A stretch of DNA of 36,360 nucleotides, taken from assembly GCA_043806035.1 (NCBI GenBank), contig JAZDHK010000042.1:1-36360 (forward strand), read 5' to 3'. Source of the DNA: an archaeon. Its GTDB lineage: Archaea; Nanobdellota; Nanobdellia; Woesearchaeales; UBA9642. A program made the position numbers and the translations under genes. Numbering within the stretch: the first letter of the stretch is position 1; each line of letters opens with the position of its first letter. Shown one piece after another: positions 1 through 36,360 of the stretch. The notes under the pieces are model-generated. The model saw nothing but the letters and a program-made list of their open reading frames with translations. It was not told the origin of the DNA and did not search any database.

Positions 1-66
1 ATGGCGTAGTCGTCATCGACGACCGACAACAAAAACTGAAAGTCTTTACCGCCGACGTGGATGCGA

Positions 67-135
67 CAAGCCCTCCGCAGAGGGCTTGACGAGGAAGGAG
101 GCGGAACGGGGTCATAGGGGGTCGCAACCCCCTAT
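67..135. repeat. Two perfect 9-bp GC-rich hairpins with identical CGCA loops
   Basis: CAAGCCCTC-CGCA-GAGGGCTTG (67-88) and ATAGGGGGT-CGCA-ACCCCCTAT (114-135). Confidence 0.85.
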
Positions 136-141
136 CTCACA

Positions 142-171
142 GACGGTGTTTTGGAGTATTTAAATGATGCT
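142..171 (-). repeat. Cassette-end motif copy 1 (GACGRTG-N8-TATTTAAATGATGCT); contains a minus-strand TATA box
   Basis: GACGGTG-ttttggag-TATTTAAATGATGCT; same motif and spacing at 1484, 11402 and 12581. Confidence 0.85.
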
Positions 172-191
172 CTTTCAAAAGCGAAAGATTA

Positions 192-215
192 ATATATCAC
201 GTATATTTGATATAT
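192..215. promoter_or_regulatory. Inverted repeat (probable operator) upstream of RHH-type gene
   Basis: ATATATCA-N8-TGATATAT overlapping the AT-rich promoter of 241..795. Confidence 0.5.
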
Positions 216-240
216 GCCATATACATTGACTGGGTGCGTG

Positions 241-795
241 ATGAAAAAACCACTTGTACTTAAAGAAGAGCCGACTACCATCCGGCTGAAGAAGGGAACG
301 AAGCAGCTGTTGGAATCTCTTGGAGATAGAAATGATAGTTTTGATGACATTATCAGGAAGCTCATTCGCCAAGTACAACACCAAACAAACAACGAAGCGC
401 CAGAGATAGAGAATAGGCTAAAAATAAGTCATAAAGACACGACGTCCTCATCCCTACTCATCGATGGAGGCAGAATAGACTTCGCATACAGCGTGCCACG
501 ACCACCTCTTGACCCGGATTTCAGACTTAGGGTAACCTGCACGAAACTTGTATACAAAGGAAAGGAACGGAAGATATATGAAGAATATACGGACAGGAAA
601 ATCATGGCAGAACATTACTTGCGCATCATTGAGCAGATCATACATCAGCACATTGATCCTCTGTTCAAGATTGATGAGAAACACGTGCTCGATCTTGACT
701 GGTGGAAGAGACAATTCAAGAATTTAGGCTTTCCCGACCGAGCCTACGAGACTGATGTTGAGTTCGAGCTCATCAAGCTTGGGGTGCACCCATGA
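241..795 (+). CDS. Ribbon-helix-helix/antitoxin-like N-terminal DNA-binding domain fused to an unknown domain
   Basis: TTIRLKKGTKQLLESLG...SFDDIIRKLI resembles archaeal RHH/VapB-like proteins; start moved to ATG 241; overlaps next gene by 4 nt (ATGA). Confidence 0.6.
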   Translation: MKKPLVLKEEPTTIRLKKGTKQLLESLGDRNDSFDDIIRKLIRQVQHQTNNEAPEIENRLKISHKDTTSSSLLIDGGRIDFAYSVPRPPLDPDFRLRVTCTKLVYKGKERKIYEEYTDRKIMAEHYLRIIEQIIHQHIDPLFKIDEKHVLDLDWWKRQFKNLGFPDRAYETDVEFELIKLGVHP

Positions 796-1412
796 CCAAA
801 AGGATAAACCTGAATGAGTTCATCAAGTACTTCAATCGAAAGTCTCTACAAGAGGCAACACAAGATGCTGCTAGAATCACAATCACAAGGAAAGATTTCA
901 CGGCTATCCTGCTCATGCTTTCCCAGCAGGACTACAAACAAGAATACACAATCCAGTTCCTGCTCAAATTCGAACACAGGAAGACGAAAGAAGAAGGGAT
1001 CTTTCAGCGAGAATTCAGCATAGAACATCATCCCACACCCAGCAAACACTCCAAGCCTCACGTGCAAGTGCACATCCACGGCCCAGATCCCACTGACAAA
1101 GTCGGTGAACTCTGGATTACCCTGCCGCTCAAGAAAGATGCTGCATACAAGACGTGCATCGAAGGTTTCTTCAGCATCCTAGAAAATATCATACGGCAAT
1201 GCGAGCCAGGATTAGAGGAGGTCATGCTTGACATCACGGAAGTGCAAAAACTCACTCAGCAAAAAACATTCCTACACGAGAGCATCCAGGAAAGCCTCAG
1301 AACGAAAGACATACTCTATCAACAGCCTGACGGCACAAAAATACTGCTCACACCAAAAAACATAACGGGCCTGCTGAACAAGGACCAGGCACTCCTGCCA
1401 TTCTTTCAATGA
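792..1412 (+). CDS. Hypothetical protein with His-rich motif (possible toxin partner)
   Basis: 206-aa ORF translationally coupled to the RHH gene; EHHPTPSKHSKPHVQVHIH cluster. Confidence 0.55.
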   Translation: MTKRINLNEFIKYFNRKSLQEATQDAARITITRKDFTAILLMLSQQDYKQEYTIQFLLKFEHRKTKEEGIFQREFSIEHHPTPSKHSKPHVQVHIHGPDPTDKVGELWITLPLKKDAAYKTCIEGFFSILENIIRQCEPGLEEVMLDITEVQKLTQQKTFLHESIQESLRTKDILYQQPDGTKILLTPKNITGLLNKDQALLPFFQ

Positions 1413-1513
1413 CGCGGCTCTGCTTCGGGCAAGCATCGCGAAGCTGCTTCTCGACCTGCCTTGTTGTCTTCATGTTGTATAGCGACGATGCGAACGAATA
1501 TTTAAATGATGCT
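1411..1513 (-). repeat. Extended cassette end copy 2: degenerate tRNA-Ser(TGA) 3' remnant, conserved spacer and motif
   Basis: GACGCGGCTC (1411-1420) matches 8/10 of tRNA end GCCGCAGCTC (3261-3270); TCGCGA and CTCGACC blocks at the same offsets as in 12509-12610; motif at 1484-1513. Confidence 0.65.
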
Positions 1514-1521
1514 CAATTGTG

Positions 1522-2397
1522 CTAAAATATCGTTGCGCGTGTAACATAGGAACACTCATACTTTTCGTACTCCTGCATTTCGCGGATCATCGTCCATAGA
1601 CTTGCATAAAAGACGATCGGAATGTTCTTGTTGTCCAGTTTTTGCCATCTGCTCTGCAGATTTGCTTCCCTTCTGACCACCTGGCACAATGACGCTGCTG
1701 GCCGTATGAAGCCACGAATGAGTGGGCTCGTGATTCGTTGATCAGGAGGATCGTATCTGATTTCAGGGAAAGAGTGGCGTATCTTTGTCGGGTGAAGTTG
1801 TGTTAGGACGCTAAGGAGCGTATCGCCTGCAGGAAATTTTATATAAGGTTTTTTTATTTCAGGTTTAATATCGAAATATATATTACCCGTGCGATAGCGG
1901 CCATAGTCCTCGGCGAATGGACTAGCAAAGAAGTTTCTTCTCGCTGCATAGGACATATCTATCGCAGAAAATGCGCGCTCTGCTCCTCGAGAAACGACAC
2001 GTTCAAGTGCGTCAATAGGAAAACGGTTCTGTTTATAGAACGCTCGAGCAATGGAGGTCAACTTCTCTTTATCTATCCACGGTTGACTGCCTATAGCGCG
2101 CTGTCGTCTTGTTTCTTCGTCTGCATGGTCGACTTCGTGGAACCGTGCATTCATATTTCGACGAATCATGAAATCTGTAGGATACTTGCCACCGCTCAGG
2201 TAGGTGAGAAACGCTAATACTTCTCTTTCATGCAACTTATGATAATGATACCCATCTTCATCATATTCGTTCTCGAGTAGACTTCGTAGGTAGTTGGGGT
2301 GCTGTGACAGCCTATCAAATAGATCGGTATGTATCTTCTTTATTTTCTGTTCGTGTCTTTGGATATTTTCTTGATCGACTTTATTTGTGTTTTCCAT
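1522..2397 (-). CDS. Hypothetical protein (291 aa), divergent from TrmB regulator
   Basis: Long ORF; start reassigned to MENTNK at 2397 (GAGGTGA SD upstream) because the longer ORF overlaps the TrmB gene. Confidence 0.75.
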   Translation of the reverse strand: MENTNKVDQENIQRHEQKIKKIHTDLFDRLSQHPNYLRSLLENEYDEDGYHYHKLHEREVLAFLTYLSGGKYPTDFMIRRNMNARFHEVDHADEETRRQRAIGSQPWIDKEKLTSIARAFYKQNRFPIDALERVVSRGAERAFSAIDMSYAARRNFFASPFAEDYGRYRTGNIYFDIKPEIKKPYIKFPAGDTLLSVLTQLHPTKIRHSFPEIRYDPPDQRITSPLIRGFIRPAASLCQVVRREANLQSRWQKLDNKNIPIVFYASLWTMIREMQEYEKYECSYVTRATIF

Positions 2398-2497
2398 TTT
2401 AATCACCTCATAGTAGTATGTGTTGGTTTTTATTAATAAATGTTTGTAATAATGTATATTACGACAAAATTTAAATAGCAATTCATCTTTCGCAGGA

Positions 2498-3232
2498 ATG
2501 ATGGATACGAAACCGCTTGAAAACATAGGCCTCACTGCCTTTGAGTCAAAAGTGTACGTGGCATTGGTTGAGCTAGGTTCAGCGTCAGCAAGCCAAATCA
2601 TCCAGAAGACTGGCCTGCATCGTGCCGTCGTGTACGATCTGCTCGAACGCCTCATCGAGAAAGGGCTTGTGGGCCACGTCATCAAGACGAGGAAAAAGTT
2701 CTTTGAGGCGAGCGATCCTCGTCGACTGATGGAGATAGTCAAGGAAAAGGAGCAAGGTATCTCGGTACTCATGCCGCAGCTCCTGGAGCTATCGAAGTTC
2801 GGTTCTGCGCTCGAAGTTCGTATCTACAAAGGGAAGGAGGGTATGAAAACTGTTTTCGAAGATATACTGCGTGGCAAACCTCGGGAGTGGCTGGTCATGG
2901 GGTCAGGAGGTGAGACGTTTCAGTTGATACCTGCCTATCTCGCGCAGTTTCAGGAGCGACGTGCGAAACTAGGTATTCATCTGCGTGGATTGATGCTTGA
3001 CAGCGATAAGGCGAAAAAGCGAGGTAAAGAATTAGTGCAGCAACAGCACACGCAAATACGTTTTCTTCCCAAGCAGTTCAAAACACCGTCGGTAATCAAT
3101 ATCTACAATGATCGGGTAACATTGTTTTCTGTGACGGGCGAGAACATACCTTTTATTATACTGATTGAGAACAGAGAGTTGATGAAATCATTCAAAGAAT
3201 ATTTCGAATGGTTGTGGAGCATTTCTTCCTAG
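2498..3232 (+). CDS. TrmB-family transcriptional regulator
   Basis: LENIGLTAFESKVYVALVELG...VYDLLERLIEKGLV wHTH; YKGKEGMK linker; PLD-like effector domain (INIYNDRV). Confidence 0.9.
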   Translation: MMDTKPLENIGLTAFESKVYVALVELGSASASQIIQKTGLHRAVVYDLLERLIEKGLVGHVIKTRKKFFEASDPRRLMEIVKEKEQGISVLMPQLLELSKFGSALEVRIYKGKEGMKTVFEDILRGKPREWLVMGSGGETFQLIPAYLAQFQERRAKLGIHLRGLMLDSDKAKKRGKELVQQQHTQIRFLPKQFKTPSVINIYNDRVTLFSVTGENIPFIILIENRELMKSFKEYFEWLWSISS

Positions 3233-3236
3233 AGGT

Positions 3237-3259
3237 ACGGCGTCGCACTGATAGTCTAA
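3237..3259. repeat. Conserved tRNA-Ser 3' flank (att-like), copy A
   Basis: ACGGCGTCGCActGAtAGTcTAA versus ACGGCGTCGCAtaGAgAGTaTAA at 15791; forms an inverted repeat with the tRNA 3' end. Confidence 0.8.
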
Positions 3260-3400
3260 CGCCGCAGCTCGGATTTGAACCGAGAAGCCCTTTCGGGCAC
3301 CGGTTAGCTTTATGTGGGCTTGAGCGTGAGCGAAACCCACGCGTATCAAATGAGCCCATTTGTTCAAGACCGGCGCAATACCAGATTATGCGACTGCGGC
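3260..3400 (-). tRNA. tRNA-Ser(TGA) with 57-nt intron at 37/38 (3306-3362)
   Basis: GCCGCAG/CTGCGGC acceptor stem, CCGGT-CT-TGA-A|A-ACCGG anticodon arm, long variable arm GCCCGAAAGGGC, GTTCAAATC T-loop, G discriminator. Confidence 0.92.
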
Positions 3401-3507
3401 ACAGTATGCAGAGGTAAATGCCCGTTTATAAATCATGCGACATTTTTCGGGTCGAGGAACGAAATTTTTATATAATACTGCCCTCAGGAAGACGGCTAGG
3501 TGATGCC

Positions 3508-3666
3508 ATGGCTGAAGAAGAAATTGATGATGAACTTGAAGAAGATGCGGCAGACAGGCTAGAAGACGACGAAATCTCTGACAGCGAAGAAGCGTTCGAG
3601 AAGGGGTATGACGACGCCTTCAACGAGGAAGAGGAACCGAAAGAGGAAGAGACGGAAGAAACCTAA
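3508..3666 (+). CDS. Small, extremely acidic protein (52 aa)
   Basis: MAEEEIDDELEED...; AGGTGA SD and TTTTTATA box upstream. Confidence 0.7.
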   Translation: MAEEEIDDELEEDAADRLEDDEISDSEEAFEKGYDDAFNEEEEPKEEETEET

Positions 3667-5549
3667 ACTTTTTTGCTGATTTCTTCACGTAATTTTTTTA
3701 TAATGTCCTCGACGGGCATGCTGCCCAGGATTTTCTCTTCGCGCGTCCGCACGTTGACGTTCTTTGCTTCGACTTCCTTGTCGCCTATCACGAGCATGTA
3801 GTTGATTTTTTGCAGTTGCGCCTCACGGATTTTCTTGTTTACGGACTCTGCCCGTGAGTCGAGCTCTGCGCGGATGTCTGCGTCGAGCAAGTGCTTGAGT
3901 ACCTCTTGGGCGAACGGCTCGTGCCTGTCCGCAATCGTTAATATTTTCACTTGTACGGGGCTTAGCCAGAGCGGGAACTTGCCTGCGTAGTGCTCGATGA
4001 GCAGTCCATAGAAACGTTCTACGGCACCGTAGATAACTCTGTGAATCATGATAGGTCGGTGTTTTCTTCCATCGGGGCCGTCATAGGTGAGGTCGAAGCG
4101 TTCAGGAAACGCCATGTCGAACTGGATGGTGCCGCACTGCCACGTCCTACCGATAGCATCCTTGATGTGGATGTCAATCTTGGGGCCGTAGAACGCGCCG
4201 TCTCCCTCATTGATCTTATACGGTTTGCCGTAGCTTTCGAGAGCCTCGCGCAGGCTGTTGGTAGCAATTTCCCATTGCTCGTCGGTACCGATGCTCTTTT
4301 CTGGACGGGTACTGAGCTCGAGATGATACGTCAGTCCGAAGGTAGCATATATTTCCTCTGCAAGTTTGAGCACGCCAAGAATCTCGTCTTTCGCCTGATC
4401 TGCGCTCATGAAGATGTGCGCGTCGTCTTGGTTGAAGCATCGTACTCTGAACAGTCCATTCAGGACTCCGCTCAGTTCGTGCCTGTGCACCAACCCTATC
4501 TCTGCCTGACGAATGGGTAATTCTTTGTAGCTATGCACCTTTTCTTTGTAGAGCAGCATGCCTCCTGGACAGTTCATGGGCTTAATGGCAAAATCCTGCC
4601 CGTCGATGTTTGTCGTGTACATGTTCTCTCTGTAGTTCATCCAGTGCCCTGATGTCTCCCAGAGTTTGCGATTGAGGATGAGCGGTGTCTTGACCTGGAC
4701 GTAGCCTGCGCGCTTGTGGACTTCATGCCAGTATTTCATGAGTTCGTCCCAGATGCTCATGCCTTTAGGATGGAAAAATGGCATTCCGGGACCTTCCTCG
4801 TGAATGCTGAACAGATCGAGTTCACGTCCGAGCTTCTTGTGATCTCTTTTCGCTGCCTCCTCGATCTTGAACAGGTACTCCTTGAGCTGCTTCCTGTCAG
4901 GGAAGGAAATGCCATAAATTCTTTGTAGCTGCTTGTTCTCTGCCTTTCCTCTCCAGTACGCGCCCGCTATCTTCGTTATCTTGAACGCCTTGATCATGCC
5001 CGTCCGGGGCAGGTGAGGGCCTCTGCACAAATCAGAGAATTCTCCCTGCGTGTAGACGCTGATGTTGCCTTCCAGTTCTTTGATCATCTCTTCCTTGTAC
5101 TCGTTTCCCTTGAATCGTTCCAACGCTTCTGCCTTGGAAAGCTCTTCTCTTGTTATGGGCAGGTTTTCCTTGACAATTTTTTCCATCTCCTCCTCTATCT
5201 TCTTGGCGTCTTCGGGAGTGAGTGGCTGCATATCGATGTCGTAGTAGAAGCCTTCCTCGACGACAGGACCAATGGTGAGCTTGGCTTGAGGATAGAGGTG
5301 CATGATGGCCTGTGCCAGCACGTGCGCCGATGAGTGCCTGAACACGTCCATGCCCTCCTTATCATCGGTGGTGAGCAGTTTCAGCTCTCCGTCTTCCTCG
5401 AGCTTCCGCTTCAGATCAAGAGGGGTGTTGTTGAAAAGAACAGCGACGGCAAGATGCATCCTGCCCTTGTCCAGCTCCTCGAGAACGTGCTCTGCAGTGA
5501 CTCCTTTCCTGAACTCGTGCTTCTGCCCTTTATAGGTGAGATTAATCAT
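3663..5549 (-). CDS. thrS: Threonine--tRNA ligase (bacterial-type architecture)
   Basis: TGS-like N-terminus, RHSSAH and DLCRGPH editing motifs, GAYWRG, KPMNCP, GAFYGPKID, WQCGTIQ. Confidence 0.97.
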   Translation of the reverse strand: MINLTYKGQKHEFRKGVTAEHVLEELDKGRMHLAVAVLFNNTPLDLKRKLEEDGELKLLTTDDKEGMDVFRHSSAHVLAQAIMHLYPQAKLTIGPVVEEGFYYDIDMQPLTPEDAKKIEEEMEKIVKENLPITREELSKAEALERFKGNEYKEEMIKELEGNISVYTQGEFSDLCRGPHLPRTGMIKAFKITKIAGAYWRGKAENKQLQRIYGISFPDRKQLKEYLFKIEEAAKRDHKKLGRELDLFSIHEEGPGMPFFHPKGMSIWDELMKYWHEVHKRAGYVQVKTPLILNRKLWETSGHWMNYRENMYTTNIDGQDFAIKPMNCPGGMLLYKEKVHSYKELPIRQAEIGLVHRHELSGVLNGLFRVRCFNQDDAHIFMSADQAKDEILGVLKLAEEIYATFGLTYHLELSTRPEKSIGTDEQWEIATNSLREALESYGKPYKINEGDGAFYGPKIDIHIKDAIGRTWQCGTIQFDMAFPERFDLTYDGPDGRKHRPIMIHRVIYGAVERFYGLLIEHYAGKFPLWLSPVQVKILTIADRHEPFAQEVLKHLLDADIRAELDSRAESVNKKIREAQLQKINYMLVIGDKEVEAKNVNVRTREEKILGSMPVEDIIKKLREEISKKV

Positions 5550-5585
5550 GGCATGGACGGTTGAGGAGAATGTTTAAAAAGTTTA

Positions 5586-5774
5586 TCACACTTTGTACTT
5601 GAACGTGTTCCGCTTGCCTGTATTCTTGTACTGGACGATGTTCGTCTTCCTGAGCTTTTTCAGGGACATCGTCACTGAACCTATGGACACTTTGAGTTTC
5701 TCAGAAATCTCTCGAGAGGTAAACCATTTGCCTTTATGCTTGCACAAAAAATCATACACTTCCTGTTGTCCCAT
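5586..5774 (-). CDS. Small winged-helix DNA-binding protein
   Basis: MGQQEVYDFL...WFTSREISEKLKVSIGSVTMSLKKLRK. Confidence 0.8.
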   Translation of the reverse strand: MGQQEVYDFLCKHKGKWFTSREISEKLKVSIGSVTMSLKKLRKTNIVQYKNTGKRNTFKYKV

Positions 5775-5964
5775 GCTCTTACCCCGAACGTACACCTCAA
5801 GGACGAGAGGAGCTATATAAGCTTTTGGTTTTCACCCTCAGATAGAAACGGGTCATTGACCAGTTTGTCCACCGAGCGAAGTCTTCAGAGAGAACAGCTG
5901 TTGCGATTGTCCTCGAGGCGTGCAGCTGTTTTCCTTGCTGTACGGAGCGCAATGGCACACGTCA

Positions 5965-6105
5965 CTACCAAAGAAATATTGCCACGATGACCAGAACGAA
6001 ACCTGCGGCGATGGCGATGTGCGCGATTAGCTTGTCCGTCGAAAGACTTGTGACGTACTTCTGGACGGTATCAAGAACTTCCTGAACGTTTGCCTGAATG
6101 TCCAT
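5965..6105 (-). CDS. Small membrane protein (46 aa), not in the ORF track
   Basis: Manual translation MDIQANVQEVLDTVQKYVTSLSTDKLIAHIAIAAGFVLVIVAIFLW*; minus-strand TTTAAATA at 6127-6134. Confidence 0.7.
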   Translation of the reverse strand: MDIQANVQEVLDTVQKYVTSLSTDKLIAHIAIAAGFVLVIVAIFLW

Positions 6106-6161
6106 GCAACAATCGAAGAATGAAGGTATTTAAAGATTGTGAAAAAAAAGAAAAAAAAGTT

Positions 6162-6965
6162 TTACTTGTAGTCTGCCTTGGGTGCAGGTTCGGTGTATTT
6201 CTTCCAACCCTGCAGCTGTTCCTGTGCATTCTGTGCCTGCTTGTAGCCGTTTCTGGCACGAGCTGTGCTGAATGCGTAGTTTGCCATTCTGTCATCTTCG
6301 GGAACCCAGCCAGTCTTGTCTTTTGCTCCTTTTAGGAACATTGCAGCAACGTCGGTCTCGCCGTACTTAAGCACTGCTTCTTGGACTGCCAAATCTCCTG
6401 GTTTCTCGGCAATGCCTTGCTTGGCGACTTCTGCAGCTCTCTTGATTGCTGCTCTGTATTGCCTTTTCTTTCCAGACGAGATTCCGGTGAAGAGTCGTTG
6501 GTATTCCTCCTCTTCTATGCCTATCTCTTTAGCGAGTCCTTGCAGGACGCTTAATGCTTGCTGGTCACTGGTGAACTTTCCGCCTTCTGCCCATTCTTTG
6601 TACGTCTTGGCGAATTTCTTCGCTTTGTCGTCGCCTTCTGCAGCTAGGGCCAAGAGTGCGTCTTCGAGTGCGGCTCTGACTCGTGCATCATCTTGCTTGT
6701 ATTTCTTGGGATCTTTGACCATGAATCCGTTCGCTTCAGCAGTCACGAGATGTTTGCCGTAGGCATCGTTGACTCTGGTGTCGATGTTCTTGCCTTTCGT
6801 CACTTTGCCGTCTTTTCCTTTTGTTTCGGGCTGCTTGTAGATTTGGTCGTCAGTATAGTCCAAGTCGGATAGTTGCAGGAGATTCTTTGTGTCTTCTTTG
6901 CTCACATTTCCTGCAGATTTCCAGACGATGTCCGTCAATTCCTGCGGTTTCTTTTTTTCTGCCAT
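6162..6965 (-). CDS. Hypothetical Lys/Ala-rich protein
   Basis: 267-aa ORF with GAGGGG SD and a BRE/TATA-like AAAACCGAAAAGTATATAAATA upstream. Confidence 0.8.
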   Translation of the reverse strand: MAEKKKPQELTDIVWKSAGNVSKEDTKNLLQLSDLDYTDDQIYKQPETKGKDGKVTKGKNIDTRVNDAYGKHLVTAEANGFMVKDPKKYKQDDARVRAALEDALLALAAEGDDKAKKFAKTYKEWAEGGKFTSDQQALSVLQGLAKEIGIEEEEYQRLFTGISSGKKRQYRAAIKRAAEVAKQGIAEKPGDLAVQEAVLKYGETDVAAMFLKGAKDKTGWVPEDDRMANYAFSTARARNGYKQAQNAQEQLQGWKKYTEPAPKADYK

Positions 6966-7054
6966 TGTGTATCCCCTCTTTCCTCTTTTTTGAATATCGT
7001 ATGTATATTACTAGTATATAGTAGAGCTTATTTATATACTTTTCGGTTTTTTCA

Positions 7055-7630
7055 TCACTTTTTAGTGGTAAAATTCTCTTTTTTGGGGGTGTGGCGTGGT
7101 GTGGGGAAGTACCGCAGCATGAAGGGATAGGGGATGACGGTGCCTTTGTCGTCGAGAGTCATGTCCTTTGCCGTATTCCAGCCCAAATAGTCGAGAGTGA
7201 GCACATGCGTCCGCATGGTAACTATCGCTTCCAGCTTGCCCAATTCCTTATCGTGCTCGTCGAAGAACAGGCAGTTTCGCTCACGTGCGCTCTCTTCCCT
7301 GCCCCGGATGGAGAATCCGAGCCAGAATGGTTTTTTGACGATGTATAGCTTGTCTTGGCACTCGATGACCTTCCCTGCTCTTGCCGTCCGAGAAACGTAA
7401 TCTTCAGCAGGCTCGTCTTTATTCCTGTAGGCATTTCTTGCGTTGAACATTTCTGCAAGGATGTTCCGTTCTGGCGGCAGGTTGCTGGTCGTGAGTTGGT
7501 GGATATCTAAGATGTAGTCGTCTATTCCCTCTGCTACAGCTCGCTCATATGCTTTTTTTGCTTTTCGGTAGGCGGGCATGACAGCAACATCTCCTGACGC
7601 TATGCGTTTGAGTCTCCCCAGCAGAGTCAT
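7055..7630 (-). CDS. Hypothetical protein
   Basis: 191-aa ORF with an AT-rich TATA-like box about 25 nt upstream. Confidence 0.65.
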   Translation of the reverse strand: MTLLGRLKRIASGDVAVMPAYRKAKKAYERAVAEGIDDYILDIHQLTTSNLPPERNILAEMFNARNAYRNKDEPAEDYVSRTARAGKVIECQDKLYIVKKPFWLGFSIRGREESARERNCLFFDEHDKELGKLEAIVTMRTHVLTLDYLGWNTAKDMTLDDKGTVIPYPFMLRYFPTPRHTPKKENFTTKK

Positions 7631-7696
7631 GTACTGTTAATTCTCCGTTGCTTTTTAAATATTTCTTTTTTGTAACTATCAATTAGTGAGTATATT

Positions 7697-8377
7697 TTAG
7701 AATTTCTTGGAGGGTTTCTTCGCCGTTTCTTCTCCCCAATAGCGTTTTGGTGCATGATATTTGATGAGGAGTGAACGGATGGCAGTCCTCGTCTGATCCA
7801 TGACCTTCCGCGTTATTGCAGGATCATTTTCTTTTCCATACAGTCCGGAGAAGTACAACGGTTTTCCGACGATGACCTTCACTTTCTTTTTCTTGGGTAT
7901 GGTGTAGATGATCTTCATGCCCTGATGGACCATGCCATAACTGCCGATGATGGCAACAGGGATGATGGGGACGTGGGCGGTGAGCGCCACTCGTGCCGCT
8001 CCCGTGTAGAACCATCGCAGGCGTGGAGCTCCTCTGCACGTTCCTTCAGGGAATATGCCGAACGCTCCCCCTTTCTTGATGATGGCGACCGCTTTGGCGA
8101 TTGCGGGTCCTGACTTGCCCTTGCCTCTGTCGATGGCGATGTGACCGAACAAGGACAGCGGGATCCTGTAGATGGTGTCGAACAATTCCTGCTTGGCGAG
8201 GAAGATTATTTCTCGTTTGAAATGGCAGTACAGCAGGAATCCATCAGGTCTTCCTGAATGGTTGAAGGCGAGCACGCAGCCTCCTTTCGGGATGCGGTCC
8301 TCGTGCAGCATTTCATAGCGGTAATACCACGTGAATGGTGCCTTGAGGACTGTTGCAATGGCGTATCGTAAACCCAT
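7697..8377 (-). CDS. plsC: Lysophospholipid acyltransferase (PlsC family)
   Basis: NHSGRPD (HX4D), FLAKQELF, IDRG, FPEGT, GAARVA, PIIPVAI motifs. Confidence 0.88.
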   Translation of the reverse strand: MGLRYAIATVLKAPFTWYYRYEMLHEDRIPKGGCVLAFNHSGRPDGFLLYCHFKREIIFLAKQELFDTIYRIPLSLFGHIAIDRGKGKSGPAIAKAVAIIKKGGAFGIFPEGTCRGAPRLRWFYTGAARVALTAHVPIIPVAIIGSYGMVHQGMKIIYTIPKKKKVKVIVGKPLYFSGLYGKENDPAITRKVMDQTRTAIRSLLIKYHAPKRYWGEETAKKPSKKF

Positions 8378-8446
8378 GAGCGGAGCAAGATTGGCCGTTT
8401 TATTTAAAGCTACTGACTCTGTTGAATATCTCGTCCGAGCCTCGCT

Positions 8447-9790
8447 TCAACGATGCCATCTGCGCAAGAACCTTCTCAGGAAGCTTTTTTTTTGCTTCGG
8501 CCGGATTTTCGTCCTCAGGTGATGCATTTCCTTGCCCAGCTGTACTTTGATATCCTCTGATTTTCCCGTCGCAAGCACCTGTGATGGGTAAATGCTCCTA
8601 TGCCCTGAGACGAGGAAACTCACCACGCAGGCAAGCGCGGCATACGGAGCTACCGCTGGGCCGAATAATTCAACAGACATAATACTTGCTGCGATGGGCG
8701 TGTTTGCTGCGCCGGCGAGCACACTCACTATGCCTATGGCGGCGAATGTCGCAACGTCCACCCTCAACAGCTGGGCGAAGAACACGCCGGCCGTCGCCCC
8801 GATGAAGAATATCGGGGTGACTACTCCTCCGCTTCCTCCGAACGCGAGGGTGATGCTCGTGAATGCCATCTTCAGCAGGAATGCGTACCAGACAATCGTG
8901 TTTCCTTGCAGCGTCCCCTCGATGGTGCTTAATCCTAAGCCAAGAAACTGCGTCGAGAAGATCAGCGTGAGCCCGACGATGATCCCTCCGCCGATGAGCC
9001 CTTTCCATGGACTCCACACTCGTATGTTGTTTGCGGTCTTCTCAATGTACTTGAAGAGTTCGATGAAGAGGAATGCGCATAACCCGAAGAACACGCCCGC
9101 GAGGATGACCTTAACCAGGAACAATTGGCTGAAGACAGGAACAAAACTCAGTGCGTGTGAAAAATAGGTTATGCCGAGCGATGCGGCGACGTGATACCCT
9201 ATTATTCCCGCAATGAATGAGGGAAGCAGAACGTCATACATGATGCTGCCGACGTAGAGCACCTCAACACCAAATATTGCTCCCGCGATGGGCGTCCCGA
9301 AGACAGCAGCAAAGCCTGCGCTGATGCCGCAGATGACGAGCTTTTTCCTGTCATGCCTGTTGAACCTGAGCAGATCAGAGAACGTAGAAGAGAGTCCAGC
9401 CCCTATCTGTGCGCACGGCCCTTCTTTTCCTGCAGAGCCTCCGCTGGCGAGAGTGATGATGGTGGCGATGAGCTTGATGGGGACGACGGCAGCCTTTATC
9501 TTGCCTGCACGCTTGTGCACGGCTTCTATGACTTTCTCCGTGCCGTGCCCTTTGGCGTCAGGAGCAAGGTACTTGATGAGCACTGCGCTCAGGAAGAATG
9601 CTACGGGTATGAGAAAATAATAGTACGGGATGGTATTGACAGAATTGGTGCTGATGTTTAGTGCCTTAAGAAAGAGCGTGGTTGCCGTTCCTACGATGAG
9701 ACCTATGCCTGCGGCGAGGACGCACCACTTGACGATGTTCAGAAAGATGACGGTTACTTCGCTAATCCTTTTATCCGTATGAAAATTCAT
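8447..9790 (-). CDS. ClC chloride channel/antiporter family protein
   Basis: GHGTE, GGSAGKEGP, AGFAAVFGTP, GGVVTPIFFIG; many TM segments. Confidence 0.93.
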   Translation of the reverse strand: MNFHTDKRISEVTVIFLNIVKWCVLAAGIGLIVGTATTLFLKALNISTNSVNTIPYYYFLIPVAFFLSAVLIKYLAPDAKGHGTEKVIEAVHKRAGKIKAAVVPIKLIATIITLASGGSAGKEGPCAQIGAGLSSTFSDLLRFNRHDRKKLVICGISAGFAAVFGTPIAGAIFGVEVLYVGSIMYDVLLPSFIAGIIGYHVAASLGITYFSHALSFVPVFSQLFLVKVILAGVFFGLCAFLFIELFKYIEKTANNIRVWSPWKGLIGGGIIVGLTLIFSTQFLGLGLSTIEGTLQGNTIVWYAFLLKMAFTSITLAFGGSGGVVTPIFFIGATAGVFFAQLLRVDVATFAAIGIVSVLAGAANTPIAASIMSVELFGPAVAPYAALACVVSFLVSGHRSIYPSQVLATGKSEDIKVQLGKEMHHLRTKIRPKQKKSFLRRFLRRWHR

Positions 9791-9837
9791 TTTCTATGGG
9801 GCGAACCAGACCAGGTAATATAAATGTATTTGGTTTA

Positions 9838-9975
9838 CTGGCTTCATCCTGAGAGTCTCGTGCATCCCCTTGCGAACAATCAACAAACAATTCTATTGCG
9901 TGAAGACTCGTATGCGTGCATCTGTTTACAATGCTATGCGGAGCGGGATGCGAAAGAGATTCAGAATGAAGCCAG
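9838..9975. repeat. 138-bp element with ~31-bp imperfect terminal inverted repeats
   Basis: CTGGCTTCATcCTGA...GCATCCC / GGGATGC...TCAGaATGAAGCCAG (24/31 paired by eye). Confidence 0.65.
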
Positions 9976-9994
9976 CTCTGCGGTATGTGCCGCA

Positions 9995-11248
9995 TCAAGG
10001 GTAGATGCCTCTGAGCTCTGTGGTCTTTGCAACTCTGCTTATGGCGATCATGTACGCTGCCGTCCTCATATCCGTGTGCTCTTTCTTGGCAAGCTCCCTG
10101 ACTGCATGATAGGCAGGCACGAGCTTGTGCTTCAACTTCTGATTTACTTCTTCATGGCTCCAGGACTCGCGCTGCTGGTTCTGTACCCATTCAAAATAAC
10201 TGACAATGACGCCGCCTGCGTTGGCCAGGATGTCTGGAATGACGAGCATGCCTTTCTTGTAAAAGATTTCGTTCGCGGCAGGCGTTGTGGGACCGTTTGC
10301 TCCTTCGGCGATGATTCTTGCGCTAATGCGTTCTGCGTTGCTTTGCGTGAGCTGGTTCTCTAATGCTGCAGGGACGAGAATATCGCACGGCATCTCCAGG
10401 ATTCTTTCTTTTGGCAGGATTTCTTCTGCGGGAAATCCCTTGAGCGTTTTTTTCTCGGTAACGTGCTGCAGCAGTTTTGGCATGTCCAATCCGTTTTTGT
10501 CGTAGAGTGCCGTGTTGATGTCGCTGACCCCGATGATGGTTATGCCTTGCTCTGCCAAAAGCCTGGCTGCGTGGCTACCCACGTTGCCGAAACCTTGGAC
10601 GATGCACGTCAGTTTTTGAGGTTGCAGGCCAAGGTCCTTGATGGCTTCCATGGTGCAGAGCATGACTCCCCTTCCTGTCGCCTCTTCCCTGCCGAGGCTG
10701 CCACCTAAGTCTATCGGTTTTCCGGTGACGACTGCTTTCGAGACGCCTCCGGGTTTCTGCATCATGTACGTGTCTGCCATCCATGCCATGGTCTGAGCAT
10801 TGGTGTTGACGTCAGGAGCGGGAATGTCGATGTCGGGCCCTATGTTGTCGATGAGCGCGTACGTGAATCGTCTCGTGAGTCGTTCCAGCTCTGCCTTGCT
10901 GAGCTTTGTGGGATTGCACGTTACTCCTCCCTTCGCTCCTCCGAAGGGAATATCCACAACTGCCGTCTTCCAGGTCATCCAGCTTGCCAGGGCTTTGACT
11001 TCGTCGAGGTCTACTTGCGGGGCAAACCGGATTCCTCCTTTGTACGGGCCTCGGACGTTGTTGTGCTGCACTCTGTATCCTTCGAATTTCTGCACCGTTC
11101 CATCATCCATTTTGACGGGGAAGGGGACGGTGATTTCCTTGTCTGGTTCTTTCAGGTAGGCACGCATCCAGGGCTGCAGTTTCAGCCTGTCGGCGGCCCT
11201 GTCGAAGTAGTGCTGTGCTATCTTAAAGGGGTTGAGTGTTTCTGCCAT
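9995..11248 (-). CDS. gdhA: Glu/Leu/Phe/Val dehydrogenase (glutamate dehydrogenase)
   Basis: GPYKGGIR, GGAKGG, DIPAPD, QGFGNVG, EGANGP, NAGGVIVSYFEW; GGTGA SD before ATG 11248. Confidence 0.95.
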   Translation of the reverse strand: MAETLNPFKIAQHYFDRAADRLKLQPWMRAYLKEPDKEITVPFPVKMDDGTVQKFEGYRVQHNNVRGPYKGGIRFAPQVDLDEVKALASWMTWKTAVVDIPFGGAKGGVTCNPTKLSKAELERLTRRFTYALIDNIGPDIDIPAPDVNTNAQTMAWMADTYMMQKPGGVSKAVVTGKPIDLGGSLGREEATGRGVMLCTMEAIKDLGLQPQKLTCIVQGFGNVGSHAARLLAEQGITIIGVSDINTALYDKNGLDMPKLLQHVTEKKTLKGFPAEEILPKERILEMPCDILVPAALENQLTQSNAERISARIIAEGANGPTTPAANEIFYKKGMLVIPDILANAGGVIVSYFEWVQNQQRESWSHEEVNQKLKHKLVPAYHAVRELAKKEHTDMRTAAYMIAISRVAKTTELRGIYP

Positions 11249-11380
11249 TGCTTTCACCTGTTGCTCTGGTGTGGTTTTCTGTATTTAAACCTTAGTATAA
11301 GATATTGTAAGAATGACACTATTTGTCATCGTATCGCACATATATTCTTCGCGTGCACAATACTATCTATTGGCAAAACC

Positions 11381-11431
11381 TATTGATTTCACTGTTTTGT
11401 TGACGATGCTAACAAATATTTAAATGATGCT
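11381..11431 (-). repeat. Cassette-end motif copy 3
   Basis: TATTGAtttcactgttttgttGACGATG-ctaacaaa-TATTTAAATGATGCT, similar over ~50 bp to 12560-12610. Confidence 0.85.
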
Positions 11432-11451
11432 CTTCTCCAATATAACGCTGT

Positions 11452-12327
11452 TCATTTCGTCTGTTGCAAGGATCGCTTCACGATGTAGGTGACGAAGATA
11501 TGCTCTTGATGCCGTGTCTGGCTGCGCTCAAGGGCGGTGTAGTAGGCGTTCCTGTTCGTGTATTCTATGTTCAGCATCGGATAGCCCTGGCTGTGGAGAG
11601 TGTGATTCATGAGCAGCCGTGATATTCTTCCGTTGCCGTCGCTGAACGGGTGGATGCTGACGAATTTGAGGTGGACGAGGGCTGCCAGGATGACGGGATT
11701 GAGTTTTTTAAAGTTCTTGTTGTACCAGATGAAGAATTCATCGAGGAGCGTGTTCAGCTCTGCAGGGAGAGGCAGTTCAGTCTTGCTTCGCGCTATCGCT
11801 ACTGCATGCTTTCTAATGATTCCTGCTATTTCGGGATCCGCGTCCTTGAAGAGTTCCCTATGCCAGTGTAGCACGACGTTCAGGTTCAGCCTCTTGTTGT
11901 AGGCGAGCATGTCATAGAACATTTTTTTGTGCGCCTCCGCCTCCTTGACATCCTTTATTTTCTTGTTCGCAGGAGTGATCTGCTCTTGCAAGAGGTCTGC
12001 GGTCTCCTTGAGCGTCAGCGTCCCTCCCTCTATCCTGTTCGTGTTGTACGTGAATCGTATCATGAACGACTCAAGGTATTTCTCCTTGTACGAGTCAGGG
12101 TAGCTTGCGAAGTCTTTCTCGAATTTCACTTTTCTTTTAAGCAGTTCCTCTCCATAGGTCTCTTCAAGAAGCTCGTAGACGAAATGCTCTTTCAGTTCCT
12201 CAACGTTTTTCGGAATGCTGTCTCCCAGGTATTTTCTTCTGTTCTGGAATCCCTCCTTTGTGCGCAGTGTGTGTTCTAGGTAATAGTATTTCTTTTTTCC
12301 CTGCTGGAGCGTCCTGAGTCTTGCCAT
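11452..12327 (-). CDS. Fic-domain protein with N-terminal inhibitory helix (class II-like)
   Basis: HPFSDGNGRISR active-site motif; TNRIEG (S/T-x3-E-G/N) upstream; start moved to MARLRT by TATA spacing. Confidence 0.92.
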   Translation of the reverse strand: MARLRTLQQGKKKYYYLEHTLRTKEGFQNRRKYLGDSIPKNVEELKEHFVYELLEETYGEELLKRKVKFEKDFASYPDSYKEKYLESFMIRFTYNTNRIEGGTLTLKETADLLQEQITPANKKIKDVKEAEAHKKMFYDMLAYNKRLNLNVVLHWHRELFKDADPEIAGIIRKHAVAIARSKTELPLPAELNTLLDEFFIWYNKNFKKLNPVILAALVHLKFVSIHPFSDGNGRISRLLMNHTLHSQGYPMLNIEYTNRNAYYTALERSQTRHQEHIFVTYIVKRSLQQTK

Positions 12328-12507
12328 GCTTTGAGTATACGTCACAAATATATAAATATTGTCATTTTAGCTGATATGTGACGTATATTGGCCCTGCGGG
12401 GTTTACCCTCTACATTGCGAAAATAATTTGTAGAGGATAAGACGTGATGTTCAGCGACGGTGCTAATTTGCATCTGTTGTATTGGTACACTTGTATAGAG
12501 AAAAAGG

Positions 12508-12610
12508 CGCCGTGGCCCTAGCCAAGATAATGTTCGCGATGCCGACACTCGACCACGTCTATTGAAATCATTGTTTTATCGACGGTGCAATAGATTATTT
12601 AAATGATGCT
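12508..12610 (-). repeat. Extended cassette end copy 4: exact 11-bp tRNA-Ser(GGA) 3' end, spacer and motif
   Basis: CGCCGTGGCCC (12508-12518) is identical to 15814-15824; motif at 12581-12610. Confidence 0.8.
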
Positions 12611-12645
12611 ATTCCTGTGGTTTAAGATGCGTAATTGCGTATTGA

Positions 12646-13368
12646 TCAAGACGCGATAGACCATAATATGTTGAAAATCTCGCGTTGTTGCTTGACCACA
12701 TCCTCATTTTTGACGATGATGCCGACGAGGTTTTCTCCTGATGTCATGAACGCGACCTTATCGCCGTACATGAAAACGTTGGTTGTCATGTTATTTAATT
12801 TCTTCAAGAATTTCAGCGAAGACAGTGCGTATATTTTTTTGTCATTGTAAGCCGGATCTCCTCTGTCTTCTTCTGCTAGGACTGCCCTTAATGGAATTCC
12901 GTGTTCTGCTCGTTTCTGGATAAAGTTCTCTGGATAGTGTTGCAGTGCATGGAGCGCTTTTTTTCTCGATCCGTAGAACCAGAGTTCTTTTTTCTCGTCT
13001 ATGATGTCATTGAGTACAGTTATGACTCCTTTTTTTCCTTCAAAGAATGTTACGCCTGTCGTCTCCCTGACGGTTCCTTTCAAAGTCTGTAACTCTGGAA
13101 TAATTTTCTTTATGCGTTCTCGCCTGTCCTCAAGGAGTCTGATAATCTTCTGCGGATCCGCGGCGATGTAGAAATTTACTTTTCCTTTCATGACTGTTGA
13201 TACTATTCCTTTATTCATTAGTAGTGCAAGGTTATCGTATGTTGTCGTTCGCTTGATGCCTGTTATTTTCGCTGTTCTATTAGCTGTTGAGCTGCCCGTT
13301 TTGAGCAAGGTTGTGTAGATACTAATTTCTGTGTCAGAAAGCCCGAAATCCTTTAGCTCGTCATACAT
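12646..13368 (-). CDS. TrmB-family transcriptional regulator
   Basis: LKDFGLSDTEISIYTTLLKTG...TTYDNLALLMNKGIV; FEGKKGV; MYGDKVAF. Confidence 0.9.
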   Translation of the reverse strand: MYDELKDFGLSDTEISIYTTLLKTGSSTANRTAKITGIKRTTTYDNLALLMNKGIVSTVMKGKVNFYIAADPQKIIRLLEDRRERIKKIIPELQTLKGTVRETTGVTFFEGKKGVITVLNDIIDEKKELWFYGSRKKALHALQHYPENFIQKRAEHGIPLRAVLAEEDRGDPAYNDKKIYALSSLKFLKKLNNMTTNVFMYGDKVAFMTSGENLVGIIVKNEDVVKQQREIFNILWSIAS

Positions 13369-13464
13369 GTTCTGGTTTCATCTTCTTTCGTATTTAAATT
13401 TTATCATTAAGTCGTCGCTTGCCGACAACTAAAATTGATATAGGTAAACTGACACTACTAATGC

Positions 13465-14262
13465 ATGGTAAAAATAAATGAGGTTGCGGAATTTGACGGG
13501 ATCAGGGCAGAAATGTATGAACAGGCAATAAGCAAGTTTCCTGATGCGAGAACCATGGATATCGAGGCAATGAGCAGATTGCTTGATCCACGATCTGGAG
13601 AGAAAATACTGGGATTTGGAGAAGGAAATGGCTATTTCTGCACGGCCATAGCGCAAGCAGTGGGTGAACAGGGGCATTATCTTGTCACGGACCCATCTGA
13701 GGATCAATTGAATAATCTTAAAAAGAATTGTCAAGCGCATCAGGTAGAGGTTCAAGCTAATGGTGTTGAAAATCTGATCGTGCAAAATAACTATTTTGAC
13801 AAAGCATGGAGCTTTGGAGCATATCACCATTGCCCTGAGCAAATAGAAGGCATGAAAAGAGTGTACGATTCATTAAAGTCAGGTGGGACGTTGGTTCTCT
13901 GCGACGTATTCCAAGGAAGCGAGCTTGCACGGCACTTTGACGAGACGGTTGCTAGATACTGCATTACAGGTCATGAAGTAAAATTTCTATCGAATGAGTT
14001 CGCACGAACATTGTGTCATCTAGCAGGATTTGCCGATGATAAAGTCGAGCTGATTTCATTGCCGCAGAAATGGAGATTTGACTCAAAAAAAGACTTAGGA
14101 GAGTTCATCTACAAGTTGCATGCAATGACCTTATATGATGGACATGAAGAGGAGAAAATAAATCGAACAATCGAGTCATGTGAACGTTTGCTCGGCGTCA
14201 GTTACAAAAATGGAAAATACGAATTGAACTGGCCAATGCAAGCAATCATAGCGACAAAATGA
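13465..14262 (+). CDS. Class I SAM-dependent methyltransferase
   Basis: GEKILGFGEGNG, DPSEDQL, FDKAWSFGAYHH, LKSGGTLVLCD. Confidence 0.85.
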   Translation: MVKINEVAEFDGIRAEMYEQAISKFPDARTMDIEAMSRLLDPRSGEKILGFGEGNGYFCTAIAQAVGEQGHYLVTDPSEDQLNNLKKNCQAHQVEVQANGVENLIVQNNYFDKAWSFGAYHHCPEQIEGMKRVYDSLKSGGTLVLCDVFQGSELARHFDETVARYCITGHEVKFLSNEFARTLCHLAGFADDKVELISLPQKWRFDSKKDLGEFIYKLHAMTLYDGHEEEKINRTIESCERLLGVSYKNGKYELNWPMQAIIATK

Positions 14263-14408
14263 TTGCTTCGTCAGTATATAAATAGAACTAGGTCCTAGTT
14301 AGGGCCTGTATCGCTCGAATTCGAGAGTTTCAAGCTTTTTAAGGTCCTGTAGACTCAGGAGAGATTATTTCTTGCAAAATGATTTTAGCAGGACCTGGAG
14401 GAAAATTG

Positions 14409-15092
14409 TTACGGGTTGCTTAGCGAAAGAACAGCTCGTACATGTTTCTCAAAAGTGGTTTTATTGACGCTGCCGTACACGCCTTGCAGGTCATTCCTGA
14501 ATGAGGGGCTAGTCACTTTCTTCTTGATGAGCTCGAAGCGTTTCTTGAAGTCAGTCCTCGCGTGCACCTCTTGTTTGATCCACGCTGTGTTCTTGGCGCT
14601 CGGCAGGAGCATGAACACGTCCCTGATGTCGGTGCTTCGTGCGCTCACGAATTTCATGACGATGAGCGCGTCGAGATTGATGATGTGTAGGGTCACGTCA
14701 TCGTAGATGGTCTTTCCTTTGAGCTTTCGCTTGGAGGCGTGGTCGAAGATCCACTCTGCTGTGAAGGACGAGCCCGATTGTCGGTCGTGCACGCTTCCTG
14801 TCAGAAGATCCATGCTGACCTTGAAGTTATTCTGGAGTGTTTTCTCGAAGCGAGAGAACGTTCCACCGTATGAGGCACGTGCTTGCGTGTCTACTTGGTC
14901 GTATCCTTCGTCTTTCATCATCTTCGCGATGTGAGCCGTCGCTTTTTGGTCAAGGACGACGATGTCGCAGTCGACGCTGAATCTGGGCAGCGTGTACGTG
15001 TTGACAGCGTAGCCGCCGATGAGAACAAAAGACGCGTTCTCCAGCTTTTTTAGTGTCTCGAAGATGGCTTTTTCCCTAAGCTGCAAGTCCAT
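14409..15092 (-). CDS. Nucleotidyltransferase, AbiEii/type IV toxin-like
   Basis: FVLIGGYAV...RFSVDCDIV; LIVMK...RSTDIRD. Confidence 0.8.
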   Translation of the reverse strand: MDLQLREKAIFETLKKLENASFVLIGGYAVNTYTLPRFSVDCDIVVLDQKATAHIAKMMKDEGYDQVDTQARASYGGTFSRFEKTLQNNFKVSMDLLTGSVHDRQSGSSFTAEWIFDHASKRKLKGKTIYDDVTLHIINLDALIVMKFVSARSTDIRDVFMLLPSAKNTAWIKQEVHARTDFKKRFELIKKKVTSPSFRNDLQGVYGSVNKTTFEKHVRAVLSLSNP

Positions 15093-15675
15093 ATTTTTTC
15101 CTCATATATTCGTATGCGTAGCTGTACAGCTCGTTGTCCCTCGCAATCTGCACGGTGTCTGCCAACGGTTCGACGTGCAATCCTTCCTTTTGTGTCGGTT
15201 TCATCGCAGTCACCGGAATCAAAATGACGTATTCTCCTATAGTGGAGCCCGTCTTCATATAGTTTGGGATGTTTTTTCCGTTAAAAAATGACTTCCAATA
15301 ATTGACATCTTTCTTCAACACCTTGATGAAGTACGGCGACCGTTCCCGGCTCCTTTGCACATACGAGTAGTCTGACCATATTTCGACAGCGGATAATCCT
15401 GTAAAACAATACGGTCTGGTGGTCTCTTTTATTATGTCAGGGACTTTGAAATCCAACAAACTGTGCATGATTTTATCAGGTTTGTTGCAGGCGTACGTCG
15501 TCCTCGACTTTTTTGCAATCCACTGTGACCTGACCAAATGCGCAAATATCTTCTTCTTCATGCTCGAACCCACAATCCAGTCTAATACTGATTGGCTGAA
15601 CAATTCTTGCGTACCATATTTCGAGAACAACATAGCGTACGCCCTCAAGCAGTAGGCGGGTATTTCGGCAGTCAT
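15076..15675 (-). CDS. AbiEi-like putative antitoxin/regulator
   Basis: wHTH-like N-terminus, YCFTGLSAVEIW; overlaps the nucleotidyltransferase gene; GTTAC-N7-GTAAC palindrome just upstream. Confidence 0.6.
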   Translation of the reverse strand: MTAEIPAYCLRAYAMLFSKYGTQELFSQSVLDWIVGSSMKKKIFAHLVRSQWIAKKSRTTYACNKPDKIMHSLLDFKVPDIIKETTRPYCFTGLSAVEIWSDYSYVQRSRERSPYFIKVLKKDVNYWKSFFNGKNIPNYMKTGSTIGEYVILIPVTAMKPTQKEGLHVEPLADTVQIARDNELYSYAYEYMRKKYGLAA

Positions 15676-15790
15676 AGTTACCTATTAAGTAACTTATATT
15701 TAAATAGTTATCGAAAAATAGGGCAAACAAGGACTGCCAACTATCAATTCGTTAGATATTGGTAGATTCTAATATGTGGTCTAAGAAGAG

Positions 15791-15813
15791 ACGGCGTCGC
15801 ATAGAGAGTATAA
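15791..15813. repeat. Conserved tRNA-Ser 3' flank (att-like), copy B
   Basis: 19/23 identical to 3237-3259; ACGGCGT (15791) and ACGCCGT (15813) form an inverted repeat. Confidence 0.8.
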
Positions 15814-15938
15814 CGCCGTGGCCCGGATTTGAACCGGGAAACCCTTGCGGGAACAAGCTCTCCTGATATTCTGGACATTCCAGGCTTACGCTCAAAGTAT
15901 TTTTTGATTTGCGCAGTACCAGGTTGTGCCACCACGGC
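15814..15938 (-). tRNA. tRNA-Ser(GGA) with two introns (23 nt at ~29/30, 15886-15908; 18 nt in anticodon loop, ~15860-15877)
   Basis: GCCGTGG/CCACGGC acceptor stem, GTTCAAATC T-loop, long variable arm; CAAGC-CT-GGA-RA-GCTTG arm forms only after removing both inserts. Confidence 0.85.
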
Positions 15939-15991
15939 ATGCAGGGTAGGTTTTTAGCAATATTTATAAACGTTTCCGCTCTCCTGGGAAC

Positions 15992-16183
15992 ATGGGCAGA
16001 ATTAAGACACAGCTGATCAAGAGAACATCGAAAGAGATCGTGCAGAAGAACAAGAACAGCCTCACCGGTGACTACGCGCAGAACCGAGCGAAGATCAGCA
16101 GCATGGCCACGATACGCAGTAAGAAATTGAAGAACGTCATCTCGGGATATGTCACGAGATTGATGAAAGCAGACAAGCAGTGA
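15992..16183 (+). CDS. rps17e: 30S ribosomal protein S17e
   Basis: MGRIKTQLIKR...SKKLKNVISGYVTR. Confidence 0.95.
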   Translation: MGRIKTQLIKRTSKEIVQKNKNSLTGDYAQNRAKISSMATIRSKKLKNVISGYVTRLMKADKQ

Positions 16184-16206
16184 ACACTGTACGGGGGTGC
16201 GGTGCC

Positions 16207-16488
16207 ATGGACCAGGACAACGCCATATTTATCGGCCCAAAGCCATTCATGAACTATGTAACTTCTGTGGTTATGCAGTTCACGACGAAAGACGCCGAAG
16301 AAGTGCTCGTCAAGGCGAGAGGGAAGTTCATTTCTCGAGCCGTAGACATTGTTGAAGTGGCAACGAAGCGTTTCTTGAAGGACAAGATAAAAGTCAAGAA
16401 CATCATCATCGACAGCGAGGAATTCCGCAATTCTGAAGGGAAAGATGTCAGAGTCTCGACGATAGAGCTCGTGCTCGTGCGGGCATAG
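16207..16488 (+). CDS. albA: DNA/RNA-binding protein Alba
   Basis: IFIGPKPFMNYV, KARGKFISRAVD, VSTIELVL. Confidence 0.95.
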   Translation: MDQDNAIFIGPKPFMNYVTSVVMQFTTKDAEEVLVKARGKFISRAVDIVEVATKRFLKDKIKVKNIIIDSEEFRNSEGKDVRVSTIELVLVRA

Positions 16489-16528
16489 TAATAACCTTTT
16501 TATAGTGCTGTTTTATTCCCTGCTGTAC

Positions 16529-16603
16529 GGGCGCGTAGCTTAGTTTGGATAGAGCAACCGGCTTCGGACCGGTAGATCGGGGGTTCAAATCCTCCCGCGC
16601 TCA
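16529..16603 (+). tRNA. tRNA-Arg(TCG), no intron
   Basis: GGGCGCG/CGCGCTC acceptor stem, ACCGG-CTTCGGA-CCGGT anticodon arm, GTTCAAATC T-loop. Confidence 0.95.
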
Positions 16604-17182
16604 CTTCATCGTTCCAGAAATGTGCAATCCTAGCGTCAGAGGAGCGGTGATGTCTATCTCCGCCTTTCCCGTCGAGTCGTACTTCCCAGAAATGTTCCAG
16701 TCCCAGCCAAACCAGCGCGTGTACTCTCCGATGATGATGCCGTCAGCGACGTGTAATTTGAGTGTGTTGTTTGGCTTTGGTCCCCAGCGTCTGATTTCGT
16801 ACTCGTCTTTTCCTGTCTGCTGTACGTTCCAGTTGAATTCTGACTTCTCGACTTTTCCCTGCAGCAGGTTCTCGTTGCTTGCGTGGAAGTCTGCGTCGGT
16901 GAGTGCGAGATCGAGATGCGTGTGTATGCTTGTTGGTGTTGTGCTTCCCGTGAGTTTTGCATCAGGATAGAATGTTTTGCCGACGTTCATGTCTATTCGG
17001 GAATTCCCATACGCTTGTTGTGCTGCTATTCCCGTGACGATTGTTGCGATGCTGTTTTTCGTCCTGCCTTGCTGGACTTTTTGCGAAAATCCGGGAAGGT
17101 CAAGGTATGAGCTAGACACGTACAGGCAGCCGATGATTGCTGCTGCGGTTGCTATGGTGAGGATTGTTTTCAGGCTTTTCAT
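16601..17182 (-). CDS. Secreted/membrane-anchored beta-rich hypothetical protein
   Basis: N-terminal hydrophobic segment; last gene of a 4-gene minus-strand run; its stop overlaps the tRNA-Arg 3' end. Confidence 0.75.
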   Translation of the reverse strand: MKSLKTILTIATAAAIIGCLYVSSSYLDLPGFSQKVQQGRTKNSIATIVTGIAAQQAYGNSRIDMNVGKTFYPDAKLTGSTTPTSIHTHLDLALTDADFHASNENLLQGKVEKSEFNWNVQQTGKDEYEIRRWGPKPNNTLKLHVADGIIIGEYTRWFGWDWNISGKYDSTGKAEIDITAPLTLGLHISGTMK

Positions 17183-17207
17183 GCACGTGAATAAGGTTTT
17201 GTCGTAT

Positions 17208-17591
17208 TTAGAGATATCGTTTTGCCAATGCCCGTATGGGGCAAATGTCGTGCAGGAATTCGGGCAAATGCTCGAACTGGATGGTGAATTGCAGCGCGTG
17301 CGTGATGTCTGCGTACTGGGGGTCGGAAAGCACGTAGTTGAGATGCCATTTCTCGATGTTGATGCTGAAGTATGGTGTGGAGAGAATGCCTTGGCTGTAG
17401 CCGAGTTTCTGGCCTATGTCGAATCGGATGTGTGGTAGAGGCTCTGTCGTCCAGTGCAGGTTTAGGTCTTTCTTTCCCGCCTGTGCATGGATGATGCATT
17501 GGTCAGTGAGATAGAATGTTGTCGGCGGCGTCCAGGCATCATTGGCATACGCTAGTCCAGTAAGTGCAAGGATGGCGAGTGCTGTTCTCAT
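17208..17591 (-). CDS. Small secreted hypothetical protein, paralog of 18157..18552
   Basis: Signal peptide MRTALAILALTGLAYA; PYFS and D-x2-H-x7-F shared with the paralog. Confidence 0.7.
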   Translation of the reverse strand: MRTALAILALTGLAYANDAWTPPTTFYLTDQCIIHAQAGKKDLNLHWTTEPLPHIRFDIGQKLGYSQGILSTPYFSINIEKWHLNYVLSDPQYADITHALQFTIQFEHLPEFLHDICPIRALAKRYL

Positions 17592-18154
17592 GAGCGTACT
17601 GCGGGAGATGCAAAGAGTGCGTTCGTGTCCAGCCGCCTATTGTCAACAACCCAGCGGTAGAGCAATGGGCTGATGATGGCAGCGCCGATGACATTACCGA
17701 GAAGATGCATGAGCGTGAACGGAATCTGACCTATAAGCGCTGTGCTGAAAGGCATGTTGAAGATCATGCTGCTCATGATCGGTCCAGTAAGGAAGTCGTA
17801 CACGAGCGTTGCAATGACGGCAAACCCCGTATAGCGGAGGATGGTGCCTTCTCTCTTTTTGAGGTAGAGTCCTGCTGCAACGCCCACAAGCCCGTACAGG
17901 ACGGCAGTGACGAGCGTCCAGATCCCGAATCTTGGAAATCCAGGCGTGGGATGGATGAGATCGAAAAGCACTATCGAGAGCATGCCGAACAGCGCTCCTG
18001 CCGCCCACCCCCACTTCTTGCTGAATGGCAGCGTCGTGGTCATGATGGGTTCCATGTTTGCGGGCCTGAAGGGAAGGAGTCGGATGAGGAAGCACACGGC
18101 TAGTCCGATGATGTACTTTATGGTCCCTTGCTTGAACGTGTTGTTTTTTTTCAT
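17588..18154 (-). CDS. ECF transporter S-component-like membrane protein (DUF6580-like)
   Basis: IRLLPFRPANMEP, ~5-6 TM segments, GQIPFTLMHLLGN. Confidence 0.7.
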   Translation of the reverse strand: MKKNNTFKQGTIKYIIGLAVCFLIRLLPFRPANMEPIMTTTLPFSKKWGWAAGALFGMLSIVLFDLIHPTPGFPRFGIWTLVTAVLYGLVGVAAGLYLKKREGTILRYTGFAVIATLVYDFLTGPIMSSMIFNMPFSTALIGQIPFTLMHLLGNVIGAAIISPLLYRWVVDNRRLDTNALFASPAVRS

Positions 18155-18156
18155 GT

Positions 18157-18552
18157 TCAGAAGTTGACGTGCAGGCGTATTCTGTGCTGCATGTCCTTGA
18201 CGTGTTCGGTAGGAATAATCTGATATTCGATGCCCAGCTTGCCGTTGTACCCTACAGAGAAGTACGGCGCTACCCAGGAGGGGTGTTCGTGCCAGGCGAT
18301 GCCTTTGCCCGTGTAGAGCTTGTTGTTGTCTATGCCATACTCCCTGAATCCAATGCTGAACAAGTTGGGATAGGGTTTGTTGTTTGCATCGACCGTTCCC
18401 TCGAGGGAGAAGTCCTTGTTCAAAGGAAGGACTGCCTGCACGTTGGCAAAACCCACGTGGTTGGTGGTGTCTCGTGCAATGTGTCCTGTTGTGTTGAGCC
18501 CGTCTCCATACGCGATGCCTGCGAGCGCAAGCGTCGCCAATAGCAGTTTCAT
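18157..18552 (-). CDS. Small secreted beta-rich hypothetical protein
   Basis: MKLLLATLALAGIAYG signal peptide, GGTGA SD, C-terminal RIRLHVNF. Confidence 0.75.
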   Translation of the reverse strand: MKLLLATLALAGIAYGDGLNTTGHIARDTTNHVGFANVQAVLPLNKDFSLEGTVDANNKPYPNLFSIGFREYGIDNNKLYTGKGIAWHEHPSWVAPYFSVGYNGKLGIEYQIIPTEHVKDMQHRIRLHVNF

Positions 18553-18636
18553 GAAGTCACCTGCTGCATCTTTTGTGCAGCTCCTATATATGTTTTGTCC
18601 CAAACCTTTTTAAAAGACGCGTTTGTTCCTGCTTGC

Positions 18637-19005
18637 ATGATTACTTGCAAAGAATGTACGGGCCATTGCTGCACGTACATCGTCATCCCGCTTCCCACGC
18701 CAGAAACGGAAGAGGATTACTTGGACATCTTCTGGTACATTTTCCATAAAGGAGTGTACGTGTTTATTGACGAGGAAGGTGCGTGGTGCGTCAAGGTCGC
18801 CAGCCCCTGCAAGCACCTGCGGAGCGATCATAGCTGCGTCATTTACGAAGACAGGCCCCCTGTCTGCAGATATTACACTATTGAGGAGTGCGACCGCAAC
18901 GATCCTGCCGAGCACGTGGGATTTCCCACTGCAAAGGAATACGCGCATTGGCTGCTGGAAAAAAAGATTCTTCCAAAAGAAAAAATTCCTACGGTGTACA
19001 CGTGA
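18637..19005 (+). CDS. YkgJ-family cysteine-cluster (CxxCxxCC-type) protein
   Basis: CKECTGHCC...PCKHL...CVIYEDRPPVCRYY. Confidence 0.9.
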   Translation: MITCKECTGHCCTYIVIPLPTPETEEDYLDIFWYIFHKGVYVFIDEEGAWCVKVASPCKHLRSDHSCVIYEDRPPVCRYYTIEECDRNDPAEHVGFPTAKEYAHWLLEKKILPKEKIPTVYT

Positions 19006-19667
19006 AAGTTGTCCACATCACGACCAGCTTTGCAGAAAAAGTCATGCTTCCCCAGGCATGCATTGCAGCACTTCCAGAAACGGTTGCGTTGTTCACGACG
19101 GCGCAGTTCATCACGCAGTTGGACAGCATGCAAGCGCAACTCAAGAAACTGGGGAAAAGGGTTGTTGTTCTCAAGACGAAGAACACGCGCCATCCCGGGC
19201 AATTGTACGGGTGCAACATCGACACATTCACAAGAGCATTCGATGCATTCCTGTACGTCGGCGATGGTCTCTTCCATCCTCAAGCGTTGCTTTTACGAAA
19301 TGACCAGCCAGTCTTCTTCTACAATCCCTTAACAAAAAAACACGGCAAGCTCGATGCGAGCATTGTTGAGATGTTGCGCAAGCAGCAAAAAGGGGCGTTG
19401 CTGAAATTTCTCAGCAGCACTCATGTCGGTGTTCTCGTCTCGACGAAGCCAGGACAGAATCACTATAGGGAAAGTTTGAAGCTGCAGGAAAAATATCCAG
19501 ACAAGACGTTCTACTACCTTGTTGCGAACACGATTGATTTTTCATCGCTCGAGGACTTCTCGTTCATCGAATGCTTCGTCAATACTGCCTGCCCGCGCAT
19601 AGGCTTTGATGATGGAAGCAAGTTCACCAAGCCAGTCGTTAATTTGTTCGATGTGCTCGAAAGATAA
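19002..19667 (+). CDS. dph2: Diphthamide biosynthesis Dph2-family protein, N-terminally shortened
   Basis: TTAQF, GQLYGC, YVGDGLFHP, VSTKPGQ, NTACPRI; GTG start overlapping the YkgJ stop (GTGA). Confidence 0.88.
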   Translation: MKVVHITTSFAEKVMLPQACIAALPETVALFTTAQFITQLDSMQAQLKKLGKRVVVLKTKNTRHPGQLYGCNIDTFTRAFDAFLYVGDGLFHPQALLLRNDQPVFFYNPLTKKHGKLDASIVEMLRKQQKGALLKFLSSTHVGVLVSTKPGQNHYRESLKLQEKYPDKTFYYLVANTIDFSSLEDFSFIECFVNTACPRIGFDDGSKFTKPVVNLFDVLER

Positions 19668-19693
19668 AGTTTTTAAATCTGCTTTATTGTGGC

Positions 19694-22600
19694 ATGCGCA
19701 TGGTGAGTTGGTGGAAGACATTTTTGCTTGTGCTGTTTGCATTCTCATTGTTGCCTGCAGTGCATGCTAATGTCATGGGCTGTAACTGTGTTCTTGGCCA
19801 GAACCTGTATAATGGATTTAATGCGGAATGTTTTAATGCTAATCCTGACGCACCATATTGCCAGTTCAGAGGAGCGTACCAAAGCGTGTATAGTTGTGAT
19901 TATCCCATCACGGGAGGGAATTGTATTTTCTATCCGGATTGGCACATGTACATATGTAATGATTATTTTCCGTACTATTGTGACATTGTCCAAATTCCTT
20001 GCGGGACTTGCGTAGGGACTTCTTGTGAGTACACTTGTCCAATAGTTAGGAGTTGTGCAGATGGCAACACCATCCGCATTACTCATCAGCACACGGGTGA
20101 GGAGTGCGGCCAGTGTGTTTCTGGTTATGTGGAGGACATCGATTGTGCCCCCGGCTCGTATTGCAGCGGAGGTACGTGTGTTGCCGGTTCACCTGTGTCC
20201 TGTCCCCAGCCGGGTGACTGCCTCATGATGTTCGTCAGCAATATGAAGACGAGAGGGAACATCAGTGAGCCAGGATATGCGATGGGTCTGGATAGTGCTG
20301 ACGCAATTTGTCAGGGGGATGCAGAAGCGGCAGGGCTTCCTGGGGAATGGATTGCTTTCCTGAGTAGCAGTACACGCAATATTGCTTCGTTGTTAGGAGA
20401 TGCGACGTACAAGACTGTCGCGGGAAATAACATTGCAGACTCAAAGGCAGACTTGCTCGATGGCGACATCAACACGGCCATTCAAGGGCCGTGGGGAAAC
20501 GAGTATTACAGTTACTACGGCAACGATGTCTGGTCGGGAACTACCTATCAGGGAATGAATACGGGATACAATTGCCAGAACTGGAACAATGGGCTATACT
20601 CTGCCTCTGGAACCGAGGGGTATGTCTCGTTTGCAGGCGAGGGTGGTGGTTGGTGGGTCAATCTCGGTGAGAGTGGGTGCGATTATCTTCTTCCGTTGTA
20701 TTGTGTCCAGGTCTGCCCGGACAATGATGGAGATGGGGAGCATTCTGAATTGTGTGGTGGCGATGACTGCAATGATGACAATCCCGCGATTAATCCTGCT
20801 GTTTCGGAGCAGTGTGGGAATGACATCGATGATGATTGTGATGGCTTGACGGATTGCGTCGATGATGACTGCTGGGGAGACAGGGTGTACTGCAAATGGG
20901 TCTTTTTATCAACGGATACCTCGCTCACGGGCAGTCTTTCAGGAATGGCTTTGGCAGATCAAGTTTGCCAGAACGAAGCGAACGCGGCAGGCATAGGCAT
21001 ATCAAATAATAGGCAGTATGTTGCCTGGCTGAGCAAGTCAGGTGTTAATGCAAAAGACAGAATACCTGATGCGGAGTACATACTAAGAGATGGAACGCTC
21101 ATAGCGTACAACAAGAGCGATCTGATTGATGGATCAATAAGGAACCCTTTAATGAAGAATGCTACGGGTGCGGCGCGTTCTGATACGGTCTGGACGGGAA
21201 CGGTATCCAGCGGAGTCGGGACGGGAGGTTCAGACTGTACGAGTTGGACCAGTGGCGGCAGTACAGTATCTGCGTACAGAGGGTCCAGTACTTCGACAAG
21301 TGGAAGCTGGACATATGCAGGCACAAGCTACTGCAATAATCAGAATGCCGTGTACTGTTTTGAGACGGGTTCCTGCTCTGCGGAAGTCTGCACTGGCGGA
21401 TTGGATGAGGACTGTGATGGACAGTCAGATTGTGCAGATACGGATTGCTGTCTCAACACTGCATGTAAGGATGATCTCAATTGCCGTATGGTGTTCGTGA
21501 GTAATGCAACGACCATGGGATTCATGATCACTGATGATGTGTCTAAGGGTATTTTGCTTGGCACTTCTGCAGCGAACGCAATCTGCACGAGTGAAGCAAA
21601 CGCTGTAGGAGGAATCATGGCGAACAGGGCATGGAAGGCATACCTCAGCACCTCGAGCGGCGCTCCGTCAGTGAGCGGCAACAAGTTTATTCGTCCGGAC
21701 AATGTGATTGTGTCCACGAGCAACACCAACTTTCGTACTGGAACCCATGCTGCTCCCATCAGCAAGAATGCGGCAGGACAAACCGTTACAGGGGATGTGT
21801 GGACGGGGACGACGAGTTCGGGAACTGCCTCAGCATATAGGTGTACTGAATGGTTCGGTATAAGTCAGGGATTGTATGGGCAGAGCAGTGCGAGTGATGC
21901 GTACTGGACTCAGTACTCATCTTCTCCGTACAATTGCATAAATACAAAGCACGTGTATTGTGTTCAGACTGCCTGTGGTGGGAGCGAAATTTGTGGCAAT
22001 GGCATCGATGACAATTGTGATGGCAGCACGGATTGCGAGGATGTCAGCTGCTGCAACACTGCCTACTGTTCGAGGAGCAGGCAGTGCAGGATTGCGTTCG
22101 TGACCAGTACGCAAACCACAGGACTGATTCAGGAGCCAGGCTATGCGAGTGGTGTTGCAAGCGCCAATGCTATCTGCCAGCGCGAGGCGAAAGCAGCGGG
22201 AAGCCTCATCCAAGGATACAGGGCGTTTGGTGCCTATTTGGTGAATGTAAGCCAGCATCCGGGTATTAGCCTGAACTTGCAGACGAGAAGATACGTGCGG
22301 GTTGATGGTTCTATCATAACGACGAACGATATTCCTTGGCGGAATACTGCCAATTCCATTAACGTTGCCATCCAGCGTCGTGCGGATAACACTGCATTGT
22401 CAACAACGGTCTGGACGGGCATGAGAAGTGGCAATATTGTGTCAAGCAATCCGTGCAGCAATTGGAAGAACACCTCGGGAAACACGTATTATGGAACGAG
22501 CAGCAGCAGCACTGCGAATGTTTGGGGAAGCAGTGCCTCAGCTTCGGCATGTAGCGGCGCGAAGTCATTATATTGCGTCCAGCTCGAATGCACGTCGAGC

Positions 22601-23770
22601 GAGAGTTGTTCCGATGGCATTGATAATGACTGTGATGGATTTATTGATTGTGAGGACAGCGACTGTTCTGGCTCTGCAGACTGCTATTATGCATTCACCA
22701 CTTCTACACTGACAACTGGAAGAATCCAATTCCCGGGAACACAGACGGGCATTGCTTCAGCAAATGCTCTCTGCCAGTACGAAGCGAACTTATCTTCAAC
22801 AACAAGAGGCAAGGCGTTCGTTGCCTGGATAAGCACATCCGGTGCTGCAGGACCTGTGCAGAACGCCAGAAGTGTCATCGCCAACACCTCGTATTTCTTG
22901 GTGAACAGGACAAGGATTGCAAACAATACAGAAGACTTGACAGATGGCACTATTGCAACAACCATCAACCTCAACTCCTCAGGGGAAAGTCAGACAGGCA
23001 CATCGTATGTGCGGACGGGAACGAACAGGTCTGGCCAAGTGACATCAGGATACACGTGTGTTGATTGGACAGATAACACCTCGGCTTCAGGAGAGGCAGG
23101 GATACGCATTTCTTCAGGCTACCAATGGACTGAATTCACCACTCGCCCATGCTCTGAACTGCAACGACTATACTGCTTCCAAATTGCATGTGATGCTGAT
23201 GGCGTCGAAGATGGCGGCCAATGCGCTGACGGCATTGACAATGACTGTGATGGCCTGATTGACTGCCAGGACACTGCCAACTGCAACGGCGCAGGCAACT
23301 GCAACGAACGCTTGGCAGTGAACGGCTGCGCGAACAACATCGATGATGACAACGACGGGTATGCGGACTGCGTTGATTATGATTGTTTCTTTAGTCCTTC
23401 AGCAACGACTTGTGTGAATTCATCAGTTAGTGGGCAGGGTCAGAACGCGGTTCCGGGAACTAATTATTACTGTTCCAACGTCACCGCGAACGGTTCTGCA
23501 CAGGTAGGGCATTGTTGCCAGGTGAATAACGCGTGGAATGTGAGTGCGAATCAATGCACGCAGACTCAAGGTTGTTATACCTTCTCCGGGCCTTGTAAAA
23601 TTGAACCCAATAATCCTTTCAACCCAGCATCATCTCTCTATTGGTTTCAGATTCCAGACATCAGCGGATTTTGTATTGCTCCTGCTGGTCCTCCGTATTC
23701 GTTAGCGTGTACTCCTGTGTATTGGTTTGGGAATTGGTCGTACCAGTACACGCCAGTTGTCGTCGTCTAG
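19694..23770 (+). CDS. Large Cys-rich secreted protein with five DUF1554/endostatin-like domains and Asp/Cys-rich (DNDCDG) linkers
   Basis: Signal peptide; five repeats of FVS...A[DN]xxCxxEA...AxLS...[VI]W[ST]G...CxxW...YCx[QE], separated by ExCxxGxD[DN]xCDGxxDCxDxxC motifs. Confidence 0.88.
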   Translation: MRMVSWWKTFLLVLFAFSLLPAVHANVMGCNCVLGQNLYNGFNAECFNANPDAPYCQFRGAYQSVYSCDYPITGGNCIFYPDWHMYICNDYFPYYCDIVQIPCGTCVGTSCEYTCPIVRSCADGNTIRITHQHTGEECGQCVSGYVEDIDCAPGSYCSGGTCVAGSPVSCPQPGDCLMMFVSNMKTRGNISEPGYAMGLDSADAICQGDAEAAGLPGEWIAFLSSSTRNIASLLGDATYKTVAGNNIADSKADLLDGDINTAIQGPWGNEYYSYYGNDVWSGTTYQGMNTGYNCQNWNNGLYSASGTEGYVSFAGEGGGWWVNLGESGCDYLLPLYCVQVCPDNDGDGEHSELCGGDDCNDDNPAINPAVSEQCGNDIDDDCDGLTDCVDDDCWGDRVYCKWVFLSTDTSLTGSLSGMALADQVCQNEANAAGIGISNNRQYVAWLSKSGVNAKDRIPDAEYILRDGTLIAYNKSDLIDGSIRNPLMKNATGAARSDTVWTGTVSSGVGTGGSDCTSWTSGGSTVSAYRGSSTSTSGSWTYAGTSYCNNQNAVYCFETGSCSAEVCTGGLDEDCDGQSDCADTDCCLNTACKDDLNCRMVFVSNATTMGFMITDDVSKGILLGTSAANAICTSEANAVGGIMANRAWKAYLSTSSGAPSVSGNKFIRPDNVIVSTSNTNFRTGTHAAPISKNAAGQTVTGDVWTGTTSSGTASAYRCTEWFGISQGLYGQSSASDAYWTQYSSSPYNCINTKHVYCVQTACGGSEICGNGIDDNCDGSTDCEDVSCCNTAYCSRSRQCRIAFVTSTQTTGLIQEPGYASGVASANAICQREAKAAGSLIQGYRAFGAYLVNVSQHPGISLNLQTRRYVRVDGSIITTNDIPWRNTANSINVAIQRRADNTALSTTVWTGMRSGNIVSSNPCSNWKNTSGNTYYGTSSSSTANVWGSSASASACSGAKSLYCVQLECTSSESCSDGIDNDCDGFIDCEDSDCSGSADCYYAFTTSTLTTGRIQFPGTQTGIASANALCQYEANLSSTTRGKAFVAWISTSGAAGPVQNARSVIANTSYFLVNRTRIANNTEDLTDGTIATTINLNSSGESQTGTSYVRTGTNRSGQVTSGYTCVDWTDNTSASGEAGIRISSGYQWTEFTTRPCSELQRLYCFQIACDADGVEDGGQCADGIDNDCDGLIDCQDTANCNGAGNCNERLAVNGCANNIDDDNDGYADCVDYDCFFSPSATTCVNSSVSGQGQNAVPGTNYYCSNVTANGSAQVGHCCQVNNAWNVSANQCTQTQGCYTFSGPCKIEPNNPFNPASSLYWFQIPDISGFCIAPAGPPYSLACTPVYWFGNWSYQYTPVVVV

Positions 23771-23858
23771 GCTGCTGTGAGCGTGGGGATTTGTTGGCGT
23801 TCGGTCATTTTTTCTCGCATCGAAATATTTAAATAGTTATGATTGCTAGTTGGTTCAC

Positions 23859-24404
23859 ATGAACGTATTTACAATCAATGGGTGTTATGAGATTATCTTG
23901 TTGCTCCTCAAAAGGCCGATGCATGGGCGCGGTCTGGCGGACTATCTGAGACTCCCGCTCACGACCGTGCAGAACAGACTGCATGTGCTCACGCGCGAAG
24001 GGGTCGTAGACTATCACACTGAAGGAAAAAATAAGATATTCGCGCTGAAAAAGAACCCTGTGGCGAAAGCGAACATCATCATGGCAGAGCAGTATAAACT
24101 ATTAAAACTGTATCATTCCTATCCTGAACTCCAAGTAATCCTTGATGAAGTGGCGAAACAGTTCAAAGGCATGACTATCCTATTCGGGAGCTACGCAAAA
24201 TTCCTCGCGAAGAAAGACAGCGATATTGACCTGTATATTGCATCAAATGAAAGAAAAGTAAAAGAGCGCGTCCAGCAGGTCAATAGCAGGTTAAGCGTGC
24301 AGATGGGGATGTTGTCAAAAACAGATGCCCTTTCCCAAGAGATTCTACAGGATCACGTCATCGTAAGCGGGGTGGAGGAGTACTATGCAGCATTTCCTCA
24401 CTAA
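23859..24404 (+). CDS. HTH + minimal nucleotidyltransferase (MNT) antitoxin
   Basis: N-terminal HTH (HGRGLADYLRLPLTTVQNRL); LFGSYAK...DSDIDL; TTTAAATA ~25 nt upstream. Confidence 0.88.
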   Translation: MNVFTINGCYEIILLLLKRPMHGRGLADYLRLPLTTVQNRLHVLTREGVVDYHTEGKNKIFALKKNPVAKANIIMAEQYKLLKLYHSYPELQVILDEVAKQFKGMTILFGSYAKFLAKKDSDIDLYIASNERKVKERVQQVNSRLSVQMGMLSKTDALSQEILQDHVIVSGVEEYYAAFPH

Positions 24405-24867
24405 ACTGAAAACGGAAGGAAAACTCGAGCTAGTGGAGCCGTCGAAGAACATAAGCGAGGCGTATGGCGCAAAAGCGAATGATTGCCTTCGTGCAGCAAA
24501 AGTCCTGCATGATGCGAGACTCTATGAGAACTCGATAGCGCAGAGCTACTATGCGATGTACAATGCCATCCAATCTTGCCTGTTCAGAACGGGTATAAAA
24601 TGCGAAAACCACACTGCGGCCATATTCTTGATACGCTATCTTTTCGAGAAGCCCTTGCTTGAGAAAAAAATTCTTGCAGCGAAGAAAGAACGGATTGACA
24701 GACAATACTATGTGACTGGAGAGCAGAATGAGCCGGTGACTAAGGAAAGTTCTCTTATGATGATTAAGGATGCAGAATCAAGTCTCATAGAACTACAGCT
24801 CTTGCAACAACGCCTCTTTGAGAAGGATATCAAACTGATGAGGGCTAAAATCAGCATGCTTACCTGA
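24385..24867 (+). CDS. HEPN-domain protein
   Basis: SYYAMYNA, CENH, ERIDRQYY; overlaps the MNT gene. Confidence 0.88.
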   Translation: MQHFLTKLKTEGKLELVEPSKNISEAYGAKANDCLRAAKVLHDARLYENSIAQSYYAMYNAIQSCLFRTGIKCENHTAAIFLIRYLFEKPLLEKKILAAKKERIDRQYYVTGEQNEPVTKESSLMMIKDAESSLIELQLLQQRLFEKDIKLMRAKISMLT

Positions 24868-24897
24868 ATCGGAAGCACATGCGCATATCTTGTTATG

Positions 24898-24965
24898 CTC
24901 GCCTGCACACAGGTATCTGGTTCGGCAATTGGACATATCAGTACATGCCTGTTGTCGTCGTCTAG
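24898..24965 (+). repeat. Displaced copy of the 3' tip of 19694..23770
   Basis: LACTQV(fs)WFGNWTYQYMPVVVV* versus LACTPVYWFGNWSYQYTPVVVV* (23702-23770); last 15 bp identical. Confidence 0.9.
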
Positions 24966-25048
24966 CGCGCCGTGATTCTTCTGCTTGTTTCGGATGGAAC
25001 ACTGGGACAGGTACGCGCATGATTTATGCCACTTTTGTTCCTCTGCGT

Positions 25049-25091
25049 GATGCGCTGATTGTCTTTCAGGACAAGAAAAGTGTGGCATCGC
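25049..25091 (+). pseudogene. Tiny Bro-N gene remnant
   Basis: DALIVFQDKK followed out of frame by VWHR, versus TALVVFQDKKIRRVWHK of the Bro copy starting at 31773. Confidence 0.6.
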
Positions 25092-25209
25092 GTGTGAGCG
25101 CGGGCACGATTTGTACGTACCTTTCCGTGACTGCGATACGCACTGAGCACGTGTAACGACGTAAAAACCGAAAAACTTATATAAATAAATGATATTATAG
25201 TATCATAAG

Positions 25210-26067
25210 ATGGAAAATTTAATAAACGCATCTGTGCTGGTGCGAAACGAACCGCTGCTCAGGGAGAGACTGTTTACGGACATCCAGTTCGCAATCCTCA
25301 AGAAACGACTGGGACACAAACCCTTGAACAGCACAGAGCGTACGTACTACTACAAATTCATCAAACCAAAGATAAAAGCGATGATGGCCTTCTTCAACAT
25401 CACCGACCTGAACATCCAAGGAGAGGAACATATCGTGCAAGGCAGAAAGGAAGAAGCAATAACAATACTCAAGAGGCTGGAAAAGAAACACAAGAACAAG
25501 AAGATACTGATTTCGGGGTCGTTCCTCTTCAACAAGGAATATGCTGATATCGATGCGTTCGTCATCACCACGTATACCAAGGAGGATTACGTCATGGGCA
25601 GGCTGCACGTGACGTTTCTGCCAGAATCCTCGCTAGATTCTCTGTTCTTTCAGTCCATTGCTCAAATTAGCGTGAGCAATTTCATCCATGCACGAATAGC
25701 TGCGCCAAGAATGAAGCTTGAGCATCTGTTGCAGGTGTATGAGCTGCTCATCAATGCCGTGCTGAATACGGAGGAGCACGAGAAGGAATTGCGGGAGTTC
25801 ATTCTGCAAACAGAATATTACTCGCGAGGCGTTGTTCTCAATCCAAAGCAGCTGTACGCGCTCAAGGAAAAACTTGCCCGGAAAAACACGCGTGCATTGG
25901 CCAATACGCTTATTAATGCACTACTCCTCGAGTACACGAACGATGTGGAACGCAAGCTCAAACAGCACATCGCTGATTACAAAAAGCTGCTACGTCAGTA
26001 CAAGACGGCAAAGAACTTGCCTATCTACATCGACACGTATGAACAGGTGATGTCCCTTGCGACCTGA
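25210..26067 (+). CDS. Nucleotidyltransferase-domain protein (putative antitoxin)
   Basis: ISGSFLFNKEYADIDAF (GS-x-DxD); TGATA-N6-TATCA palindrome at 25190-25205. Confidence 0.7.
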   Translation: MENLINASVLVRNEPLLRERLFTDIQFAILKKRLGHKPLNSTERTYYYKFIKPKIKAMMAFFNITDLNIQGEEHIVQGRKEEAITILKRLEKKHKNKKILISGSFLFNKEYADIDAFVITTYTKEDYVMGRLHVTFLPESSLDSLFFQSIAQISVSNFIHARIAAPRMKLEHLLQVYELLINAVLNTEEHEKELREFILQTEYYSRGVVLNPKQLYALKEKLARKNTRALANTLINALLLEYTNDVERKLKQHIADYKKLLRQYKTAKNLPIYIDTYEQVMSLAT

Positions 26068-26374
26068 AGACGCCAAATCCCTTATCAAAAACGTGCTCGG
26101 ATCACCCATCACGTTCGACGGGCATTTTGGCAAGTGTTTTGAGCATCTCAAGGAGACGCAGCAGCAAGAACTCCTTGCCTGGATTCAGGACTGCAAAGCA
26201 CGCAAAACAAATCCTCTACAATCAAAAACGAACAGGGAACTCATAGGATTTGTCCGCAGGATAGGCAGCAACTTGCGGGCCATTCTGACAAAAAAGAAAC
26301 GAGGTTATTTTCTCGTCTTGTTCCTGGACAAACACAAATACTATGAAACAGAGATGCAGAAGCTCGGTTTCTGA
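26057..26374 (+). CDS. Small basic protein, possibly RelE/ParE-like toxin
   Basis: Overlaps upstream gene; RRIGSNLRAIL...FLVLFLDKHKYYE resembles a RelE-fold C-terminus. Confidence 0.5.
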   Translation: MRPEDAKSLIKNVLGSPITFDGHFGKCFEHLKETQQQELLAWIQDCKARKTNPLQSKTNRELIGFVRRIGSNLRAILTKKKRGYFLVLFLDKHKYYETEMQKLGF

Positions 26375-26784
26375 CGGCTCGGGTGTTTTCTTAATCCTGT
26401 ACGATCTCTTGGATGATGTCTTTGATGAGCGCGTCGACCTTGAACCTGCGTATGCGCCGTGTCGCTGTAAAGATGACAGTATGGTATCCTGATACTCTTC
26501 AAGCACGTACATGGATTCTCTGAGTTTCATGAGATCTCCTTGAACGATAGATCAGGGTGTGGTCTGACGATGATTTTCCCTTCACCGTCGACTGGTCCGA
26601 TGCAGGTTGCGTGCAGTTTCCATGCTTTGTTAAGAAAACGTTCTTGCTTATAACTTTTCGAAAGGAAGTCCAGTCACTCCCTGTGCTTTTCTTAAATCTG
26701 TCCGAAAATCTTCCGGAAAATTCTGCGCAAGAATAATGAAGACAATCATGTTGCTACCACAAAATGATTATTGGAGGGAAGAAC

Positions 26785-27066
26785 ATGCAAAGACTGGAAC
26801 AACTGATAAAATACGACCTGATACGACCAAGCCTCGGGCTAGTCATGTATTCGATAACGCCCGAACTGCCTAAATCGTTGACCATTATTGATTTGCCGCA
26901 GTCCCGTCTTCAAGTGCACATCCACGGGAGTGCTGATGATAATTGCCTGTTTGGCAGCGTCAAACCGTATGGGTCTGAAAAAGAGTGCATTCCTTTGGAC
27001 TCGTACCAGTTGGCAATGGCAGACTATTATGCAGATCAGCTTAACTTGAGCAAGATTGATAAATGA
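26785..27066 (+). CDS. Hypothetical protein
   Basis: ORF with GGAGGG SD before ATG 26785. Confidence 0.55.
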   Translation: MQRLEQLIKYDLIRPSLGLVMYSITPELPKSLTIIDLPQSRLQVHIHGSADDNCLFGSVKPYGSEKECIPLDSYQLAMADYYADQLNLSKIDK

Positions 27067-27085
27067 TGGTTGCAAGGATGGCAAT

Positions 27086-27367
27086 ATGAATTTGTCAACT
27101 CTGAAAAAAGAAGTAGTGGACGTTTATGAAGAATATCTCAGCGGCGGGAAAACTCCCGAGTTGTGTCTTCGTGCTCGTGAATTGCATGTCAAGTACTGCA
27201 CTGCTTCGCCGATACTTCCATCCGACATGTTTGCTGCGATAATGCGTCTGATTGATATTGCAGTAGACACGCACGTCCCACCTCCTGACGCGGATGAAGT
27301 GAAACGTATCCTTCACGAATTGCGAACACTATCACCGAACGAGATCTCGCGGAGAGAATGTGCGTGA
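27086..27367 (+). CDS. Hypothetical helical protein
   Basis: ORF follows 26785..27066 after a 19-nt gap. Confidence 0.55.
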   Translation: MNLSTLKKEVVDVYEEYLSGGKTPELCLRARELHVKYCTASPILPSDMFAAIMRLIDIAVDTHVPPPDADEVKRILHELRTLSPNEISRRECA

Positions 27368-27484
27368 TGTAAACAGTCTCATCTTAGAGGGGAAAGAAGC
27401 GCTATCTTTCCTGAACTGCCCTGAAGCGTCAACATATGCGCTTCATACCTCTTCTGAATGGACTGGATTCCTGGACGTATTTGG

Positions 27485-27518
27485 TCTGATATGATACGCC
27501 CTGTCCAGCTCTTCTGCA
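27485..27518 (-). repeat. Displaced 3' tip copy 4 of 31825..34497
   Basis: Core CTGATATGATACGCCCTGTCCA at 27486-27507; reads AEELDRAYHIR. Confidence 0.9.
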
Positions 27519-27567
27519 TGAGCTGGGTTTGTGGCTTCGTTGAGCGGGTGGTTCTCAAAAAGCAGAT

Positions 27568-27622
27568 GTTATGTGATATAACCAGAAGATATAAATACTC
27601 ATTCTTTGTTATTGTAGATAAC
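27568..27622. promoter_or_regulatory. Paired GTTAT-N5-ATAAC palindromes around a TATA-like box
   Basis: 27568-27582 and 27608-27622, immediately before ATG 27623. Confidence 0.75.
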
Positions 27623-27949
27623 ATGAATGAAAAGAACCACGTGTTGATGTTCAAGGCATCTGCGGATACGCTGTTCCGGATGAAGGACTATACGTCAGCA
27701 ACTATACTCTACTTCAAAACGTGGTTCGCGCTGCATGATTACTTGCTCTTGAAGAAGCTCGGCATCACGCCAAAGGATCACGCGGAGCGTTTTCGTCTTC
27801 TTGAACGTGCGTTTCCTGATGAGTATCTCGCGCTCGACAAGGAGTACACGACATATAGAGACACGTATTCTCGCATCATCTCAGCAGAGGATTGCAGAAG
27901 GGTGCGCGAGGTGGTGGTGCATGCCCTTGAACATCACGGCATTGTCTAA
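27623..27949 (+). CDS. HEPN-like protein
   Basis: ATILYFKTWFA, PKDHAERF, YRDTY; overlaps the downstream MNT gene. Confidence 0.7.
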   Translation: MNEKNHVLMFKASADTLFRMKDYTSATILYFKTWFALHDYLLLKKLGITPKDHAERFRLLERAFPDEYLALDKEYTTYRDTYSRIISAEDCRRVREVVVHALEHHGIV

Positions 27950-28514
27950 ACGATGCAGGGCTTTCGTGAAAGAGTATCCTGCCGTGCAGGACATCATTCT
28001 CTACGGGTCCGTGCGCAAAGGGAAGGGCGCGCCTGCAGATACTGATATTCTCTTGCTCTTTGATGGAAGGATAGACAAGGATGTCGAATACGCATTCCGA
28101 AAAGCGGTCGTGGTGCCCAATTTGGCTGTCGTTTCAAAGACGAGTATGGATGACACGTTCCCTGCCCGAGAAGGAATTTTGTTCGAAGGGTATAGTCTGG
28201 TGTATCGGCAGGCAATTTGTTCCAGGTATGGTTTCAGTCCGTTCGGTTTTTTTCTCTATGATACGGGACAGCTCTCCAACACGATGAGGACGCGGTTCTA
28301 TTATGCGCTGAATGGACGATCGAGAGAAGGTGTCGCGAAGCGGCTGCGCATGATGAAGCTTTCGGCAAACGTTCTCGCCGTTCCTCTACCTCATCTGGAG
28401 GAGGCGAAAGCATTTCTCGTAGCATGGAAGTTGCCGTTCGTGTTCGTGCCGATGCTCATTCCAGAACGGCTTGCACGAAAAGACTTGTTAGTTATACCTA
28501 ATAACAAGAAATAA
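27921..28514 (+). CDS. MNT nucleotidyltransferase with extra C-terminal domain
   Basis: IILYGSVRKG...DTDILL; C-terminal YDT...RTRFYYALNGR domain. Confidence 0.8.
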   Translation: MPLNITALSKRCRAFVKEYPAVQDIILYGSVRKGKGAPADTDILLLFDGRIDKDVEYAFRKAVVVPNLAVVSKTSMDDTFPAREGILFEGYSLVYRQAICSRYGFSPFGFFLYDTGQLSNTMRTRFYYALNGRSREGVAKRLRMMKLSANVLAVPLPHLEEAKAFLVAWKLPFVFVPMLIPERLARKDLLVIPNNKK

Positions 28515-28545
28515 TATTTCATCTTTATTTGTTATCAGAAATAAC
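28491..28545. promoter_or_regulatory. Second pair of GTTAT-N5-ATAAC palindromes
   Basis: 28491-28505 and 28531-28545; same 40-bp period as 27568/27608. Confidence 0.75.
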
Positions 28546-28566
28546 ACATGCACTTCTCTGTTCGTC

Positions 28567-28642
28567 TCACTGCCTGATATGATACGCCCTGTCCAATTCT
28601 TCCGCGTCAGACAGGTTGATCGCTTCGTTTGTCGCTTTGATG
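28567..28642 (-). repeat. Displaced 3' tip copy 3 of 31825..34497
   Basis: IKATNEAINLSDAEELDRAYHIRQ*; core at 28574-28595. Confidence 0.95.
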
Positions 28643-28765
28643 CCATGTGTGGCAAAGGTACGATTTTGTCGTACGTTTCTTCTCTCTACAGATAGTCCTT
28701 GGCCACTGGCCAGGTATGCGCATGATTTATAAGCATGAACATCTGCTTTTCTCGGGAGGTTGAAC

Positions 28766-29598
28766 ATGCGTGAGGATACTGCACTGGTCGTCTTCCAGGA
28801 TAAGAGAATAAGGAGAAGGTGGTATAGTGGTGAATGGTTCTATTCAGTGGTTGATATCGTCGGAGTCCTCACCGATAGTCCTACCCCTAGGCAGTATTGG
28901 GGGAAGGTCAAGGACAGAGAATTCATGGCTCTCGAACTGTCCCCAATTTGGGTACAGTTGAAGCTGCCTGCAGAGGATGGAAAACTGAGGTTCACGGATT
29001 GTGTGCATACGAAAAATGCTTTCAGACTCATTCAGTCTATACCCTCAAAGAAAGCCGAACCATTCAAGCAATGGCTGGCACAGCTGGCTCAGGATCGCAT
29101 ACGGGAGATAGAGAATCCCGAGCTTGCGCAAGACCGGATCAAAGAGTATTACGAACTCAAAGGCTATCCGAAAGAATGGATTGACAAGCGCCTGAGAGGA
29201 ATAGCCATCAGACAAGAACTGACGGGTGAGTGGAAAAATAGAGGTGTTGTCGAAGAAAAAGAGTTTGCAATACTCACCAATGAAATCAGCAAAGCAACCT
29301 TTGGAAAAACAGTTGTGAGTACAAAGAATTTAAGCGACTGCAGAAGAAGAACCAGAATTTACGAGACCACATGACCGATTGGGAACTCATCTTGACGATG
29401 GTTGGAGAAAAAGCCACGACCGACATCACTATCGCAAAAGACTCTCGCGGATTAGGTCAGTGCAAGGATTCCGCTCAAGAAGGGGGAAAAATCGCGCACA
29501 ACACGAGAAAGGAACTCGAGCAAAAGATAGGAACCCCCTTGGTCTCCGCAGATAATTTTCTTGGGAAAACACTGCAGAAAAAGAAACGCGCACCTTAA
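28766..29598 (+). pseudogene. Bro-N domain (antirepressor-like) gene with a 1-nt frameshift near 29315
   Basis: FQDKRIRRRW...WFYSVVDIV...IPSKKAEPFKQWLA; after FGKTV the homologous EYK...QNLRDHMTDWEL continues in another frame. Confidence 0.85.
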
Positions 29599-29604
29599 GA
29601 AATA

Positions 29605-29652
29605 CTACTCCCTGATATGATACGCCCTGTCCAGCGCTTCCGCGTTCGGCAA
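29605..29652 (-). repeat. Displaced 3' tip copy 2 of 31825..34497
   Basis: LPNAEALDRAYHIRE*; core at 29612-29633. Confidence 0.95.
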
Positions 29653-29847
29653 ACGTATGATTTTATCCTACGGGTTTCCTCTGTCTGAAAAGGATTTCCT
29701 GAAAATTCGTGGATGTTTGGTGCAAAACGTTATTACTGGGTATGTTGTCAAAGTGACGTTGCAGATGATCGTGTGAAAACAACAGCTAGTGTTCGGGAGA
29801 GAGGTGGAGCCAAAACATTTATAAATATAAGTAATTATTCTTACCCT

Positions 29848-30405
29848 ATGGTAAGATTTTATACCTATTTGGAAATGTTCCTTGATGCGGTGGACAAACA
29901 AGTGAGTCTTGGTGATTTCGAACGCAGGTTCAAGACCCCTCACCAGACGGTACGCAAGCATCTTGAGCGTTTTGTCCGTGCAAAGGTACTTAGGGAAGAA
30001 AGAAGAGGGAGGTTTCTCTTCTACTCGCTGAACAGGGAATTGCCTCTGACTCGAGAGTATCTTGTCCTTTGCGAGAAGGAACGCCTGCTCAGTTTCTTGG
30101 AGAAGAGCCAGCTGTTCTCGAGATTGTATGCTGCGCTTTCAGGATTCTTTCCAGGTGCAACGATTGTCTTGTTTGGCTCTGCGGTGACGCAGAATGAATT
30201 CTCTGACATTGACCTGCTGATACTCTCCGGAAGCAAAGAACTCAGGAAGGCACTGACGAATTTTTCCATGACGTATTCCGTGAAGATACATCCTGTGCAG
30301 ACGACAAAGGAATACTTGACTCCGACATTCATCAAAGAAGTGAGAAAGAAACACGTCATATTCAATAATCACGACAAGGCGATGGTGGTGCTGTATGGGT
30401 ATTGA
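29848..30405 (+). CDS. HTH + MNT antitoxin
   Basis: SLGDFERRFKTPHQTVRKHLE HTH; LFGSAV...SDIDLL; CTTACC-N4-GGTAAG palindrome over the start codon. Confidence 0.85.
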   Translation: MVRFYTYLEMFLDAVDKQVSLGDFERRFKTPHQTVRKHLERFVRAKVLREERRGRFLFYSLNRELPLTREYLVLCEKERLLSFLEKSQLFSRLYAALSGFFPGATIVLFGSAVTQNEFSDIDLLILSGSKELRKALTNFSMTYSVKIHPVQTTKEYLTPTFIKEVRKKHVIFNNHDKAMVVLYGY

Positions 30406-30853
30406 GTGGTGCAAGAAGCAGGGAATGAAGCTTGTCGAACCCAATGATGATCTGGCAGAAGAATACTACTTGAGTGCGGAAGAGACGCTGCGAGTGACGA
30501 ACCTCATCAAGAATTCAGGCTCGAACATGTGGCTGGCTACCCAGAAATACTATGTGGAATACTTGGCAGCATATGCGCTGCTCATGAAGCTAGGTGTCAA
30601 GGCTGAAATCCACTCCTGCACGATTGATATCATCCGCCTCCTTGAGGAAGAAGGCATCATCACTTTCCGCTTTGCCGACCAACTCATTCACGATAAAGAA
30701 CTAAGGATTGACAACCAGTACTATCTCAAGAACAGGCCAGTCGACCTTAATCCCAAGGCGCTTGCCGAACTGCTGTTGCACACGCGCAAGCTGCTCGATA
30801 CCCTGACTGAGAAACAAGTGCAGCATATAAGAAAAAAGATAGCTACTGCCTGA
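30395..30853 (+). CDS. HEPN-domain protein
   Basis: KYYVEY, AEIHSC, LRIDNQYY; homologous to 24385..24867; stop codon lies inside the tip repeat. Confidence 0.85.
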   Translation: MGIEWCKKQGMKLVEPNDDLAEEYYLSAEETLRVTNLIKNSGSNMWLATQKYYVEYLAAYALLMKLGVKAEIHSCTIDIIRLLEEEGIITFRFADQLIHDKELRIDNQYYLKNRPVDLNPKALAELLLHTRKLLDTLTEKQVQHIRKKIATA

Positions 30854-30924
30854 TATGATACGCCCTGTCCAATTCTTCCGCGTTGGGCAGGTTGATCGCT
30901 TCGTTCAATGCTTTGATATTTGCG
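30843..30924 (-). repeat. Displaced 3' tip copy 1 of 31825..34497
   Basis: ANIKALNEAINLPNAEELDRAYHIRQ*; core at 30850-30871. Confidence 0.95.
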
Positions 30925-30933
30925 TGAATTAGT

Positions 30934-31773
30934 TCAGAGTCGCGGGAGCCTCTTTCTTTTCTCCCTTTCAGGCTCTGCCAAATAATTTTCTTCAGAAATG
31001 ATGGTTTTGCCTATTCTTTTTTCAGCGTCCTTTCTTGCGCTTCCTGCGACTTCTCCGCCTGATTTGGCGGCGCGCTTGCAGTCTTTGAACTGCTTTGCGT
31101 CTTTGTTTCTTGTAATCTCTGTTGTTACTCTTTCTCCGAGCATGTTGAAGATGAGTTCAAGGTCAGTCATGTGATCCCTGAGATTCTGCTGTTTCAGGCC
31201 TTTGTGTTTCTTGTACTCCTCGATCGTTTTCCCGAAGGTTGCCTTGCTTATCTCATTGGTGAGGATGGCATATTCCCTGTCTTCTTCAACGCCTCTCTTC
31301 TTCCATTCGTCGGTGAGTTCCTGCCTGACAGCGATGCCTCTGACTCTTTTCTCTATTCAATCATCAGAATACCCTTTTTCCCTGTACAACTCCTTCATTC
31401 TCGCTTGCGCAAGCTCGGGGTTCTGTATTTCCTCAACACGTTCATGGCCGACTCTGGCCAGCCACAACTTAAATGGCTCTGCATTCTTTGAAGGTATTGC
31501 TTGCACTATCCTGAAAAGCACCTCGGTATTGGCGCAGTCAGTGAAGTACTGCTTGCCATCCGAAGAGGGCAGTTTGAGCTGGTTACATTTTGTAACCACC
31601 TCGCTTCCCTCCTTGCCCAGTCTGTGCTTGAGGACTTTCCAATAATTACGGGCATCTTCGCTCCTGCTAAGAGCGCCAACAATGTCAACCACTGAAAACC
31701 ACCAGGCATCTTTGTGCCAGACTCTCCTGATCTTCTTATCTTGGAAGACGACAAGCGCAGTTTCTTTATCCAT
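30934..31773 (-). pseudogene. Bro-N domain gene with in-frame TGA at a conserved Trp (31357-31359)
   Basis: KGYSDD*IEKRVRGIAVRQEL versus KGYPKEWIDKRLRGIAIRQEL; frame stays open to 30934. Confidence 0.85.
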
Positions 31774-31824
31774 GCTACGTCAAGAAAACTTTCTCGCTTA
31801 TAAATTTCTCGCCAAGAAGTCCCG

Positions 31825-34497
31825 TCACTGCCTGATATGATACGCCCTGTCCAGCGCTTCCGCGTCCGGCAGGTTGATCGCTTCGTTCAACGCCTTGATG
31901 TCCGCGCGGGACATGGTGGACCTCTGGCTCTGTTGGTGGAGTACTGTTTCATAGGGTGTGAGTGTTGAGTCTACAGTGCCGACTTCGTTAGGGAATGCAA
32001 GTGCGCTTAAATTTTCTGCAATTATGTGATTTTGTGGCAAGTATTGTACTATTTCCATATATGCTGATTCAAGAATACCGTCGAAATTTCTATCGTACGT
32101 GGCGATGAATGACATGGTTAGTGATTTGTAGCTAGGTAGTAATCCATCGTGGGTTGTTCCGTATCCTTCGATGTAATAGCTGCTGTCCTGCAGTGTCGCT
32201 CTGTGCGAAGTTGGCCTGGCCCAGGGATGGATGATGTTGCTGTTTATTTCGTTGAGGACGAGATTTTCTTGCAGTATTTGTTCTTGGTCAGTCCATTGCA
32301 GGCCATTGTTTGGGTTCGTCTTCCCGATCCACCACGTGTACCCGCCGTTCTCGAAGCCCTGGTTTGCGTTGGAGAAATTTATCTTTGCAAGACCAAACCA
32401 AGATGGATTAGATGGGATTGGCACGTTTCTTGCTTCTGCAATAAATCGCCAATATCTAAATGGAGATATGTTTTGCTCTTGCAGCGCATCATATGTTGAT
32501 ACGAGGATGGTCGTGTCACGATCAGAAGCGGTATTGATGTCTGCGGTTCTTTCGAAGCTCTGCACGTTGTTGTTGAGCGTGTGCACTGCCCTGACGGGAA
32601 TGATGCCGCCTGGCAATACTTGCGTGTGCAGCATATCGCCAAAAAGGTAATCCTGCCCGTTGATAGTAACGATGCCATTGGATAGAGGTTCGAGTGTCTC
32701 GAGGTCGGCGATGCTGATGCGTAAATCCGTCATTGGCAAGACGTTATAGTTGAGCGTTCTGTCTGTGAACGCGCCGTGCGGGTCAGTGACGCGTAAAGAA
32801 ACATTGCCTGGCCCTGAAGCGTCTGGCTGCAGTGCAAAGCGCAGCACGTGATTGTCTAGTGATGCCGTTGCGGGTCCGTTCTGTGACTGTATTGCGAAGG
32901 TGAGCAGGGAGTCGGGTGATTGCGCATCTGATGTGACTGCATCGAGGTCAACGCTTTGCATGCTGCTGTCCTCGTACGCTGTCCTTGTGGGCAGGGTCAT
33001 TTGTGGAGGGGTGTTTCTTGACTGTATGGGCTGTTCGAGGATGATGAGGGAGTCCTTGCCTTGGATGCTCGCGCTGGCAAGGAAGTTGCCGATGTCGTAC
33101 GTTGCGGGAATGAGGATGTTTGCTGGCGTCACCAAACAAAACGAGGTGTCCGGTCCGAAGCCTTTGTTGTAGAGTATGGAGAGGGTGTCTGGTCGTGAGC
33201 TTTGTACTTGGATGTTTGCGTTCGTGACGAGGGGAGCATTCCCTATGTTGGGGGTGACGGTGAGGCTTGCGTTGTACGTAATGGGGGGGATGGTGCTGAC
33301 GTGGAGTGGCTGTTCCTGCGTGATGATGGTGTCTCTCGCGGTGAGGATTGCGCGCAGGAGATATTCTCCGTTCATGTATGTTCTGTTGATGCTGAACGGG
33401 CTCTGCGGATTGTTAATAGTGGTGTCTGTGCCGTCGCTAAAGTCAACGTTCAGCCGTTGGATGAGGGAATCATGGCCTAGTGTTGTGCCGAAGCTGGCGA
33501 GTATGTTTGCAAGTAAGGGTTCTGTGCCTTCAGCAGGGTCAACGAGGAAGTTGAGGTAGTGCTGTGCATTCACTGCCTGCACGGGCTGTGTCAGGATGAT
33601 GCTTGAGTCCTGTCCGACGATGGTTGCTCGTGCAAGGTATTCTCCCCTGCTGCCGTACAGGAGGGGAATGATGGTGAGGCTGTCCGGGTGTACGATGACG
33701 GTGTCAGGGCCTTCTCCTTTGTTGAATCGCAATGATGCAATGAGATTTTGCGGGTAGGCAATGATTCTTGCTTCTGTCTGCAATGGCCAGACCCCTGTTG
33801 AGGGATTGATGTCGAGCGATCCCCTTATTTCTCCAGGCTGAACAATAGGATAGACGTGGATTGGCCTTTGCACGATGATTTCTCTGCTGCACAAGCGGAA
33901 TCTTGCGCGGGCTTGGACGGTATAGTCTCCTGCCGTTGCATACTGGTGAGGGACTTGCAGGGTGAACGTTAATTGATGCTGGGGAACGTTGACTGTAGTG
34001 TCAAGTCCTTCTGTCGTGAGCCGTAGCGTCCTGAAGAATGCTGCGGGAATGACCGTTGCTGAGAGCAGGGCTTCTAGGCCTTCACCCACTGAGTCAGGAG
34101 CGTCTACGCGGAGGAAGAAGCAGCGTGCTCGTGTCGTATCCCTGGCGCGTATGAACAAGTCTCCGTTGAGGTAACCGTCTGCAGTAACCAATGTTGGTCG
34201 GGTCGTGTCCGTGAACTGGTATTCGAGAGTGAAGTCCTCGGTTTCCTGCTCTGGTTTGAGGACGCCGTCAGGCAGTTCCTGATACGTGAGGTTGATGGAG
34301 TCAAGGACTACATTGCCGTCGACGTGCAGGTAGTGTTCGACGGGGATGTCGTAGGGCACTTCGTCTTCGAGGGTGAGCTGCATGTTCACGGTGGGAGTTG
34401 GTTCTTCTGGTTTTGTGGGCGTTTTGTCGCAGCCGATGATGATGCTGCCAGCTACCGCTGTGGCGAGTGCCGTTTTGAGCAGGTTTTTCGCGCGCAT
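31825..34497 (-). CDS. Large lipoprotein-like surface protein with PKD/Ig-like and cadherin-like repeats
   Basis: Signal ending IIIGC; repeated beta-sandwich units (e.g. INPSTGVWPL, VDPAEGTEPL, VTPNIGNAPL); NTPP...EDS...VDLD unit; TTTATAAA 24 nt upstream. Confidence 0.85.
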   Translation of the reverse strand: MRAKNLLKTALATAVAGSIIIGCDKTPTKPEEPTPTVNMQLTLEDEVPYDIPVEHYLHVDGNVVLDSINLTYQELPDGVLKPEQETEDFTLEYQFTDTTRPTLVTADGYLNGDLFIRARDTTRARCFFLRVDAPDSVGEGLEALLSATVIPAAFFRTLRLTTEGLDTTVNVPQHQLTFTLQVPHQYATAGDYTVQARARFRLCSREIIVQRPIHVYPIVQPGEIRGSLDINPSTGVWPLQTEARIIAYPQNLIASLRFNKGEGPDTVIVHPDSLTIIPLLYGSRGEYLARATIVGQDSSIILTQPVQAVNAQHYLNFLVDPAEGTEPLLANILASFGTTLGHDSLIQRLNVDFSDGTDTTINNPQSPFSINRTYMNGEYLLRAILTARDTIITQEQPLHVSTIPPITYNASLTVTPNIGNAPLVTNANIQVQSSRPDTLSILYNKGFGPDTSFCLVTPANILIPATYDIGNFLASASIQGKDSLIILEQPIQSRNTPPQMTLPTRTAYEDSSMQSVDLDAVTSDAQSPDSLLTFAIQSQNGPATASLDNHVLRFALQPDASGPGNVSLRVTDPHGAFTDRTLNYNVLPMTDLRISIADLETLEPLSNGIVTINGQDYLFGDMLHTQVLPGGIIPVRAVHTLNNNVQSFERTADINTASDRDTTILVSTYDALQEQNISPFRYWRFIAEARNVPIPSNPSWFGLAKINFSNANQGFENGGYTWWIGKTNPNNGLQWTDQEQILQENLVLNEINSNIIHPWARPTSHRATLQDSSYYIEGYGTTHDGLLPSYKSLTMSFIATYDRNFDGILESAYMEIVQYLPQNHIIAENLSALAFPNEVGTVDSTLTPYETVLHQQSQRSTMSRADIKALNEAINLPDAEALDRAYHIRQ

Positions 34498-34570
34498 ACT
34501 CAAAATATACACAACTCCTCTTTATAAATTTTGTTATTACTCAATAGTGAATATGTTGTTTGGGGTGGTG

Positions 34571-35185
34571 TTATCGTACGTACACGCGCTGGAAGTCGAT
34601 GACGAGCGCTCCCATGTTCAGCTCTCCTCGCGCCTCGACGTACGCATAGCCTGCAGCAGGGAAGGTGTGCGTTACTCTCGCAATGTACTCTTGCGTTGCG
34701 GGCAGAGCAATCGTCGTATCAAGACCATCTGTTGACAAGCGCAGATTGCTGAATAGCCGTGCAGGACTGATACGTGCTTCAAGCACTGCTGTCCTGTCGA
34801 GCGTGTCAGGCAGCTGCAGGGTAACGTACACTTCTCGTGCTCTCGTCAACACCTCATCAAGGACAACACCGTTTCCGGGAAGATATGCTTCTGCCTTCAC
34901 GTGTGTCACTATGCCCGTATCATAGAATGCGTAATTGTATGAAAGATCCTGCACTTCCTGCTCAGGATACAGGCTATGCACATACTCATTCTGCACGTAC
35001 ATCCTGATGCTGTCAGACACGAGCTCTCCTTCCACATGCACGTTGATGGGAACGTCGATGCCTGCAGGGACTTCTTCCGCAACGCTTACGGCGACATGAG
35101 CATCAATGCCCGGAGATTTCATCACTTTCTCTGAACAGGAAATGATGAGACAGGTGCCAAGGGCAAGGACGAGTGCTGATTTCAC
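34571..35185 (-). CDS. Lipoprotein-like short paralog of the N-terminal part of 31825..34497
   Basis: EEVPAGIDVPINVHVEG...DSI...PEQE...LRLSTDGLDTTI versus DEVPYDIPVEHYLHVDG...DSI...PEQE...LRLTTEGLDTTV; LIISC; GGAGG SD before GTG 35185. Confidence 0.8.
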   Translation of the reverse strand: MKSALVLALGTCLIISCSEKVMKSPGIDAHVAVSVAEEVPAGIDVPINVHVEGELVSDSIRMYVQNEYVHSLYPEQEVQDLSYNYAFYDTGIVTHVKAEAYLPGNGVVLDEVLTRAREVYVTLQLPDTLDRTAVLEARISPARLFSNLRLSTDGLDTTIALPATQEYIARVTHTFPAAGYAYVEARGELNMGALVIDFQRVYVR

Positions 35186-35263
35186 ACATACGCCTCCAGC
35201 AGACCGTGCTGCCACGCCGAAATGAAGCACTAAGTATTTAAATATACTTCGCACGAGCAGGCC

Positions 35264-36220
35264 ATGCTCCTCACCATACTCCTGTTCTGCTTTTCCATGT
35301 TCTGCCTCTATGTCGGCGCTAATTATCTTGTTGACAACAGCGCCTCTCTCGCGAGGAAGCTCGGCATTTCCGCACTCGTGGTTGGGTTGACGTTTGTTGC
35401 CATTGGCACGAGCATCCCTGAATTGTTCATCGGCATTGTCTCAGAGATAAATCACGTTCCCAATCTTAGTCTGGGCAATCTGTTGGGTGCGAGCATAGCC
35501 GTGCTTTCGTTGGTGTTGGGCATTGCCGCCTGCATAGCACCCATCAAGATTCACATCAGCACGTTGCAGAACGAGATTCCCTTCCTCATCTTGGGCATCA
35601 TGCTGGTCTTTCTCCTCAGCATGGATGGTATTCTGGGAGGGCTGGACGGGGTACTCTTGCTCGTCTTTCTCATCGTGTACCTCGCCAACACGTTCATCGT
35701 CTCGAAACAAAACCGTTACGACGACCAAAGAATAGTGGACATTGAACTTACGGAATTGCTCATCATCAGAGGAAAGAAGAACCGCCATTATGTGTTTTTC
35801 ATCCTTGTGGGAGCGATCATCGTTGCTGTTGGCGCGCACTTTATGGTGGAGACGGCGCTCGCCTTCGCGCATGCCCTGCATGTGCCTGAACTGCTCATCG
35901 GCATGACTTTAGTGAGTATAGGCACCACTCTTCCTGAACTCGTTACGGGCATTGTGTCTGCATTGAAGCATCATGAGGATCTCGAGCTGGGGACGTTGTT
36001 AGGGAGTGCCATGTTCAATATGCTCGGCATTCTGGGGATTATCTGCCTGCTTTCTCCCATTGCCGTTCCCCGAACGGTGCTATTCATAGATTTGCCTGTG
36101 CTTTTCGCAATAGCCGTCATCCTCTATCCGTTGATGCGGAGAAATTTTGTCATCCATCGTTATGAGGGAGTCATTCTCATCATACTCTATTGTGTGTACG
36201 TGGCACAGATGGTGTTCTAG
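35264..36220 (+). CDS. Calcium/sodium antiporter (CaCA, YrbG-like)
   Basis: Alpha-repeat motifs GTSIPE and GTTLPE; GNLLGAS and GTLLGSAMFN. Confidence 0.93.
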   Translation: MLLTILLFCFSMFCLYVGANYLVDNSASLARKLGISALVVGLTFVAIGTSIPELFIGIVSEINHVPNLSLGNLLGASIAVLSLVLGIAACIAPIKIHISTLQNEIPFLILGIMLVFLLSMDGILGGLDGVLLLVFLIVYLANTFIVSKQNRYDDQRIVDIELTELLIIRGKKNRHYVFFILVGAIIVAVGAHFMVETALAFAHALHVPELLIGMTLVSIGTTLPELVTGIVSALKHHEDLELGTLLGSAMFNMLGILGIICLLSPIAVPRTVLFIDLPVLFAIAVILYPLMRRNFVIHRYEGVILIILYCVYVAQMVF

Positions 36221-36263
36221 CAGTATCTCCGTAACTGATTAACTTCTCGTGAGTAGTTTTGTG

Positions 36264-36306
36264 AAAACCGAAAAATATTTATACTTAGTATATACTGGGT
36301 ATATAC
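36264..36306 (+). promoter_or_regulatory. BRE/TATA promoter with tandem GTATATAC palindromes; possible gene start at 36308 running off the window
   Basis: AAAACCGAAAAATATTTATA then AGTATATACT and GTATATAC. Confidence 0.5.
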
Positions 36307-36360
36307 TGTGGCACGTTCAGTTAAGATTAAGATAGAGACAGAGCTGCACTTGAAACACTT

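Follow-up and report, generated by a model that had tools for sequence, protein, structure and literature searches.

Judging from the arrangement of loci in one genome sequence, we infer that, in a small uncultured archaeon, the islets found behind two tRNA-Ser genes are what remains of integrative elements specific for tRNA-Ser, and that the conserved ends of the islets are the arms of an attP situated within the 5' part of an integrase gene; we give this account slightly better than even chances. The genome (1.5 Mb, 93.7% complete) belongs to the order Woesearchaeales. The window that we analyzed is a 36,360-nt stretch of contig JAZDHK010000042.1, which carries one islet behind tRNA-Ser(TGA) and another behind tRNA-Ser(GGA) (Table 1); other contigs of the assembly are denoted by C and a number. 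The preliminary description of the window overlooked how often the promoter-like motif recurs (four copies in the window, six in the genome). It also did not recognize the right end of each islet as the beginning of a gene that has been cut, the arrangement of the units in arrays, or the presence of split-type integrases at other tRNAs of this genome.

Table 1. Features of the two tRNA-Ser loci, with positions in the window
Feature	Position	Strand	Evidence
End of multicopy insertion-sequence-like element (contig-end repeat)	1..141	.	repeats at other contig starts
Promoter module of second unit behind tRNA-Ser(TGA), separated from its leader by the insertion sequence	142..171	-	exact motif copy
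Two orphan ORFs (193 and 206 aa) in opposite orientation, second unit behind tRNA-Ser(TGA)	214..1412	+	ORF list
Putative right arm, islet 1 (TATA module 1484-1513; ATG 1473-1471; ~17 codons; degenerate tRNA-end copy r1 1411-1420)	1411..1513	-	nhmmer E 2e-27; blastn matches to C13 and 12534-12610
Orphan ORF (291 aa), islet 1	1522..2397	-	no family match
TrmB-like regulator (244 aa), islet 1, orientation opposite to tRNA	2498..3232	+	PF01978 E 1.3e-15
Putative left arm, islet 1 (23-24 nt straight after the discriminator; end = TGCGACGCCGT)	3236..3259	-	
tRNA-Ser(TGA), 57-nt intron; putative occupied attachment site (attL core, last 11 nt: 3260-3270)	3260..3400	-	ARAGORN with introns; exon comparison with other tRNA-Ser genes
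Distal unit behind tRNA-Ser(GGA)	11317..12507	-	Pfam, PADLOC, blastn, fold, alignment
Promoter module of distal GGA unit, leader decayed	11402-11431		
Fic-domain gene, distal unit behind tRNA-Ser(GGA)	11452-12345	-	PF02661 E 5e-20; PADLOC PDC-S04/SoFic
Hairpin (12-bp stem), distal GGA unit	12403-12440		
Putative right arm, islet 2 (TATA module 12581-12610; ATG at 12569; leader; exact 11-nt tRNA-Ser(GGA) end 12508-12518)	12508..12610	-	
TrmB-like regulator (240 aa), islet 2	12646..13368	-	PF01978 E 7e-15
SAM-dependent methyltransferase, islet 2	13465..14262	+	PF13649 E 2e-13
199-aa orphan ORF overlapping AbiEii-like nucleotidyltransferase (227 aa), islet 2	14409..15675	-	Pfam, PADLOC
Putative left arm, islet 2	15790..15813	-	flank comparison
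tRNA-Ser(GGA), two introns; putative occupied attachment site (core 15814-15824)	15814..15938	-	ARAGORN, intron-removal variants

Both tRNA-Ser genes were missed by ARAGORN with default settings and by Rfam, which called a tRNA-Arg as the sole tRNA in the window. Once introns were allowed, ARAGORN called tRNA-Ser(TGA) at c[3259,3401] and miscalled c[15813,15939] as Trp. The latter was called as tRNA-Ser in 93 of 980 deletion variants, with about 21 to 24 nt removed at the junction of the D-arm and the anticodon stem, and as Ser(GGA) with a second intron of 18 nt in 27 of the 40 deletion variants listed. A hand count reproduced the 19/23 identity previously reported for the sequences abutting the two genes; shifting the frame one base to the left gives 18/23, and extending it to 24 nt gives 19/24. 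The end of this flank, TGCGACGCCGT, occurs exactly three times in the 1.5-Mb genome, at the two tRNA-Ser flanks and at one site on C41. The flank is present at two of the four tRNA-Ser genes of the genome (TGA and GGA), and the closest tRNA-Ser paralogue (CGA, 3' exon 95% identical) lacks it.

At its far border, each islet carries a conserved module of about 100 nt that terminates at a copy of the last 11 nt of its own tRNA, a mark of site-specific integration. The exact 11-bp copy reported at 12508 was recovered: GGGCCACGGCG has two exact occurrences in the genome, in tRNA-Ser(GGA) and at 12508-12518, where it is followed on the tRNA strand by CCTTTTTCTC, and the T-run after this copy resembles the terminators found after three of five tRNA-Ser genes of relatives. 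The 8/10 match to the tRNA-Ser(TGA) end reported at 1411 is also present, degenerate but in the homologous alignment column. Homologous modules on C13 hold copies of the tRNA-Ser(TGA) end at 196-206 and 2994-3004, the latter matching at 16/16 positions when the next 5 nt (TTAGA) are counted. In the same alignment column, the core copies covary with the tRNA, GGGCCACGGCG standing behind tRNA-Ser(GGA) and GAGCTGCGGCG in the C13 modules. The TGA 11-mer has four occurrences in the genome: the tRNA, the two C13 modules, and one inside a radical-SAM ORF. The far borders show the direct repeat of the tRNA 3' end that characterizes split-integrase elements (11 nt for GGA, 11 to 16 nt for TGA on C13, and 8/10 at 1411).

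After the tRNA-end copies at 1411 and 12508, the spacing of 15 nt, TCGCGA, 8 nt, and CTCGACC, and the offset to the motif GACGRTG-N8-TATTTAAATGATGCT, are as previously claimed. Six exact copies of this motif were found in the genome (positions 142, 1484, 11402, and 12581 of the window and 1777 and 2903 of C13); its 22 specified positions are invariant among them, and the leaders are 67 to 79% identical between units. An nhmmer search of the genome located the arms nowhere else: it returned only seven sites at E < 0.01, five with the leader and two with the promoter only. The preliminary description had read this motif in the wrong direction; its sequence on the tRNA strand is AGCATCATTTAAATA-N8-CAYCGTC, an outward-facing archaeal promoter, and direct reading places an ATG (GTG in one copy) 24 to 25 nt after TTTAAATA in all four intact leaders; the corresponding distance in neighboring genes is 20 to 22 nt. 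A TATA element, a start codon 24 to 25 nt on, and about 17 codons running into the core form the geometry of an int(N) border, which suggests the 5' stump of a gene split by integration. The short leader peptides, candidate integrase starts at most, had no matches in the protein collection.

Seven tyrosine recombinase genes in the genome match PF00589, none of them on the window or on C13, and Pfam detected no recombinase family in the islet ORFs, in agreement with the earlier claim that the islets lack an integrase. Two integrases, on C30 and C24, have open frames that extend out from tRNA-Trp and tRNA-Gln, respectively; they match PF00589 only (E up to 0.01) and not PF16795. On C41 (2796-2884), an ATG and 21 codons precede an exact 25-nt tRNA-Trp end in a frame matching that of the integrase. 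A tetrapeptide encoded by the T-arm lies within the first 50 residues of 25 of 96 public homologues and occurs five times in the other 21,947 residues. In the C13 stumps, the core frame (..RAAAL..) continues the VQI frame of the C30 integrase.

The units appear to be stacked behind the tRNA genes. The first 140 to 141 nt of the window also begin C19, C1, and C34, all diverging at one common base, and the leader of the module at 142..171, together with an 11-nt copy of the tRNA-Ser(TGA) end, resumes at C13:138-206. Joining the contigs restores a complete module (CACCGTC, the insertion sequence, then GATAAAATC-ATG). Judged from these sequences, the left end of the window most likely runs through the insertion sequence into C13, so that tRNA-Ser(TGA) would be followed by an array of three units and tRNA-Ser(GGA) by one of two. 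The distal GGA unit is colinear with C13 1799-2954, and alignment revealed no recognizable core in its decayed leader.

Cargo differs between islets with homologous ends, as the preliminary description had noted. It is defense-like (TrmB-like regulators, AbiE, Fic, a methyltransferase, and orphans) and low in GC (0.437 to 0.452 in units, 0.446 in the second unit behind tRNA-Ser(TGA), versus 0.49 to 0.50 in the surroundings). The TrmB-like regulator of islet 1 shares 30 to 39% identity with two other array copies. The AbiEii-like ORF matches PF08843 below the curated cutoff (E 1.3e-3) and the PADLOC AbiEii model at E 1.7e-4, and with the 199-aa ORF it likely forms an AbiE-type pair. The orphan ORFs of 193, 206, and 291 aa matched nothing in Pfam, PADLOC, NCBIfam, or PHROGs; ESM Atlas offered only low-confidence leads for the last.

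We postulate that each element integrated when its core recombined site-specifically with the identical last 11 nt of the tRNA gene, and that its attP survives as the conserved ends, one arm at each. The right arm would supply an outward promoter, a start codon at leaderless distance, and about 17 codons into the core, and the 23-nt left arm would be the following piece of the cut gene. By analogy with the tRNA-Trp and tRNA-Gln elements of the same genome, that gene would be the element's own tyrosine integrase in the type I, or "suicidal," layout, in which attP lies within the integrase reading frame. Its catalytic part would later have been lost, so that the present islets could not mobilize themselves, and later arrivals would have displaced older units outwards, leaving arrays that keep defense-type cargo. 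The sequence itself shows the repeats, the arms, the cargo, the missing integrase, and the low GC; an origin by integration, the nature of the cut gene, the contig join, and the succession of events are deduced from it. Several observations count against this account. The core measures 11 nt, against 25 nt in the tRNA-Trp element. No integrase remnant stands beside either tRNA-Ser; a catalytic int(C) is missing, and the open frames after the tRNAs extend for only 13 and 26 codons. The short leader ORFs are not recognizable as integrase, and no empty site, circle, or autonomous relative was found. The older, outer units have no recognizable left arm at their start, and in two of the four leaders the reading frame is shifted by one base relative to the core. 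The left arm matches the start of the C30 integrase at 12/24 nt, inside the background of other tRNA flanks, and internal starts are possible in the C30 and C24 frames (ATG at codon 28, GTG at codon 38). Finally, left-arm homology ends after 23 to 24 nt in each islet, a common endpoint that random deletions would not leave.

That shared end position would be expected if the islets were instead living, nonautonomous elements of 1.9 to 3.3 kb with a portable attP (arms plus core), moved in trans by an integrase whose gene resides at another place in the cell or on an unbinned episome, an alternative that we consider unlikely. Both arms are found on the two tRNA-proximal islets, whose ORFs include no recombinase. 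The arms are also conserved far above the cargo (TrmB copies are 26 to 39% and Fic copies 35% identical, and the motif is invariant), which, with the shared arm end, fits selection on the arms and an ancestor already without integrase; the strongest conservation, however, falls on the promoter motif and is explicable by promoter function alone. Candidate helpers exist in the seven recombinase genes, and the relevant text of a 2021 review describes how a related incoming element excises split-integrase elements (PMC8371274). Yet the outer units lack the left arm, and no integrase or autonomous element with these arms or the tRNA-Ser core was found in the genome (nhmmer, PF00589, and 11-mer searches), nor any related autonomous element in 300 other genomes of the order, species-representative genomes, JGI metagenomes, IMG/VR, or the protein collection, so the autonomous versions sought by the preliminary description did not materialize. 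No excision joint was seen in low-depth contigs from three runs of one study. A bolder form, which we regard as quite unlikely, holds that these are living integrase-less defense cassettes that carry, as a portable att site, a split integrase gene's 5' stump (the promoter, 17 initial codons, the 11-nt core, and 8 codons beyond it) and are moved in trans by tRNA-splitting tyrosine integrases of small DPANN-type archaea. The suicidal layout would then have evolved independently of the hyperthermophile SSV, pTN3, and pT26-2 families, and the invariant promoter would be a junction promoter reading across the att site.

Invariance of the motif amid diverged surroundings is what a protein-binding promoter would show, and the ends might record no integration at all: a regulated promoter/operator cassette could have spread by duplication and gene conversion, with the flank a trailer special to the two tRNA-Ser genes and the cargo swapped by homologous recombination between conserved blocks. 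On C13 the motif stands immediately 5' of the Fic gene, in the window it lies about 145 nt ahead of the start of glutamate dehydrogenase, and TrmB-like regulators, a family of 11 copies in the genome, adjoin three motif copies. We nevertheless hold this to be very unlikely, as it leaves unexplained the 11- to 16-nt copy of the end of the islet's own upstream tRNA in the same alignment column, the CGA paralogue without the flank, and the leaderless-distance start codon in every leader. It is highly improbable that the flank serves tRNAs in general as a processing or termination signal by forming a hairpin with the acceptor strand. Both genes do show the inverted repeat (7 bp, 15-nt loop) with the 3' acceptor strand that the preliminary description noted, but its folding energy is ordinary (z of -1.2 and -1.9). 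The best in-register match of either flank to that of any other ARAGORN-called tRNA in the whole genome is 12 to 14/24 (median, 9), and the flank is absent from all five tRNA-Ser genes recovered from relatives.

Bacterial cis-mobilizable elements (CIMEs) are att-bounded units without recombination genes, and genomic islands accrete in tandem at tRNA genes. The islets behind tRNA-Ser resemble CIMEs in being att-bounded, devoid of recombination genes, and stacked behind one tRNA; unlike in CIMEs, no helper with a matching att site was found, and the outer units lack one arm. The favored reading has a parallel in the type I (SSV-type) elements, in which, as the relevant texts describe it, the integrase gene contains attP and is divided on integration into int(N) at one border and int(C) at the other (She et al. 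2001 as cited in PMC7253208; PMC8371274). As in those elements, a tRNA gene is targeted in its 3' part, the distal border holds a promoter and what look like the first codons of a gene reading outwards through the tRNA-end copy in the tRNA direction, and integrase frames of this genome run out of tRNA-Trp and tRNA-Gln; unlike them, the tRNA-Ser genes have no int(C) beside them. The core of 11 nt also differs from the 25 nt or more of the genome's own tRNA-Trp element. PF16795 (Phage_integr_3) is assigned in PMC8371274 to all known suicidal families, whereas the domain matched by this genome's integrases is PF00589, and the relevant text of that review ties the system to hyperthermophiles and does not mention DPANN, Woesearchaeota, or Nanoarchaeota.

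Tycheposons of Prochlorococcus are described as cargo elements at tRNA genes, flanked by partial tRNAs, in which newcomers displace older elements into the island and leave degenerate remnants and scattered partial tRNAs (bioRxiv 10.1101/2020.12.28.424599). The islets share the cargo at tRNA genes, the partial tRNA copies, and the older units apparently pushed outwards; tycheposons, in the same account, are bacterial elements that usually encode an integrase of their own, their partial tRNAs are longer, and PCR demonstrated their excision. Partial tRNA gene fragments have been interpreted as by-products of mobile-element integration (PMC9897764). The short, nonfunctional 3' pieces near genuine tRNA genes are similar here but span only 11 to 16 nt and sit inside a conserved module of about 100 nt.

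Primers or profiles based on the arms can be applied to deeper data from this community to look for circles, unoccupied sites, and the helper that is missing here. If the favored reading is true, the split-integrase layout would reach beyond the hyperthermophiles and the one superfamily named in the relevant text of the 2021 review (PMC8371274), and this archaeon would stack elements at tRNA-Ser genes into defense islands, shedding the integrase and keeping the att arms.

The islet structure behind the two tRNA-Ser genes of the window is real and lies far beyond chance. With default settings, ARAGORN and Rfam detected a tRNA-Arg as the only tRNA in the window; with introns allowed, ARAGORN found tRNA-Ser(TGA) with a 57-nt intron and miscalled the second gene as Trp. 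In the second gene the variable arm is long, and the 3' exon is 83 to 84% identical to the other tRNA-Ser 3' exons. After removal of a first intron of ~21 to 24 nt, ARAGORN called Ser in 93 of 980 deletion variants, and in 27 of the 40 variant rows examined the call was Ser(GGA), now with another intron of 18 nt. Four tRNA-Ser genes are present in the genome (TGA, GGA, CGA on contig C13, and GCT on contig C3). A 51-nt stretch of the TGA intron is 86% identical to a stretch of contig C15 and also matches loci in two other genomes of the order (G037 and G029); a tRNA-Arg adjoins one of these loci.

Directly after the discriminator, the TGA and GGA genes are identical at 19 of 23 positions (the left arm). 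Other tRNA flanks in the genome match the left arm at no more than 14 of 24 positions (median, 9), and tRNA-Ser(CGA), with a 3' exon 95% identical to that of TGA, is nevertheless without the flank. For these reasons the flank is not a feature of many tRNAs, a pattern that the preliminary description had named as evidence against islets. That description also reported that the 11-nt end of tRNA-Ser(GGA) recurs at 12508, and it does so with exactly two genome occurrences, the gene and 12508 to 12518. A split-tRNA reading, in which the trailer pairs with a leader, was rejected, as inspection found no complementarity.

The opposite border of each islet is a module of ~100 nt (the right arm) ending in a core, a copy of the last 11 nt of the tRNA. 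It contains the motif GACGRTG-N8-TATTTAAATGATGCT, which has six exact copies in the genome. That orientation, in which the motif was originally given, needs to be reversed: the tRNA strand shows AGCATCA-TTTAAATA-N8-CAYCGTC, and the TATA box lies there, before the ATG of a gene stump. By direct reading, each of the four copies with a surviving leader has an ATG (GTG in one copy) 24 to 25 nt beyond its TATA box; in neighboring genes the spacing is 20 to 22 nt. The leaders can be aligned over ~100 nt, and a tRNA-Ser 3'-end copy closes each of them at one shared column; behind tRNA-Ser(GGA) this copy corresponds to the GGA gene, and in both C13 modules it corresponds to the TGA gene. One C13 core is identical to the tRNA-Ser(TGA) end at 16 of 16 positions once TTAGA is counted in. 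The tRNA-Ser(TGA) end previously placed at 1411 holds its position in the module alignment, but the copy there is degenerate. A profile of the module found no further sites in the whole genome.

We interpret the pattern of remnant, 72 to 73 nt, and motif as a promoter plus the opening ~17 codons of a gene cut exactly at the end of the tRNA copy. The short reading frames show no conservation beyond the core, and two are one base out of register, which argues that they are stumps and not small genes. Several other candidates were set aside. The idea that the motif's ATGATGC marks a C/D-box sRNA was rejected because no D box lies at the correct distance, and an inverted repeat between the two arms was dropped as not significant (best pair, 9/11; other pairs, 8/11; shuffle P of 0.09 to 0.52). 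A 15-nt copy of the tRNA-Ser(TGA) end at C1:70277 falls within a 441-amino-acid (aa) radical-SAM ORF and was treated as chance, and a genome-wide excess of tRNA 3'-end 12-mers (44 loci versus 13 to 34 in three controls) was too noisy to keep.

Features of the tRNA-Ser islets and of related tRNA loci (window positions unless another contig of the same genome is named)
Feature	Location	Description
tRNA-Ser(TGA)	3259-3401	minus strand
Intron stretch and its match	3314-3364; C15:11717-11767
tRNA-Ser(GGA)	15813-15939	minus strand
Left arms	3236-3259; 15790-15813
Right arms	1411-1513; 12508-12610
Exact motif copies	142; 1484; 11402; 12581	two more on C13
TGA array, unit 1		on tRNA strand: tRNA-Ser(TGA), left arm, TrmB, 291-aa orphan ORF, right arm
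TGA array, unit 2		two orphan ORFs, right arm interrupted by insertion sequence
TGA array, unit 3		238-aa orphan ORF, TrmB, promoter copy, hairpin, Fic, right arm with 16/16 core
Beyond TGA unit 3		radical-SAM gene, tRNA-Lys, tRNA-Glu
GGA array, unit 1		likely AbiE-type pair, methyltransferase, TrmB, right arm with exact core and T-run
GGA array, unit 2		hairpin, Fic at 11452-12345 (colinear with C13 copy, ~70% identity), promoter with decayed leader
Beyond GGA unit 2		glutamate dehydrogenase
Hairpins upstream of Fic	12403-12440; C13:1822-1859	12-bp stem, 14-nt loop
Interspersed repeat, ~134 nt	9840-9973	at least 13 other loci, 72-89% identical
Interspersed repeat, ~84 nt	5867-5950	at least 9 other loci, 70-84% identical
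tRNA-Trp integrase	C30:784-1668(-)	frame reads RVQIPASP from T-arm and acceptor
tRNA-Gln integrase	C24:2800-4017	frame reads PRFESGRG from tRNA
tRNA-Trp end copy	C41:2860-2884	exact, 25 nt
Stump at tRNA-Trp end copy	C41:2796-2884	ATG and 21 codons ahead of copy, same frame
Unit between tRNA-Gln ends	C1:76337-78288	1.9 kb; TrmB paralogue, 308-aa ORF; no tRNA gene there
tRNA-Gln(CTG) end, 12 nt, non-tRNA sites	C41:7408, 8096, 9525; C25:2843; C1:76337, 78275	homologous upstream arm at C41:8096 and C25:2843
tRNA-His region	C39:139-275	13-nt 3'-end copy only 49 nt downstream of gene
Region of the tRNA at C1:47205	C1:47205-47420	13-nt 3'-end copy 93 nt downstream of gene; TrmB paralogue ~0.85 kb beyond copy

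The assembly (1.5 Mb, 42 contigs, 93.7% complete), in which the window makes up C42, has contig ends that overlap by 141 nt. Positions 1 to 141 of the window recur unchanged at the starts of C19, C1, and C34, all diverging at one base. C13 and C20 likewise share their first ~137 nt, with GATAAA (TTTATC on the other strand) next in both. These repeats look like the two ends of one multi-copy insertion sequence, presumably IS200/IS605-like; the element is without terminal inverted repeats and has subterminal hairpins. It breaks the promoter copy at 142 to 171 directly after CACCGTC. Because C13 resumes exactly what the intact promoter copies show after CACCGTC (GATAAAATC-ATG, leader, and TGA core), we infer that the window runs via the insertion sequence into C13, and the three-unit order behind tRNA-Ser(TGA) rests on this join.

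All units have a GC content of 0.437 to 0.452, versus 0.49 to 0.50 in the surrounding genes, and the housekeeping genes flanking the islets are of archaeal type (S17e at 15992 to 16183, Alba, threonyl-tRNA synthetase, and glutamate dehydrogenase). Family searches of the ORFs and a genome-wide PF00589 search found no recognizable recombinase gene in the units. The orphan ORFs, of which the 291-aa one gave low-score ESM Atlas leads only, could conceivably be recombinases of an unrecognized type. The conserved hairpin upstream of both Fic genes (folding z of -3.6 for the copy on C13) may serve as an operator or as a 5'-untranslated-region structure. The TrmB-like regulators belong to a family of ~240-aa proteins with 11 copies in the genome: the tRNA-Ser arrays hold three, and no fewer than two others neighbor a tRNA gene or a tRNA-end copy.

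Seven recombinase genes (PF00589) lie elsewhere in the genome. Two are integrases with open frames running straight out of a tRNA, tRNA-Trp on C30 and tRNA-Gln on C24; these two match PF00589 only, with no PF16795 match. The sequence after the tRNA-Trp end copy on C41 resembles a native tRNA trailer, and tRNA-Gln end copies on C41 and C25 have an ATG or GTG plus five more codons ahead, in the integrase frame. A T-arm-coded tetrapeptide occurs in the first 50 residues of 25 of the 96 public homologues compared with the C30 protein (24 of the 45 homologues of at least 285 aa), and the remaining 21,947 residues hold only five. In the type I or "suicidal" layout, according to two reports (PMC7253208; PMC8371274), attP lies within the integrase gene, and the halves int(N) and int(C) stand at the borders. 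The tRNA-Trp and tRNA-Gln integrases look like this split layout in a DPANN-type lineage. Both frames have internal starts, however, so that these may also be ordinary integrases whose genes simply adjoin a tRNA. The host is taken to be a DPANN-type archaeon because the named public homologues of its integrases are labeled Woesearchaeota, Nanoarchaeota, or Nanoarchaeia and because genomes of its order, which has several hundred genera, are roughly 1 Mb. The tRNA-Gln end also bounds a unit on C1, as 13-nt direct repeats immediately within which lie 16/17 inverted repeats.

In the tRNA-Ser right arm the geometry is that of int(N) in type I elements, and the frame in which both C13 stumps read the core is an extension of the tRNA's VQI frame. 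By the layout seen at tRNA-Trp and tRNA-Gln, the gene cut at tRNA-Ser would be an integrase. No int(C) was found beside the tRNA-Ser genes. The left arms lose similarity after 23 to 24 nt at the same position in both islets, and what follows is mutually unrelated: one islet continues with the tail of a TrmB gene, the other with a 137-nt spacer. Since independent deletions would not end at one base, either both islets descend from an ancestor already without the integrase or the 23 nt have been kept by selection. The former would favor the non-autonomous family, mobilized in trans, of the preliminary description. The outer units have no recognizable left arm. The left-arm peptides (LYSLCDAV and LDYQCDAV) are suggestively like the residues that follow the tRNA in the C30 integrase (FFSLVDGS) and its nearest homologue (SSLVDGG). 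This likeness is kept at the peptide level only (YSLCDAV versus FSLVDGS); the nucleotide match, 12 of 24 in register, falls inside the background range given by other tRNA flanks, and the left arm was rejected as a C30 integrase start on that level.

The motif is specific to this genome: across 300 other genomes of the order we found no exact copy and a single 2-mismatch match in each of two genomes. Species-representative genomes gave three matches only, bacterial and due to chance, JGI metagenomes gave two AT-rich chance matches only, and IMG/VR gave none; these collection scans may leave out records of the window's own genome. The left-arm pattern had no match in the species-representative genomes, and a protein collection search found no longer protein containing the stump peptide or the tRNA-plus-left-arm peptide. 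An empty site would be predicted to be ~3.3 kb shorter and to have CCTTTTTCTC directly after tRNA-Ser(GGA). Three sequencing runs of one study matched, the best containing 0.48 of the sampled words. Their contigs covered 1 to 17500 at a depth of ~1 to 7 in most bins and showed no joint at 12518/15813 or 1420/3259, a result that is uninformative; the joints seen near the tRNAs all came from tRNA-Ser genes of other organisms. The host is the sole member of its genus among the genomes compared. All 18 further genomes of the family have a threonyl-tRNA synthetase, at 27 to 61% identity (61% in the nearest relative), and ARAGORN called an adjoining tRNA-Ser at one of the 18 loci, beside a 31%-identical paralogue; the neighborhood is therefore not conserved and yields no empty-site comparison.

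The islets are probably best explained as integration scars of lineage-specific, tRNA-Ser-targeting elements stacked into small defense islands. They would be a variant of systems already known: the split-integrase elements of hyperthermophilic archaea (PMC7253208; PMC8371274), CIME-like accretion, and tycheposon islands (bioRxiv 10.1101/2020.12.28.424599). A DPANN-type PF00589 integrase family with its attachment site in the first codons may be the more interesting lead.

Follow-up and report, generated by a model that had tools for sequence, protein, structure and literature searches.

In a 36,360-nt stretch of DNA from a DPANN archaeon (the window, meaning the whole stretch that was analysed), a 1.1-kb two-gene MNT/HEPN module with its own archaeal promoter lies directly 3' of the stop codon of gene A, and behind it comes a second gene A tail, dead and diverged. 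Judging from its sequence, the module is a putative selfish toxin–antitoxin (TA) pair. As the cassette follows the stop codon and a dead tail copy follows the cassette, gene A stays intact and a former gene end has been pushed downstream.

TA modules are well known to occupy differing positions in closely related genomes, and to our knowledge no route has been pinned down for their movement beyond plasmids, phages, transposons and integrons. DPANN archaea have few classical mobile elements, and the layout described here bears on how they gain genes for defence and other accessory functions while the existing genes of their highly compact genomes remain unbroken. The minimal unit (promoter, MNT and HEPN) is found beside core genes of many small-genome archaea, with several units stacking per address, and hints at how selfish pairs of this kind spread although they encode no enzyme for the purpose. 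Its footprint, a duplicated and often allele-like host gene end, offers a simple bioinformatic signature for further cases and leads to a concrete, testable model of homology-addressed insertion. Literature on TA cassettes, direct repeats, archaea and HEPN/MNT in DPANN contained no such layout by title or abstract.

The cassette and the repeated end of gene A

The locus comprises two convergent surface protein genes, A and X, and the arrays between them, with the following features (coordinates, strand, description and basis).

19694..23770, + strand: gene A, 1358-aa Cys-rich repeat surface protein (ORF, Pfam DUF1554, MopE-like motif)
23702..23770, + strand: live tail A, the last 22 codons of gene A plus TAG, upstream repeat copy (repeat comparison)
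23811..23858, + strand: cassette promoter, with BRE-like purine run, TATA box and operator-like motif (read from sequence)
23859..24404, + strand: HTH-MNT, winged-helix plus minimal nucleotidyltransferase, 181 aa, putative antitoxin (Pfam NTP_transf_2, Polbeta)
24385..24867, + strand: HEPN protein, 160 aa, putative toxin (Pfam HEPN, 1.4e-7)
24898..24965, + strand: displaced tail A, diverged, one base deleted, without a gene body upstream (repeat comparison)
25005..25100, + strand: BRO-N remnant, promoter plus first ~15 codons (repeat D15; alignment to two BRO-N cassette heads)
25210..27367, + strand: array middle, a 285-aa protein and a 105-aa ORF, then an overlapping 100/103-aa pair (ORFs)
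27481..27560, - strand: tail X copy c1, outermost and most diverged, stop codon lost (repeat comparison)
27458..28514, + strand: cassette of a 163-aa ORF and a 237-aa MNT-like nucleotidyltransferase (ORF/Pfam)
28567..28648, - strand: tail X copy c2 (repeat comparison)
28760..29598, + strand: frameshifted BRO-N gene, now two ORFs of 204 aa and 75 aa (ORF/Pfam)
29605..29653, - strand: tail X copy c3, short, ~47 nt (repeat comparison)
29713..30853, + strand: second cassette of HTH-MNT (230 aa) and HEPN-like (152 aa) proteins (ORF/Pfam)
30843..30924, - strand: tail X copy c4 (repeat comparison)
30935..31773, - strand: BRO-N gene, in-frame TGA where its paralogue has W (ORF/Pfam)
31825..34512, - strand: gene X, 895-aa surface protein; live tail X is its last ~27 codons, 31825-31906 (ORF, repeats)

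Between the gene A stop codon and the promoter lies non-conserved filler (23771-23810), and homology of the cassette to its closest relative (L033) starts at 23811. The TATA box (TTTAAATA) is at 23828-23835 and an operator-like TGGTTCA motif lies 24 nt upstream of the HTH-MNT ATG, an arrangement that recurs in other MNT loci. The HTH-MNT open frame spans 23850-24404, with its likely start at the ATG at 23859, and the product (NTP_transf_2, 29.7 bits; cut-off 21) has 48 homologues, in most cases from DPANN, and a GS...DxD motif whose residues G110, S111, D122 and D124 do not vary among 24 homologues. The HEPN gene adjoins the MNT gene, as in HEPN/MNT TA modules, overlapping it by 20 nt, and its product (HEPN, 32.1 bits; cut-off 22) is 29% identical to the 152-aa partner in the cassette at 29713-30853. 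HEPN proteins are RNases; the Rx4-6H motif is not obvious in this one, where an R-x7-H is seen by eye in the translation.

The preliminary description of this DNA had reported that the last 22 codons of gene A reappear behind an HTH-MNT and HEPN pair with a 1-nt deletion, which comparison of the repeats, together with the ORF and Pfam assignments, confirms. The tail at 23702-23770 (22 codons and TAG) recurs on the same strand at 24898-24965, and both copies are in the same frame up to a common stop. Their final 48 nt align without gaps (41/48 positions identical), the six codons upstream are also homologous (LACTPV in the live tail, LACTQV in the copy), and the nucleotide absent from the displaced tail belongs to the codon that separates the two blocks (TAT versus T-C). 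The probability of a 48-nt match with at most 7 mismatches arising anywhere in the genome by chance is ~6e-12, and the 1.50-Mb genome contains no third copy. The terminal GTTGTCGTCGTCTAG, also pointed out earlier, is indeed identical in both, but this 15-mer does not stand out statistically as a core: when 7 differences are permuted over 48 nt, 45% of permutations contain an identical run of at least 15 (p = 0.45), and the differences are not clustered.

Substitutions between the two copies fall predominantly at third codon positions (11/15; p = 0.0018 versus 1/3, and p = 0.021 versus the 0.44 expected for one live and one decaying copy, a rough estimate), and the latter test pooled over all tail pairs gives p = 0.065. 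The displaced tail therefore looks like a former working gene end, which supports the earlier view of it as a diverged allele rather than a fresh duplication and disfavours an old duplication in situ. A relative of gene A from a genome of the same family (29% identical) ends in a similar C..P..FFG...Y...PV.II* motif, so the tail is native to gene A. When its last 179 aa were compared with 523 candidate proteins, only gene A itself matched. Similarly, a codon-degenerate pattern for a donor allele of the tail, run against 400 other genomes of the order, metagenome_contigs and viral_contigs, recovered only the two copies described here.

It is scarcely credible that the displaced copy is all that remains of a tandem gene A paralogue whose body was deleted, a scenario that, according to the preliminary description, would refute its reading. 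Paralogues with common tails do occur, for example at one related locus (L062) where a complete neighbouring gene of 312 aa ends in the middle repeat copy. However, there is no gene body 5' of the tail A copy, the HEPN gene ending 30 nt upstream of it, and remnants of 18-138 nt also abut cassettes beside single-copy core genes and a tRNA of other genomes, which show the same pattern.

Beyond the displaced tail, the BRO-N remnant (25005..25100) is, from its sequence, a probable earlier occupant of the site 3' of gene A. The ORFs of the array middle (25210..27367) had no Pfam matches; the translation of the 285-aa protein contains an NTase GS..DxD motif.

Arrays at gene X and in other DPANN genomes

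At gene X, the layout of cassette and displaced tail occurs four times over, the cassettes being of the MNT/HEPN and BRO-N kinds; one displaced tail lies on the gene A side and four on the gene X side. The two tails are unrelated, as had been proposed, with a profile of either matching its own copies only. All five X tail copies have an identical 22-nt stretch in common (identical runs of 22-29 nt; p = 0.003-0.09 by permutation), and copies c4, c2 and c1 have similar repeat limits. The most distal copy, c1, is the most diverged, and the copy most like the live tail is c3, although c4 lies nearest gene X. Growth of the arrays inward from both convergent genes is plausible. An orthologue of gene X (77% identical) elsewhere has the same tail, ending in ...AAEELDRAYHIRQ*, and is followed by a hairpin and a convergent gene only, with no tail copies behind it. 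It was the single match to the tail X pattern in metagenome_contigs, and there were 0 matches in genome_contigs and 0 in viral_contigs. Three displaced X tails carry the E of this orthologue where the live X tail has A, which is easier to reconcile with alleles that are older or were imported than with copying of the tail now in place.

The preliminary description had called for a genome-wide scan for downstream duplicates of gene ends. We compared the last 36 nt of 6802 open frames of at least 80 codons with the 8 kb downstream, allowing at most 9 mismatches, and obtained 40 matches. These included genes A and X, and a match on contig C19 led to a second array in the same genome, but the other matches examined were internally repetitive surface genes or spurious frames. 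Further matches lie on contigs C26 (37073-38596), C29 (47419-45083) and C5 (12910-15183). No RNA family was identified in the arrays with Rfam.

In other DPANN genomes, cassettes were tightly bracketed by duplicated host sequence at 14/62 testable loci of the same MNT family (z of at least 5), compared with 2/124 pseudo-cassette control positions (Fisher p = 4.6e-6), and at z of at least 18 the counts were 7/62 versus 1/124 (Fisher p = 0.002). Flanking duplication was undetected in the other 48/62 loci. The duplicated pieces, from different genomes, were 18-138 nt long and without a common sequence. They included the 3' ends of SMC, prepilin-peptidase and PadR genes, the last 40 nt (3' end) of tRNA-Leu in one relative, and the 5' ends of ERCC4/XPF and TctA genes. 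The suggestion made earlier that the mechanism is not tied to one sequence is thus strongly supported, with MNT/HEPN cassettes bracketed by unrelated pieces of host genes. Cassette borders were variable (pre-promoter filler of ~0 to 100 nt, post-HEPN tail of 10 to 90 nt), and no conserved termini were found across the compared MNT loci. Neither these borders nor the duplications of 18-138 nt match the conserved termini and short, fixed-length target duplications of transposons and insertion sequences. Moreover, one address was used repeatedly within arrays on the gene X side of the window and at two related loci (L053 and L103), which argues against random transposition.

Insertion could instead have produced a long target-site duplication, for example through capture at nicks with a wide stagger or through template switching during replication, with the initially identical copies then diverging in place. 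The range of repeat lengths and the 98-100% identity of some pairs are in keeping with this, as are the frameshifting deletion in the dead tail A copy and a duplicated piece that spans the ends of two convergent genes (L092), and in compact genomes only duplications that span a gene end would be expected to persist. We nevertheless consider it quite unlikely, given the third-position excess in tail A, the repeated use of the same target with similar limits within arrays, and the closer similarity of c3 than of the nearest copy, c4, to the live X tail. In addition, differences are clustered beside long identical stretches at L057 (p = 0.0016), X-c1 (0.003) and L084 (0.02), a mosaic-like pattern that does not fit uniform decay.

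Routes by which cassettes may reach gene ends

The reading that we favour, at about even odds, is that recombination dependent on homology inserts cassettes at gene-end addresses and pushes older gene ends outward. The gene end would serve as a portable 'address': incoming DNA would carry a cassette adjoining a homologous copy of the host gene end and would recombine with the resident gene by means of the host's own homologous recombination (RadA), through a single crossover if circular, or, if linear, through one crossover in the gene body and another in the short tail. The product would have the order live tail, new cassette, displaced old tail, and repetition would stack cassettes, the newest adjoining the gene. 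Addiction to the toxin–antitoxin pair would favour keeping the inserts and a dedicated recombinase would be unnecessary, with the founding event at each new address being a rare illegitimate join. This model leaves unexplained the placement of the first cassette exactly at the stop codon, and why the near-identical repeats of L092 (98%) and L107 (100%) likewise stop no more than 1-2 nt from where the gene does. No recombination intermediates were seen. Excision, circle or cassette-border joints were absent from the only runs that contain the stretch, Logan contigs of one study at a depth of ~2-6, a result that is uninformative on excision; one 247-nt Logan contig bridges the gene-end-to-cassette junction.

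Site-specific integration by a recombinase acting in trans on miniature elements, whose att site would carry the replacement gene end as in e14/icd and tRNA islands, appears unlikely, although several observations are in its favour. The architecture is that of e14 in icd in the account cited (PMC6379469), the piece duplicated in one relative is precisely the 3' 40 nt of tRNA-Leu, a classic integrase target, the high-identity repeats end at the gene end, and the 22-nt stretch is identical in all five X copies. Seven tyrosine recombinase genes (Phage_integrase) on other contigs of the genome could act in trans. However, Pfam searches of the ORFs found no integrase or transposase in the window, nor was either found among 62 neighbour proteins of 10 related loci (62/98 ORFs of at least 130 aa, 20 cassette and 16 outer ORFs being left out, with a reach of ~3-4 kb). 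The absence of a common sequence among addresses argues against one site-specific enzyme, and many specificities would be needed for unrelated addresses of 18-138 nt. The cassettes also lack conserved ends, and the identical 15-mer of tail A is no longer than chance would give.

An integron-type array (CALIN), in which the repeats would be attC sites and their overlap with gene ends a coincidence, is extremely improbable. Archaeal integrons and CALINs exist and include TA genes among their cassettes, according to the parts of the survey used here (PMC9668308), and the cassette size (~1-1.2 kb) and array form fit. In contrast, 0/12 single-stranded DNA folds (both strands of 6 repeat copies) were more stable than shuffles in the manner of attC (z from -1.01 to +0.66), and no GTTRRRY/RYYYAAC pair of core sites was seen at the borders read by eye, where tail A ends in GTTGTCG, a misfit to GTTRRRY. 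The best score for the integron integrase TIGR02249 in this 93.7% complete genome was 114.7 bits against a cut-off of 265, and the repeats are demonstrably host gene ends.

A homing-type spread, in which a nuclease would cut cassette-free alleles and repair would copy in the cassette together with a cut-resistant gene end, is very improbable. The layout is the same as that of the fungal mitochondrial atp6, atp9, cox2 and nad3 gene hybrids in the sections cited (PMC3630166). However, Pfam searches of all cassette ORFs found NTase, HEPN, HTH and BRO-N domains only, with no homing endonuclease (LAGLIDADG, GIY-YIG or HNH) or other DNA nuclease domain. Furthermore, HEPN proteins act on RNA, and the cassettes are self-promoted and unfused to the host gene.

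If homology-dependent recombination is the route, it may be one instance of a wider, recombinase-free cassette system of DPANN archaea in which short fragments of gene ends (3', 5' and tRNA) travel with ~1-kb selfish cassettes and provide the cell's homologous recombination with portable attachment sites, a generalisation that we put forward tentatively. On this reading any conserved gene end could become an 'integron platform'. If true, it would provide a long-missing route for TA modules to move on their own, with gene ends stacking TA and other accessory cassettes.

Comparison with known systems

HEPN/MNT pairs are known as type II/VII TA modules. The module described here resembles them in its NTP_transf_2/Polbeta and HEPN domains, overlapping genes and own promoter with an operator-like repeat, but differs in having an N-terminal winged helix fused to the MNT and no obvious Rx4-6H motif, and its toxin and antitoxin are putative.

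C-terminal displacement and orphan arrays at Rhs/CdiA and T6SS effector–immunity loci were reportedly described by Jackson in 2009. For such loci, the portions of a later study used here describe the same displacement and orphan arrays and propose homologous anchoring in the conserved gene with a short or illegitimate second join (Kirchberger 2017, PMC5361080). As in our arrays, new modules beside a conserved gene push older ones outward. However, what those systems displace, as that account presents them, is a toxin domain together with the cognate immunity gene, whereas here it consists of 13-27 conserved terminal codons only and the cargo is unrelated to host gene function. No toxin tip with a cognate immunity gene was found in the displaced segments, the cargo being self-promoted MNT/HEPN or BRO-N.

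Integrons and CALINs have been reported from archaea including Nanoarchaeota, with TA genes making up 10.5% of functionally annotated cassette proteins in the part of the study cited (Ghaly 2022, PMC9668308). They share with the present loci ~1-kb, TA-rich cassette arrays and separating repeats that are similar within a genome, but here there is no attC fold, core site or IntI, and the repeats are pieces of host genes.

The insertion of e14 in icd creates a 163-bp pseudo-icd duplication, with the element supplying the working 3' end (PMC6379469, relevant section). In e14/icd and tRNA islands, as there described, the 3' end of a gene is likewise duplicated at both borders, the gene stays intact, and repeated fragments of the gene end mark out tandem arrays. 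Those elements encode or depend on an integrase of their own specificity, acting at a fixed att core, whereas the elements described here are ~1.1 kb long, have no integrase found nearby and use many unrelated addresses.

In the fungal mitochondrial gene hybrids (Allomyces atp6; Glomus atp6, atp9, cox2 and nad3), a foreign C-terminus and a mobile ORF precede the displaced native C-terminus, and the copies of the atp6 hybrid have 63.5% DNA identity versus 91% protein identity (PMC3630166, sections cited). These hybrids, so described, resemble the present loci in that a cassette sits where the host gene ends (3'), between a working, foreign-looking C-terminal segment and the displaced native one, and in that the two end copies differ far more in DNA than in protein. 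Their cargo is a LAGLIDADG/GIY-YIG homing endonuclease that is often in frame with the host gene. In contrast, the cargo here is a self-promoted MNT/HEPN pair or BRO-N without a DNA nuclease, insertion is past the stop codon, cassettes are stacked in arrays, and 5' gene ends and a tRNA end are also used.

The duplicated end of gene A

The source genome is 1.50 Mb in size and 93.7% complete, and the window, one entire 36.4-kb contig, includes genes for TrmB-type regulators and diphthamide synthase; its cassette genes have relatives in Woesearchaeota-type DPANN genomes. The features bearing on the repeated gene ends are as follows.

19694-23770 (+): gene A, surface protein of 1358 aa with a DUF1554 domain and Cys-rich repeats
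23702-23770 (+): live tail A, the last 22 codons of gene A plus stop
Between the tail A copies: HTH-MNT (minimal nucleotidyltransferase, putative antitoxin) gene, likely start ATG 23859, 24 nt 3' of a TTTAAATA box
Between the tail A copies: HEPN (putative toxin) gene, overlapping the HTH-MNT gene
24898-24965: displaced tail A, a second copy of gene A's last 22 codons plus stop
31825-34512 (-): gene X, convergent surface protein of 895 aa, ending ALNEAINLPDAEALDRAYHIRQ before its stop

Repeat, ORF and domain evidence bear out the preliminary description of a repeated gene end enclosing an HTH-MNT/HEPN pair. The tail A copies are identical at 41 of the final 48 nt, with six further upstream codons homologous and one base missing from the displaced copy; a match of this quality is expected by chance in the genome about 6e-12 times, and profile and mismatch scans found only these two copies. 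The final 15 nt, including TAG, are indeed the same in both, as had been pointed out, but an identical run of that length is expected 45% of the time given 7 differences in 48 nt and should be given less emphasis.

The displaced copy had been described as the end of a diverged allele. Third codon positions hold 11 of the 15 substitutions in aligned codons, and 9 of the 12 altered codons are synonymous; the third-position excess is significant against an even spread (p = 0.0018) and less markedly so against free decay of one copy with the other under selection (p = 0.021, resting on our rough expectation for such a pair). For this pair, a foreign allele is thus moderately favoured, an old duplication in place being the alternative. 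A 29%-identical protein from a genome of the same family ends ...C.P..FFG...Y...PV.II, the same terminal motif as gene A (...CTPVYWFGNWSYQYTPVVVV); tail A is therefore a conserved end native to its protein family and was not carried in by the cassette. No closer relative of gene A, and hence no donor, was found in the collections searched. The promoter and first codons of a BRO-N gene survive as a remnant directly 3' of the displaced tail, so a BRO-N cassette formerly came after gene A, as one does gene X today. Elsewhere in the window, a Fic/DOC protein gene (11452-12345, -) is located upstream of the array region, and a tRNA-Arg(TCG) gene (16529-16604) abuts, by 4 nt, the 3' terminus of the ORF 16601-17182 on the minus strand.

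The gene X side and other arrays in the genome

The last 47-80 nt of gene X recur in four additional copies, spaced 982-1238 nt apart, and a 22-nt stretch is identical across all five. Between these copies are units containing a BRO-N gene interrupted by an in-frame stop, another HTH-MNT/HEPN pair, an oppositely oriented BRO-N gene with a frameshift, and an MNT-like pair. A metagenome contig (L113) encodes a 77%-identical gene X orthologue that has this tail as well. Behind its stop come a hairpin, with a T run, and a convergent kinase gene, and no tail copies lie within 2 kb; the gene X tail, too, is therefore native, and the array has been added. Three displaced tails encode glutamate, as does the orthologue, where the live tail encodes alanine, and the copy most like the live tail is not the one nearest the gene. 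Both features are easier to explain if the displaced tails are imported or older alleles rather than repeated copies of the present tail. The hairpin behind the orthologue (L113 2031-2100) is GC-rich and the convergent gene is of PAS/histidine-kinase type, surroundings that look more like those of a bacterium than of a DPANN archaeon.

Both array BRO-N genes are broken: 28760-29598 by a frameshift (204 + 75 aa) and 30935-31773 by an in-frame TGA at its paralogue's tryptophan. They are 59% identical and oppositely oriented relative to the same repeat. Same-sample contigs with 90% or more similarity to the BRO-N cassette (30850-31851) are much deeper (bin sums up to 41, single joints at 121-240) than the remaining array (2-6), and these contigs continue into unlike sequence; a far more abundant community entity has a close relative of this BRO-N. 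A 285-aa protein (25210-26067), which had no Pfam match, may be an MNT-HEPN fusion: its first half carries an NTase GS..DxD motif, and its second is weakly similar to the HEPN-like 152-aa protein.

Contig C19 (~52500-59500; 2000-9000 of the stretch L114) has another array of cassettes of nucleotidyltransferase type. It comprises two HTH-MNT pairs, in one of which Pfam identifies the partner as HEPN, together with DUF6036 NTase pairs, a DUF4037 protein and a fragment of a Fic gene. Its cassettes are separated by five repeat copies of ~100-140 nt, 75-88% identical, and the array contains no integrase, tRNA or Rfam family. The third MNT/HEPN pair of the genome is on contig C15, ~900 nt downstream of the rRNA 3' end, and no repeat was detected on its flanks; the 23S rRNA gene there holds a group I intron (L115 5351-8001; 6344-6578).

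Host gene ends beside related cassettes in DPANN genomes

At E <= 1e-5, 48 homologues of the HTH-MNT protein were found, chiefly in DPANN archaea. Searching species genomes with an alignment of 24 of these turned up 430 loci that encode the protein. The best 80 were used, and 62 of them had testable flanks, the other 18 having <300 nt on one side. When the two 400-nt flanks, one preceding MNT and the other following HEPN, were locally aligned, 14 of these 62 loci reached z >= 5 and seven z >= 18, against two and one of 124 pseudo-cassettes placed elsewhere in the same loci (Fisher p = 4.6e-6 and 0.002, respectively). Additional bracketed cases are L092, where the repeat spans two cassettes, and the short-flank loci L062 and L075. 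The duplicated pieces are host sequence:

L107: last 40 nt of tRNA-Leu(TAG), 100% identical
L092: last 127 nt of an SMC gene, 98% identical
L084: last 70 nt of a prepilin-peptidase gene
L103: 3' end of a PadR gene, three copies
L057: first 113 nt of an ERCC4/XPF gene
L033: first 26 codons of a TctA transporter gene, adjoining the closest relative of the window cassette
L061 and L069: 5' ends of small genes

The adjoining host gene is intact in every bracketed case. Conservation extends from the BRE/TATA box as far as the HEPN stop; variable filler separates this unit from the repeat, measuring ~0-100 nt at one border and 10-90 nt at the other, and common termini are lacking. The tail duplication in the window is thus one case of a widespread pattern. 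The SMC gene of L092 (712-5889) also has an intein with a LAGLIDADG domain. Many MNT homologues lie on contigs of 0.9-1.35 kb, about cassette size, which could reflect assembly breaks at the borders of a unit present in several contexts, although short contigs are the rule in that collection.

The case named against the preliminary description, that the copy is a tandem paralogue remnant, is unsupported: no gene body lies 5' of displaced tail A, and a tRNA and single-copy core genes show the same pattern. At L062 the repeat forms the end of a full neighbouring gene (one relative).

Candidate mechanisms and known systems

Several established elements were rejected. Archaeal integrons and CALINs with toxin-antitoxin genes exist (PMC9668308); here, none of 12 single-strand repeat folds was better than shuffles, no core sites were visible, and the best integron-integrase score in the genome fell far under the cut-off. 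A classical integrative element is opposed by the lack of an integrase or transposase in the window; none occurred either near ten bracketed loci, where 62 neighbour proteins were scanned (62 of 98 ORFs, excluding 20 cassette and 16 outer ORFs). A homing cassette would carry a DNA nuclease domain, which is absent, and a transposon does not fit the variable cassette borders, long duplications of variable length and reuse of the same target.

The addresses, as we term the duplicated host gene ends, have nothing in common except their gene-boundary position, upholding the suggestion that the mechanism is not tied to one sequence. An existing address is reused repeatedly with similar limits, and in several repeat pairs, identical stretches alternate with strongly diverged ones in a mosaic (L057, p = 0.0016; gene X with its outermost displaced tail, p = 0.003; L084, p = 0.02). 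Together with the allele-like substitutions, these features point to homology-addressed recombination between a resident gene end and a copy beside an incoming cassette, a reading to which we give roughly an even chance. Tails in a donor array might recombine to form a circle of tail and cassette, which one crossover would integrate; alternatively, a linear donor fragment would undergo one crossover in the gene body and one in the short tail. Either route would yield a live tail, a new cassette and a displaced tail, and repeated rounds would build an array with the newest unit adjoining the gene. Toxin-antitoxin addiction would bias which of these insertions remain.

The main rivals are a site-specific recombinase acting in trans, for which seven tyrosine recombinases on other contigs of the genome could serve, and an insertion that itself generates a long duplication. 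Near-identical repeats also have limits within 1-2 nt of a stop codon or tRNA end, and recombination by homology leaves unexplained both these exact ends and the first cassette's arrival at a new address. Reads containing window DNA come from one study and are too thin for excision or circle forms to show. Overall, the preliminary reading was essentially right and its observation is confirmed.

The same logic has been proposed for Vibrio effector-immunity arrays and Rhs 'C-terminal displacement' (PMC5361080), and similar-looking products are described for gene hybrids formed by fungal mitochondrial mobile ORFs (PMC3630166) and for e14 in icd (PMC6379469). The arrangement thus belongs with known kinds, gene-end-replacing insertions and displacement arrays; its cargo is unusual, no enzyme is in sight, and it is distributed broadly among DPANN archaea.

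Follow-up and report, generated by a model that had tools for sequence, protein, structure and literature searches.

Insertion with long target duplication is a form of gene gain that is reportedly linked to Nobusato et al. 2000. In the bacterial cases described by Furuta, Abe and Kobayashi (2010; PMC2853133), single insertions of restriction-modification (R-M) genes are flanked by near-identical direct repeats of variable length (>30 bp), which duplicate target sequence and often extend across the target's stop site; the target gene is left intact, no transposase or integrase is reported for the insertions presented there, and the mechanism is given as unknown. For Rhs, CdiA and Vibrio cholerae type VI secretion system (T6SS) arrays, Kirchberger et al. 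(2017; PMC5361080) describe homology-facilitated illegitimate recombination, in which serial additions beside a conserved gene part push the old 3' ends downstream and leave orphan ends, with no integrase in the model as described, the arrays then being reshuffled by homologous recombination. What varies in the arrays of that account is the protein's own toxic C-terminus together with its immunity gene; upstream of this variable part, within the open reading frame (ORF), lies the repeat. Integrons and CALINs hold mostly promoterless cassettes in the same orientation; as surveyed by Ghaly et al. (2022; PMC9668308), archaeal ones included, these cassettes measure about 1 kb, are rich in toxin-antitoxin (TA) and defence genes and lie between repeats that are most alike within a genome, and most of the archaeal cases presented have no integrase on the contig. 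Tycheposons, as described by Hackl et al. (2020 preprint, 10.1101/2020.12.28.424599), are elements of several kb at tRNA or tmRNA genes whose active members carry a tyrosine or serine recombinase; newcomers push older elements deeper, and partial target copies, decayed further out, lie between them.

Here we describe a locus on contig JAZDHK010000042.1 of an archaeon of the order Woesearchaeales that shares features with each of these systems. The window, i.e., the whole stretch of DNA analysed, comprises 36,360 nucleotides. DPANN archaea have tiny genomes with few recognisable mobile elements and a widely varying defence and TA content. The locus clearly exemplifies, in an archaeon, a known but poorly understood form of gene acquisition without an integrase, and it details, through about nine modules, two anchors and graded junction decay, how defence and TA genes can build up in this way.

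Architecture of the array

The island is an 8-kb interval between two convergent genes, encoding a surface protein and a DUF1554 protein, and holds about nine modules, most of whose junctions bear a residual copy of the end of a flanking gene (Table 1). Five exact matches to a 22-nt core occur in the window, all on the + strand and all direct repeats of one another, with successive spacings of 1088, 1038, 1238 and 982 nt, in exact agreement with the preliminary description. Allowing up to three mismatches gave no further match in the window (0 of 100 shuffled sequences had any), the remainder of the 1.5-Mb genome (42 contigs) lacks the 22-mer, and neither an nhmmer profile of the five tips nor tblastn with the tip peptide recovered additional tip copies in the genome.

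The fifth core copy had been taken for the true end of the surface-protein gene, and this is correct: the ORF ends ...LDRAYHIRQ*, and three homologues (49-70% identity) end ...AEELDR[AV]YHIR(Q), so the ending is native to the anchor-gene family. Its last ~90 nt constitute the native tip, T5. The lengths of the four displaced tips, T1 to T4, measured like their identities by blastn against the gene end, are 45-76 nt and thus close to the 34-82 bp first proposed. T3 matches T5 exactly over 34 nt, while the upstream part of T1 is only ~62-65% similar to the other tips. The TGA or TAG stops that had been ascribed to the displaced tips are present in T2, T3 and T4, whereas T1 lacks a stop at the usual position.

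Two further duplications extend the array. Beyond T1 lies a sixth junction remnant matching 31769-31829, a stretch made up of the start of the module A Bro-N gene, its putative promoter, the post-core bases with TGA and the final bases of the core; the homology ends within the core, with perhaps 10 nt of tip kept. On the opposite flank, the unrelated 3' end of the DUF1554 gene is itself duplicated, and module I sits between the two copies.

Table 1. Features of the island and its flanking genes, with positions in the window.
Feature	Coordinates	Strand	Description
Facing anchor gene	19694..23770	+	1358-aa DUF1554 protein; native 3' end 23719-23770
Module I	23771..24912	+	Nucleotidyltransferase 23850-24404; HEPN 24385-24867
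Displaced facing-gene 3' end	24913..24965	+	85% over 53 nt; last 15 nt including TAG exact
Third Bro-N cassette-type remnant	24966..25100	+	N-terminal ...ALIVFQDKK fragment
Module G	25210..26374	+	Pair 25210-26067 and 26057-26374; no Pfam match
Sixth junction remnant	26619..26685	-	82% identity over 61 nt to 31769-31829
Module E	26686..27485	+	Overlapping pair 26764-27066 and 27056-27367; no family match
Displaced tip T1	27486..27548	-	Core 27486-27507; blastn 27486-27541, 56 nt, 80%
Module D	27549..28566	+	Small ORF 27623-27949; nucleotidyltransferase 27921-28514
Displaced tip T2	28567..28655	-	Core 28574-28595; blastn 28567-28642, 76 nt, 88%
Module C	28656..29604	+	Bro-N/PDC-S13 gene 28760-29598(+), frameshift near 29316
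Displaced tip T3	29605..29651	-	Core 29612-29633; blastn 29607-29651, 45 nt, 96%
Module B	29652..30853	+	HTH-nucleotidyltransferase 29713-30405 (PDC-M05A-like); HEPN-related partner 30395-30853
Displaced tip T4	30843..30930	-	Core 30850-30871; blastn 30845-30917, 73 nt, 90%
Module A	30872..31831	-	Bro-N/PADLOC PDC-S13 gene 30934-31773(-)
Core copy 5	31832..31853	-	Codons L-D-R-A-Y-H-I-R of the live gene
Surface-protein anchor gene	31825..34512	-	895 aa; signal peptide; lipobox-like ...IIGC; weak Big_9 Ig domain

Modules and cargo

The repeats delimit modules of ~1 kb that lie in either orientation and appear to have been acquired separately, as had been proposed. The cargo consists of Bro-N genes (PADLOC candidate family PDC-S13) and MNT/HEPN-type pairs, and scans against Pfam, NCBIfam and PADLOC found no mobility gene among the module ORFs. 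The Bro-N and HTH-MNT plus HEPN units of the preliminary description are thus present in either orientation, but both Bro-N genes are broken, that of module A by a single TGA (31357-31359), in frame, where Trp is otherwise invariant, and the partner in module D (27623-27949) had no family match in the same scans. In module G, ORF 25210-26067 has one weak PADLOC match (ThsA, E 0.0023).

Modules A and C lie in opposite orientations and are 69-74% alike at the nucleotide level, and modules B and D have opposite gene orders and no nucleotide similarity. Modules occur on both strands and the Bro-N genes, that of module A included, carry TATA-like boxes of their own, which may serve as promoters; in the third Bro-N remnant a promoter-like segment (25005-25027) is 91% identical to 28708-28730. 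The few post-core bases, the stop codon among them, go with the module: the 82% identity of module A to the sixth junction remnant runs from the Bro-N start, past the stop, to the edge of the core, and the partner gene of module B has its stop codon within core copy 4.

Assembly support

If strain variants of one gene end had been falsely joined through a shared 22-27-mer, the array would be an artefact of assembly. We consider this extremely improbable. The evidence comes from short contigs of public runs and is partial: exact contigs span tip 2 (28306-28677, run X1) and, in run X3 from another study, the passage from cassette A through tip 5 into the gene (31721-31871), tip 1 is covered by two contigs (27348-27498 and 27476-27608, run X2), and these were assembled at k greater than the repeat length. 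Each interval also holds different complete genes, and the composition of the island and the anchor gene fits that of the genome. What would speak for an artefact is that the stretch is covered at a depth of 2-6 only in the source runs and that no piece bridges tips 3 and 4 among the matches listed.

Comparison with described systems

The locus shares with insertion with long target duplication the defence-type cargo between variable direct repeats that copy the target (by blastn 45-76 nt for the surface-protein gene and 53 nt for the DUF1554 gene) and the lack of mobility genes in or beside the inserts. It differs from the cases in Furuta et al. in being archaeal, in having five to six insertions stacked behind the surface-protein gene and one more behind the facing gene, in a Bro-N/PDC-S13 and MNT/HEPN-type rather than R-M cargo, and in repeats that are 12-36% diverged save for the invariant 22-nt block. 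As in the arrays of Kirchberger et al., old 3' ends have been left as orphans at a distance from the live gene; in contrast to what is described there, the protein is unchanged, all tips encode the same conserved ending, and the cargo, which has no relation to the anchor gene, is found entirely beyond its stop codon. The preliminary description had recognised no described system in the array; given this match to published insertion with long target duplication and 3'-end displacement, an undescribed kind of system is not supported.

Module size and the TA/defence cargo recall the integrons and CALINs surveyed by Ghaly et al., yet here neither IntI nor an evident attC-like imperfect palindrome was found, the repeat derives from a host gene, and cassettes lie on both strands with putative promoters of their own. 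The partial target copies between modules, decayed further out, recall tycheposons as the preprint presents them, whereas the modules here are of 1 kb, none of the about nine contains a recombinase, and the targets are ends of protein genes.

Conservation of the core and a proposed mechanism

None of the 22 core columns varies among the five copies, compared with 5 of the 12 adjacent columns (Fisher p=0.003) and 30 of the 57 upstream homologous columns (p=3.5e-6), and, given 65% upstream identity between T1 and T5, 22 identical bases would arise with P~8e-5. The identity at wobble positions that was first noted by eye is therefore genuine, and the counts support a conservation of the core in excess of what coding explains. 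The core is not invariant family-wide, as homologues at loci L020 and L019 differ within it.

The sequence type directly upstream of the core alternates from T5 to T2 (GCGC, GAAT, GCGC, GAAT) and the stop codons are TGA, TAG, TAG and TGA, respectively, so that the two sites are reassorted in all four combinations. The upstream-type site abuts the core and the stop site lies 5 nt past it, ~29 nt separating both, and two bases distinguish TGA from TAG. That exchange occurred within these ~29 nt is the simplest reading, although the argument is weakened in that it rests on four tips and that recurrent mutation could undo it. Alternating, reassorting tip types exclude a linear history of one end, and with it the earlier proposal that each newcomer simply pushed the prior tip outward.

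We favour, with a probability of roughly 0.45, homology-dependent stacking of modules behind gene ends with exchange in the core, as opposed to a dedicated integron-like system. The interval between the convergent genes would be a hotspot of gene gain, to which small, self-contained modules, each with its own promoter and made up of a single Bro-N/PDC-S13 gene or of two genes of MNT/HEPN type, would be added one by one, right after the stop of one or the other flanking gene. A short gene-end copy would come along with every module, and exchange would fall in the perfectly identical block beside the stop, which spans 22-27 nt in the surface-protein gene and 15 nt in the DUF1554 gene. The live gene end would thereby stay intact and a second, non-coding tip copy would come to lie on the module's far side. 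In our view, the exchange would be the work of general homology-dependent recombination or repair in the cell, with related strains as the source of the DNA; double crossover between arrays or Campbell-type entry of a circle could be the route, and a recombinase dedicated to the 22-mer is probably not involved. If so, cassettes may be exchanged by way of short gene-end copies that provide portable homology, a suggestion that the identity block and the reassortment make testable.

Several observations weigh against exchange in the core. A stretch of 22-27 nt is short for homologous recombination. The sixth junction remnant keeps only the last core bases, for which variable illegitimate junctions would account no less well, and the variation in tip length is predicted directly by models of pure displacement. 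A pure serial displacement in which the core plays no role is, in our judgement, unlikely: a module would arrive on linear DNA with the gene end of a donor allele, enter by one crossover in the gene and one illegitimate join at a variable point of the resident tip, and leave the displaced tips as former live gene ends, whether by homology-facilitated illegitimate recombination or as an insertion with long target duplication. Such a course is consistent with the in-frame stops and the family-consensus residues of the displaced tips (AEEL in T1, T2 and T4; ATN in T2 as in P0003), and with the last 30 codons being more alike among homologues (86-90% at the nucleotide level) than most of the gene. 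It has also been published, in the cases presented, for T6SS/Rhs arrays (PMC5361080) and R-M genes (PMC2853133). Displacement leaves unexplained, however, why the core shows no change where the upstream part of the tip has diverged by 35%, why tip types alternate and why all four upstream/stop combinations occur, and at least five independent illegitimate joins that leave whole compact genes would be improbable without selection.

That the array arose in place and with no import, tip and module together undergoing tandem duplication and unequal crossing-over and then decaying, is disfavoured and highly improbable. The recurrence of two Bro-N modules and several MNT/HEPN-type pairs is as expected from such a history, but the inversion and divergence of A and C and the dissimilarity of B and D are not, and the tips would need repeated back-and-forth changes at three bases.

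Searches for recombinases and recombination sites

As the preliminary description had stated for the window, no integrase is present: Phage_integrase and Resolvase had no match on the contig, and no integron integrase was found in the 93.7% complete genome (best TIGR02249 match 114.7+66.5 bits in one ORF on contig C20, against a cut-off of 265, the match skipping model positions 176-239). Elsewhere in the genome there are seven tyrosine and one serine recombinase matches, several at contig ends, and no core copy lies beside any recombinase gene. An attC consensus, noted as absent at the outset, was not apparent either when each strand of the five tips was folded as DNA: 8 of 10 folds scored no better than shuffles (z -0.2 to -1.2), the exception being a T1-specific hairpin (z -2.8, -3.6), and Rfam gave no match. 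Around the core, the best dyad within 45 nt (5/7 matches) was equalled by 776 of 1000 shuffles, and the core lacks the Xer/dif-type architecture of two inverted arms round a short spacer (~28 bp).

These results bear on whether a recombinase encoded elsewhere recognises the core, with the gene end corresponding to attI, the tips to attC, and 1-kb circles being captured and excised. It is possible that a trans-acting recombinase is encoded elsewhere in the genome, which is 93.7% complete, or on the missing ~6%. The invariant core with sharp edges, the uniform ~1-kb size of the modules, their occurrence in either orientation and their integron-like defence or TA cargo (cf. the cassettes described in PMC9668308), the recombinase matches and a second, different repeat-delimited cassette array on contig C19 would all suit such a system. 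We nevertheless regard it as quite doubtful, as the core has no copy elsewhere in the genome and neither a dyad nor a conserved hairpin, and as the homologous modules A and C differ in their orientation with respect to the tips, which units inherited with a directional site would not do. Moreover, the pattern is not tied to the 22-mer, for the facing gene's unrelated end is duplicated alike and other gene ends or repeats bracket Bro-N genes in other genomes. Of the integration site proposed at the outset, then, displaced gene ends that mark modules hold up and a dedicated role of the 22-mer is not supported as worded.

Relatives of the anchor gene and recurrence in other genomes

A search for homologues of the anchor gene yielded loci L019 and L020 as its sole relatives. 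Each has a single tip that is not repeated in the 10 kb downstream, and both, at amino acid identities of 55% and 69%, are far removed from the anchor gene, stand in bacterial contexts and lack synteny with the island. Neither an array variant nor a circular form was observed, nor was a vacant site in any closely related strain, and this weighs against homology-dependent stacking. Within the last 30 codons of the homologues, 19 of 28 and 23 of 26 identical residues use identical codons.

The Bro-N gene occurs in 189 of 401 genomes of the order, often in multiple copies and with up to 82% amino acid identity between families, and is highly mobile there. Flanking repeats, which are either intergenic or taken from the ends of other genes, are present at 5 of 19 Bro-N loci of other genomes; the other 14 have none within 1.5 kb, a point against homology-dependent stacking. 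The stop-codon block might be the true recombination site of an unrecognised, integrase-independent DPANN cassette system in which modules land at host gene ends and the tip copies are their portable addresses; its driver would be a trans-acting factor, possibly Bro-N/PDC-S13 itself, a ubiquitous, multi-copy DNA-binding protein that adjoins such junctions in several genomes. We think such a system improbable. The architecture may represent a general, under-described route of gene gain, and the array is suited to testing this. In one genome (G332), a 101-nt, 85% copy of the end of a 157-aa gene brackets an intact 280-aa Bro-N gene at a spacing of 1035, and a genome of the same genus (G038) has a single copy of that gene end. 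In another (G301), a 37-nt repeat brackets a Bro-N gene adjoining an MNT-HEPN pair.

The Core and the End of the Anchor Gene

A search of the window recovered the five exact copies of the 22-bp core reported in the preliminary description, all on the + strand; allowing up to three mismatches added none, and 100 shuffled windows gave no match. These five are the only copies in the genome (42 contigs searched), elsewhere in which a profile of the five tips (copies of the gene's 3′ end) and a peptide search found no weaker tip copies. The exact 22-mer had no match in genome_contigs, metagenome_contigs, or viral_contigs, and when the tip DNA was compared with 400 other genomes of the order, only two matches appeared, of 18–25 nt and at chance level. 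The rightmost copy was confirmed as the last codons of a live ORF, the anchor gene, whose 895-residue product has a signal peptide and a lipobox-like sequence (...IIGC). From 5.8 billion proteins, 8000 candidates were scored against this protein and six matched at E ≤ 0.001; besides the query itself these were three full-length relatives (70, 55, and 49% identity) and two weak Ig-domain matches; no relative was found in viral_contigs. All three full-length relatives end in ...NEAINLP.AEELDR[AV]YHIR(Q) and, judging by them, the tip ending is native to the anchor protein family. The displaced tips match the live end over 73 nt (90%), 45 nt (96%), 76 nt (88%), and 56 nt (80%).

DNA could be read for only two relatives of the anchor gene, both in bacterial contexts, one on a contig of a 3.3-Mb genome (L019, gene 10001–12649) and the other on a metagenome contig (L020, gene 9758–12625). 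L019 has multihaem cytochromes as neighbors and its genome gave no diphthamide synthase match; the neighbors in L020 are RNase E/G, Omp85/POTRA, and a histidine kinase. These contexts, together with identities to the archaeal gene of 55–69% (amino acid) and 60–84% (nucleotide, 3′ half), suggest that the surface protein gene was transferred between domains. The last 30 anchor codons (31825–31914) are 86–90% identical to L019 and L020 in nucleotides, with identical codons at 19 of 28 and 23 of 26 identical residues, and are closer at this level than most 50-codon windows of the gene, even in relatives that have no array. No empty site was found via synteny, as same-family relatives are without the anchor gene and their neighboring exchanger gene has at most 37% identity. 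Just upstream of the anchor gene is a gene for a 227-residue protein, 36% identical to anchor residues 12–216, that is a paralog of the N-terminal part only.

An Island Between Two Convergent Genes

The features of the island are collected in the table below.

Features of the island and its two anchor genes, from left to right (MNT, nucleotidyltransferase; T1–T4, displaced tips).
Feature	Coordinates (strand)	Content	Place
DUF1554 gene	19694-23770 (+)	1358 aa	facing anchor gene
Module I		MNT + HEPN	leftmost module
DUF1554 end copy	24913-24965		
Bro-N(+) stump	~24966-25100		left of G
Module G		gene pair	left of Bro-N(-) stump
Bro-N(-) stump	26619-26685		left of E
Module E		gene pair	next left of D
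Core in T1	27486 (+)		
Module D		small ORF + MNT	next left of C
Core in T2	28574 (+)		
Module C	28760-29598 (+), Bro-N gene	Bro-N(+)	next left of B
Core in T3	29612 (+)		
Module B		HTH-MNT + HEPN-related	next left of A
Core in T4	30850 (+)		
Module A	30934-31773 (-), Bro-N gene	Bro-N(-)	rightmost module
Core in T5	31832 (+)		live gene tip
Anchor gene	31825-34512 (-)	895 aa	
N-terminal paralog	34571-35254 (-)	227 aa	just upstream of anchor gene

The Bro-N(-) stump is 82% identical over 61 nt to 31769–31829, a stretch that runs from the start codon and promoter of the module A Bro-N gene through the post-core bases, with their TGA, into the final bases of the core; the homology ends inside the core. 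Judged from this homology, the region is a sixth junction and retains the stump of a further Bro-N module. For 26686–26720 a full decayed tip was also considered, but only short words could be aligned by eye and nhmmer returned no such tip; the claim is limited to the 61-nt homology. At the other side of the island lies a second copy of the last 53 nt of the DUF1554 gene, 85% identical and exact over its final 15 nt, TAG included; the two end copies flank the nucleotidyltransferase-HEPN pair of module I. In the Bro-N(+) stump are an ...ALIVFQDKK fragment and a promoter-like stretch with 91% identity to its module C counterpart. A genome-wide scan identified 85 local direct repeats, six of which abut the stop codon of an ORF of at least 100 residues; five of these are in the island and the sixth is inside a repetitive gene on contig C5. 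The stop codon of the module B partner gene lies inside the fourth core copy.

It is scarcely credible that the array originated as an assembly artifact. The public-read check of the window comprised Logan contigs only, which were short and of depth 2–6; those listed included neither a core-to-core joint nor a circle junction, though at this depth they have no power to reveal either. Exact public pieces bridge tip 2 (28306–28677, run X1) and the point where module A, tip 5, and the gene meet (31721–31871, run X3, from a different study and habitat label), and two pieces from run X2 cover tip 1; among the public contigs listed, none bridges tips 3 and 4. The island and the anchor gene have tetranucleotide correlations with the genome of 0.80 and 0.71, and are inside its range (random 2.7-kb pieces, mean 0.81, sd 0.12). 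The window, which is the whole of contig C42, also has genes for diphthamide synthesis, a TrmB regulator, ThrRS, and glutamate dehydrogenase, and the genome (1.5 Mb in 42 contigs) is 93.7% complete, genomes of the order ranging from 0.6 to 1.7 Mb.

Reassortment Across the Core

Among the five copies none of the 22 core columns varies, as against 5 of the 12 adjacent nucleotides (p = 0.003) and 30 of the 57 homologous upstream columns (p = 3.5e-6), and upstream of its perfect core T1 is only 62–65% like T2, T4, and T5. Coding constraint does not account for this identity, since each of the two DNA-readable relatives has a difference within the core, a synonymous one in L020 and one affecting the Ala codon in L019. 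Immediately upstream of the core, three bases distinguish a GCGC type (T5 and T3) from a GAAT type (T4 and T2), and the stop codon is either TGA (T5 and T2) or TAG (T4 and T3), such that these four tips hold all four combinations of upstream and stop type. As two base differences separate TGA from TAG, the simplest account is an exchange somewhere in the ~29 nt between the two sites. The alternation likewise excludes a linear history of repeated displacement of a single evolving gene end. A likeness between the core and the Bro-N promoter region (CTGG.CAGG...) was dismissed as chance, as 134–496 of 2000 shuffles were equally good.

Our leading explanation, to which we assign a probability of roughly 0.45, is that the island is a hotspot for the gain of small modules, which enter behind the stop codon of one or the other anchor gene through homology-dependent exchange in the core, using general machinery. 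It is from the reassortment across the core that we infer recombination within it by such machinery. Exchange would occur within a short, perfectly identical block at the end of the gene, each module bringing a tip copy of its own; what lies upstream of the core in a displaced tip, and the few post-core bases, would be properties of the module rather than of the resident gene. Such an arrangement would account for the post-core bases common to module A and the Bro-N(-) stump, for the reassortment of upstream and stop types, and for the persistence of a perfect core in a much diverged tip. The first duplication at a given gene would still need a rarer illegitimate event, as described in print. 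The main rival, pure serial displacement with variable illegitimate joins, fits the variable tip lengths and the 10-nt stump well but leaves the core unaccounted for, and we consider it unlikely. In-place duplication is highly improbable.

Duplicated Gene Ends in Other Genomes

Direct repeats within 1.5 kb were sought around the Bro-N genes of the 19 best loci from other genomes and were present on both sides in five and absent in 14. In one genome (G332) the last 101 nt of a 157-residue protein's gene are repeated 1035 nt downstream at 85% identity, both copies ending at the stop codon and together enclosing an intact, convergent 280-residue Bro-N gene. The ortholog in another genome of the genus (G038; 81% amino acid identity) has a single end, which at the few sites where the copies differ mostly agrees with the gene-attached copy and at three sites with the displaced one; either copy in G332 may be the native end. 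A Bro-N gene of G301, beside an HTH-MNT and HEPN pair, is flanked by a 37-nt repeat that begins 4 nt past a stop codon, and G397 has a Bro-N gene and a membrane protein gene delimited by three intergenic repeats of 130 nt.

A few hundred bases from the G301 Bro-N and MNT-HEPN modules (locus L057), a 106-nt direct repeat (5330–5435 and 6185–6290, 99% identity) is made up of the C-terminal ends of 75- and 272-residue Cys-rich secreted proteins and may be another duplicated gene end.

Relation to Site-Specific and Other Known Systems

The preliminary description was right in its displaced gene ends and in finding no integrase on the contig; its dedicated site-specific system fared less well. The contig has no match to a tyrosine or serine recombinase; seven tyrosine and one serine recombinase matches are on other contigs, none of them adjoining a core copy, and no match to an integron integrase in the genome reached the cut-off. 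Further against such a system, the core has no dyad symmetry, the tips (searched for attC-like or conserved hairpins) fold no better than shuffles except for a T1-specific hairpin, and Rfam gave nothing on 23000–36360 at E up to 1. Although homologous, modules A and C lie in opposite orientations with respect to the tips, and unrelated sequences show the same pattern at the DUF1554 end and in other genomes. We therefore regard a dedicated trans-acting recombinase as quite improbable.

The array has closer parallels. The term "insertion with long target duplication" (Furuta et al. 2010; PMC2853133) refers to defense genes flanked by direct repeats of more than 30 bp, variable in length and often spanning the stop site, without mobility genes and by a mechanism given there as unknown. 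Kirchberger et al. (2017; PMC5361080) attribute arrays of displaced 3′ ends to homology-facilitated illegitimate recombination followed by homologous reshuffling. The array is a variant of these two kinds, from which, as so described, it differs in being archaeal, stacked five to six deep, and fed from both sides, and in its cargo and invariant block. Newcomers push older elements into an island, with partial target copies between, in the account of Hackl et al. (preprint), although the elements described there carry recombinases. The archaeal integrons of Ghaly et al. (2022; PMC9668308) are mostly without an integrase on the contig, are rich in toxin-antitoxin and defense cassettes, and have attC sites.

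The Cargo and the Bro-N Protein

Both Bro-N genes match PDC-S13, a PADLOC candidate defense family (E = 1.8e-63 and 1.6e-76), and the HTH-MNT of module B matches PDC-M05A; the module B partner is 28% identical over 145 residues to the Pfam-positive HEPN of module I. A single change disrupts each of the two Bro-N genes. The module A Bro-N gene has one in-frame TGA, at a Trp invariant in 12 intact homologs. That of module C has a 1-nt frameshift, which an extra A behind 29316 in one of two X1 contigs would restore, and intact and broken forms may coexist. Bro-N/PDC-S13 was present in 189 of 401 genomes of the order, a tally that includes the unpublished genomes G227 and G331, on which no other claim rests. 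It often occurs in several copies (up to seven matches per genome among those listed), many with internal stops, with amino acid identity as high as 82% between families, which is the behavior of a selfish or very mobile gene.

Clues to the function of the protein were few, as Pfam identified only the Bro-N domain and a PDB sequence search nothing. An AlphaFold model of a PDC-S13 homolog (L046:1246–2088, - strand; mean pLDDT 64) has a Bro-N beta/alpha domain and then an all-helical half. Its best Foldseek match was DdrC of Deinococcus, a DNA-break-binding protein, at E = 2e-5 but with TM 0.35–0.47 and rmsd 13–16 Å, and we regard this predicted likeness as a weak lead. DinD of E. coli is probably a Bro-N protein; nothing useful was found in the literature on DinD, Bro-N, and RecA.

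A second cassette array of this genome, at C19:54780–60427 (L021 2780–8431), contains a ~205-nt non-coding repeat, which is not related to the tip, in four full copies, with one further copy on C40:3286–3449. The C19 copies are spaced 2892, 1011, and 1538 nt apart, no recombinase was found on the contig, and HEPN and HTH-MNT pairs and other small genes lie between the copies in an arrangement that may be CALIN-like.
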